A stretch of DNA of 64,000 bases from a virus (lineage: Duplodnaviria; Caudoviricetes), in the IMG/VR virus record IMGVR_UViG_2772190672_000001, positions 32,001 through 96,000 of that record; one strand, given 5' to 3'. The notes under the pieces are model-generated. The model was not told where the DNA came from, made no database searches, and saw nothing but the letters and a program-made list of their open reading frames with translations. Within the stretch, counting starts at the first letter, position 1; each line of letters begins with the position of its first letter. A program made the position numbers and the translations under genes. Below are positions 1 to 64,000 of this stretch, piece after piece.

Positions 1-509
1 TCTGCTACGCCGTCGCCGTCGGTGTCGTCGCAGCGTTGGCGGCAGACGGTGTCGATGCAGTCGGTGGTGCAGGGGCCCGCGTCAGCCGGGGCCGGTCCCG
101 GCATGAACATGCCCGTAAGCGGGTTGACCCATCCGACGACAACCGGGTCCGGAGCCTGGGTGTCGCAGTCCGCGCAGTCCGACCGGACCACGACCAGGAT
201 CGTCGTCCCGTCCGCCCGGCACAGCGGCGCCGTCGTGATGGACGGCGAGCAGCTGCAGCCCAGCGTGCACGGCCCGGCGTCGGCCGGTGCCGCGCCGGGC
301 GTGTAGGTGCCGGTCGCCGGGTCGATCCAGCCGACGACGGCCGGATCGGCGGCCGGGCTGCCGCAGGTGGCGCATTCGGAGCGGATGACGAGGAGAACGG
401 TCGTGCCGTCGTCGCGGCACAGTGGCGCGGAGGCGATCGACGGCGCGCAGGCGCAGGTGCCTGGCGTGCCTCCCTCGCCGGGCGCGCAGGGGATCGGCTC
501 GACCGGCAC
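1..509 (-). CDS. Cys-rich repeat protein, probable virion/structural protein (runs off the window)
   Basis: Not in ORF track. Read manually from GTG at 509, abutting the TAA of the upstream gene: MPVEPIPC... with two ~65-aa repeats CxCxPSI..APLCRxDGTT.L.V.RS.CxxC...DP.VVGW..P.TG...PG.APADAGPC; high GC3. Confidence 0.75.
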   Translation of the reverse strand, partial: MPVEPIPCAPGEGGTPGTCACAPSIASAPLCRDDGTTVLLVIRSECATCGSPAADPAVVGWIDPATGTYTPGAAPADAGPCTLGCSCSPSITTAPLCRADGTTILVVVRSDCADCDTQAPDPVVVGWVNPLTGMFMPGPAPADAGPCTTDCIDTVCRQRCDDTDGDGVA

Positions 510-1034
510 TTACGCCTCCGGGTGTGCCTGGCGGCGGTGGGTGTCCCGGCCGCGCTCGGACTTGAAGGGGCGGCTGCAGACGTCGCAGGTGAACTCGCCG
601 CCGTCGCCCTGGTCGTCGTTGCCGTCGGCCTGGTCGCTTGAGTCGCTGCCCTCGCCCGGCTGGGCGTCCTCGAGCGCCGTGGTGTCGGCGGCCGGGGTCG
701 GCTCAGCGCCGGCCGGGTACGCCTCGGCGGGCACCTCGGGCAGCGGCTCGCCGGGGATCCCCTCCCGCTCCGGCAGGCCCACGCCGAGAAGTTCGGCGCC
801 GCCGCTGTCGGCTGGCTCCTTCTGCGCCTGGTCCTCGTCGGGGCTGACGTAGCGGTGGCCGTCCACGACGGAGCCGATCAGCAGGTGCTCGGGCATGTGG
901 ATGAACTGGTCGGCTGGCACCGCGAAGTCGTAGTGCGACGCGGTCCGCACCTTCGGGTTCTGGGCGACCGCCCATAGGGCGAACTCGCGGCGCAGCGCGG
1001 CGGTGGGCTGGACACGGATCAGCTCGGGTGGCAT
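510..1034 (-). CDS. Phage hypothetical protein with acidic linker and C-terminal C2H2-type zinc finger
   Basis: ATG at 1034; C-terminus CDVCSRPFKSERGRDTHRRQAH. Confidence 0.75.
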   Translation of the reverse strand: MPPELIRVQPTAALRREFALWAVAQNPKVRTASHYDFAVPADQFIHMPEHLLIGSVVDGHRYVSPDEDQAQKEPADSGGAELLGVGLPEREGIPGEPLPEVPAEAYPAGAEPTPAADTTALEDAQPGEGSDSSDQADGNDDQGDGGEFTCDVCSRPFKSERGRDTHRRQAHPEA

Positions 1035-1042
1035 GGCGGTCC

Positions 1043-1897
1043 TCACGGGCAGGTGGTGACGAGCACCGCGCACACGGTGCAGGTGGTCGCGGGTACGTAG
1101 GTGCGCTCGGCGAGTACGCGCCGGGTGTTGACCCTCCGGTCGATGGAGGCGCCCGCGTTGTCGGGGATGAGGTCGATCGGGCCGCGGCGCACCACGACGG
1201 GCCCGGAGATGTACAGCCAGGCCGTGCCGGGCGGGGCCGGCGTTCCGTCGGGCCCGGAGTTCGCGGCCGAGTATCCGGAGCCGACCACGACGCAGTTCCC
1301 GGCGAGCGTGGACAGCCGGTTGCCGTCGACGTAGGCGATGTTGCAGCAGCCCAGCAGCGCGGCTGCGCCCGTCGGGACGTGGAGAGTGCCCATGCCGCCG
1401 TAGATCTCGGCGAGGCAGCCTTCCAGCGCGGCCACGCCCTGCGCGATCGACACCGGCCCCTGCGAGGGGGTCAGGTCGATCGCGCGCGGGGCGAGGGTGT
1501 ACCGCATGAACGCCGACTCGACGGCCTGCTGCTCCCCCAGCTCCAGCGACATCCGGACGTGGTCGATGGCCTCCTGGTACGACCAGCCGATGGTCGAGCA
1601 GATCGCCCCGGCGTAGATCGTGACCGGATCGGCCTCTTCGTGGATCGGCGGATAGAACTCCTTCTGGCCCGGTAGAGGGCCTGGCGACTCGCCCGGGGAC
1701 TGGTCACCGGGGGACTCGCCGGGCGGGCACCAGTCGGTGTCACGGACTGGGGAGCAGCCCAGTGCCATCCACTCGACACCAAGCAGCTCGTGCTCGTCGG
1801 TGACGTCGATGACGTTCGTGCAGCCGCCGAGGATCCCGTACGGCAACGGCGTGCCTGGGATGGCCTCGACGCGGCGTCGCATGCCGGCGGGTGGCAC
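1043..1897 (-). CDS. Phage structural protein downstream of capsid (minor capsid-like)
   Basis: GAGGAGG RBS before GTG; position directly after the major capsid gene; Cys-rich. Confidence 0.65.
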   Translation of the reverse strand: MPPAGMRRRVEAIPGTPLPYGILGGCTNVIDVTDEHELLGVEWMALGCSPVRDTDWCPPGESPGDQSPGESPGPLPGQKEFYPPIHEEADPVTIYAGAICSTIGWSYQEAIDHVRMSLELGEQQAVESAFMRYTLAPRAIDLTPSQGPVSIAQGVAALEGCLAEIYGGMGTLHVPTGAAALLGCCNIAYVDGNRLSTLAGNCVVVGSGYSAANSGPDGTPAPPGTAWLYISGPVVVRRGPIDLIPDNAGASIDRRVNTRRVLAERTYVPATTCTVCAVLVTTCP

Positions 1898-1967
1898 CTG
1901 CCCACCTCCTCATACTGTGCGCGCCGAGCCCGCCGGGGGCGGGTCTCGGCGCTGGGGCGGGTGTGGG

Positions 1968-3599
1968 TCAGGCGATCGGGCAGGCGATGCCGAGCTGCTC
2001 GCCGGTGCGGCCGTCGGGGCAGACCGGGACGGTCACGACGCGGGACTCGGGGCCGCGGGCGATGAGCGCCACGCACTCCTCGGAGAAGGCCGCCGTGTAG
2101 TCGTTGGTCTGGAACTTGGTCGAGTCGTGGATCACGCCCAGCGAGATCTCGCCGCCGCGGCCGATCTGGAACGTGCCCGCCGGGTGGATCAGGAACGGGA
2201 TGCTGTCCGGCCAGTCGGTGGCCGGGGTCGGGCCGCCGATCTGGGTCGGGACGTTCGGCGACAGGCCGCGCGCCCACTGCACGCGGACACCGAGGGTGGC
2301 GAACGCGTTGATGATGCAGGACTCGTCGATCTCGTCGCAGGCGACGCCGTTACGGCGGGCGATGTCGGCGAGGAACATCGCCTTGCTCCACCACGGGAAG
2401 ACGACCTCGATCGAGATCGACTCACACAGGGAGTGCCGCTCGACCATGTCGGCGGCTTGCAGGGCGACCGCCGCGAAGATCGCGGAGAACGCGCCGAACG
2501 TCTTGGCGATGGTGACCGGCGTGGACGCGGCCACGGCCTGGTCGAAGAGGACCTGACGGACGCGCAGCTCGTGGGCGACCATCGTGTTCCGCTGGTACCA
2601 GGCGACCAGCTCGGGGAAATGCCTCTGGGTCAGGATGCCGGCCTCCAGGCAGACACCGACCGCGTCACAGCGGATCTCGTCCGGCTCCGGGCAGGGGATC
2701 TTGAAGCACGGCTTGACCGCACCGGAGATGTCGTCGGCCTCGGTGTGGACGAACGTCATCGAGCCGACGTCCAGCGACGGGATCTTGAAGAACCGCAGGC
2801 CGCCACGGGCGAGCTGGATCTCGGGCGCGTCCCACAGCATCTCGGGGCACGCGATGTCGGTCAGCGTGTAGACGGTCTCGGACGGGGCGCACCAGCCGCC
2901 GGAGGCGACGATGTTGCCCTGCGGCAGGCGGGACTGGTCGGCGGCCAGCAGGACCGCCCGGGTGCCCTCGGTGCCCGACGAGCTGTCGTTGATGATGAGG
3001 TTGTTGTCGAACGGCAGCCGGTACGAGGCGCACAGGCCGACGCCGCCGCCTGCGGTCTTGAGGGCGTTCGCGCGGCGGATGATGCCCTCGGTGACGCCCT
3101 CCATGTCGAGCGGCTGGCCGGGCTGGTAGCCGGGCACGTCGACGGACGCGGTGATCTCGGGGCGCGGGTTCGGGTCCGGGGGCAGTACACGCGGCTGGTG
3201 CACGCGGACGCGGGACAGGTCGAGGGCACGGGACTTGGCGACCGCACCTGAAGCGGTGATCGGCTTCTCGGGCTCGGGCTCGACGGCCGGCTCGGGCTCG
3301 GCCGGCTCCTCCGGCTCGGTCGCCGCGGCGGTGGCCTCCTCGCCGTCGTCGCCGCGCACTGCGGCGGCCAGCTGCTCGATCTCGGCCGCGGCCTGCTCGG
3401 CGGCCTCGATGCGCTCGGCCTTCTCCGCGCGGATGTCGTTGACGGCGGTCGCCAGCTCGCGGAGCTTGGCGAGGTCGTCGGTGGTGACGGTGCTGCTGCC
3501 CGCCTTGGCGTCGAAGGCCTTCACGGCGCCGTCGAGCAGGGTGTCCAGTTCCTCGTCGCTGAGGGCGGTGATGTCCTCGGGAAGGGAGAACTCGTCCAT
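1968..3599 (-). CDS. Major capsid protein with N-terminal coiled-coil/scaffold region
   Basis: Acidic Ala/Glu coiled-coil N-terminus, then ASGGWCAPSETVY motif typical of actinophage capsid proteins; context with portal and terminase. Confidence 0.85.
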   Translation of the reverse strand: MDEFSLPEDITALSDEELDTLLDGAVKAFDAKAGSSTVTTDDLAKLRELATAVNDIRAEKAERIEAAEQAAAEIEQLAAAVRGDDGEEATAAATEPEEPAEPEPAVEPEPEKPITASGAVAKSRALDLSRVRVHQPRVLPPDPNPRPEITASVDVPGYQPGQPLDMEGVTEGIIRRANALKTAGGGVGLCASYRLPFDNNLIINDSSSGTEGTRAVLLAADQSRLPQGNIVASGGWCAPSETVYTLTDIACPEMLWDAPEIQLARGGLRFFKIPSLDVGSMTFVHTEADDISGAVKPCFKIPCPEPDEIRCDAVGVCLEAGILTQRHFPELVAWYQRNTMVAHELRVRQVLFDQAVAASTPVTIAKTFGAFSAIFAAVALQAADMVERHSLCESISIEVVFPWWSKAMFLADIARRNGVACDEIDESCIINAFATLGVRVQWARGLSPNVPTQIGGPTPATDWPDSIPFLIHPAGTFQIGRGGEISLGVIHDSTKFQTNDYTAAFSEECVALIARGPESRVVTVPVCPDGRTGEQLGIACPIA

Positions 3600-4128
3600 G
3601 GGGCCGGGCTCCAAAAGATCGATCTTGGAGTCGCTCGGCCCAAAACCAGCAGCGCGCTGATAGCACAGCATAGCCATGGATCAGTACGCGCTGCCGGTGT
3701 CGTTACGTACGGTCATCCGGCCGGCGGACCGGGACGGAGCATGTGACTTGGCCCCCACCCGAATTCCACGAGCGTGTGTACTCGGTCACACGGAACGCTC
3801 TTGCAAGGTGCTAGGGCTTGCCGACTCTACCGAGACGCCACCTGTTGACCGAGCGGGCATCGATGCACTTCGGAGAGGCCGCACACCGCCCGACGGGACG
3901 TCAAGAAACGGCGACACGCCCGGGGTTCGGTACTGCCCTCAAGGCGTTGTGGCCGAGATCACCTTTGTTGCCTGTCAAATGGCCGAAGTGCCTCACTTGT
4001 TCCAGCGCCCCAACCGGGGTTCTCCCACAGGCTTTTAGCCGCAGTCGTGCCCCTGGCATGACTGCGGCCCCCTGATGGCACAGGGGGCCGCCGGGTCATT
4101 GCGCGAGACCAAGAAGGTCAGGTAACCC

Positions 4129-4386
4129 GTGTTCCACCGTAATAGCGACCGCTCCGAGCGCAAAGGGCACGAGACGCGGCTCACTCCGGGCCGGCGGCGT
4201 CTCCTCGCTGCTGCAGCCGTCTCCACGGCCGGTCTGGGCCTCGGCTTCTGCGTGGTCGTTCACGCCGTCACCCCGGACGAGGCGACCGCCTTGTCCAAGG
4301 TCGGCAGCTCGGCTGCGTACGTCGTGGCGCTCGTGATGCGCCGCGGCCCCGGCTCGGGTCCGGGCGGCGTCGCCCTCGGTAAGTAG
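4129..4386 (+). CDS. Small membrane protein
   Basis: Two hydrophobic segments; fills the gap between head genes. Confidence 0.45.
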   Translation: MFHRNSDRSERKGHETRLTPGRRRLLAAAAVSTAGLGLGFCVVVHAVTPDEATALSKVGSSAAYVVALVMRRGPGSGPGGVALGK

Positions 4387-4448
4387 CACCGCCCGCGGTG
4401 AGGGGCTCGGACGCCACGCCTCAGCCCCTCACCGCGTAGCCGGCCCAC

Positions 4449-4682
4449 TCACTGCGTGGTGGCGGACTGCTTGGTCGAGGTGTGCACGATGCGACCGCTG
4501 GACTGCTCACGGACCTGCGCGTCCAGGTACCGGTTGGCGATGGCTTTCACGGTCTCGACGTTGGAGTGCTTGAAGACGACCTTGCCGCCGGGGATGACGG
4601 CCTCGAACATCTCGGGCTTCGGCACGCTGCTGGTGTCGCCGTTCTGGCGGGCCTGGCGGTTCTTGCCGCAGTTGCATCCCAT
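4449..4682 (-). CDS. Small phage protein (MGCNCG N-terminus)
   Basis: Overlaps upstream stop (TGATG), AAGGAG RBS. Confidence 0.75.
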   Translation of the reverse strand: MGCNCGKNRQARQNGDTSSVPKPEMFEAVIPGGKVVFKHSNVETVKAIANRYLDAQVREQSSGRIVHTSTKQSATTQ

Positions 4683-7600
4683 CAGTCGTTCTCCTTCGGT
4701 GTCGCGGCGCTTGCGGTGATCTCTTCGGGGGTGATGGCGAGGGAGGCCTGCAGGGCTTCGATCTCGGCGCGGCGGGCCGCCTCCCGCTCGGCCATCGCGT
4801 CGAGGAGCCGGTCCACGAACGAGTCGGTCAGCAGGGCTGCGGCCAGCTCGTCACCGGTCGGGGCCGGCGGCTGTCCGGACACGCTGTCCGGACGCTGTCC
4901 CGGCAGGTCAACGCCGTTGTCCGGGCCGGGCTCGGACGCTGTCCGGGCGGTGTCCTGATCTTGTCCGGGCACGGTGTCCGTGGCGGGCAGGAGGCCGGCG
5001 GCCGACGCGGCGAGGGCGAGTTCGGCGCGCTCGGCAACGGCGTGCATCGCGGCGAGCAGCGGCGTGGAGTGGCCGGGCACCGGCACCGTCAGGACCGCGC
5101 GGAGCTGCCACTTGCCGTCCCGGCCCTGCTTCAGGTGGTAGCTGGGCTGGCAGGCCGCGAACACCGACCGGTCCCACTCAGACAGCCACGGCGCCGCTGC
5201 GCCCGAGAACCACAGGCCGCGCGAGCTGAGGCCGACCGTGACGATCGCCCCGACGGTCCTCGTGTCATCGAACTGGCAGGACGCGGTCTCGCATTCGGCC
5301 CCGTCCCTGTGATGGCCCACGTTCATGGTCATCGCACCGACGCGCACGGTGGTGCCGTCGTCCAGCTGCCTCTTGGCGCGCAGGAAGTGCGTCAGGTCCA
5401 GGCCCTGCGCGGACAGCTTGCGCACGGTCAGGTTCTTGCCGGGGTAGCCGGCGTGCGGCTCGTCCATCGTGGCCACGAACCCGAACACGCGGCCGTCCTT
5501 GTAGTGGACGCCTCCGGAGCCGTCGGGCAGCTCCTCGACGGTCGGCTCCTGGAACCAGGCGGCGGGCATCGGCGGCATCTGCTGCAGGGCGTGCCACGCC
5601 GAGGCTTCGATCTCCGGGGGCAGGCCGAGCGAGGCGGTCTCGTCGGCCCACGGCGGGCGGATCGAGTCGTCCTTGTACGCCTTGGCGAGTGCCGCGTACA
5701 GCTTGTCCGCCTGGTCGCGCAGGTCGGGGATCTCGTCCTCGGGGATGTCGGCGCCGCCCATGCTGCCCTGCAGGACACCGGCGGCCGCGTACACGCCGTT
5801 GGCGACGATCTCCAGGCGCGGACTGCCGCCGTTGTCGAAGACGTCGGCGTAGCCCAGCTTGTACGCGTCGGCGGTGGCGGGGTCGCCTTCCGGGTCGCGG
5901 TACAGGAACGCCGACCCGAGCTTGTCCGCATCGACGTTGCCCTGGTCGTCGGTGGCCCAGTCCAGGACGCGGCTGCGCGCCTGGTCGCCCTCCCACTTCG
6001 CCTCGCGGTCCTCGTGGACCGGCAGGTCGGTGCTGCCCGAGACGGCCGCGCTGACCTCGCCCTCGGGCAGGTCGGAGGCGCCGACGTACTGGCCGGGCGC
6101 GAGCCGGACGATCCGCCCGTTCTTCGCGGCCCGCCCGAGGTGCCCGCGCGCCGACTGCATGCTGATGTCCAGGGCGTTGGCGACCTCTCGGGCGCCGACC
6201 GCGACCGGGGACGTGCACACGTAGGTGACGACCCGCTCGTGCGTCTCGGAGGCCGCTGTGAGGACGACCGCCGGGGCCGCCGACGCCGCCTCCTGCACCG
6301 GGTCGAGGACGATCCGGGCCCGGTTGTAGGCCGGCATCGCCACGAGGGTGGCGCCGCGCAGCCTGGCCTTGGTGATGCGGATCAGGAAGTCGCCGGACTT
6401 CTCCGAGTGCACGACCAGGCCCTCGTCGGGGTTGTCGGGGTCGCCGGCCGCCGCGGTGAGCGCACCGGAGCGGGCGAACGCGGTGCGGATCGTGGCCGCG
6501 TTGACGACGCCGCCGGGGCCGGTGATGACCTGCAGGTCGAACCGGTTGCGGGCGATGTGGCCGCCGGTCGAGGCGGTCCACTCGGGGCGGGTGGCGCCGG
6601 ACAGCATGATCGAGCCGTCCTCCATGCGCAGCACGCTCGCCTCGGCGAGGTGCGCGGAGGCGAACAGCCAGTCGGCGTCTTCCGGGGTGAGGGTCTTGTC
6701 CACGAACTCCACGTCGACGTCGTCCAGGTCGACGCTCACGCCGAGCGGTGCCTCCTGCTCCAGCAGCATTACCGCGTCCTGCCCGGTGTGCCGGTTCAGG
6801 TACAGGACCCCGGCCGCCGTGATCCGGTTGCCGTCGCGCATGACCGTGTTGATGGCGCCGCACAGCTCGGCGCCGTCATGGCCCATGCCCATTTCCTCGG
6901 CGTACTGCAGCGGCTTGGGATCGCGGTCCCAGTACAGCGAGCCGGGCGTGAACACGCGGCCGTCGCCGGTCTGCTCGTTCTCGAACGCGATGGCCGTATC
7001 ACCGGGCGTCGACCACGCACGCGTCGTGATCGGCTCGGCCATGACGTCGGCCTGAGCGGTTGCGGGCATGGTGTCTTCCTCCTGCTGGGGGCCGAGAGGG
7101 ATGTCCGTGTACTCGCCGGCGAAGGCGACCCGCACACGGTCGAAGGTGACTGCGCCGAGGCGGTCTTCGAGTTCGGCGAGCAGGTCGCCGTCGCCGTACG
7201 CGGCGGTGACGTGGGCGACCCACGGGGAGTGCTGGGCGGGGACCTGCTCGTCGTCCAGCTCGCTCTGGCGGATGGCGTACCCGGCGACGTTGCGCACCTC
7301 GTGCAGGTACGGGCTGGCCTCGGGCCGGTCGTCGCCGGTGTCGTCGCTGACGGCCCACACCCAGCACGGTTCGTCGCCGTTGCCGTTCCACCGGTTCACG
7401 CCGAAGATCCGGCCGGGGACCGGGCCGAGCCCGCGGTCCTGCAGCTCCTGGCGGAGCAGGTCGATGAGGCTGGCCTGCTGGTGGGCGGGGAAGGCGTCGG
7501 CCTTGCCGAGGAAGTACAGCGTGCAATGCAGCTCCTCGGCGGGTTCGCCGCCGTCGACGGCGAGGCGGGCCAGGTCTGCGTCGGACGGGACGAGCGCGAT

Positions 7601-8551
7601 CATCGCGCCGGTGTGGCCGCCCGCCGCGGTGACCGTCTCGGGCCCGCTGGGCACCAGCTCGTAGTCGGCACGGGTCGTGGACATGGCGCGGCGCACGGCA
7701 TCCTGCACAATCCGCCCCATTGCCTTCAAATCGAAGACTTCGCCGCGCGGGCTGTCCTGCGATTCCAAGGCGGAGGCGCGTACCTGCGGGTGGACGGCGA
7801 GGACGCACCGGCAGTTGACGACCTGATTGGCCGGGGCGGTCGGGTCGTGCGGAGCATCCATCGGGATACCGCCGACGGTGAACTGCTCGTCGAGGAGGCG
7901 GATCTGCCCGTTCGCTTCCTTGTGGGCGTGCCGTACGCGGTCGTCGCGCTGGCTGATCCACTGCTTCACGATCGGGGCGTCCGTGCCGGTCACGGCCCGT
8001 GCTGCTCCGAGCGTGGCCGTGTTCCACGCCCGGCCGGCCTCGGTGCGGGCGATGCGCTCCTCGCGGGCGTCACCGAGCTGCGCGCCCTCGCGGGCGAACC
8101 GCTCCCGCAGCCGGGCCCGCAGCTGCTCGATGCTGTCGCCGGCGTCGACCCCGGCGGCCAGCTCCTGGCGGGCGGCCTCGGCCAGCCGGTCACCGACCGC
8201 GCGCATCAGGTGCTCGGTCGTCGTGACGTAGCTGGACATGGCCGGGGGCAGGCCGCGGCCGTCGTCGTACCGGCCTGGCAGGTCGTTCCACTCCTCGGGC
8301 AGCTCGCCGCCGGTGTCGTCGGCGGCCTGCTGCGCGGCGGTCTCGGAGACCCGCAGGAGGCGGCGCACGATGCGCGGCATCCGGTCGGTGAACATGCGGG
8401 CGATCCGGGAGACGGAGAAGCGGGCCGCGACCAGCTCGGTGGCGTCGGCGAGCTGCTGGGCGAACTCGTCGGCCACCTCGGTCAGGACGGCGCTCACCTC
8501 CTGGGCGACGTCCTCCTCCGCCTGGTCGAGGAGCGCATGCAGGTCAGCCAC
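4682..8551 (-). CDS. Fusion: MuF-like minor head domain + 2H phosphoesterase + prohead protease/scaffold-like region
   Basis: RIARTE, KQWISQRDDRVRHAH, NCRC (MuF); HCTL and HVTA (two HxT motifs, 2H family); TGDGRVF...GVSVDLDD...GATLVAMPAY (protease-like). Confidence 0.8.
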   Translation of the reverse strand: MADLHALLDQAEEDVAQEVSAVLTEVADEFAQQLADATELVAARFSVSRIARMFTDRMPRIVRRLLRVSETAAQQAADDTGGELPEEWNDLPGRYDDGRGLPPAMSSYVTTTEHLMRAVGDRLAEAARQELAAGVDAGDSIEQLRARLRERFAREGAQLGDAREERIARTEAGRAWNTATLGAARAVTGTDAPIVKQWISQRDDRVRHAHKEANGQIRLLDEQFTVGGIPMDAPHDPTAPANQVVNCRCVLAVHPQVRASALESQDSPRGEVFDLKAMGRIVQDAVRRAMSTTRADYELVPSGPETVTAAGGHTGAMIALVPSDADLARLAVDGGEPAEELHCTLYFLGKADAFPAHQQASLIDLLRQELQDRGLGPVPGRIFGVNRWNGNGDEPCWVWAVSDDTGDDRPEASPYLHEVRNVAGYAIRQSELDDEQVPAQHSPWVAHVTAAYGDGDLLAELEDRLGAVTFDRVRVAFAGEYTDIPLGPQQEEDTMPATAQADVMAEPITTRAWSTPGDTAIAFENEQTGDGRVFTPGSLYWDRDPKPLQYAEEMGMGHDGAELCGAINTVMRDGNRITAAGVLYLNRHTGQDAVMLLEQEAPLGVSVDLDDVDVEFVDKTLTPEDADWLFASAHLAEASVLRMEDGSIMLSGATRPEWTASTGGHIARNRFDLQVITGPGGVVNAATIRTAFARSGALTAAAGDPDNPDEGLVVHSEKSGDFLIRITKARLRGATLVAMPAYNRARIVLDPVQEAASAAPAVVLTAASETHERVVTYVCTSPVAVGAREVANALDISMQSARGHLGRAAKNGRIVRLAPGQYVGASDLPEGEVSAAVSGSTDLPVHEDREAKWEGDQARSRVLDWATDDQGNVDADKLGSAFLYRDPEGDPATADAYKLGYADVFDNGGSPRLEIVANGVYAAAGVLQGSMGGADIPEDEIPDLRDQADKLYAALAKAYKDDSIRPPWADETASLGLPPEIEASAWHALQQMPPMPAAWFQEPTVEELPDGSGGVHYKDGRVFGFVATMDEPHAGYPGKNLTVRKLSAQGLDLTHFLRAKRQLDDGTTVRVGAMTMNVGHHRDGAECETASCQFDDTRTVGAIVTVGLSSRGLWFSGAAAPWLSEWDRSVFAACQPSYHLKQGRDGKWQLRAVLTVPVPGHSTPLLAAMHAVAERAELALAASAAGLLPATDTVPGQDQDTARTASEPGPDNGVDLPGQRPDSVSGQPPAPTGDELAAALLTDSFVDRLLDAMAEREAARRAEIEALQASLAITPEEITASAATPKEND

Positions 8552-9029
8552 GATCGGACTCCTTGAACTCGTCCAGGGCGGTGATGGTCGGGCACGGGTA
8601 CGGCACGAAGTCCTCGCGGGTGCAGTGCGCGCAGCCGCCGAAGTCGTCCGTGTGCAGGGCCCGCAGACGGGCGACGGCGGCGATCAGGCCGGCGTGCTCC
8701 CAGCACGGGTGCGGCAGGGCGTCGCAGTGCAGGCAGACCGCCCAGCCACCGGCCGGCTTGGGCCCGTCGTCGTCACGGACCTGCGCGGTGACGACCATGA
8801 GGGCTTCACGGCCGCACTCGGGGCACAGCTGCTCGTGGGCCACGGTGACGTCTGTCTCCGGGGCGGGCGTGACGACGTGCTTCGACACCTCGTAGCGGTC
8901 GTTCTCGTGGTGGCGCCAGGCGGCCATCTCCTCAACCGGGTAGCGGCCCGGGCAGTGGGAGCACCAGCCGTGCACGCGGTGGGAGGCCACCGAGTGCCCG
9001 AGCGGCGCCTGGTACTGGGGGTCAGCCAC
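8544..9029 (-). CDS. Hypothetical multi-CxxC protein
   Basis: Four CxxC motifs; overlaps flanking genes. Confidence 0.6.
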   Translation of the reverse strand: MADPQYQAPLGHSVASHRVHGWCSHCPGRYPVEEMAAWRHHENDRYEVSKHVVTPAPETDVTVAHEQLCPECGREALMVVTAQVRDDDGPKPAGGWAVCLHCDALPHPCWEHAGLIAAVARLRALHTDDFGGCAHCTREDFVPYPCPTITALDEFKESDRG

Positions 9030-9219
9030 GGCTCACCTCTCGGTCGTCGGGATCGGAACAGATCTCGCACCACGACCAGTCGCCGACCGTGGAGACGCCG
9101 TCAGCGGTGAGGACCACGACGTGGCCCACGAGGCGGGTGTAGGCCTTGCAGGCCGGGCACCAGTCCTCGCGTGGCGTGCCGGGGTCGATGGCGACGGTGA
9201 GCGGTGCCGGTTGCGGCAT
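9022..9219 (-). CDS. Small zinc-ribbon protein
   Basis: CPAC...CEIC; GGGAG RBS. Confidence 0.6.
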   Translation of the reverse strand: MPQPAPLTVAIDPGTPREDWCPACKAYTRLVGHVVVLTADGVSTVGDWSWCEICSDPDDREVSRG

Positions 9220-9241
9220 GGCGGGTCTCCCTGCGCGGCGG

Positions 9242-10999
9242 TCATGCGGCCAGCCCCAGGCACGAGGTGAGGACGCCGGGCACCACGTCGTAGGAGTGCT
9301 CGATACCGGCGGCGATCAGCTCCCGGGCGTAGGAGTCGAGCGAGGCGGTCAGGCAGTCCGGGCTGAGGCCGTATCGTGCGGCGATCTCGGGGACGCGCCG
9401 CCATGCGCCGTCCAGGAGCCGGTACTGCTCGACCTGGCCGGGCTCGACCTTCCACACGGTGTGGAGGGCGGCGGGCTGGAGGTCCCGGGCCCTCGCCCGC
9501 TCGGGGCGCGGGCAGACGGGAGTCCGCATCAGCTTCTCCCCCGCTGAGGACAGGGCGGCCCAGATCAGGCCGTCTGCAGCGGCGAGGAGGCCCTCGCGGG
9601 GGCGGCCTGCGGCCGAAGCGGGCAGGGTGCCCGGCTCGTCGGCGGTCTCGTCCACCGGCAGGTCCGGCCTGGTCGGCGGGTTCTGCTCTTGGCCCTGCTG
9701 CTGGTCCTGCTGTGTCTGGTCGGCGGTCTGCTTCTGCCGCGCGGCGATCTCCTCCGGGGTGGGGGCGTCGTCGTCGGTGAAGCCGGTCTCCCGGCGGAGG
9801 GCGTCGGCGGAGATGACGCCCCGGTCGAAGGCCTGCAGGGCCGTCTCGGAGCGGTTGGTGCGCACGCGCAGCGGGGCGGTGTCGAACCAGACCAGCCAGC
9901 GATGCCAGTCGTCGATGTTCTCGGCCTGCAGGAGCGGGCGCAGCCACTGCTGCGTCAGCGCGTAGGAGACGGTGGCGAGCTTGGGCTCGATGCCCATGCG
10001 GATGGCTTCACTCGTGAGCATCCAGGCGCCCCAGTGGTTGGCGTCACCGAGGCCGAGGAGGATCTCGGCGGGGATCTCCAGCGAGTTCGCGAACCGCTTG
10101 ATGGCTTCCTCGCGGAGCTTCAGCGCCAGCTCATCGAAGTTCGATTCGAACGTGAGGAGCTTGAAGTCGGCGATCGAGTCGGCGGGGACCTCAAGGACGA
10201 TCGGGACCGTGGCGGCGGCCGACTCGGGTTCGCGGATGGCGGTCTCGGCGACCGTCATCAGGATCTCGATCAGGTCGTCCTCGGCGTCGTTCTGCGTCGG
10301 GGTGGTCGGGAACCTGGTGCCCTTGGGGACGAGGAGGATGCCGCGCCCGGTCAGCCGGGAGCGGGCGATCGCCTTGACGGCAGCGTTCAGCAGAAGCAGT
10401 TCTTCCAGCAGGTCGAGGCTGGAGCGGACGGGGCTGTCGGCTTCGATGGCCCGCTCGGGGTCGGGCTCCCACACGCGGAGGGCTACGGGGCCGTCCGGGT
10501 CGAGGTTCTCGGGGTCGCCGGCCGGAATCACGATGTCGTCGCCGTCGACTTCGGCGGTGAGCTTCCCGGACTGCTGGCGGATCTCGCGGGTGGACAGCAC
10601 CCGCCAGTCATGGCCGTCCTCGGGCGAGTCCGGCGAGAGGACTTCGTCGTTCGGGCGGATGACGATCCAGCCTTCGCCGGGCACGGTCAGGTGCTTGCCG
10701 AACGTGCCGAGGAGCTTGGACTGTCCGTCGGGGCCGCCCGCGATCTGAGCAACGATCTCCGAGGCGCGGTGGTTGTCGGGGGCGCGTTCGATCGAGCCGT
10801 CTTCGGCGCGGCGGCCAGCGTAGAGGACGGCGCCGGACATGGCGTTGCCGATGTAGTTGGCGGCAAACCGGACTTCGGGTACCAGGTGGTACAGGTCCCA
10901 GGCGCGGTTCTGCCATCCCTGGTCGGTGGCGGTGGCCTTGCCGCGTCCGACCTTCCTGTCGATGTAGCGGGACGCTGCCGCTGCGATCTCGCCGCGCAT
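9242..10999 (-). CDS. Phage portal protein
   Basis: True start ATG at 10999 (TGATG coupling); WQNRAWDLY..VPEVRFAA, EILLGLGDANHW, ALRRETGF motifs; position between terminase and head genes. Confidence 0.8.
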   Translation of the reverse strand: MRGEIAAAASRYIDRKVGRGKATATDQGWQNRAWDLYHLVPEVRFAANYIGNAMSGAVLYAGRRAEDGSIERAPDNHRASEIVAQIAGGPDGQSKLLGTFGKHLTVPGEGWIVIRPNDEVLSPDSPEDGHDWRVLSTREIRQQSGKLTAEVDGDDIVIPAGDPENLDPDGPVALRVWEPDPERAIEADSPVRSSLDLLEELLLLNAAVKAIARSRLTGRGILLVPKGTRFPTTPTQNDAEDDLIEILMTVAETAIREPESAAATVPIVLEVPADSIADFKLLTFESNFDELALKLREEAIKRFANSLEIPAEILLGLGDANHWGAWMLTSEAIRMGIEPKLATVSYALTQQWLRPLLQAENIDDWHRWLVWFDTAPLRVRTNRSETALQAFDRGVISADALRRETGFTDDDAPTPEEIAARQKQTADQTQQDQQQGQEQNPPTRPDLPVDETADEPGTLPASAAGRPREGLLAAADGLIWAALSSAGEKLMRTPVCPRPERARARDLQPAALHTVWKVEPGQVEQYRLLDGAWRRVPEIAARYGLSPDCLTASLDSYARELIAAGIEHSYDVVPGVLTSCLGLAA

Positions 11000-11343
11000 C
11001 AGCGGGCCGTGAGGTCGCCGAGCGTGTCGTCCACGCGGTTCAGGAAGACGGAGGCGCCAGCGACCGCCAGCCACTCCAGGCCGTGGACGAGCAGCGGGCT
11101 GTCGTCCCACTGACCGGAGGCGAGGAGCCAGGTCACGAGGGTGGCGCCGCTGATCCACCAGCCCATGCAGTACACGCAGCTGATGAGGGAGACGACCCAC
11201 TCGCGGGGCTTGCTGTCGGGCTTGCGGGTCTGCCAGTCGAAGACGGCGCCGCGCGCCGGTTCCAGGATGGCGTCGTGGACGGCCAGCTGCGTTGCCCGGT
11301 ACCCGGCGGCAGCGAGGACGACTAGCTCCGGAACGCCGATCAT
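10999..11343 (-). CDS. DUF1360-like membrane protein
   Basis: YRATQLAVHDAILEPAR and LISCVYCMGWW motifs. Confidence 0.7.
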   Translation of the reverse strand: MIGVPELVVLAAAGYRATQLAVHDAILEPARGAVFDWQTRKPDSKPREWVVSLISCVYCMGWWISGATLVTWLLASGQWDDSPLLVHGLEWLAVAGASVFLNRVDDTLGDLTAR

Positions 11344-11697
11344 TCCCAACCCCTTGCTGAAGATCCTTCGGAATGCGGCGGCTCACTATAGGCATACGCC
11401 GTAAATCCTGCTCTAAAACTGATCTTCCACCGCAATACTTTGATCATCAGCCAGGTTTATACATCCCGTGCCGGTCTGTCTGCTCTGCTACGGTTCGGCC
11501 TCCGTCCTCCTCGGCCGGGAGTGACGTTCACGGGCGTCGGCGGCTATGCCGCTACAGCGTCCGGACGGCAGGTGTCGCGCAACCCCAGCCGCCGACGCCC
11601 TCTTCACACATCCGCTCGCGTAGTCAATTTCCGTACAGTCACCTGGGCTTTCCTGGGATCCTTCGTGCTGAGTCACGAGGTGGACAGGAGCCGAAGC

Positions 11698-12954
11698 GTG
11701 ATCATTCTTGATGCGTGCATTCTTCGCGGATCCGGCCTGAACAGCAGCAGCACGGATGTCCTGCGGGCCATACGCACTGCTGGTGTCGAGGGCGTCGCGG
11801 TCCCGTGGATGGTCATGGAGGAGCTTTCCGCGCAGCAGGCGATCAAGTACCGCAAGCAGTACGAGGCGGCGGCACAGGCGATCGAGTCCCTGGGCAAGCT
11901 GACGCCGTGGGGGCTGGGCTACCCGATGCCGGACATGGACCTTGACCGACTCCGGGAGCACTGGCGTAAGCAGTGGTCGAGCGTTGTCGATGTGATCCCC
12001 ACCAGCGAAGCCGCGCTTCGGGAGGGGGCGTTCCGCGAGGCGAACGGGTTGGCTCCTTGCAGGGACGACGGGAGAAAGACCGGGGCACGGGACGCGGCCA
12101 TATGGCTGTCGGCCGTCGAGTACGCCAAGGAACACGCGGATCAGACCGTCTACTTCGTCAGCGACAACACCCGGGACTTCGGGGACGGCACGAGCTACGC
12201 GGATCCGATGCGCACTGACATCGCCGAACTTGGGGAGCGGTTCGTCCACCTGACCGGCCTGGGCGAGGTCATCGACCGATTCACGGAATCCACGACCGTC
12301 GAGCAAGACGTCATCCAGCGCGCCGTGGAGTCCGAGGCTGCCCTCAGCGCCATCAGTCGTCTCGCGCACACCCTTGGAGGCGGCGGGAAGAGCACTGCCT
12401 GGCTCCAGGCGATCGGCGGCAGCGCGTTCCCGTGCAAGGTGGCTGATGAGAATCAGGAGCCCATTCACGTCAGCGCAGACGGCTGGCTCCACGATGCGTT
12501 GAGGACTCGGCCCACCACGATCAGCGACGTGGAGTCGTACCGCGTCGGCGATCATGTCTGGTGCACGGCTACCGTCCGATGGCTTGTCTATGGCACCGCT
12601 CTCTTCGGCAGCTTCCCGAAGATGGCGGCTTGCGCCTTCGAGGCACGGGTTCTGTTCGCTCCAGACAATGACGACCCCCGCCTGACGGTCCTCCGCCACT
12701 CCCCCTTCGAGCCCGCTACGGACGCCGAGTTCACCGAGCTGAAACCCGTACTGACGTGGAACTTTCTGCTGAGCGCGGACGAGTTGCGGGCACGCACGGG
12801 GGTGGACCAAGCCGCGCTCGCCAAGATCGTCGCGGATGGGGACACGAAGCTGTGGATGAGGGTCCTGGCAGCTACCACGATGCTGACCACCGGACTTTCC
12901 AAACCGCTGTCGGCCATCTCCGACATCCACATGGGCGAGACCCACGAAGGCTGA
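11698..12954 (+). CDS. PIN-domain protein (DUF4935/PIN-like), moron in opposite orientation
   Basis: AGGAG RBS + GTG; IILDACIL, VMEEL, RDAAIWLS, FVSDNTRDF acidic PIN active-site pattern. Confidence 0.8.
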   Translation: MIILDACILRGSGLNSSSTDVLRAIRTAGVEGVAVPWMVMEELSAQQAIKYRKQYEAAAQAIESLGKLTPWGLGYPMPDMDLDRLREHWRKQWSSVVDVIPTSEAALREGAFREANGLAPCRDDGRKTGARDAAIWLSAVEYAKEHADQTVYFVSDNTRDFGDGTSYADPMRTDIAELGERFVHLTGLGEVIDRFTESTTVEQDVIQRAVESEAALSAISRLAHTLGGGGKSTAWLQAIGGSAFPCKVADENQEPIHVSADGWLHDALRTRPTTISDVESYRVGDHVWCTATVRWLVYGTALFGSFPKMAACAFEARVLFAPDNDDPRLTVLRHSPFEPATDAEFTELKPVLTWNFLLSADELRARTGVDQAALAKIVADGDTKLWMRVLAATTMLTTGLSKPLSAISDIHMGETHEG

Positions 12955-13071
12955 ACAGGGCGCGTGTCACGGGCTCAGACCGTCGCGTGGCAGCGCACAC
13001 AGGTACTGCCGCCGGTCACCGTTGCCTCACACTGGCACTCCGACCTACCCACCACAGCGGAAGGACCCTGC

Positions 13072-13275
13072 ATGGCCGCCAGCGATATCGCACAGAACAT
13101 CTTCGGCGAGGGCGAGAAGGTCTACTACGCCGAGGGCGACGAGCTGAAGGTGGGCGAGGTGCTGGAGATAACGGTCGACGGCGACGTCAAGATCGCCTCG
13201 CAGTTCGCGGACAGCATCCTCACCCGCCACGAAAAGCATGTACTGGCGGTCCAGCCCTACGCTGAGAAGGGCTGA
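13072..13275 (+). CDS. Small beta-rich hypothetical protein
   Basis: GAAGGA RBS + ATG; high GC3. Confidence 0.65.
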   Translation: MAASDIAQNIFGEGEKVYYAEGDELKVGEVLEITVDGDVKIASQFADSILTRHEKHVLAVQPYAEKG

Positions 13276-13298
13276 TCACCCGGCAGGTGTACGCCGGG

Positions 13299-13568
13299 TC
13301 AGAACAGCGCCACGGTGCCCAACGGGCCGACCGGCATCTCGTCCAGCTCCTGGCCCTCCCCGGCCTCCATGAACTCCAGCTGCTCGGCCGGACGCGGCAG
13401 GTCCACGATGGCCAACGAGCCGGGGCAGGACACCAGGGAGTCCCCGTAGCGGGCGCGCCGGTCGGGCGGGTCGTGCCGACACAGCCGGCCCTTGCTGAGA
13501 CTTCCGGCTACCGGCCCGGCCGCGATCGGCCGCTGGCACTCCCTGCAGTGGACTCGGGGCAGTTTCAC
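13299..13568 (-). CDS. Small Cys/His hypothetical protein
   Basis: CREC...CRHD...CPGS. Confidence 0.6.
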   Translation of the reverse strand: MKLPRVHCRECQRPIAAGPVAGSLSKGRLCRHDPPDRRARYGDSLVSCPGSLAIVDLPRPAEQLEFMEAGEGQELDEMPVGPLGTVALF

Positions 13569-13739
13569 ACCGGTTAGTGTGCCGATGCCCGGCCTGCCGC
13601 GTACAGCAGACCGGGCACCCGGGCCCGTGCGGGCCGGCGTACCTCTACGGGATCCAGCGGCAGAACCACAGGTAGTCGGCCCCGCTGCGGTAGCTGTCGC
13701 GGACGTCTCGCAGCAGGCGGTAGATGCGTTCTGTCATGC

Positions 13740-15326
13740 TCACTTGCCGATCCTCCGTCCGTACGCCTGGGCCGGGCCGCCCGGCCGGCCGGTGCGCCCG
13801 TACTGGCCGGGCTGCGGCGCGGTCGGCAGCGGGGCGTGCACGATAGCGCCCTGGTTGACCTCCGGGATCAGGCCGTACACCAGGACACAGGAGGCGTCGA
13901 TCCGGCCAGGGCTGTCGGAGTCGGTGGGCTGCCACGTCGCCCATTCGTTCTCCAGGTCCACGAACGCGCCGCGCAGCCGGATGCGGTCCTCGACCATCTG
14001 CTGGGCGATCGGCTCCGCCCTGAGCAACTTGCCTTGCTTGGCGCTGACGGCGTCGATCATCGGCATCAGCTTGCCCTTGGGGATGCGGCCCTCATCCTGA
14101 AGCGCCTGCCAGGCGGTGCTGATTGCCAACGTGCACATGTCTCGGCCGTAGTTCCACTCGACGTAGATCACGCCGGCGTTTGTCTCGTGCGCGAGCAGGC
14201 AGGCGGTGCGGGACCACTCGGCCGACGACATCGCCTTCGTCTTGTCGTGCGTGATCCACACCCGGTTGTCGGCGCCGAGGAAGCCGCCGATGACGCCCGC
14301 GGTGTCCCGGCCACCGCCGGACGGGTCGATCGACACGGCGATCTTCTGCGGCTCCACCACGGTGATGCCGTCGCGGATCGACCGCAGCAGGTCCCGGGAG
14401 ACGAGCGCGCCCTCGGACGGCTGCGGGTCGCCCTGCGACAGGGCGTGCCAGTCCCGCACCGTCGACGTCCGCTTCACGTCGCTCCACCAGGCCAGCAGCG
14501 CCCGCCGGTTCCTCGTGGGGATCTTCGGGTGCGGCAGCGGGTCGCCGTCCTGCCGGCCGAGCGGATCCGGCCCGAACTTCGATGGGTTGGCGATCGCCGG
14601 GAGGTGGACGACCTTCCACCGGCCGCCCTCCTCCAGCCGGCCGTCCTCCTCCAGCCGGCGGCCCGCGAAATCGTCCGGGTGCCAGCGGGTCTGGATCGCC
14701 ACCACCGCGTTGCGGTCCGGCTGCAGACGCTTCAGCGCGGCCGACGACCACCAGTCGTGGACGCGTTCGCGCATCTTCTTCGACTCGGCCTCGGCACGGT
14801 CCTTGTGCGGGTCGTCCACGACCAGCAGGTTCACGGAGAAGCCGGTGAGGCCCGCGCCGAGGGACACCGAGCGGACGCCGCCGCCCTGGTTCGTGTCGTA
14901 GTCCTGTGCGGCCTCCGACCCGGGCAGCAGGGACAGCCCGAACTCGCCGCCGTACTCGCCGATGTACTGCCGGATCGTCTTGCCTCGGCGCAGCGCCAGG
15001 TCGTCGGAGTACGAGGTGACCGCCACCCGGTCCTCGCCGTGCAGACACAGCCACCAGAACGGGAACCACTCGGCCGTCGTGGTGCTCTTGCCCACCTGCG
15101 CCGGGGTGATCACGAGGAGCCGGTCGTACTCGCCGCGCTCCAGGTCCACGAGCGCATCGCTGATGACCTTCAGGTGCGGGCGCATCCGGTAGCTGGGGTC
15201 CAGGCCGCGCGCGAGCGTCGCGGGGTCCCGCAGCAGGTCCCGGGCGGCTGCCCGCTTCGCGGCCTGCAGCCGCGCGTACACCGCGGCGTCGTTCAGGTGG
15301 CCCAGCTCCGGGGCGAGCGTGGTCAT
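13740..15326 (-). CDS. terL: Terminase large subunit
   Basis: Walker A PAQVGKS, Walker B VVDDPHKD, IQTRWH coupling motif, nuclease SIDPS and SPGRIDA. Confidence 0.93.
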   Translation of the reverse strand: MTTLAPELGHLNDAAVYARLQAAKRAAARDLLRDPATLARGLDPSYRMRPHLKVISDALVDLERGEYDRLLVITPAQVGKSTTTAEWFPFWWLCLHGEDRVAVTSYSDDLALRRGKTIRQYIGEYGGEFGLSLLPGSEAAQDYDTNQGGGVRSVSLGAGLTGFSVNLLVVDDPHKDRAEAESKKMRERVHDWWSSAALKRLQPDRNAVVAIQTRWHPDDFAGRRLEEDGRLEEGGRWKVVHLPAIANPSKFGPDPLGRQDGDPLPHPKIPTRNRRALLAWWSDVKRTSTVRDWHALSQGDPQPSEGALVSRDLLRSIRDGITVVEPQKIAVSIDPSGGGRDTAGVIGGFLGADNRVWITHDKTKAMSSAEWSRTACLLAHETNAGVIYVEWNYGRDMCTLAISTAWQALQDEGRIPKGKLMPMIDAVSAKQGKLLRAEPIAQQMVEDRIRLRGAFVDLENEWATWQPTDSDSPGRIDASCVLVYGLIPEVNQGAIVHAPLPTAPQPGQYGRTGRPGGPAQAYGRRIGK

Positions 15327-16012
15327 GACTCACCGCTGTCTTCGTCCACCGGCTCCGCGCCCCGCTCGCCGGCCGCCTCGCCTGGCTCGTCGTCGTCCTG
15401 GTCGTCGCCGGGGTCGTACGTGCCGTCATCCTCGTCGTCGGTGTCGTCCAGGGCGTGCGCGCGGCGGGCGACCGTCGCGGCCAGCTCGGCGAGCCGTACG
15501 CGCCGCTGCTCCGGGGGCAGCTTCTGGAACTCCTCGACCTGGACCGTCAGCGGGTCGCCGCCGGGCCCGGTGACCGCGATCGTCTCCGTCGGGTCGCCGA
15601 ACAGGTTCCGGCGCAGCCGCATCGTGGTCTCCACGAACCGCGTGAACTCCATGACGGTCATCGAGCCGACCTGCTGCTGGATGTGGGGCAGCGCCTGGCC
15701 GACCATGCCGGTCATGATCCGCAGGATCTTCGCGTCGTCGCGGGCGGACTTGCGGCGCTCCTCTTCCATCTCGGCGGTGTACTGCTGCTGCTGGTGGGCG
15801 TCCCAGGCTGCGGCCCGGTCCTGCCAGCGGTACTGGGCGGCGAGGGCTCGGACGTGGCTGTACGAAAGTGCTAGCTGGTCTGACGCTTTTGCAAGGGTTC
15901 TGGTGAGGCCGAGGTCGCGGAAGACGAGGAAGCGGGAGTGCCGCTTGGGGGTCTCGCCGGGCTGTCGCTCCCACGGGTCGAGGGTGGGGTCGAGGGTGAT
16001 GCGGTCGCTCAT
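15323..16012 (-). CDS. Terminase small subunit-like protein
   Basis: PWERQPGET...F..FRDLG..R HTH-like N-terminus, W..RA.AWD, VTGPGGDPL; directly upstream of and overlapping terL. Confidence 0.7.
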   Translation of the reverse strand: MSDRITLDPTLDPWERQPGETPKRHSRFLVFRDLGLTRTLAKASDQLALSYSHVRALAAQYRWQDRAAAWDAHQQQQYTAEMEEERRKSARDDAKILRIMTGMVGQALPHIQQQVGSMTVMEFTRFVETTMRLRRNLFGDPTETIAVTGPGGDPLTVQVEEFQKLPPEQRRVRLAELAATVARRAHALDDTDDEDDGTYDPGDDQDDDEPGEAAGERGAEPVDEDSGES

Positions 16013-16145
16013 GGGTGCTCACGGTCCTTCTGTCCCGGCCCGGGGGGGGTGGGCGGGTGCTCCGGTGGTAGGCGCGAGCCCGCAAAGCCGGTGTGGGGGT
16101 GGGGGCTTTGCGGGCTGTGGCCATGCGTGGGTGCGTCGGGCGTGG

Positions 16146-16976
16146 CTAGGCCGTGGTGTCGGCCTTGGCGGCTTCCTCGGCTTCCTTGGCGGCTTGCTCG
16201 ACTTCGCGGCGGGCGATGTCGGTGAGGAGGGCGATCATGGTGGTGAAGTTGCGGACGTCTTTGCAGCGGCCGAAGGCGTACACCGCGGCGGCGAAGTCCT
16301 CGAACATCTCGACGGGGGCGGCGCCGACGAGGTCGGTGCCGTTGGCGATGGCGGTGATGGCGTCCTTGAAGTCCTCCATCTGGTGCGGGAGGAACATGAG
16401 GGTGGCGGAGCGCCAGTCGAACTCGCCGTGTGGGATGGCCAGCTTGGTGTCGTCGGGTTCGACGGTGGGGAGCTGGTTCTCGTCCAGGCCGGTGGCGATC
16501 AGGTCGTCCACGTTGTCGATCATGGAGACGAGCTGTGCGAGGACGTCCTTGTCGGGATCGCCGTGCAGCTCGTTGTGGGCAATCTGCTTGGCGATGACCT
16601 CGGAGCGGCGCATCGTGCGGGTGTCGATGATGGCGGGGATCTGCTGGAGGCCGGCGGCGCGTGCGGCGCGGGAGCGGTGGTGGCCGGAGATGACCTCGAT
16701 CGGGCCGGTTCCGCCGGGCTGGTGGCAGTAGGGCAGGGACTCGACCATGCCGCGCTTGCGGATGTTGCCGGTGAGCCGCTCGAAGTGGCGGGGCTGCATG
16801 ACCTGGGCGTTGATGTCCTGCTCACGGAGGGAGGCGACGTCGACCCAGCGGATGAACAGGTCCTCCCCGATCTGCATGACGTCGCGGGCCGGGTTCTCGG
16901 TGCTCCAGGACATGCCGGTCGGGTCGGGGTCCGGGGCCTGGGCCGGCTCCTGGTCCTGGGGGGCCGGGGTGGTCAC
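16146..16976 (-). CDS. ParB/Sulfiredoxin N-terminal domain protein
   Basis: GTG overlapping upstream TGA; NAQVM, IEVISGHHRSRAA, HNELHGD. Confidence 0.8.
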   Translation of the reverse strand: MTTPAPQDQEPAQAPDPDPTGMSWSTENPARDVMQIGEDLFIRWVDVASLREQDINAQVMQPRHFERLTGNIRKRGMVESLPYCHQPGGTGPIEVISGHHRSRAARAAGLQQIPAIIDTRTMRRSEVIAKQIAHNELHGDPDKDVLAQLVSMIDNVDDLIATGLDENQLPTVEPDDTKLAIPHGEFDWRSATLMFLPHQMEDFKDAITAIANGTDLVGAAPVEMFEDFAAAVYAFGRCKDVRNFTTMIALLTDIARREVEQAAKEAEEAAKADTTA

Positions 16977-18430
16977 TTCTTCTTCGCCTTGCTGCGGCTT
17001 GCGCGCCATGCCTGCTCCTTGGTGATGAACGCGGTGAGGGTGGTGGGGATGTCGGTGGTGGACCAGTCGGCGCGGTACGACAGCTTGTAGCCGTCCGGGT
17101 GCTTGGCCCGCGATTCCAGCTGCATGAGCCCGCGCAGGCCCTTGGCCTCGGGGTGGCGGGTGTACTCGACGGTGACGAGGCCGTTCGATGCTGCCAGCAG
17201 GATCTCCGAGGCGCCGGTGAACACGAGCTTGGCGCTGTCGCGGCGCAGCGCGAGCATCGTCGCCAGGCGGGTCAGGCGGAGCTCGTAGTGGGGGGCGCCG
17301 AACGCGAACCGCATCAGCAGGTGCGTCGTGTACTTCGTGGCGCCGGGGTACGGGCGGGTCATCGTCTCCGCGCCGTAGCCGATGACGCCGGCGACGAAGC
17401 CGTCCACGATGACGAGCATGTTGTACGAGCCGGGCGCCGCGGCGAGCCGGTGCATCCACAGGTCGCGGTAGTAGTCCACCTCGGTGCCCTTGGCGGGGAC
17501 GACCTCGACGCGGGACTGGTCGGTGACCTGGTGGTCCGGGGGGATGATCGGTAGAGAGGTAGGCGCGGTGGACCGGGACATGCCCAGGGCGACCTTGGGC
17601 CCTCCGGTGAGCTTGAAGATCTCCTCCGGCCGGTTGCTGATGACGAAGGCGCGGGCGACGTCGCCGAGCGGGTGCGCGAACACCGGGGTCTCGTGGGCCG
17701 CGATGCCGGAGCGCTCCTCCTGCAGGAACATCAGCAGGGCGGCCTTGTCCCGCATGTGGTCGGCGAGCCGCTGCATGTCGACGTCGGGGTCGAACACCGA
17801 GTAGGGGGGCTCGTTCCACTCGACGCGGCCGCCGGTGTCGAAGAACTTCTCGAAGCCGGCCTTGTACGTCGGCGGGGCGGCGATGATGATCGCGTGCGGG
17901 TCGTCCTCGGCCTCGGCGATGTGGTCCCACATGCACTTCGGGGTGAACTTGACGCCGGGGAGACGGTCTGCGATCTGCTGGAGCGAGCCGACCAGGCGGG
18001 CCTTGTGCTCGTCTTCCCGCTCGATCATGTCGGTGACGAGGTTCGTCCAGTAGTCCACCTCGGGCTTGGCCTGCATGCGCGCGAGCCAGTGGACGTACAG
18101 GAGGTGCGCGGCCTGCTCCACGATCGGGGCGTCGGGCAGCTCGACCGGCTCGCCGTCCAGGGTCATGCCCAGCGACGTGAGGTCGCCGCCTGACACGCAG
18201 GTGCCGACGATGCCGGTGTAGAGGGTGACGTCGGACGTCTCCATGCACGACGGTGGGATGCCCGCGTTGGCGGCGACGAGCGCCGCGGCGAACGAGCCCA
18301 CGCCGACCTCGACGTAGCGGGTGTACTGGTCGCGGGGGAGCCTGTTGAAGACCTGCCGGTAGAAGGCGCGGTCTGGCGCTGAGGAGTTGCCGGCGAACAG
18401 CACTCCGGGTGCGGCGAATCCTGCGGGCAT
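16973..18430 (-). CDS. Putative DNA modification enzyme (adenine methyltransferase-like N-terminus, possible GNAT-like C-terminus)
   Basis: YVEVGVGS (SAM-binding motif I-like), IIIAAPPTY (variant of D/NPPY); start uncertain. Confidence 0.6.
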   Translation of the reverse strand: MPAGFAAPGVLFAGNSSAPDRAFYRQVFNRLPRDQYTRYVEVGVGSFAAALVAANAGIPPSCMETSDVTLYTGIVGTCVSGGDLTSLGMTLDGEPVELPDAPIVEQAAHLLYVHWLARMQAKPEVDYWTNLVTDMIEREDEHKARLVGSLQQIADRLPGVKFTPKCMWDHIAEAEDDPHAIIIAAPPTYKAGFEKFFDTGGRVEWNEPPYSVFDPDVDMQRLADHMRDKAALLMFLQEERSGIAAHETPVFAHPLGDVARAFVISNRPEEIFKLTGGPKVALGMSRSTAPTSLPIIPPDHQVTDQSRVEVVPAKGTEVDYYRDLWMHRLAAAPGSYNMLVIVDGFVAGVIGYGAETMTRPYPGATKYTTHLLMRFAFGAPHYELRLTRLATMLALRRDSAKLVFTGASEILLAASNGLVTVEYTRHPEAKGLRGLMQLESRAKHPDGYKLSYRADWSTTDIPTTLTAFITKEQAWRASRSKAKKK

Positions 18431-18871
18431 GCCTGTCCCTGGGGGAAGGTGGCGGATCGCTCGGCCCACAACCAGCAGCGTCGGGCAAGGGTAGTCGCTG
18501 ACCTGCTAGGGGCTGGTGGCCATGGTTCGCGACAATGTTGCACCCGAGCTTCGCCGGAGTGCCCCAGTAGCCGTCGTTGTTTCGGCTGGTCCAGTCCGTG
18601 ATGGTTTCCGGGATGAGATCCGCGATGCTGTTCGCAGTCTTCGGTGCAGCAGTTGGATGCAAACTACGCACCCGACCAACTGTCTCGTGTCTCCAAGAAT
18701 TGCGGTAGTCTCGGAAGCACTTCCTGATTACGTCTTCTGAATGCGTAATCCGTGAAACGACCAAGGCCCCGCCCTCCCGTAGGTTGCGACCCTACGGATC
18801 GCGAGGACGAGGCCCTGGCTTGGTGGTGTGAGCCCTGGCCGAGCTGAGTGCTCAGCTGGGGCTCACGCGTT

Positions 18872-19000
18872 TCACGTACGGTGCTCGATGAGCCACGCGA
18901 CCACGAGGAAGACCTCGCAGCTCGCGCTCACACGCTCCGAGGAGACGTGCGCACGTACGTGTTTCTCCCACCGATCTTTCAGCCACCGAAACAGCTTCAA
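18872..19000 (-). CDS. 42-aa small protein MKLFRWLKDRWEKHVRAHVSSERVSASCEVFLVVAWLIEHRT
   Basis: Below ORF-track cut-off; GAAGGGAG RBS 6 nt before TTG; followed by strong hairpins. Confidence 0.45.
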   Translation of the reverse strand: MKLFRWLKDRWEKHVRAHVSSERVSASCEVFLVVAWLIEHRT

Positions 19001-19322
19001 GATCGGCTCCCTTCGGCGAAGCCGGGTTTACCCCGGCACCACAAGGGACGCGGTCGCGCCCCCACGTGTCGGGTGCGGTCCGTCATCCCCCTGAAGGAGT
19101 AAGCAGCAATGTACAGCGCGGCCTGGACGAATCCCCAATCTTCGGTGCTCATCCGGAAGTTGCGGCAACAGCCGTTCCATAATCGGATCAAAATCGATCA
19201 GAATTGGCTACATATCGAAAGCTCTAGTCTCGGTTGCCGGCTTCCATCGATCCAGGCCGGCTCGTTACCGGGCATGCGAACGCCCCCTGCCCCGGAAGCG
19301 GGGTCACAGGGGGCGAACCATA

Positions 19323-19399
19323 TGGACCGCGAGGGAGGACTCGAACCTCCAACCTTCACCTTCGAGAGGTGATGCTCCATCCAATCGAGCTGCTCGCGG
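19323..19399 (-). tRNA. Atypical tRNA, anticodon TCG (Arg) by geometry, encoded CCA
   Basis: Cloverleaf CCGCGAG/CTCGCGG acceptor, GCTC/GAGC D-stem, TCACC/GGTGA anticodon stem with loop TCTCGAA, GGAGG-TTCGAGT-CCTCC T-arm, T-CCA end. Confidence 0.8.
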
Positions 19400-19531
19400 A
19401 CAGTGGGGGGATGGTAGCAGTTCAACCGGTCTGCCGGGTATGCCCTCTTGGCGGCCTCTGGGCGGCGGTGTGACCGAGGGCCGGGGGAAGGTGATGCTCC
19501 CCCGACCCTCGGTCGGTGCGGTGCCCCGCGG

Positions 19532-20044
19532 TCAGAACAGGGTCTGTGGTGGCGTGGCCGTCGGCTTCGGGGCCGTCGGCCGGCGCGTTCCGCCCGGGTT
19601 GGGGAGTTCGAGGACCTCCCAGCCGTAGCGCTGCTGGAACCACTCGGCCGCCCACTGCCGATGGCAGGCTTCCCCGGCGTTGACGTTCTCGAAGCACATC
19701 AGGACGCCGGGCAGGTTCGGGTACGACTGGGCGACCTCGTCCAGCGCGGCCAGGATTTCGGCCTCGTGGCGTACGAGCCGCTGCCGGTACACCCGGCGCT
19801 CGATGGGGATGTTGTCGATGCCCTTGAGGGGCGGTTTCATCAGCTCCCACGGGGCTAGGGCCTTGATCTGGATGAAGTTGTAGCGGACGAAGCGGGGCCG
19901 TCCCACGGTGATCCCGATAGGGATTCCGGCGTCTTCCTGCCAGTTCTGGTAACGGCTGGTCACCAGCTCCAGCGGCTGGGCGACTTGGATGCGTTCCACG
20001 TCCGGTTCGGGCCCGTCGAGGCCGAGGCTCTTGAGGTCGATCAC
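19532..20044 (-). CDS. DUF488-like protein
   Basis: VLMCFE...CHR motif; GAAAGG RBS + GTG. Confidence 0.6.
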   Translation of the reverse strand: MIDLKSLGLDGPEPDVERIQVAQPLELVTSRYQNWQEDAGIPIGITVGRPRFVRYNFIQIKALAPWELMKPPLKGIDNIPIERRVYRQRLVRHEAEILAALDEVAQSYPNLPGVLMCFENVNAGEACHRQWAAEWFQQRYGWEVLELPNPGGTRRPTAPKPTATPPQTLF

Positions 20045-20084
20045 TGGTCTTGCCTTTCTGTGGTGGTGTGTCCTGCTTTCATTC

Positions 20085-20133
20085 TTGACCAACCGGCCGG
20101 GTTTACCCTCGTGTCCCGACTGGCTTGGCCCAG
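20085..20133. repeat. 49-bp palindromic element core, copy A (right arm degenerate)
   Basis: TTGACC at 20085, CTC at offset +23. Confidence 0.7.
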
Positions 20134-20169
20134 GGGCCCCGACTGGTGCGGGGCCCTTGCGCCACTACG

Positions 20170-21333
20170 TCAGGAGGCGCTGGTCTTGGGGGTGTTGGTG
20201 GCCTCCGCCTCGGGGGCGACCCGGAGCGCTCCCGCCAGGACGGTGGCCGCGGTGGCGGCCTTGGCCAGGTTCTGGGCGGCCTTCGTGGCGACCTGCCGCA
20301 GGTGGTCGATCCGCATCTTGTTGCCGGGGATGCCACCGTGCGCCCCGGAGAGGAGGAGCGCCAGCGTGTCGGGATCCAGGTCGGCGATCTCCTGGAGGAT
20401 CTTGCCCGCGTCCTCCAGCCTGCCGATCTTGCCGACGAGCTTCTTGCGGTCGGCCACGATCTGCTCGCGCTTGTCGACGTCCACGGCCAGCTCGGGGAAC
20501 ATGCTGTCGTCGACCTTGTCGGCGCCGGGGGCGTCCTCGGCCAGGACGAACATGACGCTCTGGCTGGCCGCTTCCTGCTCCTCGTTGCGGACCCTCGTGC
20601 AGAACATCTCGGCCTCGCGGGGGCTGTTGAACTGGCCGCGGGTCCAGCGGGCGATGAACGCGTTCTGGTTGGCCGGGCTGATCTGCGAGGCGTACCAGGC
20701 CAGGCCGACCGGCAGGTGGCCCTTGAGCAGCGCCTCCTGCACGGCGGGCACGAGCTTGAGGAGGGAGAGTCGCAGGTCCACGTAGTTCCAGCTCTTGCCG
20801 ACCCGCTTGGCGACCGCTTCGGGGGTCAGCCCGAAGTCCATCAGCTTCTTGAAGGCCCGCGCCTCCTCCAGCGGGGTCATGTTCTCGCGGCTGAGGTTCT
20901 CCGCCACCGACCGCTCGAAGCCCTCCAGCGTCTCCGAGCCGCCCTCCAGGCCGTGGGTCACCATCGCCGGGATGTCGGCCTTGCCTGCGATCTGGGAGGC
21001 CCTCCACCGGCGCTCGCCCGCGATCAGCATGTACCGCTTGGTGCCCCGGATGTAGCGGAGGCTGACCGCCTGCTGGACGCCGATCTCCTTGATGCTGGCG
21101 GCCAGCTCCTCCAGCTTCTCCTGGTCGAAGACTTCGCGAGGCTGGTTCGGGTCGCGGTCGATCCGGTCGAGCGGGACCGTCTTGAACGCCGTCTTGACCG
21201 CGGCCGGCGCCGCCGGGGCCGGGGCCGCCGCCTTCTTGGTCGGGGCCTTGCGGGTGGTCGGCTTCTTCGCCGCGTCCTTATTGGCGGGGGCCTTCGCGGT
21301 GGCCTTCTTGATGGTGGCGGTGGTGGCGGTCAT
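20170..21333 (-). CDS. ParB/RepB/Spo0J family protein with Lys/Ala-rich N-terminus
   Basis: NQPREVF, LIAGERRWRA, ENLSRENMTPLEEA, HTH. Confidence 0.9.
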   Translation of the reverse strand: MTATTATIKKATAKAPANKDAAKKPTTRKAPTKKAAAPAPAAPAAVKTAFKTVPLDRIDRDPNQPREVFDQEKLEELAASIKEIGVQQAVSLRYIRGTKRYMLIAGERRWRASQIAGKADIPAMVTHGLEGGSETLEGFERSVAENLSRENMTPLEEARAFKKLMDFGLTPEAVAKRVGKSWNYVDLRLSLLKLVPAVQEALLKGHLPVGLAWYASQISPANQNAFIARWTRGQFNSPREAEMFCTRVRNEEQEAASQSVMFVLAEDAPGADKVDDSMFPELAVDVDKREQIVADRKKLVGKIGRLEDAGKILQEIADLDPDTLALLLSGAHGGIPGNKMRIDHLRQVATKAAQNLAKAATAATVLAGALRVAPEAEATNTPKTSAS

Positions 21334-21380
21334 GGCGCCCTCCGTGGTGAGTGGATGGGTGGTGTGTCGCGCAGTCATCA

Positions 21381-21429
21381 TTGACCAAAGCTCTCGGGGT
21401 AACCTCGGTGTGCCAATGGATTTGGCCGT
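21381..21429. repeat. 49-bp element core, copy B
   Basis: TTGACC...GGGGTAAC-CTC...TTTGGCCGT. Confidence 0.8.
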
Positions 21430-21501
21430 ACAGTTGGCAAGCGTGCCCAGGTCAGAGCCCTGCCGGAGGCCCACGCCGAGAGGGCGCGGGCCGGGTGTTC
21501 G

Positions 21502-21816
21502 CTAGATGAAGGGGGCCAGCGCCAGGGCCCCGCGGGTGATGACGTCGTCGCCGCCACCCCGGAGGAGGGCGCGGGTGGCAGCCATCAGGTCGCGGCGGGC
21601 CTGCTCGCGGTGCTGGATGACCCTCTGGCGGAGCGTCTCACCGGAGGCGATCAGCTTCTCGTGGTCCAGCTCGCCCTTGCGGACGCTCCGGCGGATCTCG
21701 ATCGCCCATTCCACCTGCTCGGTGCGGAGCAGTCGCTTCACGAGGTCGAGTGCGTCACCCGCGTCGCCCGCGCCGGCGATCAGCTCGATTTCCTCGGTGA
21801 GGGCCGTGATGTCCAT
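21502..21816 (-). CDS. Hypothetical helical protein
   Basis: GGGAG RBS + ATG just downstream of element C. Confidence 0.7.
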   Translation of the reverse strand: MDITALTEEIELIAGAGDAGDALDLVKRLLRTEQVEWAIEIRRSVRKGELDHEKLIASGETLRQRVIQHREQARRDLMAATRALLRGGGDDVITRGALALAPFI

Positions 21817-21860
21817 CGCTCGCTCCCTGGGGGGGTTGGTGGTATGTCGTGCATTCATCC

Positions 21861-21909
21861 TTCCGCCAGCCCACCTGGCCAACCTCGTTGTCCCGGTGGA
21901 TTTGGTCAA
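21861..21909. repeat. 49-bp element core, copy C (left arm TTCCGC)
   Basis: AAC-CTC-GTT centre, GATTTGGTCAA. Confidence 0.85.
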
Positions 21910-21916
21910 AGGATCG

Positions 21917-22261
21917 TCAGGAAACCCGCAGGTCAGCCGGTGGGCGACGGTTGACGTGCACGTGGAGGGTGCCGGGCTCCAGGACGGGTGACGGGTCCCC
22001 GTCGGCCCGCACCAGCTCGGGCCGCAGCTGCTCCAGCCAGGGCCACAGGATGCCGGGGGCGAACGTGACCGCCAGGTGGGTGGCGCCGCCGAGCCGGGCC
22101 GACAGGTCCGCGGCGGTCGTCCTGCGGCGGGGCTCGCGGCGGGGCCTCGCCGTCTGCTGGCGGCCCAGCTCGCCGACCGGCGCGGGCACGAACCGGGGGG
22201 CCAGCGGGGAGACGGGCGCGGCACCGAAGAGGGCGATCTGTCCGGCCGGGGTCTCAGGCAT
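21917..22261 (-). CDS. Hypothetical protein
   Basis: Overlaps upstream gene end; high GC3. Confidence 0.55.
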   Translation of the reverse strand: MPETPAGQIALFGAAPVSPLAPRFVPAPVGELGRQQTARPRREPRRRTTAADLSARLGGATHLAVTFAPGILWPWLEQLRPELVRADGDPSPVLEPGTLHVHVNRRPPADLRVS

Positions 22262-22985
22262 CGGCGGGCTCCAGCGTGGCGAACAGCTCGGCCTGTACCG
22301 GCTCGGGCGCCGCCGCTGCGGCGGGCCGGGCATGGACCAGGTGCTCGGCGACCGTCCAGTCCACCCACTCCCATCCCGGGAGCAGTGGGCGGCCGTCCCG
22401 GGCGGGGCCGCACAGCGTCGTCATCCCGGCCGCGCGGGCGGCCTGGCGGGCAGCGGTTCCTTCGAGGATGAGGTGATCGGCCAGCACCTGGTGCACGGTG
22501 CCGTCGCAGTGCAGCCAGACCTCGCACTTCGGGGTGCCGAGGGCGGTCACCATGGCGAAGCGGTGGATGTCGCCCCAGCCGGGGTGTAGGCCACCTGGTT
22601 TCACCCAGACCCACGTGCCGGGTGCGATGTCGCCGGGTCCGGCCGGTGTGTACTGGTAGGGCGGCTCCTGCCGACGGCGCCGACTGGGCTTGGGCGGGTA
22701 GAAGTGGCTCGGCGGGTAGCTGGCGGGGCGGGCTGCGCTCAGTTCGGCGGCTTGGGCCATGACAACGTCGGCGGCGGTGTAGCAGCTGGGGCCGACGTGC
22801 CAGTTCCGGGGGCCGCGTTTCTCCCACCAGGTGGGGGCGCCGCACTGGCAGCGGCCTTCGGTGAGGTGCTCGGCGGCGGTCGCGCAGGGCCAGGCGGTGC
22901 CACAGGACCGGCAAGTGGGCCCGTCGTCCAGGCCGCGGGGAAGGTGGGCGTCGGGGAGGCGGATGATGAGCGGCTTCCAGTCCAT
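22254..22985 (-). CDS. Hypothetical Cys/His-rich protein
   Basis: C..CG..WPC motif; AAAGGG RBS. Confidence 0.65.
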   Translation of the reverse strand: MDWKPLIIRLPDAHLPRGLDDGPTCRSCGTAWPCATAAEHLTEGRCQCGAPTWWEKRGPRNWHVGPSCYTAADVVMAQAAELSAARPASYPPSHFYPPKPSRRRRQEPPYQYTPAGPGDIAPGTWVWVKPGGLHPGWGDIHRFAMVTALGTPKCEVWLHCDGTVHQVLADHLILEGTAARQAARAAGMTTLCGPARDGRPLLPGWEWVDWTVAEHLVHARPAAAAAPEPVQAELFATLEPADA

Positions 22986-23067
22986 CGGTGCGCCCTTTCT
23001 TGGGTGTCGGGTGGAGGATGAGAGCGGGCCGGGGAGCGCTGCCTGCTCCCCGGCCCGCCGGCGGCTG

Positions 23068-24294
23068 CTACTTGGCCAGGACGTGGACGTTGCTGCTGGC
23101 CGTCTTGGGGCCGGTGCAGATGTACTCGCCCCACTCGTCGTGCAGCCGGTTGCCGGTGCCGTCCCAGATCAGCGGCTTCTCGCACTGGGCGCACGGGCCG
23201 GCGTCCTCCCCCGGCGTCCCGTGCGGCCGGGCCTCGTCTGCGGGGGTGGTGGTGTCGGCGTGCATCTCCTCGAGGAAGTCGACCGCTGCCGCGAGGTTGT
23301 TCGCGCCGACCACGGTGACGTCCTCGTTCTGGCTGGCCTCGTCGAAGTCGTCGGCGGCCACGATGAACTTCCGGTATCCGGCGGTCTGGGCGGTGCGGAT
23401 GAGGGCGGTGACGTCCTCCACGTAGCGGACCCGGCCGTCGAGCCCCAGCTCGCCGATCAGGACCACCCCGTTCAGTGCGGCCGGGTCGAAGGCGCCCGCG
23501 GCGGCGAGTGCGGTGCAGGCGAACGCCAGGTCGGAGGCGGAGCCGAAGCGCAGCGCCGGCCACTCGGCTGCGATGTCCATCGCGCCGGGCTCCCATCCCA
23601 GGTCGCTGTTGACGATGGCCGCGCGGATGCGATCGCGGGTCTCGCGGGCCTGGTCGCGGGTTTCGCGGACGAAGGGGGAGGCCGGGTTGTCGGTGATCTG
23701 GATGGCCGCGGTGGCGCCCCGGTGGTACTCGGCGCGGATCGAGGCCATGCCCCTGGGGGTGGGGAACGAGGTGGCCGCGGTGCGCCTGCCGGTGACGTCG
23801 ACCGTGGGCAGGGTCACCGACCGGTACGGCTCGCCTTCGGCTGCGACCTCCCAGCCGGCCGCGAGGAGGCCGCCGAAGGGGAACGCCTCCGCGAGCAGGT
23901 GGTCGATGTCGTCGGCGTAGCTGTCGGTGAGGGGGCTGGTCGAGAGGTACCTGTCGTCGGTGTGGAAGAGGGTCTTGCCGTTGCCGTCGCGGACCTCGTG
24001 CAGCTCGCATGCTTCGGTGTCTGCGGTGATCGTGGTCGCGTCGGGCAGGGCCTCGCGGATGAGGCGGGCGACGTATTCGAGGGTCCTGCGGTGGAGGACG
24101 GTGCGGGCGCGCGCGGCGTTGTCCAGCGCGTTGTTGGCGGCGTGGGAGAGGGCGGCGGTCGTGGAGTCGGTCCGGGTGGTGTGGGCCGAGTGGTCGGTGG
24201 CCAGGACCGGTGGACGGGCGGGGATGCCGGTGATCGACTCGCTCGGCGTGTAGCTCGGCGGCTGGCGGTCGGTCATGCGGGGCTCGTAGCTCAT
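23068..24294 (-). CDS. Protein with ChlI/ComM N-terminal (Lon C-terminal-like S5 fold) domain, no AAA ATPase
   Basis: ETRDRIRAAIVNS, DLAFA, LIGELGLDGRVR. Confidence 0.75.
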   Translation of the reverse strand: MSYEPRMTDRQPPSYTPSESITGIPARPPVLATDHSAHTTRTDSTTAALSHAANNALDNAARARTVLHRRTLEYVARLIREALPDATTITADTEACELHEVRDGNGKTLFHTDDRYLSTSPLTDSYADDIDHLLAEAFPFGGLLAAGWEVAAEGEPYRSVTLPTVDVTGRRTAATSFPTPRGMASIRAEYHRGATAAIQITDNPASPFVRETRDQARETRDRIRAAIVNSDLGWEPGAMDIAAEWPALRFGSASDLAFACTALAAAGAFDPAALNGVVLIGELGLDGRVRYVEDVTALIRTAQTAGYRKFIVAADDFDEASQNEDVTVVGANNLAAAVDFLEEMHADTTTPADEARPHGTPGEDAGPCAQCEKPLIWDGTGNRLHDEWGEYICTGPKTASSNVHVLAK

Positions 24295-24416
24295 GGTCGA
24301 TTCCCTCGGTGGGTTGTGGAGTGCCGGGGTGGCGGCTCCGGGGCGGGCGGCGCGCACCGGGCCGAGGCCCGTCGCGCTGCCCGCTCCGGGGGCGGCCGGC
24401 TGGCCGCCCGGCCGGG

Positions 24417-24635
24417 TCAGAAGCCGAACTCGCAGTACTCGCAGAACGCCGTCCGCACCTCCCCCTTGTTGTTGGTGAGCGCCACCAGCTCCGACCTGCA
24501 GTCCTCGCACTCGCCGAGGCCCGTTGCCGGGATGGGGGTGGTGACCGGCTTTGCGGGGGTGAGGACGGGCGCGGGGCTGGCGTTGACCGTCGCGGTGACC
24601 GAGCCGGTGCTGTTGCTGATGAGGAGGATCGCCAT
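24417..24635 (-). CDS. Small zinc-ribbon protein
   Basis: CEDC...CEYC; first gene after element D. Confidence 0.7.
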   Translation of the reverse strand: MAILLISNSTGSVTATVNASPAPVLTPAKPVTTPIPATGLGECEDCRSELVALTNNKGEVRTAFCEYCEFGF

Positions 24636-24678
24636 CGTGTGCTCCCTGGAGGTGAGGTGGTGTGTCGCACTTCATTCA

Positions 24679-24727
24679 TTGACCAAACCTCCCGGTTTAC
24701 TCTCCCTGCACCGGTGGGTTTGGTCAA
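24679..24727. repeat. 49-bp element core, copy D
   Basis: TTGACCAAACC...GGTTTGGTCAA. Confidence 0.9.
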
Positions 24728-24750
24728 AGAAGCGGCAGGAAAGCCGCTGG

Positions 24751-25551
24751 TCAGGCCCGGCCCGCCAGCTCCGCCAGGGCCCGGAGGGCGGTAACCGCCG
24801 CAGCGAGGTCTCGGACGGCGATCACGTTGAGATCGAGGCCGAGGGCGCGGACGTCGTGAGCCTGACGGGCGGGGACGAGGACGGTGCGGTGGCCGTTGAT
24901 GTGCGCGGTGCGGGCCGCGTCGGTGACGCCGGGGAGACCGTTGATCGCCCCGTCGAAGCCGCGCAGCTCGCCGAGGAGCACGACCTGGCCGAGCACGCGG
25001 GAGTCGAGCTGGCCGCTGGCGGCGAGGACGGTGCAGGCTGTCGCGAGGTCGAGCGTGCTGGTCACGTTATGGTGGTCGTTGATCCGGACCGTCACCGCGC
25101 CGTCGGGGAAGGTGAAGCCGCTGCTGACGATCGCGCCGTGGATCCGCCCTTCCGGCGCGGTGTCGAAGGTGTGCCATCCGGTGATCCGGAAGCTGTCCGG
25201 GCCGGGCCAGACCGTGGCCTCGACCAGCACCATCCCGGTGCTGGCGGCGCCGTTGGTGTGGGCGGAGGTGGCGGCCAGGTTGCTGAGGTTGCTGGTCGGG
25301 GCGAGCGCGTAGTCGGGGTTGCCGGATGCCCGCCGCAGGCCGTCGATGAAGCTGTCGAGGGCCTCGGCCCCTGTGGCGCCCTGGATGATGTCCACCTGGC
25401 CGAGGGCGTCGCCCGCTTCGACGTCCAGCTCCTCGACCGCCCTGCGCCTGCGAATGAGGTCGGCCGGCGCGGGGGCGATGTCCCACAGGGTGTAGCTGGC
25501 GGCGTCCCTGCGGCCGACGATGATGAACTCGGGGGTGCGGGTGGTGATCAT
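24751..25551 (-). CDS. Second ChlI/ComM N-terminal-like domain protein
   Basis: RIHGAIVSSGF, LDLATA, LLGELRGFDG. Confidence 0.7.
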   Translation of the reverse strand: MITTRTPEFIIVGRRDAASYTLWDIAPAPADLIRRRRAVEELDVEAGDALGQVDIIQGATGAEALDSFIDGLRRASGNPDYALAPTSNLSNLAATSAHTNGAASTGMVLVEATVWPGPDSFRITGWHTFDTAPEGRIHGAIVSSGFTFPDGAVTVRINDHHNVTSTLDLATACTVLAASGQLDSRVLGQVVLLGELRGFDGAINGLPGVTDAARTAHINGHRTVLVPARQAHDVRALGLDLNVIAVRDLAAAVTALRALAELAGRA

Positions 25552-25658
25552 GGCTTTCTCCCTGGGGTGAGGTGGCGGTTCCGGGGCGGGCGGCGCGCAC
25601 CGGGCTCGGGGCCCGTCGCGCCGCCTGCGCCGGAGGCAGCCGCCCGGCCGCCCGGCCG

Positions 25659-25931
25659 TCAGGACTTGCGGCGGTTGATGGTGTGGAGGGTGACGCCCTC
25701 GGCGGCCAGGGCCCGGCAGATGTTGCCGCGCACCCACCCGCCCCAGCCGTCCGACTCGTACTCGGCGAGGAACTGGCGCCGCTTCGGGTGCGCCGCGTTC
25801 GGGCTGAACGTGGCAGCCAGCTCGTAGGCCAGGGTCCGGGTGTTCCACGGGCCCTCGAACAGCCCGTCGGAGATGTCGCTGTCCTCCAGGTCCCAGTACA
25901 GATGGAGGAGGGGGGTCCGGGTCTGGTCCAT
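25659..25931 (-). CDS. Small hypothetical protein
   Basis: GGAG RBS; first gene after element E. Confidence 0.7.
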   Translation of the reverse strand: MDQTRTPLLHLYWDLEDSDISDGLFEGPWNTRTLAYELAATFSPNAAHPKRRQFLAEYESDGWGGWVRGNICRALAAEGVTLHTINRRKS

Positions 25932-25979
25932 GTCTGGCGCTCCGTCCCTGATGGGTGGTGGTGTGTCCTGCCTTCATCT

Positions 25980-26028
25980 TTCCGCAAACAAGCCGGGATA
26001 ACCTCGCTATCCCGGCTGAATTGGTCAA
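25980..26028. repeat. 49-bp element core, copy E
   Basis: AGCCGGGATA-ACCTCGC-TATCCCGGCT inner stem, TTGGTCAA. Confidence 0.9.
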
Positions 26029-26050
26029 GGATTGTCAGGAAAGCCGCTGG

Positions 26051-27847
26051 TCAGGCGGCCAGGTCGTAGCGGTCGATCTCCTCGCCGGTGATGCACTCGG
26101 CGAGCATGCAGATCAGGACCTCCGAGACGTTCGGGGTGACCGCGTTGCCCAGCTGGCGCACCCGGTCGCGCTTCGAGCCCAGCACCACGTAGTCGTCGGC
26201 GAAGGCCATCGCGCGCTGGATCTCGTGCGGCTGGAGCATCCGGAACAGGACGTCTTCGATCTTGATGTCCCCCTGGACCAGGGCGAAGCGGTCACGGGTG
26301 GAGATCGCGCCGACGGGCTCGCTGACCGGGCGCGGGGTCCCGTTGCCGTAGTACGGGGCCAGGAAGGGTTCCCAGGTGACGAGGGACTGGTGGCCGGTGG
26401 TGGTGAGGGTCCGCATCGGCTCGGCCAGGTCGGTGCAGTGCTCGCCGCCGTCGCCGGTGGAGCCGTTGTTCCGCATCATCATGCCCGGCATCGGGACCGC
26501 GGCCAGGCCGTGGTGATTGCCGCTGGCGCAGACCGTCGCGAGCGGGTCGCTGATCGCGCGGACGTCGCTGCTGCCGCCCCGGATCTCGGTGATGAACGGC
26601 AGCCACGCGAGCCCGGCCTCGGCCCTGGCGGTCTGGGTCTGCATCGGCCCGTAGACCGTGCGGGCGTTCTTGCCTTCGCGGCCGTCGCACGGGACGAGCA
26701 GCGGCGGTACCGCCAGCGCGTCATTCTCGCGGGTGGTGCGGGTCGGCATCGGGTCGAGGAGGTCGGTGGCCGAGTCCCGCCAGGTGCCGCCGGTGGGCAC
26801 CATCAGCGGGCGGGCGAACTTGTCCAGCCCGGCCTGGATGCGCCGCATCGTCTTCTCGGCCAGCGGGGTCTTGCGGTCGCCGATCCGACCGCCCGCGATC
26901 GACCAGTCGATGGCCGCCGCCGCGGGGAGCGTCTCGGGTTCCACGATCTGGTGGCCACACTTCGTGTTCGGGCACCGGTAGTCGTACTGGCTCTTGTACC
27001 GGCCCATGTCGACGCCGGGCTTCCGGAAGACCTGCCGGGCCTTGACCATCTGGTCGCAGCCGGTGCAGAACGCTGAGGGGGCGAGCCACTTCTCGAAGTT
27101 CGGGGTGCGGCCGAGGCTCTGGTGCCAGTAGACCAGGTAGAGACGGTCGCGGGACTGCGGGGCGCGGTGCACCGAGCGCGGCTCGGCGTGCATCGAGTTC
27201 AGCGCGACCAGCCGGGTCCGGTAGCCCATCTTGTGGAACTCCGCGATCCAGCGGTCCCACTCGGCCCACTGCCGGACGTCGACCACGTTCTCGACCACGC
27301 CCGCCTTGACCAGGCCGCCGCGCTCGATTACGCCTCGCAGGTAGAGCGGGATCTCTTCCATCAGCGCCCGACTGGCCTCATCCTCCGCCGTCGGGCCGCT
27401 GTCCCTCTCGTCCTCCGTCTGGAACTTATCCGCCTCCAGGTCTGCGTACAGGTCGAGCAGGTCGCCCTGGACGGCCTTGGCGAAGTCCCGCTTTTTGCCC
27501 TGGGCAATGCTCCACCGAGTGCACTCGGGCGAGCCCCAGTGGATGTCGGTGATCGGCCAGGCCCAGACCGGGGCCTTGCGGATGTCGCCGATGTAGTGGG
27601 CGACGCCGGGGAAGTTCCGCTCGTGACTCTCGATCGCCCGCCGCCAGTGGTTCGCGGCCCGGGTCACCTTGACGTTCGGGACGGCGTCCGCGCCCTGGGT
27701 GGAGCCACCCGCCCCGCAGAACCAGTCCATGACCGACAGCTCGGTGCCGTCGTGCCTGTACGCCTTGGTTCGCCGGCGCAGGGCGTAGGTCTGGGCCGAG
27801 CTGGAGGCCGAGGCCATCGCGCGGGTGGTGGAGGAGATGTAGGGCAT
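26051..27847 (-). CDS. DNA (cytosine-5) methyltransferase
   Basis: FCGAGG (I), GSPEC (IV), VENV (VI), QSRDR (VIII), LGNAV (X). Confidence 0.92.
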   Translation of the reverse strand: MPYISSTTRAMASASSSAQTYALRRRTKAYRHDGTELSVMDWFCGAGGSTQGADAVPNVKVTRAANHWRRAIESHERNFPGVAHYIGDIRKAPVWAWPITDIHWGSPECTRWSIAQGKKRDFAKAVQGDLLDLYADLEADKFQTEDERDSGPTAEDEASRALMEEIPLYLRGVIERGGLVKAGVVENVVDVRQWAEWDRWIAEFHKMGYRTRLVALNSMHAEPRSVHRAPQSRDRLYLVYWHQSLGRTPNFEKWLAPSAFCTGCDQMVKARQVFRKPGVDMGRYKSQYDYRCPNTKCGHQIVEPETLPAAAAIDWSIAGGRIGDRKTPLAEKTMRRIQAGLDKFARPLMVPTGGTWRDSATDLLDPMPTRTTRENDALAVPPLLVPCDGREGKNARTVYGPMQTQTARAEAGLAWLPFITEIRGGSSDVRAISDPLATVCASGNHHGLAAVPMPGMMMRNNGSTGDGGEHCTDLAEPMRTLTTTGHQSLVTWEPFLAPYYGNGTPRPVSEPVGAISTRDRFALVQGDIKIEDVLFRMLQPHEIQRAMAFADDYVVLGSKRDRVRQLGNAVTPNVSEVLICMLAECITGEEIDRYDLAA

Positions 27848-27891
27848 TCGGTCCGTCCCTTCCGGGTGGGTGGGTGTGTCGTCCTCTTTCA

Positions 27892-27940
27892 TTGACCCCA
27901 CCCCTCGGGATAACCTCGTTATCCCGATGGGTTTGGTCAA
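27892..27940. repeat. 49-bp element core, copy F
   Basis: TTGACCCCACCCCTCGGGATAAC-CTC-GTTATCCCGATGGGTTTGGTCAA (23-bp arms, 3 mismatches). Confidence 0.95.
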
Positions 27941-27963
27941 AGAATCGTCAGTGAAGCCGCGGG

Positions 27964-28848
27964 TCAGATGCCGTCCGGCCGGAACGGGATCAGGGGGAAA
28001 AGGTCCCGGTCGAGCGCGTACCAGCCCCACTCGTGGCCGCCGATGGCGTACCGGCCGTCGGCGTTGGGGTGGAGGACCTCGACCGCCTGCTCGCGCCGCT
28101 CGCCGGCGAGGTGCATCCAGCAGGTGACGATGACGACCGCGTGCCGGGTGCGGTTGACCCTGCCGCTCAGGACGTGAACGGTGTCGATCGAGCCGTGCCC
28201 GTACCTGGCGGCGTCTCGCTGGGTGTCGGCGGCGATCCGGCGGACGGTGCGGAGGTCGAGCCAGGGCCGCACGTAGCCGTCGCGCTGGTCAGCGGGGTCG
28301 ATGAGCGCCGGGTAGTGGTCGCGGTCGTTGGCACACACCAGGACTTCGACCATCGAGCCGGGGGCGGCTTCCGGGGCGGCCGGGCTGGGCGGGTCGAGGG
28401 TGAGGGAGGCGGCCCGCATGAGGTCGAGGGTGAAGGCGGGTCGGCCGTAGCGGTCGGGCAGTTCGTCGCACAGTGGGCGCCAGACACCTCGGGTGTTGTC
28501 GTCCAGGTATGCCGTCCAGCCACTGAGGTCGTGCAGGGCGTTCCCGGCCTCGGTCTGGCCGACGTCGTCGGTGAAGGTGCGCTCGGCGCCGGCCGTCGTC
28601 CAGTAGCGGCCGGTGGGAAACAGCGAGTCCTCGCCTGCGACCAGTTCGAGGCGGGCGGCATCGAAGGGGGCGCCGGGCTGGTGGCCGGTGAGGATGTCGC
28701 GGACGGCCGCGGCGGTGACGACGAGCATGACGCGGCCGAGCTGCTCGTGCGCGGTCTGGTTGTCGTTCAGGGCCTGGTCGACGGCTGCGCCGAGCGCGCT
28801 GCTGGCGGGCAGTTCGTAGGCGGGGCGAGAAGGGGGCTGGCGGTCCAT
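27964..28848 (-). CDS. Hypothetical protein, shares a domain with 29879-30982
   Basis: IDTVHV...PNADGRYAIGGHEWGW. Confidence 0.75.
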   Translation of the reverse strand: MDRQPPSRPAYELPASSALGAAVDQALNDNQTAHEQLGRVMLVVTAAAVRDILTGHQPGAPFDAARLELVAGEDSLFPTGRYWTTAGAERTFTDDVGQTEAGNALHDLSGWTAYLDDNTRGVWRPLCDELPDRYGRPAFTLDLMRAASLTLDPPSPAAPEAAPGSMVEVLVCANDRDHYPALIDPADQRDGYVRPWLDLRTVRRIAADTQRDAARYGHGSIDTVHVLSGRVNRTRHAVVIVTCWMHLAGERREQAVEVLHPNADGRYAIGGHEWGWYALDRDLFPLIPFRPDGI

Positions 28849-28891
28849 GCCGGGTCCGTTCTGTGTGTGGTGGGTGTTGCATCCTCGATCA

Positions 28892-28940
28892 TTGACCCCA
28901 CCATCCGGGGTAACCTCGTTACCCCGGCCGATTTGGTCAA
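28892..28940. repeat. 49-bp element core, copy G
   Basis: CCGGGGTAAC-CTC-GTTACCCCGG; TTGACC/GGTCAA ends. Confidence 0.95.
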
Positions 28941-28962
28941 AGAAGCGTCAGGAAGTCGCTGG

Positions 28963-29850
28963 TCAGGCCGTGATGCCGTCGGCCAGGTACGAGCCACCGT
29001 CAGCCACACGCAGGGCGAATACCTCGGCCTTCGGGCCGCGCTCGGCGCGCAGGGCGCCGTGCCAGCGGTATCCGTCGAAGTCGGGCCGTCGGCCGCCTTC
29101 GTTCTGCCAGTGCAGCTGCCATCCGGGCCAACCCGGCTTGCTGGAGTCGCTCAGCCCGCCGGCGAACCCGAGCGAGCAGACGAGCAGCCGCAGCCCGACC
29201 ATGAACGCCTTGGAGTGCATGCGCACCTGGTTCCGCTCACGGTGCGGGGCGCCGTGGACGAGGCCCACGAGGAACGCGATCCGCAGCGTCTCGGGCATCG
29301 TCAGCGCCCAGGCCGGGAAGCGGCGTCCGGCCCCGTACTGGCCGAAGTGCTCGGCGAGCCAGTCGACCAGCTCGGGCCGCAGTGCCGCCGCGGCTGAGCC
29401 CTTGAGCCGGATCATGGCCCCGGCCGTGCGGAAGACGTCCACGGGGTCGGCGTCGGCGAGGGGGGCGGGCAGGTCGGGGATCGCCAGCGGATCCCCGAAG
29501 TGGAGGGGTGAGGCCAGCCGGTGTCGGTCGGTCAGGTCGCGGACCCTGGTCCAGCCCGCAGCTGACAGCTCACCGGCCGGGCCACCGTCCAGCAGGACGG
29601 GCGCGGTTCGCGCGTGGAACGGGTGGTCGGCCGTCGTGACGAGGCCGGTGGCGAGCGTGGCGCAGTGGACGCGGACAGTGTCGGCGATGGCGCTCATAGT
29701 CTCGGTGACCGGCTGCCACCGGCGCTCGTGGGTGAACACCTCATCCCCGGCGGTGACGGTTTCGATGGGGGTGAGGCCGCGCAGAGTCAGGATCATCGTT
29801 CCGGCGGCGAAGCCCTCGGGGGCGGGCTCCAGGGGGGTCTGGTTGCTCAT
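28963..29850 (-). CDS. Free-standing degenerate intein (Hint + LAGLIDADG-like remnant)
   Basis: GFAAGTMILT (block A, Cys to Gly), TADHPF (block B), AFLVGLVHG (block E-like), VFALRV..GSYLADG (block F/G without terminal HN). Confidence 0.7.
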   Translation of the reverse strand: MSNQTPLEPAPEGFAAGTMILTLRGLTPIETVTAGDEVFTHERRWQPVTETMSAIADTVRVHCATLATGLVTTADHPFHARTAPVLLDGGPAGELSAAGWTRVRDLTDRHRLASPLHFGDPLAIPDLPAPLADADPVDVFRTAGAMIRLKGSAAAALRPELVDWLAEHFGQYGAGRRFPAWALTMPETLRIAFLVGLVHGAPHRERNQVRMHSKAFMVGLRLLVCSLGFAGGLSDSSKPGWPGWQLHWQNEGGRRPDFDGYRWHGALRAERGPKAEVFALRVADGGSYLADGITA

Positions 29851-29878
29851 GTGGCGTCCTTGTCTCGTCGGGCGGGGG

Positions 29879-30982
29879 TCAGAGGGTGGGGAAGGTGATT
29901 CGGTAGACGTTGGCGGACCGCTCGTCCGGGATGTGCTCCCAGCCGGGTGCCGCCGCCAGGTCGGCCGGCTCGCTGCTGTCGATGGCGTGATGCAGGTAGG
30001 CGTCTGCGGCGCCGAGGGTCTCGGTGTCGAAGACGCCGCCGTCGTCGGCCGTGTCGAGCTCCGTGTCTCCGGCGTAGACCTGGACGATGTGGGGGCGGCC
30101 TTCGTGGATGTCGATCAGCGCCGAGGTCGCCGACGGGGCCAGCCGCCGCAGGGCGGCCGCGGCCGTCCAGCGGGCGATCTCCAGGGGTGCGGTCGGCTGG
30201 TGGTCGCGGGTGAGGCCGCACCAGCACCGCTCGTGCCAGTCGGAGTACCGGCCGCACACGCAGTTCCAGTGGGCGTAGCTCCAGCACCACTCCCAACCGC
30301 CGATGCTGTACCGGCCTTCGTCGTCGGGCTCGATGATGAGGGTGGACTGCTCGGCGCCCTCGTCCTCCATGTACGTCCAGGAGACCCGCAGGACGAACGC
30401 CAGCGGCTTGCCGTCGTGGTCCTTCGCGCCGCAGTCGATGACGTGCACGGTGTCGACGCCGTCGCCGTTGAACTCTTCGGCCAGCTGCTGGGTCTGGGCG
30501 GCCAGTTGGAGGGCGGCGTCCAGGGTGAAGCGGGGCGAGACGAAGCCGTTCCAGAGGTTGTGCGGGTCGACCTTGGCGTCGAGGGGGCCGAGGGTGTCGT
30601 CGATGCAGACCTTGGTGTCGACGGTGCGGAGGCGGGAGGCGATCCGGTAAATCTCGGCCTGCCGGTGCTCCCCCTCCCAGCTGTCGCCGTCGAAGTCGAG
30701 TTCGTCGGCCAGGGTCCGGGAGAGCTGCCGGTAGAGCGCTTTGCGGTGCGGGAGGCTGCCGTCCTCGCGGGCGGCCTGCCATGCCTTCATCCAGGCGTGC
30801 CTGTCGAAGCGGGCGGCGGGCGGCATGCCGGCGGCTGCTTGGAGGCAGACCCTGCGGTCGAGGTGGACGGTGGCGTTGGGGTCGCCGGTGGCCTGCATGG
30901 CGCGGGCCTGGGCGATCCGGGCCACGATGACGAGGGCTGCGGCCAGTTCGGTCTGGGTGACGTCTGGGGTCGTGCTGGTCAT
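29879..30982 (-). CDS. Hypothetical multidomain protein
   Basis: WNGFVSPRF...VDTVHV...PDDEGRYSIGGWEWCW; GAGAGG RBS. Confidence 0.75.
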   Translation of the reverse strand: MTSTTPDVTQTELAAALVIVARIAQARAMQATGDPNATVHLDRRVCLQAAAGMPPAARFDRHAWMKAWQAAREDGSLPHRKALYRQLSRTLADELDFDGDSWEGEHRQAEIYRIASRLRTVDTKVCIDDTLGPLDAKVDPHNLWNGFVSPRFTLDAALQLAAQTQQLAEEFNGDGVDTVHVIDCGAKDHDGKPLAFVLRVSWTYMEDEGAEQSTLIIEPDDEGRYSIGGWEWCWSYAHWNCVCGRYSDWHERCWCGLTRDHQPTAPLEIARWTAAAALRRLAPSATSALIDIHEGRPHIVQVYAGDTELDTADDGGVFDTETLGAADAYLHHAIDSSEPADLAAAPGWEHIPDERSANVYRITFPTL

Positions 30983-31049
30983 GACGGTGGTACCTCTCGT
31001 GGGGTGGATGGTGGGGGCTCCGCCGGGCGGGCGGGGCGCCGTGGGTGGT

Positions 31050-31346
31050 TCAGCCGGTGAAGAGGGCCAGCCACTCGTTCGCGCGGGCCGGGAGGCGCGT
31101 GTCCTTGCCCGCCCAGGCCATCTCGTCGTCGATCTGGCGGGCGAGCAGCTCGAACCGCTCGGGGGTGAAGTGCTCGCCCCGCTCCAGCGCCTGGGCCAGG
31201 GAGTGGGCCTTGATGGCGGCCGCCCGCATCGCTTCCTTCTCGCAGCCGAAGCCGAGGAGGTCGGCGCGGGCGCCGGCGACCGTGCCGTAGCCGGTCAGGG
31301 CCACGGCCGTTGCCTGGGCCTCGGTGGTGACGGTGATGGTGGCCAT
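31050..31346 (-). CDS. Small hypothetical protein
   Basis: GGGAG RBS; first gene after element H. Confidence 0.7.
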   Translation of the reverse strand: MATITVTTEAQATAVALTGYGTVAGARADLLGFGCEKEAMRAAAIKAHSLAQALERGEHFTPERFELLARQIDDEMAWAGKDTRLPARANEWLALFTG

Positions 31347-31388
31347 GCCGGGCTCCCTGGGTGATGGTGGGTGGTGACACCTTCTTCA

Positions 31389-31437
31389 TTGACCCCACCT
31401 GCCGGGATAACCTCGATATCCCGGTTGATTTGGTCAG
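31389..31437. repeat. 49-bp element core, copy H
   Basis: CCGGGATA-ACCTCGA-TATCCCGG; GATTTGGTCAG. Confidence 0.92.
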
Positions 31438-31461
31438 GGAATCGACAATGAAGCCGCTGGT

Positions 31462-32289
31462 TCAGGCCATCGCGAACAGGTCGAGCTGGAACGGCTGGCG
31501 CTGGTGCCAGCCGTGGGTGGGGAGGGTGCCGTCAGGGTCGGCATCCAGGCACAGGAGGACGGTCCTGACGTCCGCCCCGGACGGCTTGAACGCGTCGTCG
31601 GGCAGCGGGACGATCTCGCCCTCGTTGTCGGCGATCAGCTTGCGGAACTCCTGCGCGGGCCGGTCGAGGTGCCAGGTGATCGACTCGGGCATGACGGCCA
31701 CGAGGGTGCCACCGTCCTTCAGGAAGCCCAGGGCGTGCATGACGTGGGCGGTGGCGTTGCCGAAGGGCGGGTTCATCAGGATGCGGTCGTACGGCTCATC
31801 GATGGCGAGCGGGTCGAGGTCGAGGAAGTCGCCCTGGACGACCTGGCGGGCGATGCCGAGCTCCCGGAGGACGTGGGCTCGGCGGGGGTCGATCTCGACG
31901 CAGTCCACGATGCCCATCTCCTCGGCGGCCCGCTTGGCGAGCGAGCCGACACCGGCCGACGGTTCCAGCACCGTGTGGCCGACTCGGATCGAGGCGTGCT
32001 CCAGCATGTCAAACACCACGGCGGGCGGGGTCGGGTACCAGCCCTGTTCGAACTTCGACGGCCACTCGCCGGCCGCGAGGCAGTCGCGCATGAACTGCTC
32101 CACCGGGAAGGGGAAGACGTGGGCTCGAACCGCCTTGCGGCCGTCCCACCGGCCGCCAATGTCCTTGAGCATCTGGTTCATCCGGCCGTACAGAGCGCGG
32201 TCGAGCTCGAAGGGGACGGCTACGCGGTCGCCGCTGATGATCGTGCGGTAGTCGGTGAGGACGGTGAGGACGTCGGCCGGGATCTGCAT
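31462..32289 (-). CDS. N6-adenine-type (class I SAM) DNA methyltransferase
   Basis: WYPTP, VLEPSAGVG, ILMNPPF; C-terminal QLDLF. Confidence 0.85.
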   Translation of the reverse strand: MQIPADVLTVLTDYRTIISGDRVAVPFELDRALYGRMNQMLKDIGGRWDGRKAVRAHVFPFPVEQFMRDCLAAGEWPSKFEQGWYPTPPAVVFDMLEHASIRVGHTVLEPSAGVGSLAKRAAEEMGIVDCVEIDPRRAHVLRELGIARQVVQGDFLDLDPLAIDEPYDRILMNPPFGNATAHVMHALGFLKDGGTLVAVMPESITWHLDRPAQEFRKLIADNEGEIVPLPDDAFKPSGADVRTVLLCLDADPDGTLPTHGWHQRQPFQLDLFAMA

Positions 32290-32366
32290 CGGTGCTCCTT
32301 CGCGCGTGCGGGCAGAACTGGGGGCGCCCCGCCACTGAGGGCGGGGCGCTGAGGAGGTGGGGCGGG

Positions 32367-32762
32367 TCAGGCGGGGATGGCGGCTTCCTCGTCGCCCTGG
32401 ATGTCGAGCGCCGCGCACTGGAGGTCGTTGTCGGTGGCGAACTCGCCGTTGCGGATTCGGGCGAGCATGCCGGCCTGGCCCTCGGGGCCGAGCTGGGCGA
32501 TGTGATAGCCGCTGTCCCCAGAGAGGGCGCCGTGGTCGACCATGGCCTGGGCGCCGGCGGAGAGCTTGCGGAGCGCGAGCCGGTTGAGGACGCGGGCCCA
32601 GTGGACGCGGGTCATGGGGCCGATCTCCTCGGCTGTGTATCCGGCGTCGGCGAGGAGGCCGTAGATCCGGGCCTCGACCATGGGGGTGCCGTGGGCCTGG
32701 TCGATCTGGTTGGCGATCTGCTGGGCGATCTCGATGGGGATGACCTTGCTACTGGCGTCCAT
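32367..32762 (-). CDS. HTH protein resembling the ParB DNA-binding region
   Basis: TPMVEARIY..L...GYTAEEIG...V..RL.L..L; similar to the C-terminal half of the ParB at 20170. Confidence 0.6.
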   Translation of the reverse strand: MDASSKVIPIEIAQQIANQIDQAHGTPMVEARIYGLLADAGYTAEEIGPMTRVHWARVLNRLALRKLSAGAQAMVDHGALSGDSGYHIAQLGPEGQAGMLARIRNGEFATDNDLQCAALDIQGDEEAAIPA

Positions 32763-32810
32763 TACTGCCCCTTTCCGGGGGATTTGGCGTGTTGTGTCGC
32801 ATCCTCTTCA

Positions 32811-32859
32811 TTGACCCCGCCCGCCGGGTTAACCTCCGTAACCTGTTGAGTTTGGTCAA
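32811..32859. repeat. 49-bp element core, copy I
   Basis: TTGACCCC...GGGTTAAC-CTC...TTTGGTCAA. Confidence 0.9.
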
Positions 32860-32913
32860 GTAATCGCCAGCGGAACCTCCCGGCCGGTGGTCCGCTGCGC
32901 GGGCCCCGGCCCG

Positions 32914-33939
32914 CTATGCGGTGGTGGCCTCCGCCGCGAGTTGGGCGGCCATCTCGTTGCCGCTCATCCGGCCGGTGACCTTGTCGTAGGGCAGGGTGCT
33001 CGTCTTCTTGCCGAGCTGGTTGGCGCGGTTGTAGACCCGGGCCCTCCAGTCCACCGACTTCGGGACGGTCAGCGACTTCTTGTTGACCTGGAGGACCAGG
33101 TACCAGCGGCCGCCCAGCCCGACGTAGTCACCGGGCGTGAAGTCGTCCGGCCGCCAGACCTTCGCGCCATCGGCCTCGGCCCGCTCGATGTGGGCCTCCC
33201 ACGCGGCGATCTGCTCACACAGGTCGAGGTGGTCGGCGTCCAGCCGGGCGAGGTTGTCGGCGAGCGTCTCGGGGTCCACCGCCTGCCGTGTGCCGCCCAC
33301 CTGCACGGCGGCCTGGACAGTGGATTCCATCTGCCGCTCGATGCGCCCGAGGTCGGCCCGCAGCCGGTCCAGCCGGCGCAGCGTCGTGCCCACGTGCTTG
33401 CGGCCGTCCTCGAAGGTGGCCGCGGCGTCCGCCAGGTTCCGGCAGCGGTCCGCCTCCTGCTGCTCGGTCACGGACTGGCCGAACAGCTTCTGCGCCCGCT
33501 CCAGGTCACGGATGTGCCGTCCGGCCGAGTAGTGGTCGACCTTGACAGGCTCGCCCTGGTAGCTCGCGCCGATCCGGCGGCCCTCCGCCCACTTCTCATC
33601 CGAGGACTCCTGCAGGCGGTCGGCTCGGGCGCCGAGCCGTTCGGCCCGCTCCCCCGCCCGCCGGTACCGCTCGGACTCAGCGTCCTGGAAGGAGCGCCGT
33701 ACGGATTCGTCGATGGAGAGGGTGACCGCGTGTCCGTCGGCCTCCAGGACGGCCTGTGCGCCTCGGAGCCGGCGCATGTCGGCCGCCCGGTCCCGTGAGC
33801 CTCGCAGGTAGATGAATCCGACGCTGCGGGCGTAGCGGAAGCCCCACGGGTTCAGCAGTTCCAGGATGCCGTCGCCGGGCTCGGAGCCGTGGACGAGGGT
33901 GCCATCTGCCCGCGTGTGGGTGATCGTGATGTCTGCCAT
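32914..33939 (-). CDS. DUF3560-like protein
   Basis: ITITHTRADGTL; GEPVKVDHYSAGRH; paralog of 34849-37596. Confidence 0.7.
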   Translation of the reverse strand: MADITITHTRADGTLVHGSEPGDGILELLNPWGFRYARSVGFIYLRGSRDRAADMRRLRGAQAVLEADGHAVTLSIDESVRRSFQDAESERYRRAGERAERLGARADRLQESSDEKWAEGRRIGASYQGEPVKVDHYSAGRHIRDLERAQKLFGQSVTEQQEADRCRNLADAAATFEDGRKHVGTTLRRLDRLRADLGRIERQMESTVQAAVQVGGTRQAVDPETLADNLARLDADHLDLCEQIAAWEAHIERAEADGAKVWRPDDFTPGDYVGLGGRWYLVLQVNKKSLTVPKSVDWRARVYNRANQLGKKTSTLPYDKVTGRMSGNEMAAQLAAEATTA

Positions 33940-33957
33940 GCCGGTTTCCCTCCTGGT

Positions 33958-34428
33958 TCAGCGGGCGTCGGTGATGTCGGCGGGGTCGAGGCCGAGGAAT
34001 CTGGCCAGTTCGGCGACGGTGCCGAAGCTGCCGCTCAGGCGGTACAGCAGGTCGTCGCCGCCGCCGACGAAATCGATCCAGCTGGCGTGCATGTCGATGG
34101 CGATGTCGCCGCTGCGGACGGCCTTGCGCATCGCTTTCGCGAGGACGCGGTTGCCAAGGGTGCCGCCGGTGCTCGTGGGCACCTTGGCCTCCGGCGTGCG
34201 GTCGGGCAGGAGTGACTGGCCGGCGGTCGTGAGGCCGAGCGGCTGGCTCTGCGGTCCGGTGGCCTTCACCCAGCCCTCACGGAGCAGGACTTCGAGGGTG
34301 GTGGTTGCGAGAGGGCCGTCGGGGCTGTCGATTCGGGCGCCGTCGAGTCCGGTCGCCGTGAGGCGAACTCGGCCGCCCGCGATGAGGGCAAGGCCCCTCG
34401 TCTGGGCAGGGGTGGGTCGGGTGGCCAT
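33958..34428 (-). CDS. Hypothetical protein, wHTH-like N-terminus
   Basis: GAAGGAA RBS + ATG; T...L...GWV...LT.AG. Confidence 0.6.
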   Translation of the reverse strand: MATRPTPAQTRGLALIAGGRVRLTATGLDGARIDSPDGPLATTTLEVLLREGWVKATGPQSQPLGLTTAGQSLLPDRTPEAKVPTSTGGTLGNRVLAKAMRKAVRSGDIAIDMHASWIDFVGGGDDLLYRLSGSFGTVAELARFLGLDPADITDAR

Positions 34429-34444
34429 GCTGCGGTTCCTTCCG

Positions 34445-34732
34445 TCAGGCGGTGGCGGCGTGGGCGGCGTTGCGGGCGTCGGCCCATGCCCGGATGAGGG
34501 CGGTTCCGGCCTCGCCGGCGGCCTCGCCGGGGGTCTTGCCGTCGTGGAGTCCGGAGAGGTAGCGGCTGGCGAGGAACGCGGTGGCGCTGTCCCGGGTGAA
34601 GGTCTCCACCAGGCCGTCGAGGCTGAGGTGCGGGAACGACTCATGGAGGGAGAGGGCTGCGAATCCGGCGATCCGGCCGACGGCCTCGCCGATCTGGTCG
34701 GCGGTCAGGGGCTTGTGGGCGGGGGTGGCCAT
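34445..34732 (-). CDS. Small hypothetical protein
   Basis: CAGGAG RBS; first gene after element J. Confidence 0.7.
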   Translation of the reverse strand: MATPAHKPLTADQIGEAVGRIAGFAALSLHESFPHLSLDGLVETFTRDSATAFLASRYLSGLHDGKTPGEAAGEAGTALIRAWADARNAAHAATA

Positions 34733-34776
34733 GTCGGGCTCCTGGGGGTTTGTAGTGGTTGGCATCATCCTCTTCA

Positions 34777-34825
34777 TTGCCGATACCTTCCGGGGTAACC
34801 TCACTACCCTGATTGATTTGGTCAA
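34777..34825. repeat. 49-bp element core, copy J
   Basis: TTGCCG...GGGGTAAC-CTC-ACTACCC...GATTTGGTCAA. Confidence 0.9.
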
Positions 34826-34848
34826 GAAATCGTCAGGGAAACCGCAGG

Positions 34849-37596
34849 TCAGGCCACTGCGAACAGGTCCAACTGTTCCGGCGTCTGGTCGTCGGCCTCC
34901 AGCGGGGGCAGCTCCGCCATCGGCTTCTGCTTGAGGTCCGGCAGCACCGGCCGCGGCTGCGGGTTCTCGGCGTCCTCCCGCAGCTCGGCGACTACCGCGG
35001 CGTCCAGATCGTGCGTCTCGATCTCCTCGTCGCTCGGCACCCATCCGGCCGGCCGCCGCTGGAGCCGGAAGACGATGCCGTGCACCTTCGCCCAGGCCGC
35101 CCAGAGCCGGTCTTCCCGGTCCTCCCACTCCATCAGCCGCTTGTGGGCCTCCCGGAACTCTGCGCTCGCTGCCTTCCGGTCGGCCGCGTCCTTGGCGGCC
35201 TGTTCGGCGAGCCTGCGGGCCTGGACCCCATGGAGGAGCGGACGCAGCTTCTCGCATTCCTGCTCGCGGTTCTTCTCCACCGGGCGCGGCTTCCACCGCT
35301 TCCACACGGCCACCGCCCGGCGGCCGTCGACTGTCACCAGCACCGGCCGCTCACGGTTGGCGTCGGCCGCGCCGACGGTGACGAACCCGGCCTTCTGCAG
35401 GGCGCTCAGCCGGTGGACCGACATCAGGCGGCCAGCGGTGCCGGGGATGTCCCGGCAGTACAGCGAGCCGAACTGATGGAGGTAGAGCCGTCCGGCAGCC
35501 GCGGCGATGACGAATTCGGCCTGGCCGGTCGACCAGCCGAGCGCGGCGGCCTGCTCGCGCTGCAGACGCAGCTCCTTCGGGTCCTCGGTGGGCGGGGCGG
35601 GCTCGTCGATCGGCTGCTCGGGCTCGGGGGCCGGGGGCTCGTCGACCGGCTGCTCGGGCTCGTCGACTGGTGCGGCCACCTCGGCGGGCGGCTCGGGGGC
35701 CGGGGGTTCCTCGGCCGGGGGGTCGACCGGCGCGGCCTGGTCGGCCGAGGGCTGCTCGGGCGCGGCCTCGGTGGGTTCGGTGGGCTCGATGCCGTGGACG
35801 ATGCCGCTTCCCACGCTGCCGCTCCAGTTGCTGCCCCGGTACCGGAAGCCCTCCGCCACCAGGAGCCGCCAGACCTCCCGCTTCAGTGCCGCCGAGTAGA
35901 CCGCGTCCGTGAACTTCGTGCCCTCGGGCGCCGTGATGGTGACCGGCTGCCTCAGCTTGTGCGGCTGGCCCTTGCCGTCGAGGAACGTCAGCGTCGCCTC
36001 GGTGGCGTCCCACCCGCACTCGACCTTGACCTTCTTCGGGATCTTCGGGTCGCTGCGCTTCTTCGTCTTCGGCTTCGCGGCCTGCGCGGCGCGGACCTCG
36101 CTCGCCGGCTGCGCTAGGTGGGCCTTCTCCGCCGACTTCGTGCCGGGCACCTTGCCGTCCGCGAGGAAGGCCATCATCGCGGCCTCCGGACAGCGGGCCC
36201 GGATCTTCGTGTAGTCCATGCCGAAGGTCCAGGTGCTGCCGCCTTCGGTGGCGTCCTCCAGCGTCATCACCGCTTTCGGCGCCAGCCTCAAATTCCACGC
36301 GATGGACAGCGTCTTGGGGTTGGCCCGCTTGATCTGGTACCAGGTGCCGCTGTAGAGCGCGAAGTCGCCGGGGGCGAAGTCGTCGGCCTCCCACAGCTTC
36401 ACGCCGTTCTGGCGGGCCTCCTCGACCACCTTTTCCCAACCGGCGATCTCCTCGGTCAGGTCCTCGATCCGCCGCTCGTACCGGCCCGCGTCCCGGCCCG
36501 CGGCCAGCTGCTCGTCCCTCCAGCGCTCCTGCTGGCGCAGCTCCGCGTTCAGCTTCTCCAGCCGCCGGCGGGTGCGGTTCGGGTCGTAGCGGCGGGCCTC
36601 GTACTTCGCGGCGGCCTCCGCGCGGTCGCTGTGGTACTGGGCCTTGCCGTGTTCCTCGATCGAGGCCCGCATGTTGTTGTCGCTGCGCTCGATGGCGCGG
36701 CGATGGCGGCGCTCGCTGTGGTGGCCGACGAGGATCGGCTGGCCGGGCTCGATGCCGTCGAGCGCCCCGAGGGCCGCCTTGTGGCGGGCGTCGGAGCGGG
36801 CGGCCGCGCGGCCGGCGTAGTCGCTGTGCCGCTCGGCCCGATTCTCGGCCCGCTCCAGCCGCTCAGCCTCGGCCTCCTTGAAGCTGCGCCGCTGGGTCTC
36901 GTCGATGTCGACGGTCACCTCCCACCCGGCCTCGCGCAGGGCCTTGACCGCCCGGTTGATGCGCAAGCGGTCGGCTTCCCGGTCGCGGGAGTTGCGGATG
37001 TAGAGCGCGCCGAGGTTGCGGGAGGAGCGGAAGCCGATCGGGCGGACGATCTCCCAGACGCCGTCGTGCTTGCGGGAGCCCTCCAAGAGCGTGCCGTCCG
37101 CGCGGGTGTGGGTGATGGTGAGCGAGCCTTTGAAGGACGGCTCCTCAGTCGGGGGCTCCTCAGCCGGGGGCTCGTCGGCCGGGGGCTGCTCGCCCTCTTC
37201 CGGCTGCGCCGGGTCCTCGAGGACCGCCGTCTCACCGGCGGGCTCCTCCGGCTCGGGGGCGGTGGCGGGCTGGGCGGGCGGTTCCTCGCGGACCTTCTCG
37301 ACGGCCCCGTTGCTGATCGTGCAGTGCGGGCGGCCCTTGTCGCTGTACCGGACGCACACGGTGAACGACCAGCCGCCGTCTTCGAGCGCCCAGCGCTCGA
37401 TGTCGTCTGCGCGGGCCGCGACCGTCTCGTCCGCGTGCCCGGTGAGGGTGAGGACGTAGGTCCGGATGCGCTCGCCGGCGCCGTTGTAGTCGCCGTCGAT
37501 GCGGAAGTCCTTGCCCTTGCCCTGGGTGAGGCCGAGGCGCCGCAGGGCGCGGGCGATGGCGATGCTGGGCGTCTTGGCGGGTGGGGTGGTGGCCAT
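34849..37596 (-). CDS. Large multidomain DUF3560-like protein with Pro/Glu linkers
   Basis: GQPILVGHHSERRHRRAIER signature; GAAGGAGG RBS; C-terminal QLDLF. Confidence 0.8.
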   Translation of the reverse strand: MATTPPAKTPSIAIARALRRLGLTQGKGKDFRIDGDYNGAGERIRTYVLTLTGHADETVAARADDIERWALEDGGWSFTVCVRYSDKGRPHCTISNGAVEKVREEPPAQPATAPEPEEPAGETAVLEDPAQPEEGEQPPADEPPAEEPPTEEPSFKGSLTITHTRADGTLLEGSRKHDGVWEIVRPIGFRSSRNLGALYIRNSRDREADRLRINRAVKALREAGWEVTVDIDETQRRSFKEAEAERLERAENRAERHSDYAGRAAARSDARHKAALGALDGIEPGQPILVGHHSERRHRRAIERSDNNMRASIEEHGKAQYHSDRAEAAAKYEARRYDPNRTRRRLEKLNAELRQQERWRDEQLAAGRDAGRYERRIEDLTEEIAGWEKVVEEARQNGVKLWEADDFAPGDFALYSGTWYQIKRANPKTLSIAWNLRLAPKAVMTLEDATEGGSTWTFGMDYTKIRARCPEAAMMAFLADGKVPGTKSAEKAHLAQPASEVRAAQAAKPKTKKRSDPKIPKKVKVECGWDATEATLTFLDGKGQPHKLRQPVTITAPEGTKFTDAVYSAALKREVWRLLVAEGFRYRGSNWSGSVGSGIVHGIEPTEPTEAAPEQPSADQAAPVDPPAEEPPAPEPPAEVAAPVDEPEQPVDEPPAPEPEQPIDEPAPPTEDPKELRLQREQAAALGWSTGQAEFVIAAAAGRLYLHQFGSLYCRDIPGTAGRLMSVHRLSALQKAGFVTVGAADANRERPVLVTVDGRRAVAVWKRWKPRPVEKNREQECEKLRPLLHGVQARRLAEQAAKDAADRKAASAEFREAHKRLMEWEDREDRLWAAWAKVHGIVFRLQRRPAGWVPSDEEIETHDLDAAVVAELREDAENPQPRPVLPDLKQKPMAELPPLEADDQTPEQLDLFAVA

Positions 37597-37652
37597 GATT
37601 CCTCCTTCGGAGATGCGGGCGGCCCGGCCCCCGCGGGGGCCGGGCCGGGCGG

Positions 37653-37910
37653 TCAGTGGACGCGGGTGGCGGCCATCGCGGCGTCCACGATGAGGCCGGT
37701 CTGGGCCCAGCTGGCCTCGGCCTGGGCGAACTCGGAGCCGCCGTAGCCCTCGCGGCCGTCGATGTACGCCTTGCCGTGGCCCTTGGGGAGGCGGACGGTC
37801 CAGGTGTAACCGGCGTGGCTGACGGTGGTGGTCAGGCCGAGGTTGGTGCGCTTCCAGCTGGTGGCGCCGATGGCCAGGGTGAAGACCATGTCGGTGGTGG
37901 TGGTGTCCAT
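37653..37910 (-). CDS. Small hypothetical protein
   Basis: GGGAG RBS; first gene after element K. Confidence 0.7.
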   Translation of the reverse strand: MDTTTTDMVFTLAIGATSWKRTNLGLTTTVSHAGYTWTVRLPKGHGKAYIDGREGYGGSEFAQAEASWAQTGLIVDAAMAATRVH

Positions 37911-37951
37911 GTCCGGCTCCCTGGGGGTGGTGAGTGGTGACACCTTCTTCA

Positions 37952-38000
37952 TTGACCCCATCCATCGGGTTAACCTCGTTAGCCCGATGGATTTGGTCAA
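37952..38000. repeat. 49-bp element core, copy K
   Basis: ATCCATCGGGTTAAC-CTC-GTTAGCCCGATGGAT. Confidence 0.95.
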
Positions 38001-38022
38001 AAGGTCGGCAAGTATAGGCAGG

Positions 38023-38547
38023 TCAGCGGCCGTCGAGACTCGCCAGCTGGCGGACTAGCCCCCAGCCGTCGCGCCAGAAGGAACGGCGGGTGTTGTCGTA
38101 CGCCTCCTGCCACTCGGGCGGGACCCGGCCGTCACCTCGGGTGTACGTGCCGGTGAGGCCGTCGTACCGGCCCAACAGCTCGGTGGCGTCGTCAGCGAGT
38201 TCATCGAGGCCGCGCCGCCGTTCATGCTCGGGACGCAGATCGACGTGCCCGAGCTCGTGCTGCCCCTGAGGCAGACCCTCGTACGACTCGTCGGCGACCA
38301 CGTAGCAGTCGGGCGTCTCCTCGCCTGCCATGTGCCAGGCGAGCGCTGCCGCCCACGCCTTCTCCGTCGAGCAGGCGTCGAGCACGTACCGGGTGGCGCT
38401 GCCGCTGCGGCCGCTGCAGTCGTGCCGCTCGGGGCCTCGGACGGTCACGGTGAACGGCCGCTCCGCCTGCCGGTAGTCGTCGGGCAGATTGCCGTACAGG
38501 GGCTCGCCGCCGTAGCGCTCGGGCGTCTCCAGGTACTTCCCGGTCAT
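38023..38547 (-). CDS. Hypothetical protein
   Basis: GAAGGA RBS + ATG at 38547. Confidence 0.65.
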   Translation of the reverse strand: MTGKYLETPERYGGEPLYGNLPDDYRQAERPFTVTVRGPERHDCSGRSGSATRYVLDACSTEKAWAAALAWHMAGEETPDCYVVADESYEGLPQGQHELGHVDLRPEHERRRGLDELADDATELLGRYDGLTGTYTRGDGRVPPEWQEAYDNTRRSFWRDGWGLVRQLASLDGR

Positions 38548-38575
38548 CGGGGTCCTTCCTTCGCCGGTGTAGGGG

Positions 38576-38728
38576 TGTCCGGATGCTGTCCGGACGGAGT
38601 CCGGGTGCTGTCCGGACGGAGTCCGGGTGCTGTCCGGACACTGCGGGGCCGCTACCAGATGAGGGCGGCGTGACCTGCGCGGACACTGTCCGGACATCCC
38701 GTCCGGACGCTGTCCGGCCGGGTGTCCG
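38576..38728. repeat. Densest cluster of (T)GTCCGGAC(A) palindromic repeats, including a tandem ~23-bp duplication
   Basis: tgctgtccggacggagtccggg repeated; further clusters near 4872-4980, 39210-39263, 50192-50310, 61692-61842, 62326-62345. Confidence 0.85.
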
Positions 38729-39182
38729 CGTGCAGAACGATCGGGTTGCGCCGCCAACTGTCGTCCACCCACAGATGCACCCAGGGCCGCCCGGAGATCG
38801 AGCGCCCGTTCATCGGTGGGACCGGGCGGCCGGGGAGGACCCTGCGCCCGCTCCATGCGCCGTGGAACCAGATCCGGCCGGCCACGTTGGTGTAGCGCAT
38901 GCCGACCAGCTCGGAGAGGTCGAGCCCTTCGAGGGAGAGGTCCCGCAGCTCCTCGGCGAGCGAGCGGAGGGTCCAGGTGGACGTCCAGCCGAGCCGTTCG
39001 GCGCTGGCCTCGCGGAGCTGGCGCAGTTCCAGCGGGGTGAGCGGCTCGTCCTCGTAGCGGCGGTGGATCGCGTCGTCCAGCGCGCGGAAGAGGTGCCGGG
39101 GGGCGGCCTGGGTGTCGGTGTCGGGGAGGTAGGTGGCGGCGGCGGCGTAGACGCCCCGGATGGTGGTTTCGGTGACCTGCAT
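38652..39182 (-). CDS. Hypothetical protein
   Basis: GAAAGG RBS + ATG. Confidence 0.65.
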   Translation of the reverse strand: MQVTETTIRGVYAAAATYLPDTDTQAAPRHLFRALDDAIHRRYEDEPLTPLELRQLREASAERLGWTSTWTLRSLAEELRDLSLEGLDLSELVGMRYTNVAGRIWFHGAWSGRRVLPGRPVPPMNGRSISGRPWVHLWVDDSWRRNPIVLHADTRPDSVRTGCPDSVRAGHAALIW

Positions 39183-39268
39183 GGCGGCCTTTCGTGGGGG
39201 CGGAGGAGGGTCCGGACGGCGGCCGCTGAGCTGGGCGGACACTGTCCGGACGCCGTCCGGACAGTGGG

Positions 39269-39898
39269 TCAGGCGAAGTTGGTCTGGTCGGTGTGCTCGC
39301 CGCCGCGCTTCCAGATGAGCGCGCGGACGTGGGCCGCGGGGACCTCGTAGAAGAGGCGGCCGGGGAGCGGCTGGCCGTTGAGGCGGGTCAGCTGGAGTTC
39401 GCGCTCCTCCTGCTCCCAGGCGTCATCGGCGGGCGGTTCGATCGCCTCGGGCAGGTAGACGTCCACGTAGCCGCCGCCGGCGTCGGCCTTGATGGCGATG
39501 ACCTCGCCGTCGGCCAGGCGGATGCGGAGCATCGGGCGGCGGCCGGTGCCGGTGCCGTCGGTGACGGCCTGGTCGAAGCGGTCGGTGACGGGGGCGCTCT
39601 GGTCGGCGTGCTCGCCGCCGTGCTCCTCGATGAGCGTGCGGACTTTGGCCACGGCCACCTCGTAGAAGTAGCGGCCGTCGACCGGCTCGTCGCCGGCGGT
39701 CAGCCACGCCTCCCACGGGTCTTCCAGCTCCCAGCTCTCGCCGTCGGGGGTGCCGATCTCGTTCGGCAGGTAGACGTCCACGGTGGCCGCACAGGAGGCG
39801 GCCTTGATGCTGATGACCTGGCCGTCGGCGAGGCGGAGGTTGTAGTGGACGTCGTTGGTGCCGTCGGTGAGGAACTGCTCGAAGTGGGTGGCGGTCAT
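39269..39898 (-). CDS. Hypothetical protein made of two tandem homologous domains
   Basis: LRLADGQVISIKA..VDVYLP..FYEV..VR.LI..HGGEH.DQ repeated twice. Confidence 0.8.
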   Translation of the reverse strand: MTATHFEQFLTDGTNDVHYNLRLADGQVISIKAASCAATVDVYLPNEIGTPDGESWELEDPWEAWLTAGDEPVDGRYFYEVAVAKVRTLIEEHGGEHADQSAPVTDRFDQAVTDGTGTGRRPMLRIRLADGEVIAIKADAGGGYVDVYLPEAIEPPADDAWEQEERELQLTRLNGQPLPGRLFYEVPAAHVRALIWKRGGEHTDQTNFA

Positions 39899-39943
39899 GG
39901 CTGCTGCTCCGATCTGGGGTGGTGGGTGGTGACACCTTCTTCA

Positions 39944-39992
39944 CTGACCCCACCCATCGGGGTAACCTCATTACCCCGATGGATTTGGTCAA
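39944..39992. repeat. 49-bp element core, copy L
   Basis: CCATCGGGGTAA-CCTCA-TTACCCCGATGG. Confidence 0.95.
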
Positions 39993-40015
39993 GAAGTCGA
40001 CAAGGAAGCCGCCGG

Positions 40016-40630
40016 TCAGACCGAGGTGGCGGCGGCGGTGAAGGCGGCGTCCAGGGACTGGACGAAGTCCGCGCCGACGGCCGCGAGGTGGGCGGCCTGG
40101 CGAGCATCGGCCTGCTCGGCATTCTTGGCGTGGGCGGCCAGGCCGCACGAGCACCAGGCGGTCGTGCGGTCGCTGGATTCCATGCGCTGATGCTTGGCGG
40201 CCACCAGGCTGAGGCGAGCAGACAGGGTGAGCCGCAGGTGCTCGTTGTCGCCGTTGAGGAGGAAGCCCTGCGCGAGGAGCCGGTCGGCCTGGCTGGGCGG
40301 AATTTCGTACGAGCCGGCCGCGATGACGGGCATCGTGTACCGCTCGGAGTCGACGAGCCGGACGGCGGGGACGGAGGCGATGACCCGCAGGTTGGCCAAG
40401 TCGTAGTCGCTGGGGTCGGCGGGGACCCGCGGGGTGAGGGTGATGGAGCGCACGACCCGGGCACGGGTGGCGGGGTCGATCCGACGCCAGCGGATGACGG
40501 CGCCGCCGGTGCGCTGGGGCTCGATGGCGTAGCCGCGGTTACAGGCCCGGCGCAGGAGGAGCAGGGCGTGGGGCTCACTGACGCTGCCGGTGGTGATGCT
40601 GCTGCCGCTGTCGACGGTCTCGGTGAACAT
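40016..40630 (-). CDS. Hypothetical protein with C-terminal CSCG...H motif
   Basis: AAGGAG RBS + ATG. Confidence 0.7.
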   Translation of the reverse strand: MFTETVDSGSSITTGSVSEPHALLLLRRACNRGYAIEPQRTGGAVIRWRRIDPATRARVVRSITLTPRVPADPSDYDLANLRVIASVPAVRLVDSERYTMPVIAAGSYEIPPSQADRLLAQGFLLNGDNEHLRLTLSARLSLVAAKHQRMESSDRTTAWCSCGLAAHAKNAEQADARQAAHLAAVGADFVQSLDAAFTAAATSV

Positions 40631-40708
40631 AGTGGCCGCTCCTTGCTGTCGGGGTGGGCCCGGCCGGGTCCGTGGCCGAGCCCTGGGTGGTGTGTCGTAC
40701 ATTCATCC

Positions 40709-40757
40709 TTGACCAAGCCCAACCGGTTAACCTCCCTACACCGGCCGATTTGGTCAA
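40709..40757. repeat. 49-bp element core, copy M
   Basis: TTGACCAA...CCGGTTAAC-CTC...CCGG..ATTTGGTCAA. Confidence 0.9.
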
Positions 40758-40780
40758 GGGATCGACAAGGAAGCTGCTGG

Positions 40781-41164
40781 TCAGCGGTCCAGCTTGCCGA
40801 ACATGACGTCGGCCACGGACGGGCCCGGCCTGCCCGAGCCGGGCAGCTTCCCGTACAGCGCTCCCTCGCCGGGGCCGCGCTCGTCGTCCGGCTCGGGCTG
40901 CCGCTCCGCCTGCTCGGGCCCGGCCTCCTCGACCGGCGCGCCGTGGCGGGCGAACAGGGCCTTCAGCTTGTCGTCGTCCTCCAGCAGCTCGCGCACGACC
41001 TTGCCGGTGGCCTCGCTGTGTTCGTCGCAGGTGGCGAGCCCGTAGCCGCTGCTGGCGTACACCAGCAGGTACGCCTCGACGCTCTCACCGCCCAGCAGGT
41101 GGCGGACGCACTGCATCGGGGTGCTGATGCGGTGCTCGTAGGTGCGGATCCAGTTGATGTTCAT
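40781..41164 (-). CDS. Hypothetical protein
   Basis: GAAGGGA RBS; high GC3. Confidence 0.7.
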   Translation of the reverse strand: MNINWIRTYEHRISTPMQCVRHLLGGESVEAYLLVYASSGYGLATCDEHSEATGKVVRELLEDDDKLKALFARHGAPVEEAGPEQAERQPEPDDERGPGEGALYGKLPGSGRPGPSVADVMFGKLDR

Positions 41165-41200
41165 GGCGGTCCCTTCGGGTGGGGTGGTGGGGTGGTGGGG

Positions 41201-42127
41201 TCAGGTGCGGAGGTGGCGGTCGGCGTGGGCGTCCAGCCAGATGGCCAGGCGCAGCGCGGCCTCCGCGCACTCGGCGGCCAGGCTGAGCCCGGACGGGGAC
41301 TCGAAGACCTCGGCGACGTGGCCGCCGTCGCTGTCGTACAGGTGGCCCGCCCATGGCTCGTCGTGCTCGCCGGCGGCCCGCATGGCGTGCTCGCCGGAAG
41401 AGATCAGCACGCGCGGCCCGGTGTGGGCCTCGCCCTCGTCGGCGCTGCGGTCGACGGCCACCAGGGCGCAGGAGACGCCGCGGTCCTCGTGCAGGAAGGC
41501 CGGGATGCCGAACTCGTTGAGGGCGACCACGAGCTTCCCGCCCTCGTGGGTGCGGGCCCGTGCGGCGGCCTTCTCGGCGTAACTGCGCTGCGCGGCCAGG
41601 TGGTACGGGATCACGCTCTGGTTGCACGGGCGGGCGTTGTCGACGGCGACCACCTTCGCGAGTTGCTCGCGCTTGTAGTGGATGGCGGTCAGGGCGCGCA
41701 GCGCCCAGGCCACGGCCTCGTCGTCGTCCGAGTCGAGCCCGCCGCTGTGGATGACGGTGTTGCGGCGCTTCAGGAGCTCGAAGTCGTCCCGGGCGAGCTT
41801 CTCGCTGACCGCGCCGAGCGGTTTGAGGTCGCCGACCTGGCCGAGGGCGGGGGCGACCGCGTAGTCCAGACCGGCCGGGGAGAGGTGGAAGTCATGCGCC
41901 TCCATGAGGTCGCGGGCCTCCTGCAGAACCTCCAGCGTCTCGACGGGCAGCCGGCGGCCGTCCTCGATCGGGTAGGTCGGTGCGGTCAGTGAGGCGAAGC
42001 GGAGGTGGGCGACGAGGCGGCCGATGTAGGCGCGGTCGGGGTGGTGGGCGCGGTCCTGGACGATCCCGGCGAGGATGCGCAGCCGTCGGGCGACGGTCTC
42101 GGTGGCGGTGGCGGTGGCGGTGGTCAC
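41201..42127 (-). CDS. Hypothetical protein
   Basis: GAAGGAG RBS + GTG. Confidence 0.7.
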   Translation of the reverse strand: MTTATATATETVARRLRILAGIVQDRAHHPDRAYIGRLVAHLRFASLTAPTYPIEDGRRLPVETLEVLQEARDLMEAHDFHLSPAGLDYAVAPALGQVGDLKPLGAVSEKLARDDFELLKRRNTVIHSGGLDSDDDEAVAWALRALTAIHYKREQLAKVVAVDNARPCNQSVIPYHLAAQRSYAEKAAARARTHEGGKLVVALNEFGIPAFLHEDRGVSCALVAVDRSADEGEAHTGPRVLISSGEHAMRAAGEHDEPWAGHLYDSDGGHVAEVFESPSGLSLAAECAEAALRLAIWLDAHADRHLRT

Positions 42128-42149
42128 GGTGCTCCTTCCGGTGGTGTGG

Positions 42150-42620
42150 TCAAGCCCAGCGGCGCAGGGCGGACTGGCGGCGGCCGCGGTAGGGCACCGC
42201 GGCATCGGGGTGCTGGCGGGTGATGTGGTCGAAGGCCGCCTGGCGGGCTCCGTCGCGGGTGGTGGAGGAGCGGCCGATGGTCGGGCAGTCGAAGTTGTAG
42301 CCGTCGGCGGCGACGGTCTCGCCGGTGATGACGTGGACCTCGCAGCGCCAGATCCACCGGCCGCGCCGGCTGCCGGGCTCCTGCCGGTAGGAGACGAGCG
42401 CGACGGGGGCCGGGGCGCCCACGGCCTCCAGCAGGCTCTCGGTGAGAGCGCCGTTGCGCTGGTCGAAGTGAAGGAGCTGGGGGCGGATCTCGTACCAGCG
42501 CAGGTTCAGCGGCGGCCATTGGTCGACGGGCACCGGCTGGTCGTCGGGCAGGAAGTCACCGGGGGCGGCCAGGTCGGGCCAGTCCCGCCGGACGGTGTGG
42601 AGGTGGGGCAGCTTGTTCAC
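42150..42620 (-). CDS. Hypothetical protein
   Basis: GAAGGA RBS + GTG. Confidence 0.6.
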   Translation of the reverse strand: MNKLPHLHTVRRDWPDLAAPGDFLPDDQPVPVDQWPPLNLRWYEIRPQLLHFDQRNGALTESLLEAVGAPAPVALVSYRQEPGSRRGRWIWRCEVHVITGETVAADGYNFDCPTIGRSSTTRDGARQAAFDHITRQHPDAAVPYRGRRQSALRRWA

Positions 42621-42640
42621 GGGGGTCCTTCCGTGGTCGG

Positions 42641-42796
42641 TCAGTAGGAGGCGAGGCAGGAGCAGACGGTCTTCCAGCCGAACTGGTCGACCTCGATCTG
42701 GTCGCCGCAGCCGTCGCAGCGGGTGGTGCGCCAGCGGGACGGCTCGGGCTGCTCGATGGCGTTTCGGATCTCGGGGGGCTTGGTCTGATCCGGCAT
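42641..42796 (-). CDS. Small zinc-ribbon protein
   Basis: CDGCG...CSC. Confidence 0.55.
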   Translation of the reverse strand: MPDQTKPPEIRNAIEQPEPSRWRTTRCDGCGDQIEVDQFGWKTVCSCLASY

Positions 42797-42807
42797 GGGG
42801 AGCCCTC

Positions 42808-43161
42808 TCAGCTGGCCAGCGCGATCATGTGCGCGGCGATTCGGTGCTTGCAGTCGCACTTCGACCGGAGTCCGGCCGGGCAGGTGCAGGCGGAGTGGGT
42901 GGTGCGGTAGGCGGTGCTGCCGTCGCTGCTGACCGCGAGGAACACGCGGTTCTTGCCGGTGTCGCGGAGGTGGATGATCCCGCCCTGTTCCAGCAACTCG
43001 ACCGCCCGCTCGACCAGGTGGGTCTTGTAGCGGCGGGTGATCTGCTCGGAGCGTCCGGCCTTGCGCACCATCCGCCTGCACTTGGGCCCGAGACCGTCGG
43101 GCGAGGTGTTGCGGAGCCGCGTGTGGCATCGCGTGCACCGGGTCTCCGGCTTGTTGTCCAT
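42808..43161 (-). CDS. Zinc-finger protein with SWIM domain
   Basis: CTRC...GLGPKC N-terminus; CTCPAG....CKH (SWIM). Confidence 0.8.
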   Translation of the reverse strand: MDNKPETRCTRCHTRLRNTSPDGLGPKCRRMVRKAGRSEQITRRYKTHLVERAVELLEQGGIIHLRDTGKNRVFLAVSSDGSTAYRTTHSACTCPAGLRSKCDCKHRIAAHMIALAS

Positions 43162-43202
43162 GGCGGCTCCCTTGGGGTGGGTGGTGTGTCGTGCATTCAT
43201 CA

Positions 43203-43251
43203 TTGACCGAATAATCCGGGATTACCGTGTTATCCTGGTTTATTTGGTCAA
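43203..43251. repeat. 49-bp element core, copy N
   Basis: TTGACCGAATAA...GGGATTAC-CGT-GTTATCC...TTATTTGGTCAA. Confidence 0.9.
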
Positions 43252-43304
43252 AGAATCTTCAAGGGATGAGTACTCCGCCGCAGGTCAGCGGCGGGGCGCC
43301 CACC

Positions 43305-44069
43305 TCAGTCGGTCAGCTCGGCGATCAGCACCGTGGCGTTGTCCACGTACTTCCACTCGCCCTCCGGCCGGCTCTTGCGGGACGTCTCCACGGCCAGGTC
43401 CACGAAGCCCTGCGCGATGCCCCGCAGGTCACCGTCGTCCAGCTCCACGTACAGGTCATGCCCGGCCTCGTCGTGCGGCTCGTACGCGCCGTCGCTGGCC
43501 AGGACAAGGCGGTCGCCGTCGACCAGCGGGCGGGCGGCGGCCTCGATCGCCGGGTGGCCGTAGATGTCCAGGGCTTCCTGGTCGGTGTAGACGGCCCCCA
43601 GGTAGGAGGTGATGACGTTGCGGCTGCCGCCCTCGGGGTTGGTGGCGGCGGGCGGGAGGACCCGGCGCTCGTTGTGGTCGTCGGTCAGCCGGTAGGCGAT
43701 GCCGCGCCGGAGCAGGTAGGCGCGGGAGTCCCCGGCCCAGGCCAGGCCGAGGGAACGGCCGGGGGCGGCGACCGCGACGACGGCGGCCGCGCTGGGCATG
43801 TACCGCCGGGTGTACGGGTCCTGACGGTCGGGGTCGGCCGCGATCTCCTCGTAGAGGGAGCGCAGGGCGCTCTCGGCGTCGCCGCGGCGGGCGGCCCGGA
43901 TGGCGAGGCGGGCGGCCGTCCGGCGGGTCCAGTCGCGGATCGCCTCGGAGGTGCCGATGCCGTCGAGGACCACGTAGGCGCGGGTGCCGTCGGGGGCGGT
44001 ACGGACGGCTGCCGCGTCGCACTGGAGGCCCCTGCCGCCGGTGTTCTGGGCGGTCGCGTAACTGCGCAT
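43305..44069 (-). CDS. PP2C-family Ser/Thr phosphatase
   Basis: VVLDGIG, AWAGDSRAY, LTDDH, LASDG, DNAT. Confidence 0.9.
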   Translation of the reverse strand: MRSYATAQNTGGRGLQCDAAAVRTAPDGTRAYVVLDGIGTSEAIRDWTRRTAARLAIRAARRGDAESALRSLYEEIAADPDRQDPYTRRYMPSAAAVVAVAAPGRSLGLAWAGDSRAYLLRRGIAYRLTDDHNERRVLPPAATNPEGGSRNVITSYLGAVYTDQEALDIYGHPAIEAAARPLVDGDRLVLASDGAYEPHDEAGHDLYVELDDGDLRGIAQGFVDLAVETSRKSRPEGEWKYVDNATVLIAELTD

Positions 44070-44142
44070 GGATCGTTCTCCGTTCAGTGAGGGGTGAGGG
44101 GGCGCCGCGCGGCCGGGTGGCCGCGCGGCGCCGTCGGCTCGG

Positions 44143-44631
44143 TCAGGCGCGCTCGCCGGCGGGGCGGACGCAGGTCTCGTGGGTGTGGCAGTTGCACTTC
44201 CCGCAGCCCGCGCACATCTGCCCGGCCTCCAACCCGCAAGGGCCGCAGCCGCCGGTCGCGTCCAGCTCGGCGTCGTCGAGCGCACAGGTCAGGTCGGCGG
44301 CTGCGGCCAGACTGAAGCGGGGGCGGGGTTTGCACGAGCCGTCGCAGGTCTCGGGGCCACCGAGGAGCACGCCGTCCTCGCCGGCGTGACCGTCGCAGCC
44401 CGCGGGGTCTCGGACGATCACGGTGACGTCGTGGACCTTGAGCGTGGCCTCGCCACGGATGGCCCAGTCCGAGGCGATGCCGCCGACGATGGCGATCATC
44501 TCGCGGTCGTTGGTGGTGGGCTTGCCCTGAGCGCGGGCGACGCCCCAGACGATGTTCCGCAGCTCGCCCTGGCGGTCGGCGAAGTAGGTGCGGTCCTCGA
44601 TGCCGGGGTGCTCGATGGTGACTTCGAACAT
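44143..44631 (-). CDS. Hypothetical protein with Cys-rich C-terminus
   Basis: GAAGGAG RBS; CGPCG..CAGCGKCNCH. Confidence 0.7.
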   Translation of the reverse strand: MFEVTIEHPGIEDRTYFADRQGELRNIVWGVARAQGKPTTNDREMIAIVGGIASDWAIRGEATLKVHDVTVIVRDPAGCDGHAGEDGVLLGGPETCDGSCKPRPRFSLAAAADLTCALDDAELDATGGCGPCGLEAGQMCAGCGKCNCHTHETCVRPAGERA

Positions 44632-44669
44632 GGGCTGCTCCTTCGTGGGTGGGTGTTCCTTGCCCATCT

Positions 44670-44719
44670 TGGACCATGTGGACCAGGATTGTGGACGTTA
44701 TCCCAAATAAGTTGGTCGA
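44670..44719. repeat. Degenerate element core, copy O (50 bp)
   Basis: TGGACC...GTTATCCC..TTGGTCGA; upstream TGA 23 nt away as in other copies. Confidence 0.55.
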
Positions 44720-44741
44720 AAAGTGGTGGGTTGACGGCCGT

Positions 44742-44912
44742 TCAGGCGCCCAGGTCGCAGCGCTCGCAGAAGACGATGCCGCTGCCGTCGATGAGGCAGA
44801 CCAGTTCGCGCCCGCAGTCGCACATGCCGAGGTCGGGCAGTTCCGGCAGCGGCTGGGTGATCCGGATGGCCGGAATGCTGACGGTGGTGGCCGCAATGAT
44901 GGGGGCGCTCAT
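44742..44912 (-). CDS. Small zinc-ribbon protein, first gene of the array
   Basis: CDCG...FCERC; GGGAGGG RBS; resembles 24417-24635. Confidence 0.65.
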   Translation of the reverse strand: MSAPIIAATTVSIPAIRITQPLPELPDLGMCDCGRELVCLIDGSGIVFCERCDLGA

Positions 44913-45077
44913 CGGTCCCTCCCTGGGGTGTCGTGCTGTTTGTCGTACTTCATTCCTCCCCCACCCACCGTTGTCCACCCTCATTTGGGCGAGAAAATGC
45001 CACGTCAAACCGGGTTTGACCTTGCCTTTGGTCGGTCATCCGTGTTTACCCCGGAGGCCTTGTGCAAGACTCGCGGT

Positions 45078-45689
45078 ATGGCCACCACCGACAGCCCGCC
45101 CCCGAGCGGCTACCAGCCCAGCGACCGGCTCAGGGAACGCCTCGCCGCCTGGCGGACCATCGTGGACGAGACGGAGCCGCAGGCCCGCGAGGCGCTGCTT
45201 GCGGGCATCGCGCGGGAGCTGACGGAGAACGTGCGGCTGAACCTGCCGACGCTCGCCGAGCACCTGCCGTGGTCAGACGAGAACATTCGCCTCCTGATGG
45301 CCGGCCGGGGCGTGCCGCCGCGCGAGCGGCACCGCAAGGAGGAGGGCGACCCGCCGGTCTACACGCCCAGCGAGCAGCTCCGCGACCTGCTCGCCGACTG
45401 GCACCAGGTCCTGGACGGCGAGAAGAAGGCCCGCGCGGCGGTGGACGAGGCCATTGCCGACGACTTGAAGGCGAACCCGACCCTGACCAACGCGGAGATG
45501 GCGGACCATGTCCCGTGGGCTGAGGAGCAGGTGCGGCTCATCGCTCGCGCGCACAACGTGCCGCGCCGCCGTAAGCGGGGCTCGGAGCACAAGCTGATCG
45601 AGGACAAGGGGCGCCCGAAGTCGGTCGTTGTCCCGTACGACTGGTACGTCCAGCAGCCGGGCGCGGACCCGAGCATCGTGAAGCGGTAA
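45078..45689 (+). CDS. Tandem-repeat HTH-like regulator, divergent from the array
   Basis: Two repeats Y.PS..LR..LA.W...LAEHLPWSDENIRL / MADHVPWAEEQVRL; Phd-like tail GRPKSVVVPYDWY; no RBS, possibly leaderless. Confidence 0.65.
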   Translation: MATTDSPPPSGYQPSDRLRERLAAWRTIVDETEPQAREALLAGIARELTENVRLNLPTLAEHLPWSDENIRLLMAGRGVPPRERHRKEEGDPPVYTPSEQLRDLLADWHQVLDGEKKARAAVDEAIADDLKANPTLTNAEMADHVPWAEEQVRLIARAHNVPRRRKRGSEHKLIEDKGRPKSVVVPYDWYVQQPGADPSIVKR

Positions 45690-45698
45690 CGGACACCT

Positions 45699-45751
45699 GC
45701 GAACGCCGAAGGGGCCGCACGCGAAATGCGTGCGGCCCCTTCGGCGTTCGC
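45699..45751. terminator. Perfect 24-bp-stem hairpin between convergent genes
   Basis: GCGAACGCCGAAGGGGCCGCACGC-GAAAT-GCGTGCGGCCCCTTCGGCGTTCGC. Confidence 0.85.
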
Positions 45752-45755
45752 GCCG

Positions 45756-46007
45756 TCAGACGAGTCCGAGAATCTTCGCGCCGAATGCGAGGAGCATGAT
45801 CACGGCGAATGCGACGACGGCTGAACGCTCGCCACCCTGAGGGGCACGGAGTTCACCGGACGTCAGAATGCATTCCCCCACCGGGTGCAGACCGCCGTGC
45901 CTTTTGTGGCGGTGATCTTCCCCGACGTCGTCCGCCGTGCGCTTCAAGAAGTACGGGTCGGATTCCAGGTTGCACGCCGGGCAGAAGTAGCGGTACGGGC
46001 CGAGCAC
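45756..46007 (-). CDS. Small Zn-binding membrane-anchored protein
   Basis: CPAC...HRHKRH; C-terminal TM; AGGAG RBS. Confidence 0.6.
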   Translation of the reverse strand: MLGPYRYFCPACNLESDPYFLKRTADDVGEDHRHKRHGGLHPVGECILTSGELRAPQGGERSAVVAFAVIMLLAFGAKILGLV

Positions 46008-46321
46008 GGCCTTCTCCTGGTGGACTTGGACGGTTAGGACGTTTTCACGGTAGCGGCAGCGACCTGGCCGACGCATCAACTCCGCTTATTTTCGAGGCGT
46101 TATCGAACGGACTCGGGCGGCCGCCAACCCCTCCCCTCACCCCGGTAGGGAGGTAGGTAGGCGGTAGTAAGTAGGGGTACGGGGCCTCTTCCGGGGCGGG
46201 GGAGGGGAGGGGGCCGCACCACTCCCCTACAGCCGGCCGAACGGCACCCATGACGGGCCCCCCGTACGGGCCCGTGTGCGGGGCCTGGGCGGGGGCCGGA
46301 ATCCGGGCCGAACGGGGCCGG

Positions 46322-47434
46322 TCAGAGGGTGGATTTCAGCTCTCGGGAGGGGCCCGGCTGAGGGGTGAGATCGGGCACCAATTCGGCGGGGAGACGGGGC
46401 CGCCTCCCGAGGTCTTCCGCAAGGTCGGCGACGTGGACGCCGGGACGGTTTTTCTGCTTTCCGCCGATCCGGAATTTCATCTGCTCGCGCCAACGGATCT
46501 CGGCGCTTTCGAGGAGGCCGATGACGGCCTTCCGGTCAGTGGCTTGTGTAACTCCCCTGCGCTGCAATGGGGCTACGAGGTCATCAACGATGACGCCCCT
46601 CCCCTTGGCCTCTTTGAATCCCCCGGCGCCGGCCGCGGCCTCCTGCTCGACGCAATTCCGGATGGCCGCGCGCAGGGTGGGCCACGCGTCTACTTCGTGG
46701 GCCTGCTCCCCCGCCGACATCTCGTGATCGTTTTCGGTGGGGTCCTCGTCGTCAGCGTCTTCTTCGACGTCGGCGGTGGGCTCCTCGTCGCGGGGGGCGA
46801 CCATCGCGGCGACCAGGCACCAGACGACGGCCAGACCGAGGATGATCCCGGACTCGTACGGAGCGAGGAGGCCGCCGAGGGCCCCGAGGGCCATCCCGCC
46901 GAAGGTCGCGCCGACGGTGAGGACGAGGAAGCCGATCGCGACCCGTTCGAGGGCGTCCGCCGGGCCGACCTTGGCAGGCGCCGAGGACGCGGTCGGCGGT
47001 GCCTGCTTGCCGGGGGACTGCGCCGCGCCCTTGCGGCGCTTCCAGGGCGGTCCTGCCGGAGCGTCGGCGGTGAACTGCGCCTCCTCGGTGGGAGCGGGCT
47101 CCTGGCATTCTTCGGCGGCGGCCGGGTCCGCCGGCTTCGCTGAGGCAGCCGCTCCCCCGCCCGTGCTGGCGCGGACCGCGGCCCGGACCCCTCGGGCCAG
47201 GGCGCGGACGAGGATCCCGGCGAGGACCGGGGTCCCTCGGAATGCGTCACGGATCAGGGAGACGGTGACGTGCCACAGGGCGTGCATCTGCTTGAGGGCG
47301 AACCGGGCGAGGCTGCCCGGCTGGCGGCGGGTCCAGGCGGTGAGCCGGTGAAGCTCGTCGCGGAGTCCGCCGCGTTCGACGCCCGCGCGCCATCCCTCGC
47401 GGAACTCCTCGCGCAACTCGTCTACGACGTCCAC
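46322..47434 (-). CDS. Membrane protein with C-terminal basic domain, plasmid spread/transfer-like
   Basis: Two TM segments; last large gene of a co-oriented membrane-protein operon. Confidence 0.6.
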   Translation of the reverse strand: MDVVDELREEFREGWRAGVERGGLRDELHRLTAWTRRQPGSLARFALKQMHALWHVTVSLIRDAFRGTPVLAGILVRALARGVRAAVRASTGGGAAASAKPADPAAAEECQEPAPTEEAQFTADAPAGPPWKRRKGAAQSPGKQAPPTASSAPAKVGPADALERVAIGFLVLTVGATFGGMALGALGGLLAPYESGIILGLAVVWCLVAAMVAPRDEEPTADVEEDADDEDPTENDHEMSAGEQAHEVDAWPTLRAAIRNCVEQEAAAGAGGFKEAKGRGVIVDDLVAPLQRRGVTQATDRKAVIGLLESAEIRWREQMKFRIGGKQKNRPGVHVADLAEDLGRRPRLPAELVPDLTPQPGPSRELKSTL

Positions 47435-47435
47435 T

Positions 47436-47906
47436 TCACACCACCTTTCCGACGACGGTGGCCAGGAGCATGTGGAACACGTTGGCGGCGAGGGACCAGA
47501 TGCCTCCGGCCTCGGCGGCGCCGATACCGATCGCCAGGCCGCACAGGGCGGGCCAGACGAGGCGCTTCCACCGGAAGGCGTAGGCGATGGCGAACAGGAT
47601 GAAGCACACGCCTCCCTGCCCGGGAGAGGAACCCAGCAGCCCGGAGCCGCCGAACACGCTGTTGCTGACCTGGTGGACTCCCTGGCCCATCTCAGCGAGG
47701 GTGCCGCCTGCGGCCGCCCAGAGCTGACCGATGAGGCAGCCCCAGATCAGCGCTTTCTTCTTGTCGTTGATCTTGATGGTGTCGCTGCCTCGGAGGCCAG
47801 CGATGAACATGAGGGTGAGACCGCCGGCGATGCCGACGACGGTGATCGAGCCGAGGAACTGACCCCCGCCGAGTCCGGCCGCGAGCGTCAGGGCGTGCGC
47901 GTGCAC
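47436..47906 (-). CDS. Multi-pass membrane protein (spread-like)
   Basis: Gly-rich hydrophobic helices; GAAAGG RBS + GTG. Confidence 0.7.
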   Translation of the reverse strand: MHAHALTLAAGLGGGQFLGSITVVGIAGGLTLMFIAGLRGSDTIKINDKKKALIWGCLIGQLWAAAGGTLAEMGQGVHQVSNSVFGGSGLLGSSPGQGGVCFILFAIAYAFRWKRLVWPALCGLAIGIGAAEAGGIWSLAANVFHMLLATVVGKVV

Positions 47907-47917
47907 TGCGGTGCCTT

Positions 47918-48856
47918 TCAGTGGATGGGGTTGCCGTAGCGGAGGGTGCAGACGACGGTGGTCGCCAGGGGGATGCGGAAGAACCAGCGCACGAGCCAGT
48001 GGAAGCGGCGGAGGCGGCGGTCGATGCCCCACCACAGGGCGAAGGAGATCCCTCCCGTGGTGATCAGCAGTGAGACCGCGTCCGGGCCGAGCCCCCACCG
48101 CGCGCCGTTCTGGTTGAGCCAGGCGACCGGGACCGGCGCAATACGGCGGCCCACTTCGGCGCACCCGGCGATGACCAGGGGGCGGGTGACGAGCGCGTAC
48201 GGCAGGACGAGCCGCACGGCCGGGTGCCGGGTGATCCACCAGGCCCCGAGGGCCGCGGCGGCCGCGAGGACGAACGCGAACACGCCGCGCGCTGCATGCT
48301 CGGCGCCGCGAAGGTAGGTGTTCACGATCTCTGCGAGCGACAGCATGTAGCCGACCGCCGCGGCGCTCAGGTTGAACACAGCGATGCGCAGGCTGGGATC
48401 GTCCGTCAGGTCCTTGCCGGACTTCCCGGATTTCGTCGCCCCGGCCCGTCGTTGGAGTGTGCTGCGGACGGGCTTGGCGTTGGCCGGGACCTTCGCGACA
48501 GGCTCGGTCGGGGCCGGGGAAGTGGCCGGTGCCTCTTCTTCGGCGACGTCCTCGACGGGGTCCGCGTCGACCTGGTCCTCGCCGTCGACGGGCACCTCGG
48601 GGCCCTGCTCGTCGTCCTCGTCGCCAAGGGTGATCGTCTGTCCCGGGGCGGGCAGACGGCCGCCTCCTGCACTCACGACGCGGCGCGCGCCGGCCGGGGG
48701 CCAGCCCGGGGCGGGCGCCTTCGGCTGAACGGGGACAACCGGGGCGGCCTGGACGGTCGTGTCGTCCTGGTCCTCATCGGCGGGGTCGGCGTGGCCGACG
48801 GGGCGGACACCGCGCGCGTGCAGCATGCGCTGAAGCCAGCGCTCGCGCGGCGTCAC
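47918..48856 (-). CDS. Membrane protein with disordered N-terminus
   Basis: GTGA coupling; several C-terminal TM segments. Confidence 0.7.
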   Translation of the reverse strand: MTPRERWLQRMLHARGVRPVGHADPADEDQDDTTVQAAPVVPVQPKAPAPGWPPAGARRVVSAGGGRLPAPGQTITLGDEDDEQGPEVPVDGEDQVDADPVEDVAEEEAPATSPAPTEPVAKVPANAKPVRSTLQRRAGATKSGKSGKDLTDDPSLRIAVFNLSAAAVGYMLSLAEIVNTYLRGAEHAARGVFAFVLAAAAALGAWWITRHPAVRLVLPYALVTRPLVIAGCAEVGRRIAPVPVAWLNQNGARWGLGPDAVSLLITTGGISFALWWGIDRRLRRFHWLVRWFFRIPLATTVVCTLRYGNPIH

Positions 48857-49032
48857 GGCGTCACTCCGAGCCAGGGCAGCAGGACTCGGGTGACCAGCAT
48901 GTAGACGGCGCCGGTGGCGATTCCCGTCGCCAGGGCGGCCAGTACGGCGGTCCAGCAACTGCGGTACCGGCGGGGGTTGATGAACAGGCCGCCGAGGATG
49001 GTCAGGATCAGCACGTCGAGGTTGGTGAGCAC
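48853..49032 (-). CDS. Small membrane protein
   Basis: Two hydrophobic segments; coupled to neighbours. Confidence 0.55.
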   Translation of the reverse strand: MLTNLDVLILTILGGLFINPRRYRSCWTAVLAALATGIATGAVYMLVTRVLLPWLGVTP

Positions 49033-49034
49033 GG

Positions 49035-49727
49035 TCAGTCTCCGAGGTAGGGGGGCAGCACGCGGGCTGCGGTGTCGGCGAGCCGGGCGGCACGGTTCGT
49101 GCGGAGCTTCTTGCGGTCGGTCGCGCGCAGGACGGCGCAGATGTCGGCGGCCGGGACCAGGCGCAGGCCCTGGAACTGCAGCCGCTCGCCGCTGCGCATG
49201 GGGCCGTCCATGACGGCGATGGCCTCGGGGCGGACGCCGAGGAGGGTTTCCACGGCGCGGGCGCCGCGGTGCAGGCCGCCCAGCCAGTCGGTCACGTCCT
49301 GCAGCTGGCCTCCGGGGCGGCCGCGGTAGAGCCGGCCTGCCCGGATGGACAGCCGTCGGCTGGCGTCCCAGCTCTTGGAGTCGAGGACGTACAGCCAGCC
49401 GCGCGGGCTGACGGCGAGCAGGTCGATGTTCGTGCGCTTGCCGGGGATGCCGCGGTCCGGCAGGAACACCCAGCCTTCGCGGACGAGATCTTGCAGGAGT
49501 TTGAAGACGAGCCGCTCCCCCTGGGCGCCGTGCTCCCAGTTCTTGGCGTCGGCTTCCGCCTGGGTGCGGATGTCGAGTGCGGTCGCGAGGCGGACCAGCG
49601 GGGTGCGTAACTGCCGCGCCCGGGCGGCGGCCGACGCACCGGCGCCAGTGATCTGGCGGCCGGGGCCGCGGTAACGCCACCACCAGTAGGCGGCGGCCGC
49701 GGCCCCGAGCAGCAGCAGGGGTTTCAC
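49035..49727 (-). CDS. NERD-domain nuclease with N-terminal membrane anchor
   Basis: GAQGE, NIDLLAVSPRG, VLDSKSW. Confidence 0.85.
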   Translation of the reverse strand: MKPLLLLGAAAAAYWWWRYRGPGRQITGAGASAAARARQLRTPLVRLATALDIRTQAEADAKNWEHGAQGERLVFKLLQDLVREGWVFLPDRGIPGKRTNIDLLAVSPRGWLYVLDSKSWDASRRLSIRAGRLYRGRPGGQLQDVTDWLGGLHRGARAVETLLGVRPEAIAVMDGPMRSGERLQFQGLRLVPAADICAVLRATDRKKLRTNRAARLADTAARVLPPYLGD

Positions 49728-49864
49728 GACGGCCCCACTCCCGACATCTCTGCGACGAGCGCGATGAGCAGCATCAGCAGCCCGTATGCGCGCACGAGGC
49801 CGTTACGGGCCAGCAGAGCCAGGACCAGGCCGACAACGCCTTCGGCCACGAGCAGGCACGTCAT
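49724..49864 (-). CDS. Small membrane peptide
   Basis: TGATG coupling; hydrophobic. Confidence 0.5.
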   Translation of the reverse strand: MTCLLVAEGVVGLVLALLARNGLVRAYGLLMLLIALVAEMSGVGPS

Positions 49865-51021
49865 CAGGCTGTCTTCCTTCGCTTCTTCAGCTCGCGGTCG
49901 CGGGTGCGGCGGGTCGTCTCCTGCAGGCCCTTCCGGTCGCCGTGCGCCTGGCGCACCGCGTCCGTCATCGCCTCCAGCTCGGCCTCTTCCAGCGGCGCGT
50001 CGACGGCCCAGGCCGGGTTCTTGTCGAGCAGGTCGCGGACGGTCGCGGCGATCGACTGGCCGATGGGGTGCGCTCCCCCGGCCTGTGGCGCGGGCGGCGG
50101 CGTGGCCTGGCCGGTCGGCGCGCCCGCGCCCACCGGCGCGGCGGGCGGGACCGGTGCGGCCGGGGGCACCGGCGCCGGCGGCGCGGGCGGCTGTCCGGTC
50201 ACCGTCTTGGACAGCGACGGCCCCTGTCCGGACGGCGGCGGCACCGGCGGCTCGGGCGGCGTCTGGACAGCCTGCCCGGACACCTCGGCCGCCTGTCCGG
50301 ACGTGTCCGGCGCGGCGATCTGCCGCGCCTGCCCGGCCTCGTTGAGGATCGCCTCGGCCGCTCGGAACTCCGGTGTCTCCACGGCCCGCATCGCGGCGGC
50401 CCGCCGGTTCAGGCGGGCCAGGCGCGTGCCGAGCAGGAACCGCCCGGCAAGCGCCTGCTCCTCCTGGGTGACCCAGTGCGCGACGCCCGGGTCGAGGTTC
50501 ACGCGGTCCAGGCCCATCACCAGGAACCACAGGCCCTTGGCGAGCAGGTCGAGGCACGAGCCGACGACGCCGGCGGGCAGCTGGTGCAGCTGGTCGCCGT
50601 ACGTGATGACCGACCCCATGCTGATGAGCAAGGCCACCCAGCCGCCGGCCCGGGCCCGCTGCGCTCGCTTGGCGTCGACTCGCTCGATGTGCTCGACCCC
50701 GAGGCAGGCCAGCCACGAGGACGTGAAGACGACGCCGACCGCGTACGCGACGGCCGGGTGCAGCATCCGGGACAGCAGCCCGCCGATGCTGGCGGTCGTA
50801 CCCGCGGCGGCCAGGACCGTGACGACGATCGCTACGCCCGTGACCCCGCGCCGAATGATCTCGTCCCAGTCGCGCGGCGGGACCGGGACGTACGCGAGAT
50901 AGGGCACGCGCCGGGTGGACGGGCGGCCGTCGATGACGGTCGTCTCCTCCCGGTACCGCGTGACCTTCCTGTAGCGCACGCCGGGCTGCCGGGGCTGCGG
51001 CGTCTCGGGTGTCTGGGACAT
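49864..51021 (-). CDS. SpdB-like plasmid spread membrane protein
   Basis: Four TM segments, coiled coil, Pro-rich linker and basic C-terminus, the architecture of Streptomyces Spd proteins. Confidence 0.6.
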   Translation of the reverse strand: MSQTPETPQPRQPGVRYRKVTRYREETTVIDGRPSTRRVPYLAYVPVPPRDWDEIIRRGVTGVAIVVTVLAAAGTTASIGGLLSRMLHPAVAYAVGVVFTSSWLACLGVEHIERVDAKRAQRARAGGWVALLISMGSVITYGDQLHQLPAGVVGSCLDLLAKGLWFLVMGLDRVNLDPGVAHWVTQEEQALAGRFLLGTRLARLNRRAAAMRAVETPEFRAAEAILNEAGQARQIAAPDTSGQAAEVSGQAVQTPPEPPVPPPSGQGPSLSKTVTGQPPAPPAPVPPAAPVPPAAPVGAGAPTGQATPPPAPQAGGAHPIGQSIAATVRDLLDKNPAWAVDAPLEEAELEAMTDAVRQAHGDRKGLQETTRRTRDRELKKRRKTA

Positions 51022-51114
51022 GGCTGTGCCCTTCGGGCTCGTGATCGTTCAGGAGAGAGGCCCGGCGCCCCCGAAGGGGGATGACGGGGAGGCCGGGCCG
51101 GTCCAGAGCGGCAA

Positions 51115-51306
51115 CTACCTTCTGCGGGTGGCTTCCTGCCGCGTCTTGGCCGCCTGCTTGGCGACCCCCGCGCGGTGCCGCGCGACGCGGGCCTCGTGGC
51201 CCGCCTGGCTCGCGGACTTCTGGCCGGGGTAGTCCCGGTCGGCCAGCGCCTGGTCGTCACCCGGCATGAGGGAGCGGACGAACCGCCCCACAGCGTCGGC
51301 GTCCAT
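51115..51306 (-). CDS. Small hypothetical protein
   Basis: Coupled; DYPGQKSAS..G...R.ARHR. Confidence 0.6.
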   Translation of the reverse strand: MDADAVGRFVRSLMPGDDQALADRDYPGQKSASQAGHEARVARHRAGVAKQAAKTRQEATRRR

Positions 51307-51533
51307 CAGCAGCACCTCCCGGTGGCGGCCGGGGCCACGCTGCGCAGGTGGCCGGTGACCCCGGCCGGGGTGCAGGTCAGGCGCAGGGACCGGCCGCCGG
51401 TGCGGCGGGCGATGATCCCGGCGGCGACCAGGCGCCGCGTCGGCGCGACGCCGCCCTGGTCGAAGTAGCTCCCGCACTTCGTACACACGAACCGCTGGCC
51501 CTCGCGGCGCATCGGCTTTCCACAGCAGGTCAT
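51306..51533 (-). CDS. Small zinc-ribbon protein
   Basis: MTCCGKPM...CTKCG; ATGA coupling. Confidence 0.55.
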   Translation of the reverse strand: MTCCGKPMRREGQRFVCTKCGSYFDQGGVAPTRRLVAAGIIARRTGGRSLRLTCTPAGVTGHLRSVAPAATGRCC

Positions 51534-51718
51534 TGGCGACCACCCCAGACGTCGGAGCGCTCCGCAATGGCCTTGCTCGTGGCCTCGGACTGCCGGGCTG
51601 CGGCGTCCGCCCGGTTGGCCCGGTCCTGCGGGCTGCCCAGGTCGCGTTGGCAGGCCGCCACCGTCGCGGGCTCCGCCGCCACGCTGTTCGGCGTATGCGT
51701 GTCGATGCGGCGCGTCAT
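51530..51718 (-). CDS. Small hypothetical protein
   Basis: ATGA coupling on both sides. Confidence 0.55.
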   Translation of the reverse strand: MTRRIDTHTPNSVAAEPATVAACQRDLGSPQDRANRADAAARQSEATSKAIAERSDVWGGRQ

Positions 51719-51954
51719 CGGGCCCACACCTCCCGCACACGCTTGCCGAAGGCCTCGCGCAGCTCACCGGCCGCGATCTTCGGCATGACGCCCAGCAGCC
51801 GCGCCTCAACGCCCGGCTCACCCGTCGGCTCCGCCACCAGCTCCTGCAACCGGCTCTCCAGCAGCGGCACGGACGGCTGGTCCCGCTCAAGCCGGTCCGC
51901 GAGCTCGATCACCTTCGCGCGGATCTCCTCCGCACTACCCGACCGCGCGCTCAC
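51715..51954 (-). CDS. Small hypothetical protein
   Basis: Coupled to downstream gene. Confidence 0.5.
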   Translation of the reverse strand: MSARSGSAEEIRAKVIELADRLERDQPSVPLLESRLQELVAEPTGEPGVEARLLGVMPKIAAGELREAFGKRVREVWAR

Positions 51955-52096
51955 CGGGCACCCCCGCTCTGGCTTCCTGCGGTGGCACCGCCGTTGATGC
52001 GCGCGTTGTCCTGGGCCCGCTGCACGTTCCCGCTGTCACGCTGCTCCCGGCCCCCGGCGTACGCCTGCCGGGCCCGCGCCTGCTCGCTCTGCGCGC

Positions 52097-52489
52097 TCAC
52101 CGGGCGGCCCTCCCCTGCCCCGGACGCGGAGCCGGGATCGTCGGGATGACCCTGCGGTTGTCGTCGGCCGCCCAGTCGTAACCCAGCGCCCGCGCGGCCT
52201 GCGCGACGGCCACCGAGAACTCCTCACGGGACACGCCCGCGGGGACCCTACCGACCGTCTGCAGCGCCAGGCGCGAGACGTTCACCCCGCCGCCGTAGCA
52301 GGACCGGCCGGCCTGCGCGTACGCCTTCGCGCCGACCAGGACGGCAAACTCGATCGAGTCGACGGCGTCCTTCGGGTCCTCCGTCGCGAGCACACCCGCG
52401 ACCGTCGCCAAGACCTCGGCGGCCTTGGACTCGTGTTCACTGGCGACACCCTGGGGAGAACCCAGGCGTCGATCAGTAATCTGTGCCAT
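52097..52489 (-). CDS. Hypothetical protein, first gene of spread-like operon
   Basis: GGAG RBS + ATG. Confidence 0.6.
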   Translation of the reverse strand: MAQITDRRLGSPQGVASEHESKAAEVLATVAGVLATEDPKDAVDSIEFAVLVGAKAYAQAGRSCYGGGVNVSRLALQTVGRVPAGVSREEFSVAVAQAARALGYDWAADDNRRVIPTIPAPRPGQGRAAR

Positions 52490-52585
52490 GCGTCAGCTCC
52501 ATCTGACGTGGCCCCCGGTCGGCGTTTCCTAGGCCCCGACCGGGGGCCGACTTGTACGTACGAGACAGCGGGAGGCGGCCTCGCA

Positions 52586-52638
52586 GACACAAACCCTAGG
52601 GCTTGGCTTTCACCAAAGCAAGCCCTAGGGTTTGTGTC
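52586..52638. promoter_or_regulatory. Inverted-repeat operator between divergent genes
   Basis: GACACAAACCCTAGGGCTTG...CAAGCCCTAGGGTTTGTGTC; each arm holds the palindrome CCCTAGGG. Confidence 0.7.
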
Positions 52639-52675
52639 GCGCGGTCGCGCCTGCGCGGGAGGAAGGAGCGGGGCG

Positions 52676-53017
52676 TTGGCCGAAGAGTCGAAGGAGGTGC
52701 CCGAGGAGGTGACCAGACTGCGTGAGGCCATCGCGGCGTTCGCCCTGATCGAGGACGACGCCGCCTGCACGGCCGCCGTCTCCGAGGCCCTGCGAGAGTG
52801 GCCCGATCTGCACTCGGAGCTTCGCCAGCTGCGGGAGGATCGCGTGAATGCGCTCCGCCAGAAGCAACGGAAGACCTGGCCGGAGATTGCGGCCATCATC
52901 GGCGAGGTGACGCCGGAGCGTGCCCAGCAGATCAGCAAGGGGCTGCGCGGCACGAAGCGACCCGAGGCGAAGAACCCACGGAAGAAGCAGGGGACGCCCG
53001 AACCGCCCACCGAGTGA
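52676..53017 (+). CDS. Small HTH repressor
   Basis: TWPEIAAIIGEVTPERAQQI HTH; GGAAGGAG RBS + TTG. Confidence 0.75.
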   Translation: MAEESKEVPEEVTRLREAIAAFALIEDDAACTAAVSEALREWPDLHSELRQLREDRVNALRQKQRKTWPEIAAIIGEVTPERAQQISKGLRGTKRPEAKNPRKKQGTPEPPTE

Positions 53018-53317
53018 GCCCGCCGGCCGGACGGTGACCTGCAAGGAGGAGCCGGCCCAAGCAGCAGGAAGCCCCCCGTCGGTGCAGGCGGGGGGCTTCT
53101 GCGTGGACGCCGATGGTTGCTCGGTCACCGGCTGCGGCGCTTTCCCGAAGGCTGCCAGCACCTACGGTAGCAGTGCGGTCACCCTGTGTGCGTCCGCCGT
53201 GCAGCGCCCCCGCCTCCCCGCTCTTGGATGCGGGGGCGCTGTGGCGGTGGGGGCGTCCGGGCTCTACGGGGGGAGGTAGACGCCCGGCCGCCGGGGGGTC
53301 GGGGGACCGTAGCAGCG

Positions 53318-53578
53318 TCAGTAGTTGTGGCGCTCGCGCTGGAGGCGCTTCGTGAGGATCGTCCCGTTAATTTCCGGTACGGGCTGCTGCGGGATGGTCG
53401 TCCTCTTTCTGGGGATACGGATGCAGTCGAGGGCAACGGCGGTGGTGAAGGCGCCGGCCGCGATGCGGAGTCCGTAGGAATGGAGCAGCAGGGCGGAGAC
53501 TGCGGCGGCGAGGAAGACGATGGCGGGGGCGGGGGGCCGCCACACGACTCCCAGGGGCCGCCAGGCCTGTGATTGCAT
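53318..53578 (-). CDS. Small membrane protein
   Basis: Two hydrophobic segments; GAAGGA upstream. Confidence 0.4.
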   Translation of the reverse strand: MQSQAWRPLGVVWRPPAPAIVFLAAAVSALLLHSYGLRIAAGAFTTAVALDCIRIPRKRTTIPQQPVPEINGTILTKRLQRERHNY

Positions 53579-54253
53579 AGACATGTCCTTCCGGATCACT
53601 TCCAGGTTTTTCGATGCAGGACACCGCGGGGGCCGCCGGGCGAGGCGGTCCCCGCTCCTGCGTGGTGGGGCTCAAGCGTTTGTCGCGCAGAGGGCGCGGT
53701 GGCTTGATGTCGTACGACGGTATGCGACGGGATCTGGCCTTGACGTCGTTAGCGTTTTCCGTCGGCCATCTTCGAGGGGCGAGATCAACCCCGGGCGTCC
53801 ATCGGCGCGGATCGGTGCCGGGATAACCGCAGGTCAGAGGGCCTAGAACCTACCCTATAGAAACTGACGATCTATCAAAACCGCAGGTTGAAAAGGCCGC
53901 TGACGGTCTGGCGGACTTTGGCTGAATGCTTTCGCTCAGAGCGTGCGGTGCCGGGTTGGCGGGGCGAGGAGACCAACCTTCTGCGGGAACGGGGCGCTCG
54001 TCACCAGTCTGTGATCGGTCGGGGTCGCGGCCCGGGGGTGGGGCGGGCGAGGACGTCGGCGGGAGACGCCTACACCGCGGCGGCGACAGGCATCGTGGTG
54101 GAGGTGCTGGCGGGGACGACGCGGCACGCGGTGTGCACAGTGACCCGGGTGCGGTGACCGCGTGGCGTAGATTTGTGCGAGCCGGGCGGGCGGGGCACGC
54201 GTAGCCGCTATCGTGGCGTCGTCTGATCTCCCTTTCGCCGAGGAGCGGTCCCG

Positions 54254-55465
54254 ATGCACAGCGCCCCTTTCCGTCTCGTCGTCACGGGCGGTGGGACCGG
54301 TGGACACACGTATCCCGCGCTGACCGCGGTGCGCGCGCTGGAGGCTCGGCTCGCCGCCGAGGGGCGGGCGCTCGAGACTCTGTGGATCGGAACGGCCGAC
54401 GGTCTGGAGGCGCGCGTCGCCCCGGCCGAGGGCATCGCCTTCACCACCGTGGCGACCGGCAAGATCCGCCGCTCGAAGAACCCGCTCAAGCTGGCTTCGC
54501 CGGCGAACGTGCGGGACATGGCCCGGGTGCCGCTCGGCGTGTTGCAGGCGCGGCGGGCCATCGACAGTTTCCGGCCGGATGTCGTCCTCGCGACAGGCGG
54601 GTACGTGGCGGTTCCGGCCGGGCTGGCGGCGCGGATGTGCCACCGGCCGCTCGTGTTGCACGAGCAGACGGTGCGGCTGGGGCTGGCGAACCGGAAGCTC
54701 GCGTCGGCGGCGGCGCGGATCTGCGTGTCGTCGGAGTCGACGCTCGGGCTGCTGTCGGAGTCGGCGCGCGCGATCGCGGTGGTGACCGGGAACCCGGTGC
54801 GGCCCGAGGTGCTGTCCGGACAGGCGGACAAAGCCGTCCAGGCGCTGGGCCTGTGGGGCTTCGACCAGCGACTGCCGACCGTGTATGTGACCGGTGGGGC
54901 GCAGGGCTCGCAGCAGATCAACGAGCTGGTCGGCGAATCGCTGCCGTGGCTGTTGCAGCGGGCGAACGTGATCCACCAGTGCGGCCCGGCGAACGAGGCG
55001 GGGCTGCGGGCGCGGGCGGCCGGGCTCCCGGCCGAACTGGCGGCCCGCTACCACCTGGCCGGGTTCGTCAGCGGCGAGCTGCCCGACGTCCTGGCCCTCG
55101 CGGACGTCGTGGTGTCACGGAGTGGGGCGGGGACGCTGGCGGAGCTGACCGCGCTGGGCAAGCCGGCCGTGTTCGTGCCGCTGGCGTCCTCGGCCGGGAA
55201 CGAGCAGGTGCACAACGCCCGGCACTTGGAGGAGGCCGGGGCGGCGGTCGCGCTGACCGGCGAGGTGACGGCGGCCCAGCTGCAGACAGCGGTGGGCCCG
55301 CTCCTGGCCGATGCCGACGTGCGGCGGCGCATGGCGGAGCGGGCCCGTGCGTACGGCCGCCCGGACGCGGCAGACAGGCTCGTGGACGAGGTCCTGGCCG
55401 CCGCGGCGGGCCGGCCGGTCACGGCTGGGGTCGGCCGACGTGGTGAGCCGTCTCTGCCGCGATGA
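54254..55465 (+). CDS. MurG-like GT28 glycosyltransferase
   Basis: GGGTGGH, HEQ, GNPVR, GGAQGS, SRSGAGT, EQVHNA. Confidence 0.9.
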   Translation: MHSAPFRLVVTGGGTGGHTYPALTAVRALEARLAAEGRALETLWIGTADGLEARVAPAEGIAFTTVATGKIRRSKNPLKLASPANVRDMARVPLGVLQARRAIDSFRPDVVLATGGYVAVPAGLAARMCHRPLVLHEQTVRLGLANRKLASAAARICVSSESTLGLLSESARAIAVVTGNPVRPEVLSGQADKAVQALGLWGFDQRLPTVYVTGGAQGSQQINELVGESLPWLLQRANVIHQCGPANEAGLRARAAGLPAELAARYHLAGFVSGELPDVLALADVVVSRSGAGTLAELTALGKPAVFVPLASSAGNEQVHNARHLEEAGAAVALTGEVTAAQLQTAVGPLLADADVRRRMAERARAYGRPDAADRLVDEVLAAAAGRPVTAGVGRRGEPSLPR

Positions 55466-55527
55466 GGGTCGCGCAGTGCCGGCGGGCGGCGGTCACCGAC
55501 TCGTCGGTTTCCCTTGCCGCCTCCCGA

Positions 55528-56685
55528 TCAGGGCCTGGCGCATGATGCGGCTCCCGCGGTCTTGAGGGCCTGCCCGAGGGCGGTGACGACCTGGTCGATG
55601 TCGTTCTCGGAGAGGTGCTGGTGGAACGGCAGCGTCAGGACCTCGCGCCCGACTTGCTCGGTGGCGGGCAAGTCGCGGCGCCACTGGGCGAACGCGGGTT
55701 GCAGGTGGTTCGGCGGGTAGTGGACGCCCACGCCGACACCGCGGGCCTTCATCTGCTTGTGTACCTCGTCCCTGTTCGGGATGAGGATCTGGCACAGGTG
55801 CGGCACGGAGTGGTCGACATCGACGTCGACCAGGCGCACGCCGTCCAGGGCGGCGAGGGCCCGCCGGTAGGCGCGCCACAGGATCCGGCGGGTCGTCTCG
55901 GCCTTGTCGAAGTGGTCGAGCTGGACGAGGCCGATCGTGGCGTTGATGCCGGACATCTGGTAGCGCAGTCCGAAGCCCTCCACGCCGTAGCTGGTGGTCT
56001 GGCCGCGTTCGGCCTGCGACTGGTCGACGCCGAGCATGCGCAGGCGGCGGAGCGTGGCGGCCTCGGGGAGGCTGCGCGGGATGACGACGCCGCCTTGACC
56101 GCAGGTGAGGTTCTTGATCGGGCCGAAGCTGAAGCAGGTCAGGTCTCCGGTGGCGCCGACGCGGCGGGCGCCGTTGTGGGAGCCGAAGGCGTGCGCGGCG
56201 TCCTCCACGATGGCGATGTCCCGGCCGGCCAGTTCCTTGCGGACGCCGGAGAGGTTGACGGCCCGGCCGCCGAACAGGACCGGCATCACGGCGCGAGTGC
56301 GGTCAGTGACGGCCTCCATGACGAGCTGATCGGTGACGCACAGGGTGGCCGGGTCGACGTCCGTGAAGACCGGAGTGGCGCCGGTGGCCAGGATCGCCTG
56401 GACACTCGCGCAGAACGTCATGGACGGCACGACCACCTCGTGGCCGGGACCGACCCCGGCGGCGAGCAGCGCGGTGTGCAGGGCGGCGGTGCCGGACATG
56501 ACGGCGATGGCGTCGCGGACGCCGAGGAATTCGGCGACCTTCTGCTCGAACCGCTCGGTGACGTCCGTGTGCCCGTACTGTCCGCGCTGGAGTACCTCGG
56601 CGACCGCGGCGGCCTCTTCCCCGTACAGGTACGGGCTGGCGTTGCGTCCGGCGTCCGGGCTGGGCGAGCTGGTGTGCGTGGTCAC
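55528..56685 (-). CDS. DegT/DnrJ/EryC1/StrS PLP-dependent sugar aminotransferase
   Basis: SGTAALH, EDAAHA, SFGPIKNL. Confidence 0.92.
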   Translation of the reverse strand: MTTHTSSPSPDAGRNASPYLYGEEAAAVAEVLQRGQYGHTDVTERFEQKVAEFLGVRDAIAVMSGTAALHTALLAAGVGPGHEVVVPSMTFCASVQAILATGATPVFTDVDPATLCVTDQLVMEAVTDRTRAVMPVLFGGRAVNLSGVRKELAGRDIAIVEDAAHAFGSHNGARRVGATGDLTCFSFGPIKNLTCGQGGVVIPRSLPEAATLRRLRMLGVDQSQAERGQTTSYGVEGFGLRYQMSGINATIGLVQLDHFDKAETTRRILWRAYRRALAALDGVRLVDVDVDHSVPHLCQILIPNRDEVHKQMKARGVGVGVHYPPNHLQPAFAQWRRDLPATEQVGREVLTLPFHQHLSENDIDQVVTALGQALKTAGAASCARP

Positions 56686-57908
56686 TTCGCCTCCGTGATC
56701 GGCTGGACGATCGGTCGGATCAGCGCGCTGGCCTTCTCCAGGGCCAAAGCGGCGTCCGCAGCCGACGGTCCGGCGGCGACGAGCAGGCCGATCTTGTGGG
56801 AGCCCTGGTCATGAGGCCGTACGTGGTCGCCTGGCTTGGCATACAGCTCGACATCGGTGACTCCAGGGACGCTGCGGGCTTCGGCGATGCCCTCCCAGGC
56901 GACCAGTTCGCCTTCAGCGGCGAGCGGTGAGCCGATCAGCTCCAGCGCCGCATGCTCGGCGCGCGTTGGCGTCAGGTGGCCGCCGAACGGCTCACCGAGT
57001 ACGAGCGCGATGAGCGCACGCACGACGTCCACGCCGTAGGCGGCGGCGAGCAGTCGGGGGATGCCGGCGCCGCCGAGGCGTGCGTTGGCCTCGATGAAGC
57101 GTTCCTTGCCGTCCTCGTCGAGGACGACGTCGAAGTTCGCCGGCCCGTTGACGATGCCGAGTGCACGGCACAGCCGTTCGGCGGTGGCTTCGAGTCGGGC
57201 GCGCGTCGCAGGGGGCAGCTGAGCAGTGCGCAGCCGCCCGAGCACGAGAGTTCCGTCGACGAACTCCTCGTCCTTGACGGAGGTCATCAGCGCCCTGCCG
57301 TCCTGCATGAAGACCTCGATGGTCAGCGGGCGGCCCTGGACGAACTCTTCCGCGATCACCGTCCGGGATGCGGAGTGGGAGCGGGCGTTGGCGACGGCGG
57401 CGGGCAGCTCGTCGGGGCGGGTGACGCGGGTGACGCCCTTGCTGCCTGATCCGTCCGCCGGTTTGACCACGAGGGGGAAGCGCAGCCCCGCGGCCTCGGC
57501 GACGGCCTGCTCCGGGTCGTCCGACGCGACCCATCCGTATCCGGCGACGCCGCAGGACGCGGCGAGCGCGTGGAAGGCAGCTTTGTCGCAGGCGGCGAGT
57601 GCGCTCTTGGGGTACACGTAGGCGGTGCCGTACCGCATGCCCAGGGCGTGCCAGCTGGCCAGCGCGGCGTCGCTCGCACCGCAGACGAGCCCGGCGGGGT
57701 GGACGTCGCCCAGCGCATCGGCGATGGCGTCGGTGTCCCGGGTGGAGATCTGCAGAGCCGTGTCGGCGAACGGAAGCGCGGGGGCGTCCGACCGCATGTC
57801 CACCGCGATGGTCGGGATACCCCGGCGCCGCGCCTCCTGGTACAGCGCGATCTGCTCCTCCGACGCGCCGAGCACGATCAGCGCGTCCTGCGGCCACTGC
57901 TCAGACAT
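56682..57908 (-). CDS. ATP-grasp ligase
   Basis: VVKPADGSGSKGV, EEFVQG, IEANARLGG. Confidence 0.9.
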   Translation of the reverse strand: MSEQWPQDALIVLGASEEQIALYQEARRRGIPTIAVDMRSDAPALPFADTALQISTRDTDAIADALGDVHPAGLVCGASDAALASWHALGMRYGTAYVYPKSALAACDKAAFHALAASCGVAGYGWVASDDPEQAVAEAAGLRFPLVVKPADGSGSKGVTRVTRPDELPAAVANARSHSASRTVIAEEFVQGRPLTIEVFMQDGRALMTSVKDEEFVDGTLVLGRLRTAQLPPATRARLEATAERLCRALGIVNGPANFDVVLDEDGKERFIEANARLGGAGIPRLLAAAYGVDVVRALIALVLGEPFGGHLTPTRAEHAALELIGSPLAAEGELVAWEGIAEARSVPGVTDVELYAKPGDHVRPHDQGSHKIGLLVAAGPSAADAALALEKASALIRPIVQPITEAK

Positions 57909-58923
57909 GCTGCGGCTCCAGGGTCGTGTCGGGGGCGACGCGCGGGGAGGGCATGGCCGGGAGGTGGCTGCGCGAGAGCGGCGCCCACCGGTCCGGATTG
58001 CAGCGGTACCAGTCGGCGGTCTCCTCCAGTCCGGCCTCGAAGTCGTGGACCGGCTTGTAGCCGAGGGCGGCGAGCTTGCCCCAGTTCATGGCGTAGCGGA
58101 GGTCGTTGGACAGCCGGTCGGGGATGTAGGTGACGCGGTCCCAGTCGGCGCCGCAGATCCGCAGCAGTTCGCCTGCCAGCTCCTTGCTGGACAGGTCGGT
58201 GCCGCCGCCGATGTTGAAGACCTCGCCCGGCGCGCCCAGGCGCAGAACGAGTTCGACGCCGGCGCAGTTGTCCTCGACGTGCAGCCAGTTACGGATGTGC
58301 TGGCCCTCGCCGTGGAGGGTGACCTGCTCGCCGCGCAGCAGGCGGGTCACGAACAACGGGATGATCTTCTCGGGGTGCTGGCAGGGCCCGTAGTTGTTCG
58401 AGGAGCGGGTGACGCAGACCGGCGCTCCGTACGTGTGCCAGTAGCTGAGGGCGACCAGGTCGCTGGCGGCCTTGGAGGCGGCGTAGGGGACGGTCGGGCG
58501 CAGCGGGTAGTCCTCGGTGGCCGCGCCTTCCAGGAGCGGCCCGTACACCTCGTCCGTGGAGACGTGCACGAACTTGGTGATGCCGTGCCGCATGGCGGCG
58601 TCGGCGAGGGTCTGCGTGCCGATGACGTTCGTCGTCACGAACGTCCCGGCGGTCGTGAACGAGCGGTCGACGTGGGACTCGGCGGCGAAGTGGACGACCG
58701 CGGTGTGCTGGGCCATGAGGTCTTCGACCAGGGCAGCGTCGCAGATGTTGCCGACGACGAAGTCCAGCTTCGGGTTGAGGAAGGCCTGTCCGAGGTTGCC
58801 CCTGCTGCCTGCGTACGTGAGCGCGTCGAGGACGGTGACCCGCTCGACGTCGTCGGCGCGCAGCATGCGCCGGACGAAGTGGGAGCCGATGAAACCGGCG
58901 CCGCCGGTAACCAACAGCTGCAT
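57901..58923 (-). CDS. rmlB: dTDP-glucose 4,6-dehydratase
   Basis: TGGAGFIG, AAESHVD, STDEVYG, YAASK, NNYGP. Confidence 0.92.
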   Translation of the reverse strand: MQLLVTGGAGFIGSHFVRRMLRADDVERVTVLDALTYAGSRGNLGQAFLNPKLDFVVGNICDAALVEDLMAQHTAVVHFAAESHVDRSFTTAGTFVTTNVIGTQTLADAAMRHGITKFVHVSTDEVYGPLLEGAATEDYPLRPTVPYAASKAASDLVALSYWHTYGAPVCVTRSSNNYGPCQHPEKIIPLFVTRLLRGEQVTLHGEGQHIRNWLHVEDNCAGVELVLRLGAPGEVFNIGGGTDLSSKELAGELLRICGADWDRVTYIPDRLSNDLRYAMNWGKLAALGYKPVHDFEAGLEETADWYRCNPDRWAPLSRSHLPAMPSPRVAPDTTLEPQHV

Positions 58924-59175
58924 GTCGTGCCTCCGATGAGGATGACCGGCTGGCGGCATGGGTGTGCCGCAGGTTGGGGGCCGGTCGAGGAGACGCCCGG
59001 CTGCTGCCGGGTGCGGTCCTCACCTTGGCGGCTGCAAGACCGGTGCGGAGCCGGCGGGCGCGCATCGGCAACCGGTGTGCGGATCCGGCACACGGTGTGC
59101 ATCCGCACGCCCCTGCCGACACCTTCCGAGTGGCGCTAGGTTCTCCCCCACCCAACCGGGTCCAAGGAGGTGCCC

Positions 59176-60459
59176 ATGGGCGCGGATGCTCGGATCGGCG
59201 CTCTGTTACGCGGGGCGCGCTGTGCCGCGCGCCTGACACAGACACAGGTCGGTGATGCCTGTGGCTATTCGGCGTCGGCGGTCTCCCGCATCGAGGGCGG
59301 GCGGATGAGCGTCGACTATCCGACCCTGCTGAAGTTCGCGGCGTTCCTCGGTATCGCACCGGAGCAGCTGCGTGCGTCTGCCGTACCCGGCATGACCAAT
59401 GTCGCTACGGTGGCCGGAGGTTGCCGGTCGGACGAGGAGGACGAGGTGCGTCGTAGGGAGCTGCTGACGGGAGTGGTGGCAGCGGGGGCGACAGTTGTCG
59501 TCGGCGCCGGCCCGGCCTCCGCCGCTGCCACACCGGTCGATGCCGATCTGGAAGTGGCGCTGTTCCGGCTGCCCGAGGCGGAGCCTGTAGCGCTCCCCCA
59601 TCTGGTCGGACAGGTCGCCGCCGCGCGGCGCGACTTCTGCGCCACCCAGTACGCGCGGCTCGGGCAGACCTTGCCCAGCCTGATCGCAACGGCGACCGCC
59701 ACGCGCGACGCCGCCTCGGGCCGCAGGCGCGAGGAGGCCGACCTGGCGCTGGCCCGCTCCTACGTGCTCGCGGCCGAGCTGGCGACGAAGCGGCACTCCG
59801 ATGCGGCGTGGGTGGCGGCCGACCGGGCGTTGGCGGCCGCGCGCTGCAGCGGCATGCCGGTGGCCGTCGGCGAGGCCTCGCGGCAGCTGGCGATCGCCAT
59901 GCGCCGCTCGGGCCGCTCCACTGCCGCGGTGCACCTGCTCACGAAGGAGGCCGAGGACCTGGATGCCTCCCGCGACCACACCGGTGCTGTGCGGACGACG
60001 CTGCTGCTGACCGGGGCGTACTCGGCGGCCACCGGCCGGGACCGGTCCATGGCTCTGTCGCTGCTGGAGGAGGCCGAGCGTGAGGCTGGGCGGCGACCGG
60101 CGGTACAAGGCTTCTTCACGGTGGAGGCGTCGCGGACGCAGGTCGACGTGTACCGGATCGGTGTGCTGAACGCGCTGGGCACGCCGGACGAGGCGGTGAG
60201 CGTGGCGGCCCGGCTGAACGTGGACCGGATGCCGACGGCGGAGCGGCGGGCGCGGGCGTGGACCGACGTGGCCCGCATGTGGAACGCGCTCGGTGACGGC
60301 AAGCAGACGTTCACCGCGCTGCGCCGGGTGGAGCAGGAGGCTCCGCAGGAGGTGCGGCGGCCCTCGCTGCGGGCGCTGACGGCCGGACTGCTGTACGGGC
60401 CGACCCGCATCGAGGGCGTCCGCGAGTTCGCGGCCCGCACCGGTGCTCTGGCGGCCTGA
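59176..60459 (+). CDS. XRE-family HTH regulator with helical (TPR-like) C-terminus; contains a TTA codon
   Basis: LTQTQVG..CGYSASAVSRIE.G; RRRELL linker; TTA at 59206. Confidence 0.85.
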   Translation: MGADARIGALLRGARCAARLTQTQVGDACGYSASAVSRIEGGRMSVDYPTLLKFAAFLGIAPEQLRASAVPGMTNVATVAGGCRSDEEDEVRRRELLTGVVAAGATVVVGAGPASAAATPVDADLEVALFRLPEAEPVALPHLVGQVAAARRDFCATQYARLGQTLPSLIATATATRDAASGRRREEADLALARSYVLAAELATKRHSDAAWVAADRALAAARCSGMPVAVGEASRQLAIAMRRSGRSTAAVHLLTKEAEDLDASRDHTGAVRTTLLLTGAYSAATGRDRSMALSLLEEAEREAGRRPAVQGFFTVEASRTQVDVYRIGVLNALGTPDEAVSVAARLNVDRMPTAERRARAWTDVARMWNALGDGKQTFTALRRVEQEAPQEVRRPSLRALTAGLLYGPTRIEGVREFAARTGALAA

Positions 60460-60495
60460 CCGCTCGGGTGTCCCGCCCGCTCGACCGCAACGCGG

Positions 60496-60527
60496 CGAGG
60501 CCCTTCCCCGTCCAGGGAAGGGCCTCG
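60496..60527. terminator. Hairpin between convergent genes
   Basis: CGAGGCCCTTCCC-CGTCCA-GGGAAGGGCCTCG. Confidence 0.75.
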
Positions 60528-60551
60528 TGGCTGTCCGGGGCCGGCGCCGCA

Positions 60552-61382
60552 TCAGCCGTGCTGGAGCCTGCGCAGATCAGCGGGGGCCGGGAAGATCGTG
60601 CCCGCGATGTCGCCCCAGTTGAAGTTCACCTCGCCGCGGACGTGCTCCTTCACCCAGGTGCGGGTCTCGTCCGCGGTGTCCTTGCGGATGCGGCGGGAGT
60701 GCTCGGCCACCCAGTGGATCAGGGCGCGGCGACGGGTCTCTCCGGGCTCGACGTCGCGGAGCCGGAACAGCTGGTGTGCGCCGGCCGGGGTGGTGGGGAT
60801 CATCACTCCGGCTTCGCCCTGTGGCCGCTTGAGGTGGACGTACCACAGGTAGTCACGGTTGAACTGGATGCCGAGCGCGATCTGCAGCGCCCGCCACTCC
60901 CCCGGATGGGCCTCGGCGAGCGGGCGCCCGGAACCGAGGTCGACCCAGCTTTCAGGGCCTCCGCCGTGGGTGCCGTAGTAGACGATTGAGGTGTAGCCGA
61001 CCTGTTCCTTGCGGTCGAGCATGAGCCGCTGTGAGGCGACGATGTGCCGGGTCAGCTTCGGCAGGGGCAAGTGGGGGCGGCGGACGGTGACGTACCGGCG
61101 GACTCCGACCTGGAAGCGGCCCTCGGTGATCGCGCCAAGAACCGTGCAGTCCACACGGTGGTTCAGGTCGGCGAGCGTCGCGTCGGTGAAGATGTCGACG
61201 TTCTCTTCGACGTCGGCGTGAGTGGCGTCGACCAGGCTGAACGCTTCGGCCTTGTCGAAGGCGCGCAGTCGGATCTCCCGGCCGCCGTACTCGAACGTGT
61301 CCTTCTTGATCCGGCTCGTGTTCATCAGGAGCAGCAGGTCATCAACGTGCATCTGGACCTGAGTCGCTCGGGTGTCCGTCAC
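60552..61382 (-). CDS. Phage hypothetical protein
   Basis: GAGGAG RBS + GTG; C-terminal HWVAEHSRR...WVKEHVRG. Confidence 0.7.
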   Translation of the reverse strand: MTDTRATQVQMHVDDLLLLMNTSRIKKDTFEYGGREIRLRAFDKAEAFSLVDATHADVEENVDIFTDATLADLNHRVDCTVLGAITEGRFQVGVRRYVTVRRPHLPLPKLTRHIVASQRLMLDRKEQVGYTSIVYYGTHGGGPESWVDLGSGRPLAEAHPGEWRALQIALGIQFNRDYLWYVHLKRPQGEAGVMIPTTPAGAHQLFRLRDVEPGETRRRALIHWVAEHSRRIRKDTADETRTWVKEHVRGEVNFNWGDIAGTIFPAPADLRRLQHG

Positions 61383-61512
61383 GGCAGACGTCTCCTCTAT
61401 GTGTGGCTGGTTGGGGCTTGCAATGCGGCGAAGCCCCCGCCGGGGTGACCCGAAGGGGGCTGTCGTTTGGCTTGTTACGTTCAGGTGACGGCGTGGAGGG
61501 GGCCGGGGTCCT

Positions 61513-62376
61513 TCACCCAGCATGCGAGGGGCCGGTGTCGGGCAGGACGGCGGGCGCGGCGTCCTCGCCGGGTTGCATCTGGGCGGCGTCGATCTCCTGG
61601 CGCAGGGCGGCGAATCCTTCGGCGAACGCGGCGCCGGCGAGGTCGCGGGACACCCGAGCGCGGTACTCGAACCGGAACCCGGACGAGCCGGTGTCCGGAC
61701 TGTCCGGACGCGTGCCCCCGGACACTGTCCGGACAGTGTCCGCGCTGGTGAGCTCGCACCCCGTCCCGCCGACGAGCGCCGTCCCGGTCACGATCCCGCC
61801 CACGCCCGGACGGTCGTCCTGGTCTGTCCGGACGCTGTCCGGGCCGGAGCGCAGGGCGGTGTCGAGGGTGGCGCGGGCACGTCGTTCGCCGTCGGCGTCG
61901 ATGGCGTCGCTGAACGTCCACGGTCCGCCGTCGGGGCTTCGGACCAGGCTCCAACCGATGGCGTGGCCGAAGTCGTCGGTGTGCAGGGTGAGGGCGAGCC
62001 CGCTGGGGTGGAGCAGGCTGTGGTTGATCAGCCACAGCAGGCCCGAGCGGGACAGGTCGGAGAACGGCCGGCTGTCGGCGTCGGCCGCGGCGGTGTCCGG
62101 GTCGGCGAGCGCCTGGTCCACGGCGTTGCGGCAGGCTTCCCAACCGCGCGCGTACGCCCCGGCGTCCATCTGGGATTCGGGTCGGCGGGGCACCTGGCGG
62201 ACGCGCTGCACGGTGGCCTCGGCGCGCTGCCCTTCGAGGAGGTGCCGGTCGATGCGGTCGCGCAGCGGGATGCCGAGGAGGGCGCCGAGGGCGTCATCCA
62301 GGGGGGCTGTGCGGTTGCCCGCAGTTGTCCGGACGTTGTCCGGACGGCGGTCCGCTGGCGTGGTGGGATCGGTCAT
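61513..62376 (-). CDS. Phage hypothetical protein containing GTCCGGAC repeats
   Basis: GLLWLINHSLLHPSGLAL segment; ATGA coupling. Confidence 0.65.
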   Translation of the reverse strand: MTDPTTPADRRPDNVRTTAGNRTAPLDDALGALLGIPLRDRIDRHLLEGQRAEATVQRVRQVPRRPESQMDAGAYARGWEACRNAVDQALADPDTAAADADSRPFSDLSRSGLLWLINHSLLHPSGLALTLHTDDFGHAIGWSLVRSPDGGPWTFSDAIDADGERRARATLDTALRSGPDSVRTDQDDRPGVGGIVTGTALVGGTGCELTSADTVRTVSGGTRPDSPDTGSSGFRFEYRARVSRDLAGAAFAEGFAALRQEIDAAQMQPGEDAAPAVLPDTGPSHAG

Positions 62377-62870
62377 CGGATCTCCGGGGCGGGGTGGATG
62401 GCGGTCGTCCGGTTGACGAGGGTGGGCCCGTAGCCGACCCAGCGGGGCAGGCTGACGGGGCCGGTGCGTCCGGTCCGGACGGCAGCGAAGTCGAGGACTC
62501 GTTGCAGACCGTGCCGGCGGTCTTCGAGGCAGCGCTCACCGGCCTGGACGTCGGCGAGGGCGGCGCGCAGCGGGATCGTCTCGATGCGGATCCGGCCGCG
62601 GTACTCGATGCGGTGGTGCCGGTCCCCGATGTGCAGCCAGTCCGCCGCGTCCAGCCCGCCCGCGAGCGCCAGCTCGTCGAGCCGGTCGCCGAGGGCGTGG
62701 CCGCCTTCGGTCCACGCGTACCAGAGCCGGGCGCCGCCGCCGGGCCGGAAGAACGTGAACGCGACGTACGACTCAGGGTCTCGGTCGGCGGTGACGCCGA
62801 CGACGACGGCCAACTCCACTGGCGTGGGGTCGGCGTGGCCGACGATCCGAGGCGGTGCCTGGGTGCTCAT
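62373..62870 (-). CDS. Hypothetical protein
   Basis: GAGGA RBS; ATGA coupling. Confidence 0.65.
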   Translation of the reverse strand: MSTQAPPRIVGHADPTPVELAVVVGVTADRDPESYVAFTFFRPGGGARLWYAWTEGGHALGDRLDELALAGGLDAADWLHIGDRHHRIEYRGRIRIETIPLRAALADVQAGERCLEDRRHGLQRVLDFAAVRTGRTGPVSLPRWVGYGPTLVNRTTAIHPAPEIR

Positions 62871-63211
62871 GCGGTCCTCTCGCTGGTCGGGCGGGTGGGT
62901 TCGGTGCGGTCGCGGCGGCGGCGTTCCCGGGGGCCGACCAGTTCGGCGCCCCGCTCGAACGCAGCGAGGATCGGCGCCATGCGACGGGCGTAACGGCGGG
63001 CCGTGCGGCGGGCCTTCATGCGGGCGAGGACCTGCGCGCGGGTCGGCTGCTCCCACGTGTGCGTCCCGGCCGACGCGATGTAGCTGCGGCCGTGGGTGCC
63101 CTCGGGGATGCCGCACCAGCGGCAGCCGGACGGCACCGGCGGCTGCCCGTCAGGGAAGCGGACCGGGCCCCGCCGCAGTCCGGTCTTCGGGTCGCGGGTC
63201 ACCAGGCTCAC
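62867..63211 (-). CDS. Hypothetical protein (CRWCG...H motif)
   Basis: GTGA coupling. Confidence 0.6.
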   Translation of the reverse strand: MSLVTRDPKTGLRRGPVRFPDGQPPVPSGCRWCGIPEGTHGRSYIASAGTHTWEQPTRAQVLARMKARRTARRYARRMAPILAAFERGAELVGPRERRRRDRTEPTRPTSERTA

Positions 63212-63684
63212 GAGCCGCTCCCCTGCTCGCGCTTGGCCCGCTCCTCCGCGATGACCTCCTCGGAGGTGCACACGGCCATCTGGAACAGCATCAGCAGCCC
63301 GTCGACCATCTCGCTACCGTCCGGCGCCGACCGCTCGTACAGGGCGGTGAACAGGGCCTCGGCGTGTGCCCGGTCGCGGTTCGCCCACGCGGTTGTGAAC
63401 TGTGCGGCGAACCGTACGTGCGGCGGCAGAACCTCCGCCGACGCCCACTCGCCGGTCTCGGTGTTCTGGACCGGCATCCCGAACACCGTGCCGGGCTGCT
63501 GGTCGCGGCGGGCGATGTGCGAGGCGGTCTCGGCGAGCATCGCCGCCAGCGCGTACGCGCTGCTCCAGCCGCCCGCGATCAGCAGCACGAGCAGGTCGAC
63601 GCCGCCCTCCAAGTCGCCGGCCACTCCCTTGGCGAGCGCGTCGCCGACGATCCGGGGCCCCTCACCCTGTGCAGTCGTTGTCAC
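63208..63684 (-). CDS. Hypothetical helical protein
   Basis: GAGAGGA RBS + GTG. Confidence 0.65.
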   Translation of the reverse strand: MTTTAQGEGPRIVGDALAKGVAGDLEGGVDLLVLLIAGGWSSAYALAAMLAETASHIARRDQQPGTVFGMPVQNTETGEWASAEVLPPHVRFAAQFTTAWANRDRAHAEALFTALYERSAPDGSEMVDGLLMLFQMAVCTSEEVIAEERAKREQGSGS

Positions 63685-63685
63685 G

Positions 63686-64000
63686 TCAGTCCTCTCGCGG
63701 CCACGTCGTGCCATAGCCGTCGTCGTGGTCTTCTTCGTGGTCCGGGTCGAGCTCGCAGAACACCTCGCAGCCGACCGAGTTGTGGTTCATCTCGTCGCAC
63801 ACCGGGCCGGTGCGCCTCGGCTGGTCGTCCCAGCCGTCGCGGGCCGCGTTTTCGGCCGCGCGGCGCCGGCGGGTCCCCCAGCCCTTCGTCGCGGCCGCCG
63901 ATCGGGCGGCGACTGCCTCGGGCCGGTTCCGGCGCTCCGCGCGGGCCGCCACCCGCCGAGCCCGCCGCTCGTCGGCCGCCGCCTGCGCGGCAGTCGCCAG
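63686..64000 (-). CDS. Hypothetical protein, 5' part probably outside window
   Basis: C-terminal C...FCELDPDH..DH motif. Confidence 0.5.
   Translation of the reverse strand: MATAAQAAADERRARRVAARAERRNRPEAVAARSAAATKGWGTRRRRAAENAARDGWDDQPRRTGPVCDEMNHNSVGCEVFCELDPDHEEDHDDGYGTTWPRED

Follow-up and report, generated by a model that had tools for sequence, protein, structure and literature searches.

What does a palindromic element of about 110 bp do when it recurs, always in the same orientation, between the accessory genes of a phage: does it regulate these genes, does it allow them to be exchanged, or both? The question is raised by a 111,280-bp record of a temperate Streptomyces siphophage, which has terminase, portal and head genes, and of which we analysed a window of 64,000 nt. 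At window positions 20057-44752, between a divergent putative regulator with two HTH-like repeats and a late DNA-modification and terminase operon, lies an array of 15 such elements. The late operon has a separate, 9-copy late element of its own.

The element and its distribution

A sequence-only reading of the window had claimed 15 copies, all intergenic and in one orientation, and exactly 15 are recovered both by a repeat search and by nhmmer with a profile made from these copies (E-values of 4e-14 to 2e-30), each of them on the gene (minus) strand and between genes. The same profile finds no further copy elsewhere in the 111,280-bp record. A core of fixed geometry, TTGACCAAAY-N33-GGTCAATGA, with up to three mismatches allowed, matches 11 of the elements on the gene strand, compared to 0.00 matches in dinucleotide shuffles. 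Since gaps that carry an element have a median length of 118 bp, against 32 bp for the other gaps in the array, the element fills the space between the genes that it separates. The units that follow hold one to five genes, rather than the one to four originally proposed.

At its 5' end the element carries the motif C-TGA-CC, which usually supplies the TGA stop codon of the upstream gene, and in 10 of the 15 copies this stop lies inside the motif at a fixed distance. It is followed by a nearly invariant TTGACC and a 49-bp imperfect dyad (TTGACCAAA...TTTGGTCAA), within which an inner 8-3-8 dyad, GGGrTAAC-GAG-GTTAyCCC, is found. The 3' part consists of an AT-rich box, AATGA(A/T)GAA, and of a leader rich in C and A (GACACACCACC), which leads into the RBS and start codon. 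Our alignment of the copies agrees with the consensus given earlier, including the 49-nt span from TTGACC to GGTCAA in the clear copies. Per-base conservation was counted on the 58 best-scoring copies of five phages, where each base of TTGACC is kept in 55-58 copies. This box stands exactly 17 nt ahead of GAGGTT, of which position 2 is an A in 46/58 and position 6 a T in 55/58, while position 2 of the AATGA(A/T) box is an A in 57/58. Taken as a whole, orthologous elements are no better conserved than 4-fold-degenerate sites (0.77 vs 0.79).

Numbered in gene direction, all elements are on the minus strand and were located by nhmmer, numbers 1, 2, 10 and 11 by the alignment as well. The array's first gene (44742..44912, minus strand; 56 aa, family 1) is transcribed from the head region. 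Element 1 (44642..44752; 48.5 bits, alignment row A15) is degenerate, with TCGACC replacing TTGACC and a weak dyad, and heads two genes, for a 162-aa protein and a PP2C-like protein of 254 aa (Pfam PP2C). Element 2 (43174..43289) heads a five-gene unit and element 3 (40684..40790) a single gene (204 aa); the 5' edge of the latter adjoins a 127-aa gene that is present in G000 and missing from G001. Element 4 (39915..40023) forms the best hairpin, at -39 kcal/mol, ahead of three genes. Element 5 (37923..38028) precedes the gene of a large DUF3560 protein, and element 6 (34748..34858) a three-gene unit with a second DUF3560 gene, at a site where G001 carries an additional element-bounded cassette. 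A ParB-HTH protein (131 aa) and a methyltransferase (275 aa) follow element 7 (32782..32888), three genes including one for a free-standing Hint-domain protein follow element 8 (31360..31471), and a single gene (294 aa) follows element 9 (28863..28971). Element 10 (27865..27970), our reference copy A06, heads the gene of a C5 cytosine DNA methyltransferase. Element 11 (25950..26061), which has a degenerate right outer arm, heads genes for a 90-aa and a ChlI-domain protein (266 aa), and element 12 (24650..24757) heads four genes. The right outer arm is also degenerate in element 13 (21833..21940), ahead of a 104-aa gene, and in element 14 (21353..21460), ahead of a ParB gene (N-terminal domain and HTH, 387 aa), it is the left TTGACC that has degenerated. 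In element 15 (20057..20149), the last, which heads a 170-aa gene, a GC-rich hairpin takes the place of the 5' motif. As such, the copy at 44642 is degenerate as had been noted, but it is not the only one, those at 20057, 21353 and 21833 being partly so.

Related prophages in at least seven further Streptomycetaceae genomes carry the same element family, as single arrays of 14-18 copies. In four host genomes (7.6-9.6 Mb) every copy belongs to a clustered, single-strand array, one per prophage, with none found outside the prophage array in the host genomes searched, and the element was not found in 150 other Streptomyces genomes that were sampled. The more distant relatives TurkishDelight and pSITFR-21c, the latter recorded as a circular plasmid with capsid genes, keep the layout of regulator and array but have different repeated promoter-like elements. 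At the corresponding place in its genome, following a divergent regulator homologous to ours (27% identity), TurkishDelight carries about six repeated canonical promoters, TTGACA-N17-CAGTAT, with an operator-like spacer and GC hairpins ahead of them. In pSITFR-21c, whose regulator is 33% identical to the one described here, the repeated elements have the 5' motif in common with ours, and TATGAT stands at the position of our AATGAT.

Putative expression signals and the candidate regulator

Judging from its anatomy and from the syntenic canonical promoters in a relative, a promoter/operator role for the element is plausible. We consider it probable that the element is a composite of a regulated promoter and a dyad serving as operator and/or attenuator, and that these direct repeats are also substrates for homologous recombination. 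Each element would re-initiate transcription for the following unit of one to five genes, and two placements of the promoter can be proposed: TTGACC-N17-GAGGTT (P_A), or (A)GGTTA-N17-AATGA(A/T), with a start at GACAC (P_B). Because the inner dyad coincides in part with the -10 of P_A, or else with the -35 of P_B, it could act as operator for a phage regulator. In RNA reading through from the upstream unit, the dyad may fold as a hairpin (-12 to -39 kcal/mol) and attenuate transcription or stabilise the 3' end. A terminator role is uncertain, as covariation in the dyad is weak and a third of the copies fold poorly. Furthermore, the candidate -10 boxes GAGGTT and AATGAA are both non-canonical, and a scan of the array for the strict sigma-70 consensus gave no site.

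The head of the array bears on the choice between the two promoter placements. An alignment of eight phages shows that this control region (44913..45041, minus strand) has blocks in common with the elements (CTGAaCTGgG..TTTTC, TCGACCAAAC, GAGGgT, TGGACA, gAATGAAG and ACGACAAACCACC) and lacks their dyad arms; a separate CCGGGrTAAAC box adjoins the start of the regulator. The region must hold a promoter, but the TTGACC-N17-GAGGTT spacing is missing from it, so that P_A and P_B are not both simply explicable. The divergent gene next to it (45042..45689, plus strand) is a 215-aa ORF, of which database homologues begin 12 codons later (203 aa). Its product has two tandem repeats, each a long helix with an HTH-like pair, and three phage lineages conserve it at the array head. 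The HTH signal is weak (Pfam E=9e-4, below the family cutoff), and comparison of the whole fold gave no significant match. On the basis of this synteny and weak HTH signal, the two-repeat protein is the best candidate for a regulator binding the elements; alternatively, one of the ParB/KorB-like proteins of the array may do so.

Could the elements instead function purely at the RNA level, as intercistronic hairpins in one long polycistronic transcript that starts at the array head, with no internal promoters? Such hairpins, of a kind present in T7 early mRNA, would be sites of RNase III-type processing, would stabilise 3' ends or would act as attenuators. Every copy is indeed on the sense strand and separates two cistrons, many could pair into an imperfect stem of 23 bp (-25 to -39 kcal/mol, with z reaching -8), the leader is conserved, and some changes are compensatory (columns 44/67 being CG 16, UA 7 and UG 5 times). 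However, RNAalifold returned no consensus structure for the elements, pairing in the dyad is barely above that of shuffles (73.7% of cells paired vs 71.0%), roughly one-third of the copies have a folding z of -2.5 or weaker, and dyad mismatches show little sense-strand bias (G-T 52 vs A-C 38). Moreover, the left TTGACC varies far less than the sequence with which it would pair, GAGGTTA is kept where its partner arm is not, and the head regions retain the 3' blocks without the hairpin. With canonical promoters at the syntenic sites of TurkishDelight, and no match for the element in Rfam, we regard a purely RNA-level function as unlikely.

Somewhat less probable still is that the dyads primarily bind an array-encoded ParB/KorB-type or other DNA-structuring protein, for silencing, partition or genome organisation, and that the promoter-like boxes are incidental. 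Besides the full ParB downstream of element 14, the array encodes one to three small ParB-HTH paralogues, KorB of RK2 binds 12 palindromic operators across a plasmid, and the distant relative pSITFR-21c is itself on record as a plasmid. Yet palindromy decays in several copies and in the entire S. althioticus array, while the asymmetric boxes persist, and a centromere would need neither a fixed distance before the RBS nor a restriction to the gene strand. The clusters of GTCCGGAC, a different palindrome, make a better centromere candidate.

Gene order and possible recombination between elements

Are the elements also the junctions at which genes are gained, lost or shuffled, as had been suggested? 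Five related arrays, when compared, keep most of their gene order, and some breakpoints lie away from the elements, which counts against the idea. Still, the order is not fixed, nor are the breakpoints unrelated to the repeats: single-gene, element-bounded cassettes of families 26, 25, 6, 2, 1, 24 and 23 are found at differing positions, and neighbouring genes more often lose their adjacency when an element lies between them (odds ratio 0.58, p=5.5e-4), a modest excess among non-independent pairs. The cassettes of families 26 and 25 consist of an element, a gene and a GC hairpin, and as such appear to be complete transcription units. Only the 3' leader of the element co-segregates with the downstream gene, and the points of exchange scatter over the conserved 75 nt instead of falling at one position, as expected under homologous recombination. 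The ~110-bp modules being direct repeats, homologous recombination in their conserved 5'-central ~75 nt would delete, duplicate or relocate cassettes, and the 3' leader alone would stay linked to its gene.

The same cassettes might be ascribed to integron-like, site-specific recombination at attC-like folded palindromes by a dedicated recombinase, given a one-directional array of unrelated genes with imperfect palindromes of fixed length between them, and the upstream stop codon within the element. We deem this very improbable, and the integron analogy drawn earlier fails, because no tyrosine or serine recombinase was found among the ~40 array and flanking proteins scanned. Furthermore, the element stands ahead of its unit and brings a leader and RBS, where an integron site would come after a promoterless cassette, its structure is less conserved than its sequence, which is the reverse of attC, and exchange is not confined to one position. 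That the element is a selfish, MITE- or REP-like miniature repeat that spread through intergenic spaces with no function for the phage is barely conceivable, for despite its many copies and terminal inverted TTGACC/GGTCAA, all 14-18 copies per array are in one orientation and in phase with stop codon and RBS, orthologous positions are kept between phages, target-site duplications are not evident, and copies are absent elsewhere in the phage or the 7.6-9.6 Mb host genomes.

Comparison with known systems

The closest known systems are the PeSLs of T4-type phages, the CIR and early-promoter repeats of phiC31, and the ESAS of Cluster K. PeSLs and ESAS, both named as loose analogues by the sequence-only reading, are apt ones. 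A PeSL extends from a stop codon to an SD and start codon, and has a sigma70 promoter and an overlapping stem-loop in between (PMC2839356). Promoter activity, terminator activity and mini-circles have been shown for PeSLs, whereas the elements described here are known from sequence (Arbiol et al. 2010, PMC2839356; Comeau et al. 2014, PMC4122927). The two have in common a repeated intergenic module that extends from the upstream stop through -35/-10 and stem-loop to SD and start, a clustering among the accessory and ORFan genes of a plastic region, and module-bounded indels or replacements between related phages that are attributed to homologous recombination. They differ in sequence, in host phage (a temperate high-GC siphophage rather than a lytic T4-like myovirus), in the single rigid 49-bp dyad geometry against five stem-loop placements, in the non-canonical -10, and in arrangement, with 14-18 copies in one contiguous array under a dedicated divergent regulator against ~50 PeSLs over several regions.

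SAS is a 13-bp RBS-embedded motif and ESAS a pair of 17-bp inverted repeats with a variable spacer of 4-13 bp, one arm being nearer to consensus; the inverted-repeat consensus varies between Cluster K subclusters, there is little support for an RNA hairpin, and a translation role has only been proposed (Pope et al. 2011, PMC3203893). Like SAS/ESAS, our elements have one orientation, are confined to the non-structural half of the genome and stand immediately upstream of start codons, with upstream stops sometimes inside the repeat, and as in ESAS one arm of an imperfect inverted-repeat pair is closer to consensus, an RNA hairpin has little backing, and the repeat differs from one group of phages to another. 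Unlike them, they have a fixed geometry, -35-like and AT-rich boxes, and an RBS outside the conserved part.

The closest precedent from the same host genus, phiC31, was absent from the earlier reading. A degenerate CIR pattern (CTACTCACGTGAGTAG-like) matches its record at 14 sites, genome-wide and concentrated in early-region intergenic gaps, and nine copies of GGGTTGCCGAC-N-CCTTA are present, 8/9 of them in the early region. In such gaps a stop codon is often followed by a palindrome within a hairpin, the conserved promoter motif and the RBS, in that order. The c repressor of phiC31 binds CIRs, according to the phiC31 literature of the 1990s. Both phages are temperate and infect Streptomyces, but the sequences of the repeats are unrelated; palindrome and promoter are separate, variably spaced pieces in phiC31 and fused in one fixed-length module here, and the repressor of phiC31, a large protein, has no relation to our two-repeat candidate. 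We know of no cassette shuffling described for phiC31.

With integron attC arrays, our array has in common its one direction, unrelated genes, intervening imperfect palindromes and variable cassette content, but no integrase was found among the proteins scanned, the element opens its unit on the 5' side and brings expression signals, sequence is conserved rather than structure, and exchange takes place at various points along the element. Phage morons are reportedly promoter-gene-terminator units, in the description of Hendrix and colleagues. The family 26 and 25 cassettes resemble them in pairing an element with one gene and a GC hairpin, inserted at different places. Unlike morons, which are isolated and heterogeneous insertions, the ~15 units here share one promoter-type module and presumably one regulator.

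Most likely, then, the element is both a repeated terminator/promoter/operator unit and the seam along which related phages swap accessory genes. As such, it would be to actinophages what the PeSL cassettes are to T4, and not a system of a new kind.

The repeated module and its distribution

The sequence-only reading had described 15 copies of a palindromic element, and this array was recovered in full: a profile HMM built from its 15 cores retrieved exactly 15 minus-strand copies from the whole 111,280-bp record, all of them confined to window 20057-44752 (E-values 4e-14 to 2e-30). A repeat search returned an 11-copy family and overlapping families over window 20060-43279, and the core TTGACCAAAY-N33-GGTCAATGA, with at most three mismatches, matched 11 elements on the gene strand versus 0.00 in shuffles. 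The consensus was drawn from an alignment of 33 copies from two phages, read in gene direction. Its 5' part runs CTGACC(t/a)GCGG.TT(t/c)CC, then TGaCGATTC, then (c/t)TTGACCAAAt; the centre consists of about 4 variable nt followed by CGGGATAAC-GAG-GTTAtCCCG and a variable stretch; and the 3' part carries (T/G)GGTCAATGA(T/A)GAA.G and then GAC(A/C)CACCACC, from which the RBS and start codon are another 10-30 nt away.

Every copy is intergenic, the median gap being 118 bp where an element is present versus 32 bp for the remaining array gaps, and each element heads a unit of 1-5 genes. Like the PeSLs of T4-type phages, the element spans the whole gap, beginning with the stop codon of the preceding gene and reaching the SD and start of the next. 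In 10 of the 15 copies the upstream in-frame TGA lies within CTGACC, at a constant 25-27 nt from the GACCAA anchor, and 11 of the 18 copies in G001, a syntenic relative, likewise hold a stop codon within CTGACC at constant distance; several of the remaining copies end the upstream gene at a second TGA, in CTGACGA. Since the head regions, the control stretches at the start of such arrays (44913-45041 in our record), keep the 5' motif although no ORF terminates there, the motif would have a role beyond supplying a stop codon, and it may be a binding site.

Scanning IMG/VR for an exact pattern brought up a single syntenic relative, G001 (118,918 bp; 75-85% nucleotide identity; 18 elements), and a stricter pattern run over 185,579 species genomes matched in four Streptomyces genomes only. 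In each of these four, R1, the covariance model of the element, found 14-18 copies, in a single ~26-kb stretch on one strand and none elsewhere in the 7.6-9.6 Mb of the host genome. G001 itself accounts for one of the four arrays, being integrated into the Streptomyces sp. Act143 chromosome; further members of the element family occur in prophages of Actinacidiphila reveromycinica, S. afghaniensis and Streptomyces sp. NBC_01728. A scan of 150 other sampled Streptomyces genomes, with stricter filters, did not find the family. As the arrays are limited to related prophages, and are found neither elsewhere in the hosts nor in those 150 genomes, the element is a lineage-specific phage element and not a host repeat. 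Neither a single element (blastn against 50,697 phage records) nor the 25-kb array (megablast against phages) gave a match, and megablast of the array against plasmids gave gene-level matches only.

Two relatives carry other elements. The 103.5-kb pSITFR-21c of Streptomyces sp. ITFR-21 (NZ_CP134608.1), deposited as a circular 'non-mobilizable plasmid', encodes a major capsid and a minor head protein and has its array layout in common with our record; it is a phage genome or phage-plasmid. It bears two more element types with the same 5' motif (CTGACCTGCGGnTTTC), in which TATGAT, AATGAT or CATAGT stands at the place of AATGA(A/T). The closest isolated phage, the temperate Streptomyces phage TurkishDelight (portal identity 64%), has behind its regulator homologue about six near-identical canonical promoters, TTGACA/T-N17-CAGTAT/CACCAT, with an operator-like spacer of TTGCAAAGT type, and GC-rich hairpins between most genes. 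The layout, a regulator followed by a one-directional accessory array with repeated control modules, is thus kept across lineages. The module sequence itself is swapped between lineages, in the way that regulators and operators evolving together would predict.

Putative promoter boxes, dyad and candidate regulator

The element likely contains a promoter, whose boxes may be read in two ways, with mixed evidence between them. In the first, TTGACC is near-invariant per base (55-58 of 58 copies) and stands precisely 17 nt from a GAGGTT box with A at position 2 in 46/58 and T at position 6 in 55/58. The Streptomyces promoter consensus is TTGAC(R)-N17-18-TAG(R)(R)T, to which this pair conforms at 9 of 12 positions; the reading is favoured by how little TTGACC varies and by its fixed 17-nt distance from the second box. 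In the second reading, (A)GGTTA is followed after 17 nt by AATGA(A/T), with A at position 2 in 57/58 and, at position 6, T in 36 and A in 20; transcription would then start at the conserved GACAC, giving a leader of a typical 25-35 nt. This is favoured by the head regions, which must hold a promoter: in eight phages they keep GAGGgT, TGGACA-N17-AATGAAG and ACGACAAACCACC blocks, and are devoid of both the dyad arms and the spacing of the first reading. It is favoured, too, by degenerate element copies, which have lost the left TTGACC and retained the 3' half. A strict sigma-70 consensus scan returned 0 promoter-like sites, accepting neither pair of boxes, and terminator-like matches are few, weak and on the antisense strand. 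A sigma-B-type reading (GTTT..GGGTAT) suits the head promoter of pSITFR-21c and was rejected for our record, where the spacing in the elements does not fit. N4-like hairpin-promoter and ssDNA (Frpo-like) readings were dropped because the -10 would sit in a 3-nt loop, and because the DNA is double-stranded both in Streptomyces transfer and in injection by phages.

So what would the palindrome across these boxes do? It is an imperfect dyad of 23+3+23 nt with 67% Watson-Crick pairs and, as in PeSLs, the stem-loop overlaps the boxes (z <= -4 in 17/33 copies). The RNA hairpins predicted for single copies have energies between -12 and -39 kcal/mol, and roughly one third of the copies fold poorly. 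RNAalifold, given the 33 copies, produced no consensus structure, and covariation in the dyad is weak (73.7% paired cells versus 71.0% in column shuffles; score 0.150 versus 0.110), in a test that kinship among the copies inflates. Searching 19000-46000 with the Rfam 15 covariance models left the elements unmatched, the only returns being a tRNA and one sub-threshold chance match. In the S. althioticus array complementarity between the inner arms has been lost, with (G/A)GGTTAC still present. With sequence conserved above pairing, a protein-binding dyad, i.e. an operator, would fit better than an obligatory RNA structure; identity of orthologous elements as a whole (0.77 versus 0.79 at 4-fold sites) gives no sign of overall constraint. 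Under either pair of boxes transcription would start inside or beyond the right arm, so that the whole hairpin would be present only in read-through RNA of the upstream unit, which is also the logic of PeSLs. The stronger hairpins could attenuate such read-through.

A candidate for the protein that would bind this operator is encoded divergently at the array head (45042-45689, plus strand). It has about 31 homologue clusters, all from Streptomycetaceae and all hypothetical by annotation, and it is 33% identical to the same-position gene of pSITFR-21c and 27% to TurkishDelight gp102, an annotated HTH protein. Its AlphaFold model (pLDDT 86.6) is an internal duplication, in which a unit of one long helix and an HTH-like pair of helices occurs twice, with a small beta domain after the second. 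When this model was compared with the PDB by Foldseek, no whole-chain match was significant and only short local HTH-like ones were returned, e.g. to the FapR DNA-binding domain (probability 0.95, 41 residues, E>1), and Pfam gave a sub-threshold AsnC-type HTH. A related box, CCGGGATAAAC, adjoins the gene's own start and would suit autoregulation. Around this start (45020-45080), a conserved CTTGTGCAAGACTCGCGGTATG precedes the gene when read on its own strand, and a -10-like AAGACT stands about 7 nt 5' of the ATG, suggesting a leaderless mRNA. Upstream of the regulator, 46322-53000 on the minus strand encodes NERD-nuclease and SpdB_N-like membrane proteins, a plasmid-spread-like set in a phage.

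Cassette turnover and known systems

It had also been proposed that the elements are junctions through which accessory genes are gained, lost or shuffled. Comparison of five related arrays supports such a role, but within limits, as the gene backbone is conserved and some breaks lie away from elements. Our record and G001 differ by seven collinearity breaks: three fall at the 5' edge of an element and two elsewhere, one is a clean cassette gain or loss between two elements, and one a complex replacement with two extra elements. The five independent arrays have a conserved backbone of gene families, and the families numbered 26, 25, 6, 2, 1, 24 and 23 vary among them in position or copy number; these variable families are often single-gene units with elements on both sides. 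For families 26 and 25 the moved unit comprises the element, the gene and a GC-rich hairpin, and homology begins at the element's 5' edge, which is the stop codon of the preceding gene. Across an element, gene adjacency is kept in a mean of 1.62 of the 4 other genomes, versus 2.16 of 4 where there is no element (pairwise odds ratio 0.58, p=5.5e-4), a modest effect obtained from pairs that are not independent.

Elements that have only the downstream family in common resemble each other in the 3' leader (0.735 versus a background of 0.637, p=1.4e-4), with no excess likeness in the 5' motif or the dyad. Since only the 3' leader is linked to the downstream gene, the conserved 5'-central ~75 nt behaves as a seam open to exchange, in line with homologous recombination between direct repeats. 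The array comparisons gave no indication of site-specific recombination, and Pfam and PHROG found no recombinase domain in the array or at either of its ends, among about 40 proteins scanned. We regard it as very improbable that the dyad, extruded as a cruciform or hairpin, is processed by an array-encoded protein in an integrase-free exchange of cassettes between co-resident prophages, for which the ParB-like nuclease and the Hint/HNH-type or ChlI-domain proteins would be the candidate processors. Were this true, an exchange array that excises and captures promoter-equipped cassettes would be a functional integron equivalent in Actinomycetota.

Of the systems already described, PeSLs are among the closest. 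They begin at the stop codon of the preceding gene, continue with an upstream region and with sigma70-type boxes that have a stem-loop between or over them, and end at the SD and start codon (PMC2839356), and are clustered in hyperplastic ORFan regions where indels occur by recombination (PMC2839356; PMC4122927). The element, with putative promoter boxes, matches this T4-type architecture point for point, by analogy only, and also has in common with it a plastic accessory region in which indels and replacements between relatives are bounded by the motifs, an effect that is modest here. It does not belong to the PeSL sequence family, and its carrier is a siphophage-type temperate Streptomyces phage, not a T4-like myovirus. 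For PeSLs, activity as promoter and terminator and the excision of mini-circles have been demonstrated. In Cluster K mycobacteriophages, SAS are 13 bp long (GGGATAGGAGCCC) and located 3-7 bp before the start codon, whereas ESAS are 17-bp inverted repeats with a 4-13-bp spacer (PMC3203893). Our element has no SAS, its conserved part stops 10-30 nt before the RBS, and its dyad is fixed at 49 nt. It does resemble ESAS in having one orientation, a place in the non-structural half of the genome, unequal imperfect inverted repeats, no RNA covariation and a consensus specific to the subcluster (PMC3203893).

The element consensus bears no sequence relation to the CIR (CTACTCACGTGAGTAG) or the GGGTTGCCGAC..CCTTA motif of another Streptomyces phage, phiC31, both read from AJ006589, while the architecture is similar. 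Genome-wide, phiC31 has 14 matches to a degenerate CIR pattern, concentrated in early-region gaps, and nine copies of the promoter-type motif, eight of them in the early region; several gaps are ordered stop codon, palindrome, motif, RBS. In this phage the CIRs are repressor operators and the conserved motif marks the early promoters. An integron is a poorer match: no IntI-type tyrosine recombinase was found beside the array, the head gene encoding an HTH-like protein, and the element's sequence blocks are conserved above its pairing, which is the reverse of attC. Moreover, attC lies 3' of promoterless cassettes, whereas the element carries the downstream gene's leader and RBS context. A MITE reading was rejected, all copies in every array having one orientation, in phase with stop codon and RBS. 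Searches of the accessible literature turned up no description of the element or of TurkishDelight. What sets the element apart from these precedents is that all parts, including an in-motif stop codon, are fused into one rigid ~110-bp module, that 14-18 copies form a single contiguous array behind a dedicated two-repeat regulator, and that the layout is kept while the module sequence is replaced between lineages.

The array in its phage

The IMG/VR provirus is rated complete by CheckV, and encodes a MuF-like minor head protein (window 4682-8551), a portal (9242-10999) and a terminase large subunit (13740-15326). Nearly all genes point leftward, the array beginning behind the divergent regulator gene and being followed by a minus-strand tRNA (19326-19399; Rfam 50.7 bits) before the late operon. 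The latter opens with a protein of phage Dam-like domain 1 and phage GNAT-like domain (16973-18430, minus strand; E=2e-82 and 2e-41), succeeded by a ParB-N protein and the terminase; its head is therefore a DNA-modification module.

Most array genes are without an assigned function. The others include two DUF3560 proteins, whose genes have a segment in common (33616-33727 versus 36808-36919), a C5 cytosine methylase and a second methyltransferase, a full ParB and a small ParB-HTH protein, two ChlI-domain proteins, a PP2C-like phosphatase, and a free-standing Hint protein of 295 aa (28963-29850, minus strand; N-terminal Pfam Hint_2, E=3e-7) with no obvious extein. A 209-aa gene (39269-39898) holds an internal 315-bp tandem duplication of 75-81% identity (39283-39377 versus 39598-39692, and 39405-39522 versus 39720-39837). 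Array products such as the DNA methylases, ParB-like, DUF3560 and PP2C proteins and the ORFans likely serve DNA modification or anti-defence.

A second, unlike element (TAnnnT, 8 nt, then CGCCGCTGGTTnTGGGCCGGGC) occurs in nine minus-strand copies upstream of the lysis, tail, capsid and modification/terminase operons (genome 2374, 3652, 4575, 11894, 12755, 16883, 21174, 35634 and 50460, the last two at window ~3634 and ~18460). It resembles a class of late promoters that lack a -35 box and have a conserved leader. Repeated control sequences of this phage therefore fall into at least two classes. The record holds 29 occurrences of the 8-bp palindrome GTCCGGAC, where ~4.6 would be expected, in tight clusters (window 4873-4963, 38588-38701, 39210-39255, 50226-50295, 61693-61826 and 62327-62473; outside the window, genome 3708-3786 and 100296-100397). 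The palindrome is likewise clustered in G001 and pSITFR-21c, and such clusters may be centromere sites or arrays that bind some other protein. A rather AT-rich non-coding stretch at window 53600-54250 contains two copies of the 5' motif of the array element (..CAACCTGCGGTTTTGA.. and ..CTGACCTGCGGTTATCCCGG..), and may serve as another binding region for the element's putative factor, as an origin or as an immunity region.

Taken together, the element is best described as a putative composite regulatory cassette that would also drive modular shuffling, its promoter/operator role being well motivated but predicted. If so, some 30 accessory genes would form a bank of cassettes in Streptomyces prophages, each with its own promoter and all under common regulation, in which the shared control module doubles as homology for cassette movement. 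The practical gain would be a set of Streptomyces promoters that are related and presumably co-regulated, along with a candidate cognate regulator. Furthermore, the array would offer a testable model of the ESAS repeats, which are unexplained in Cluster K mycobacteriophages, and the principle behind PeSLs, that regulatory repeats drive shuffling, would reach from lytic T4-like phages of Gram-negative hosts to temperate actinophages.

Follow-up and report, generated by a model that had tools for sequence, protein, structure and literature searches.

Repeated promoter-like hairpin units in a Streptomyces-type prophage whose outermost box doubles as the stop codon of upstream genes

The repeat array and its copies

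The window, i.e., the entire 64,000-nucleotide stretch of DNA that was analyzed, is part of a 111-kb (111,280-bp) Streptomyces-type siphovirus prophage (G000), which, like the related prophage G001, is an integrated provirus with an integrase. A nhmmer search of the whole 111,280-bp genome returned fifteen copies of an intergenic unit of approximately 125 nt, all located on the gene (minus) strand and all confined to positions 20017–44762 of the window, with none elsewhere in this genome. The array is held by a 25-kb block of accessory genes encoding ParB-like proteins, i.e., a protein with ParB_N and HTH domains (20170–21333) and a ParB-HTH protein (32367–32762), together with DNA methylases, DUF3560, and ChlI-like and PP2C-like proteins. 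Copies of the unit are also present in seven further Streptomycetaceae loci, giving at least eight loci with the window included, almost all of them in Streptomyces genomes.

Read along the gene strand, the unit opens with the hexamer CTGACC (box 1), continues through a conserved upstream module of approximately 20 nt that includes a second TGAC box (box 2), and then enters a 49-nt palindrome. In ten of the fifteen copies the TGA of box 1 is at the same time the stop codon of the upstream gene, 23–27 nt before the palindrome. This stop lies within CTGACC in copy 4 (24633–24760; stop 24751–24753), copy 5 (25929–26060; stop of a C5 methylase gene, 26051–26053), copy 6 (27845–27973; 27964–27966), copy 7 (28846–28972; 28963–28965), copy 10 (34730–34858; 34849–34851), copy 11 (37908–38032; 38023–38025), copy 12 (39896–40025; 40016–40018) and copy 13 (40671–40790; 40781–40783), and within CTGAAC in copy 8 (31344–31471; 31462–31464) and in copy 15 (44629–44751; 44742–44744), the most degenerate of all. 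The ten pairs of palindrome end and stop position listed in a preliminary description of this DNA were all correct, the minus-strand ORFs ending at the lower coordinate of each stop, and so was its statement that the stop is invariably TGA, eight times in CTGACC and twice in CTGAAC.

The five remaining copies depart from this arrangement in different ways. Nhmmer and alignment place copy 1 at 20039–20179; it is degenerate, with a 13-nt insertion and a GC-rich hairpin in the upstream module, and the ParB gene upstream of it (20170–21333) stops in CTGACG at the aligned column. Copy 2 (21331–21461) retains CTGACC, while the TAG stop of the upstream gene is 50 nt earlier. The ORF at 21917–22333 passes through the CTGACC of copy 3 (21814–21942) and ends 16 nt further on, at the TGA belonging to box 2, which confirms the read-through previously described for this copy (there, copy C). 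Box 1 is missing from copy 9 (32760–32892), where the upstream gene ends on a TAG 31 nt earlier, and copy 14 (43159–43294) has a 10-nt insertion and retains CTGACC, the PP2C-like gene stopping 20 nt upstream. The CTGACC of copy 14 is located in the loop of a small GC hairpin.

Promoter-like core and hairpin

The outer arms of the palindrome are TTGACCAAA and TTTGGTCAA, and its inner right arm starts with GTTATCC. The left arm forms a -35-like TTGACC, and exactly 17 nt downstream the loop presents a conserved, strand-asymmetric GAGGTT that would constitute a weak -10 (A at position 2, T at position 6). Conservation of TTGACCAAA and of GAGGTTA, at this 17-nt spacing, reaches 80% or more among canonical copies. 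The 3' part of the unit comprises a C/A-rich leader and a GGAG-type ribosome site followed by ATG, and in the alignment every unit of the window shows a -35-like box and a ribosome site, with the ATG at a constant distance. A stricter consensus promoter scan returned no site within positions 20000–39999. Taken on their sequence features, the units look like they carry their own promoters. In some copies GCGGTT or AGAGTT stands in place of the -10-like hexamer, and in some a GC-rich, terminator-like hairpin substitutes for the upstream module.

The palindrome is predicted to fold into a hairpin with a 23-bp stem and a 3-nt loop (mean MFE -19.6 kcal/mol), the mean z-score of the core being -3.6 as against -0.6 and 0.0 for the flanks. 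In the stem alignment, 74% of cells are paired; covariation is modest, with 31 double changes where 17.5 would be expected. Half of the copies have A-G mismatches at stem positions 7–8, and G-T pairs (50) are similar in number to A-C pairs (38), and these counts do not establish that an RNA hairpin forms on the gene strand.

Position of upstream stop codons

When the window was scored together with four further loci (five genomes, 58 copies), the upstream stop was found 23–27 nt before the -35-like box in 33 copies, closer to it in four (at -10 and -14) and further away in 21 (-39 to -78), and none of the 58 palindromes is entered by an ORF. The rule is seen again in three further loci beyond these five genomes. 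Fourteen unrelated upstream gene families terminate in box 1 in these five genomes; families rather than copies are the fair counting unit, since copies in different genomes are partly orthologous. If ORFs entered the unit in a random frame, and thus used this stop with a probability of 1/3 (random-frame null), the 14 of 17 families observed would not be expected (p = 4.7e-5), and a uniform-position null gives p ~5e-10. The placement of stops in box 1 is therefore beyond chance. Outside the array TGA accounts for 83% of stops, CC follows 30% of TGA stops, and CTGACC ends 13 of 95 genes. At four or more different array positions, box 1 is retained in copies where the stop lies elsewhere.

The preliminary description had cautioned that TGA is the dominant stop in high-GC genomes and that compaction could push genes against a binding site, and had named as refuting its proposal that random models of compact, TGA-ending genes reproduce the overlap. 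Dominant TGA usage combined with compaction against a functional site is the better explanation, although a pure random-frame model fails to reproduce the pattern. Compaction alone may not account for a stop exactly at box 1, because gaps of 80–120 nt separate array genes without the repeat, and 60–125 nt lie between stops and promoters in the syntenic array of Streptomyces phage TurkishDelight. On the other hand, in a C5-methylase homologue located outside any array, homology reaches to four codons before the stop of the window gene, so that hardly any spare sequence separates the conserved end of the protein from box 1.

The spacing of stops also bears on whether the unit acts mainly at the RNA level, its 49-nt hairpin being a terminator, an attenuator, a 3'-end stabilizer or an RNase III-type site at which a long polycistronic transcript is processed. 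Stops would then be kept at least ~14 nt, ideally ~25 nt, upstream, because a terminating ribosome must not melt the hairpin. The stability of the core, the covariation in the variable part of the stem, the absence of ORFs from the palindrome with the closest stops at -10 and -14, and the GC-rich hairpin that replaces the upstream module in some copies are consistent with such a role, and the stem-loops of the PeSL units of T4-type phages act as terminators (PMC2839356). However, the gene strand has no U-tract after the hairpin, a terminator scan flags the opposite strand only, and G-T pairs are not in excess over A-C pairs. Furthermore, conservation is highest in TTGACC and in the loop GAGGTTA, which are sequence-specific, strand-asymmetric and spaced as in a promoter, and one exact stop position is left unexplained where any distance of 14 nt or more would serve. 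A predominantly RNA-level role is thus considered rather unlikely, although it can coexist with promoter function.

Exchange of units among related prophages

Gene order is collinear across five genomes. From one related prophage to the next, repeat-plus-gene units may be present, missing or duplicated, and individual genes have been inserted immediately ahead of CTGACC. For example, three single-gene indels between the window and G001 adjoin the C of CTGACC, and one inserted gene lies between two CTGACC copies; the gene at 40781–41164, which ends in copy 13, is absent from G001, and the gene preceding it likewise ends in CTGACC. One extra gene is found directly upstream of copy 11 in G001, and copy 10 is, relative to G001, a chimera of the two copies that flank an extra G001 cassette. 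In six informative three-way comparisons, indels are flanked by units with chimeric units at the joints, and two of the switch points fall in the left palindrome arm, two at box 2 or ahead of it, and the last two in the core, the right arm or the UTR. They thus range from just after the stop, where one chimeric copy switches right after the TGA, to the 5' UTR.

The preliminary description had suggested that CTGACC may be a recombination or insertion junction, at which homology would drop exactly at CTGA. The repeats do delimit exchangeable cassettes, as that proposal implied, while a defined junction of the integron type is unsupported given that breakpoints scatter over the unit, an outcome that the description itself had named as refuting; breakpoints 'exactly at CTGA' are in any case trivially expected, because unrelated coding sequence meets the conserved unit there. 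The search for a recombinase co-occurring with the repeat was equally negative. The single tyrosine recombinase is the ordinary terminal prophage integrase (109475–111280 of the prophage genome, ~33 kb from the array), which scores 44.8 bits against TIGR02249 (cut-off 265) and 32.8 against PRK15417 (cut-off 435). The genome encodes no serine recombinase, and PF01797 (Y1/HUH transposase) has no match in G000 or G001. The phage does encode RecT.

Integron cassettes are usually promoterless, and the gene of a cassette often ends inside the inverse core of its attC site. The array resembles such a system, in which a recombinase would excise and insert cassettes at CTGACC, in having unidirectional gene cassettes separated by imperfect palindromes, stops at a fixed position, indels that adjoin the C of CTGACC, a chimera that switches directly after TGA, and a tyrosine recombinase in the genome. 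Unlike integrons, however, it has collinear rather than variable gene order, scattered crossovers instead of a fixed one, units that look promoter-bearing, and an integrase that is generic, terminal and far below the integron-integrase cut-offs, with neither a serine recombinase nor a Y1 transposase beside it. CTGACC is 26 nt outside the palindrome and not in the position of an inverse core (RYYYAAC), an R''/R' core pair is lacking, and the inner arms depart from the core GTTRRRY, the right one starting with GTTATCC. Moreover, paralogous units of the array are only 58% identical, so cassette turnover is not recent. A site-specific system is accordingly very unlikely, being already largely refuted by the scattered switch points, the collinearity and the lack of an integron integrase.

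Positional orthologues, by comparison, are mostly 71–88% identical, and each copy is far nearer to its positional orthologue in another genome than to any paralogue; the copies are old and positionally stable. This argues against a MITE- or REP-like mobile element inserted beside stop codons by an HUH or other transposase, even though the units are palindromic, dispersed, intergenic and in a single orientation, recalling REP/BIME elements just after stops. Such elements come with a cognate Y1_Tnp/RAYT and dispersed, near-identical copies, whereas here Y1_Tnp is absent from both phages, the copies are restricted to one 25-kb block, and the unit includes a ribosome site at a fixed distance from the next ATG. 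Of all explanations weighed, this one is extremely improbable.

Two syntenic arrays have other cores. The circular plasmid pSITFR-21c is syntenic and has box 1 and the TTTCC-rich module in common with the window, its core being unrelated. The syntenic array of TurkishDelight contains at least seven canonical sigma-70-type promoters (TTGAC, 17–18 nt, -10) overlapped by a 16-bp palindrome, which supports reading such arrays as promoter/operator arrays.

Candidate regulators

At the head of the array, a divergent gene on the plus strand (45078–45689) encodes a 203-residue protein with two tandem helix-rich, HTH-like modules. Genes at the same position encode related proteins in pSITFR-21c (33% identity) and in TurkishDelight (gp102, annotated as HTH; 27% identity), and 37 Streptomyces-type homologues were found in public collections. 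The AF2 model has a pLDDT of 85, and matches to HTH domains are local only. The region between this gene and the first array gene contains a perfect 17-bp palindrome, read directly from the DNA (45004–45020; 7-3-7, half-sites GTCAAA/TTTGAC). Position and weak HTH signals in three lineages make this protein a candidate regulator of the repeated palindromes.

Alternatively, a ParB-like protein of the array might bind the fifteen dyads as ParB/KorB-type sites, centromere-like or as global operators, box 1 being the edge of the nucleoprotein site. KorB of plasmid RK2 offers a precedent: its operator OB is a 13-bp palindrome, a dozen or so of which are situated at or near promoters on a replicon that encodes a ParB-family protein. 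The array likewise encodes two proteins of this family, its dyads are dispersed and all near gene starts, and the syntenic relative pSITFR-21c is a circular plasmid. However, G000 and G001 are integrated, and a 49-nt dyad with a variable, covarying center is unlike both OB and 16-bp parS sites. ParB-like genes are present, too, in relatives whose palindromes differ, which does not point to a specific pairing of ParB and palindrome, and the conserved divergent gene fits a regulator role as well or better. A link between the ParB-like proteins and the dyads is thus conjecture, and quite unlikely.

Discussion

The explanation that we favor as the probable one is that the unit is a composite promoter/operator hairpin with a conserved upstream module, whose outermost box doubles as a stop codon through compaction and co-inheritance, and that recombination between units shuffles cassettes. 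Each unit would head a small transcription unit in the accessory block, with the palindrome probably serving as operator for a phage regulator, for which the product of 45078–45689 is the candidate, and, as a hairpin, probably also attenuating read-through from the upstream gene. The upstream module, at about -36 to -63, would occupy the position of an UP or activator site. An upstream gene overlapping this module would constrain both, and spare spacer would be lost, so that the gene end is pushed against the outermost box and its TGA comes to be used as the stop. Recombination between units would be homologous and may be aided by the phage RecT; as a crossover inside a unit lets each gene keep its own box 1, the arrangement would be inherited whenever a cassette is gained, lost or duplicated.

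A different role for the module itself is conceivable. The ~27-nt segment comprising box 1, a GCGG- and TTTCC-rich stretch, and box 2 is conserved even between lineages with unrelated promoter/operator cores, and it supplies the stop to many unrelated genes. It might be a signal that acts in cis and is dedicated to marking gene ends or cassette boundaries in a widespread Streptomyces prophage group, although we regard this reading as unlikely. Such a signal could link translation termination in the upstream gene with how active the following promoter or hairpin is. Alternatively, it could offer new genes a preferred point of entry into the array, as an actinophage counterpart of attC that operates without a dedicated integrase.

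The composite promoter/operator reading may be set against several known phage systems. Stoperators of mycobacteriophage L5 resemble the units of the window as regulatory sites present in many copies in an actinobacteriophage, in short intergenic spaces and in an orientation tied to the direction of transcription. Brown et al., in 1997, are said to have noted that some L5 sites overlap start or stop codons. The unit differs in its length of ~125 nt, its 49-nt dyad, its restriction to one block and its apparent promoter, while stoperators of L5 and other Cluster A phages are short (13 bp), asymmetric, genome-wide sites for the monomeric immunity repressor (PMC9283540). In Cluster O mycobacteriophages, a 17-bp dyad repeat occurs more than 30 times, mostly between ORFs, and one gene indel is flanked by this repeat and attributed to homologous recombination (PMC4351075). 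This dyad has the same 7-3-7 architecture as the palindrome at 45004–45020, but its sequence is short and invariant, and, as far as described, it has neither associated promoter-like boxes nor a constant position relative to stop codons.

By comparison of features, the closest known analogue is the PeSL (promoter-early stem-loop) of T4-type phages (Arbiol et al. 2010, PMC2839356; Comeau et al. 2014, PMC4122927), which starts with the stop codon of the upstream gene and has a stem-loop between -35 and -10 (PMC2839356). Both are composite units dispersed in one orientation through a plastic accessory region, ahead of small genes of unknown function; both open with the upstream stop and combine sigma-70-like -35/-10 elements, putative in the window, with a stem-loop between or around them; and both flank indels between related phages, with crossovers at varied positions inside the unit. 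The window units indeed have a stable stem-loop, start at an upstream stop between accessory ORFs and flank indels with chimeric units. They are, in contrast, unrelated in sequence to PeSLs and belong to a temperate siphovirus of high-GC Streptomyces rather than to a T4-like myovirus; their upstream module is a conserved boxed sequence instead of an AT-rich tract, the stop falls on one exact triplet, and the palindrome, at 49 nt, is long, its conserved outer arms being suggestive of an operator. Members of the PeSL class show measurable promoter and terminator activity and give rise to cassette mini-circles, properties that are at most putative for the unit described here.

As it occurs in at least eight Streptomycetaceae loci and the gene at the array head has 37 homologues, the unit marks a widespread family of Streptomyces prophages. 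It organizes a 25-kb block of methylases, ParB-like proteins, DUF3560 and other accessory genes, with a suspected counter-defense role, into individually headed cassettes, and its embedded stops warn annotators that the 3' ends of genes overlap regulatory units. Should the units prove to be promoters controlled by a single regulator, they would provide ready co-regulated promoter parts, naturally graded, for a high-GC host, and would allow a timing class to be predicted for dozens of functionally uncharacterized genes. They would also represent a second, phylogenetically remote case of promoter/stem-loop cassettes driving the shuffling of phage genes, so far documented mainly for T4-type phages.

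Organization of the prophage and its repeat-punctuated gene block

The window covers bases 32001-96000 of a single contig of 111,280 bp that is classed as a provirus; its G+C content is 65-75% (2-kb windows), and nearly all of its genes, as called by a GC3-based script, lie on the minus strand. PHROGs matches include an endolysin, a minor tail protein, a tape measure protein, a major head protein, a portal and a large terminase, and by capsid protein the closest public phage is the Streptomyces phage TurkishDelight (67% identity across 76% of the protein). In the direction of transcription, the integrase is followed by early genes including recT, a membrane-protein operon, the repeat-punctuated block (window 20-45 kb), a tRNA-Arg gene, and the terminase, structural and lysis genes. 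The products of the block comprise a ParB, two ChlI-like proteins, a C5 methylase, an N6-type methylase, two DUF3560 proteins, and ParB-HTH, Hint-domain and PP2C-like proteins, as well as many further proteins without an assigned family.

Several of these genes have individual peculiarities. The Hint-domain protein (28963-29850, minus strand) is free-standing and has no visible exteins, while the gene at 39269-39898 contains a tandem duplication of ~315 nt with 75-81% identity (39283-39837, minus strand). A QLDLFA-x-A C-terminus is common to the N6-type methylase-like protein (31462-32289, minus strand) and a 915-aa DUF3560 protein (34849-37596, minus strand), and the same QLDLF tail occurs in a third family in the Streptomyces genome L072. 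QLDLF fits the canonical beta sliding-clamp binding pentapeptide. The sequence that three copies share upstream of CTGA is this C-terminal peptide and not an extension of the repeat.

Anatomy of the repeat unit

A profile made from nine unambiguous copies identified exactly 15 copies genome-wide, all on the gene strand and all located at window 20017-44762. The 5' part of the unit consists of CTGACC (box 1), GCGG and a TTYCC stretch; a TGAC box (box 2) sits 16 nt past box 1, and the left arm, TTGACCAAA, 11 nt past box 2. The stem comprises 23 bp with a 3-nt loop, its right end reads TTTGGTCAA or GGGGTCAA, and it is followed by a conserved TGATGAA stretch, a C/A-rich leader, a GGAG-type ribosome site and an ATG. 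Folding of the core is far better than in shuffles (mean z -3.6), and that of the flanks is not. Of the stem cells, 74% are paired, and double-sided stem changes number 31 against 17.5 in column shuffles, with none of 500 shuffles reaching 31, although plain sequence conservation accounts for much of the stem symmetry.

Among canonical-length copies, conservation peaks at the left arm and at a strand-asymmetric GAGGTTA, which starts exactly 17 nt beyond TTGACC. Judged from sequence, this spacing is the geometry of a putative -35 box with a weak -10 hexamer (A at position 2, T at position 6). A more stringent consensus promoter/terminator scan called no promoter, and its terminator-like matches were confined to the antisense strand at a frequency no higher than in shuffles. 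On average no conserved RNA hairpin was found around CTGACC (z -0.6); about a fifth of the copies, including those with GC-rich insertions, do fold well there. Searches against Rfam returned the tRNA and one sub-threshold chance match over a repeat. The left arm has some likeness to rRNA boxA antiterminator sequences, a candidate that was discarded as the motif is missing from related lineages.

Just 3' of the palindrome, ~55-65 nt past the left arm, all repeat copies carry a conserved GACAC/GTGTC pentamer (e.g., window 24655-24675), which is present in both unit subtypes and also in the unit of the plasmid-prophage pSITFR-21c; GACAC is also the motif ascribed to WhiA, a developmental regulator of Streptomyces. 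Outside the array, an isolated CTGACCTGCGGTTATCCCGG in the window 53837 region (genome 85837) resembles a fusion of box 1 with the inner right arm of a unit and may be the relic of a copy.

Distribution of the unit

An exact-pattern scan combined with a protein-anchored scan located the unit in seven further Streptomycetaceae loci: G001, a 118,918-bp provirus of Streptomyces sp. Act143; three further Streptomyces genomes (L072, L073 and L074); and three loci found via the protein encoded at the head of the array (L097, which is Actinacidiphila reveromycinica, L098 and L099). The exact-pattern scan of IMG/VR returned 48 stretches, mostly due to chance, with G001 as the one true relative. Neither the array nor a single repeat matched any public phage by megablast or blastn, and no description of such an array in Streptomyces phages was found in the literature. 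The plasmid search yielded methylase-level matches only, yet pointed to the syntenic pSITFR-21c.

Many upstream genes end on box 1

The preliminary description had placed the TGA stops of upstream genes at a fixed position in the repeat, and all ten of its pairs of core end and stop agree with the ORF calls; in the copy described as being read through, the ORF indeed passes box 1 and stops on the TGA of box 2. Scoring was possible for 58 copies in the five genomes with the best coverage; in 33 of them the upstream stop falls in box 1, between -23 and -27 relative to the -35-like box. Four stops lie nearer, two at -10 (box 2) and two at -14, where a deletion of 11-12 nt joins the stop to box 2, while 21 lie further upstream; in none of the 58 copies does an ORF enter the palindrome.

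Box 1 provides the stop of 14 unrelated upstream gene families. Had each ORF merely continued to whichever in-frame stop of the unit came first, box 1, box 2 and the deep part of the stem would each be expected to hold a third of the ends. As copies from different genomes are non-independent, the count was made by family; 14 of 17 were observed in box 1 (p = 4.7e-5), so that the random-frame model is rejected and the stop pattern is real. Box 1 is also a favoured stop context of the genome, since outside the array TGA makes up 83% of stops, CC follows 30% of TGA stops, and CTGACC ends 13 of 95 genes.

Box 1 marks the edge of an upstream module

At no fewer than four different positions in the array, copies keep box 1 even though the gene stops before reaching it; in the window, two copies retain CTGACC though the gene ends 20 or 50 nt before it, one copy lacks box 1 and another carries an insertion. 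Box 1 and the TTTCC-rich stretch are, moreover, common to the window units and the syntenic array of pSITFR-21c (L004 21965-31887), whose units retain CTGACCTGC and the TTTCC-rich module at their 5' edge, whereas the core is otherwise unrelated, with a KpnI-like palindrome ahead of a TAGTGT -10 that sits between TTAGT and ACTAA arms. Of about five cases in that array, only two have the annotated stop at box 1; one unit of the array sits within an annotated 1015-aa 'ParB' CDS that may be a mis-fused annotation. That box 1 might be a third half-site of the dyad is a reading weakened by pSITFR-21c, which has box 1 though its core is without TGACC arms.

Relative to the presumed start, box 1 lies at about -57 to -62, corresponding to the distal end of an UP-element/activator region. 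It can be lost: in L072 (~14600-14640) and L073 (~17630-17670) the methylase stop is joined to box 2 by the 11-12-nt deletions and the unit survives, indicating that the CC of box 1 and the TTTCC stretch are dispensable for unit retention. From these comparisons we conclude that box 1 forms the outer boundary of an upstream module that is functional.

Crossover points are scattered and the unit copies are old

An integron-like role, with CTGACC as a recombination or insertion junction, had previously been proposed for the stop-containing box. Gene-family order is collinear in the five genomes, which differ by repeat-plus-gene units that are present, absent or duplicated, and by single repeat-less genes that are inserted or lost. 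Homology between the window and G001 is interrupted at about nine places. One of these breaks represents an entire cassette between two units, while three fall at the C of CTGACC (21936, 38026 and 40784), each being the gain or loss of a single gene immediately upstream of a unit. These three exact breaks are no evidence for a junction, since it is necessarily at the stop that a conserved unit meets the unrelated coding sequence next to it.

Crossovers were mapped by comparing a single unit in one genome with two units flanking extra genes in another, using informative sites. The six comparisons placed the switch near the left arm (T1 and T8), between the stop and box 2 (T2), at box 2 (T9), or in the core, right arm or leader (T4 and T7), and this scatter across the unit argues against CTGACC as a fixed crossover; it is the outcome expected of homologous exchange between diverged repeats. 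Junctions are likewise scattered in the mini-circles formed at the promoter-early stem-loop (PeSL) of T4-type phages (PMC2839356). The numerous paralogues within the array (ParB-HTH, DUF3560, ChlI-like, and families 17, 20 and 21) are expected from unequal exchange between dispersed repeats. Paralogous copies in the window have a mean identity of 58%, and positional orthologues in the window and G001 are mostly 71-88% identical, the three most degenerate copies being lower; the copies are thus old, stable in place and held by selection on the boxes, and are neither recently mobile nor homogenised.

The search for a recombinase associated with the repeat likewise gave no support to an integron-like system. 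Each phage encodes one tyrosine recombinase, at the prophage end, which NCBIfam classes as generic and which scores far under the integron-integrase cut-offs; neither phage has a serine recombinase or a Y1 transposase, and RecT is phage-encoded. Nor did homology to a gene outside the arrays drop exactly at CTGA: a methylase from an unrelated Streptomyces plasmid, 68% identical to the window gene, ceases to be homologous four codons short of the latter's stop, where a tail of its own begins that leads to a TAA stop and a GC hairpin of the classical kind. The array methylase therefore has almost no slack after the end of the conserved protein.

The array-head gene and equivalent arrays in other lineages

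The sole plus-strand gene at the array head (45078-45689) encodes a 203-aa protein of two tandem, helix-rich modules of ~85 aa. It has 37 homologues, nearly all from Streptomyces and including single-module forms of ~113 aa. In three lineages, the array is headed by a divergent gene whose small product consists of two HTH-like modules in tandem; the window product is 33% and 27% identical to its counterparts, of which that of TurkishDelight is annotated as HTH. A conserved TTTAYC-type box and an AAGACT-type hexamer lie on the 5' side of the gene, the hexamer 6-7 nt before the ATG, and suggest a leaderless transcript.

At the same place, the window, pSITFR-21c and TurkishDelight arrays carry lineage-specific promoter-plus-palindrome units, the latter two arrays using entirely different repeats. 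The syntenic block of TurkishDelight (L096 30478-42789) contains at least seven copies of a clear promoter, with TTGAC, a spacing of 17-18 nt, a TAnnnT-type hexamer and a 16-bp palindrome covering the -35 and spacer; annotated stops lie 3 to ~125 nt upstream of the promoter, at no fixed position. All genomes with an array-head protein at least 60% identical to that of the window carry TTGACCAAA and TTTGGTCAA arms, while the palindromes of the two distant lineages differ from this type. This correspondence, observed across three lineages, fits the protein and palindrome as a putative operator-regulator pair, although the structural model of the protein (pLDDT 85) finds local winged-HTH matches only. 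The structure search with this protein gave local winged-HTH-like matches and no global match (best E 0.24), and the protein atlas no usable match.

The divergent control region also contains a perfect 7-3-7 palindrome (45004-45020) with GTCAAA/TTTGAC half-sites, a layout shared with the 17-bp dyad repeats that Cluster O mycobacteriophages carry (PMC4351075). Directly past the array-head gene, a perfect 24-nt inverted repeat with a 5-nt spacer (45699-45751) is probably a bidirectional terminator shielding the array from the membrane-protein operon.

A model for the unit

We infer promoter, operator, terminator and regulator roles for the units and the array-head gene. Each unit would be a promoter with an overlapping dyad operator; by forming a hairpin in read-through RNA, this dyad may attenuate transcription that enters from upstream. 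The architecture of the PeSL is essentially that of this proposed unit: the order given in its figure legend, i.e., upstream stop codon, upstream tract, -35, stem-loop and -10, matches (PMC2839356).

Compaction alone leaves unexplained why the stop falls on one exact triplet in 14 families despite gaps of 80-120 nt elsewhere in the block. This exactness would allow the junction between stop and module a specific role, which we nevertheless consider improbable. Under the proposed model, the upstream module would belong to the promoter and coding sequence would be barred from it; as surplus spacer is lost, the first triplet of the module would become the stop. Since crossovers fall inside the unit, a gene and its box 1 would move together.
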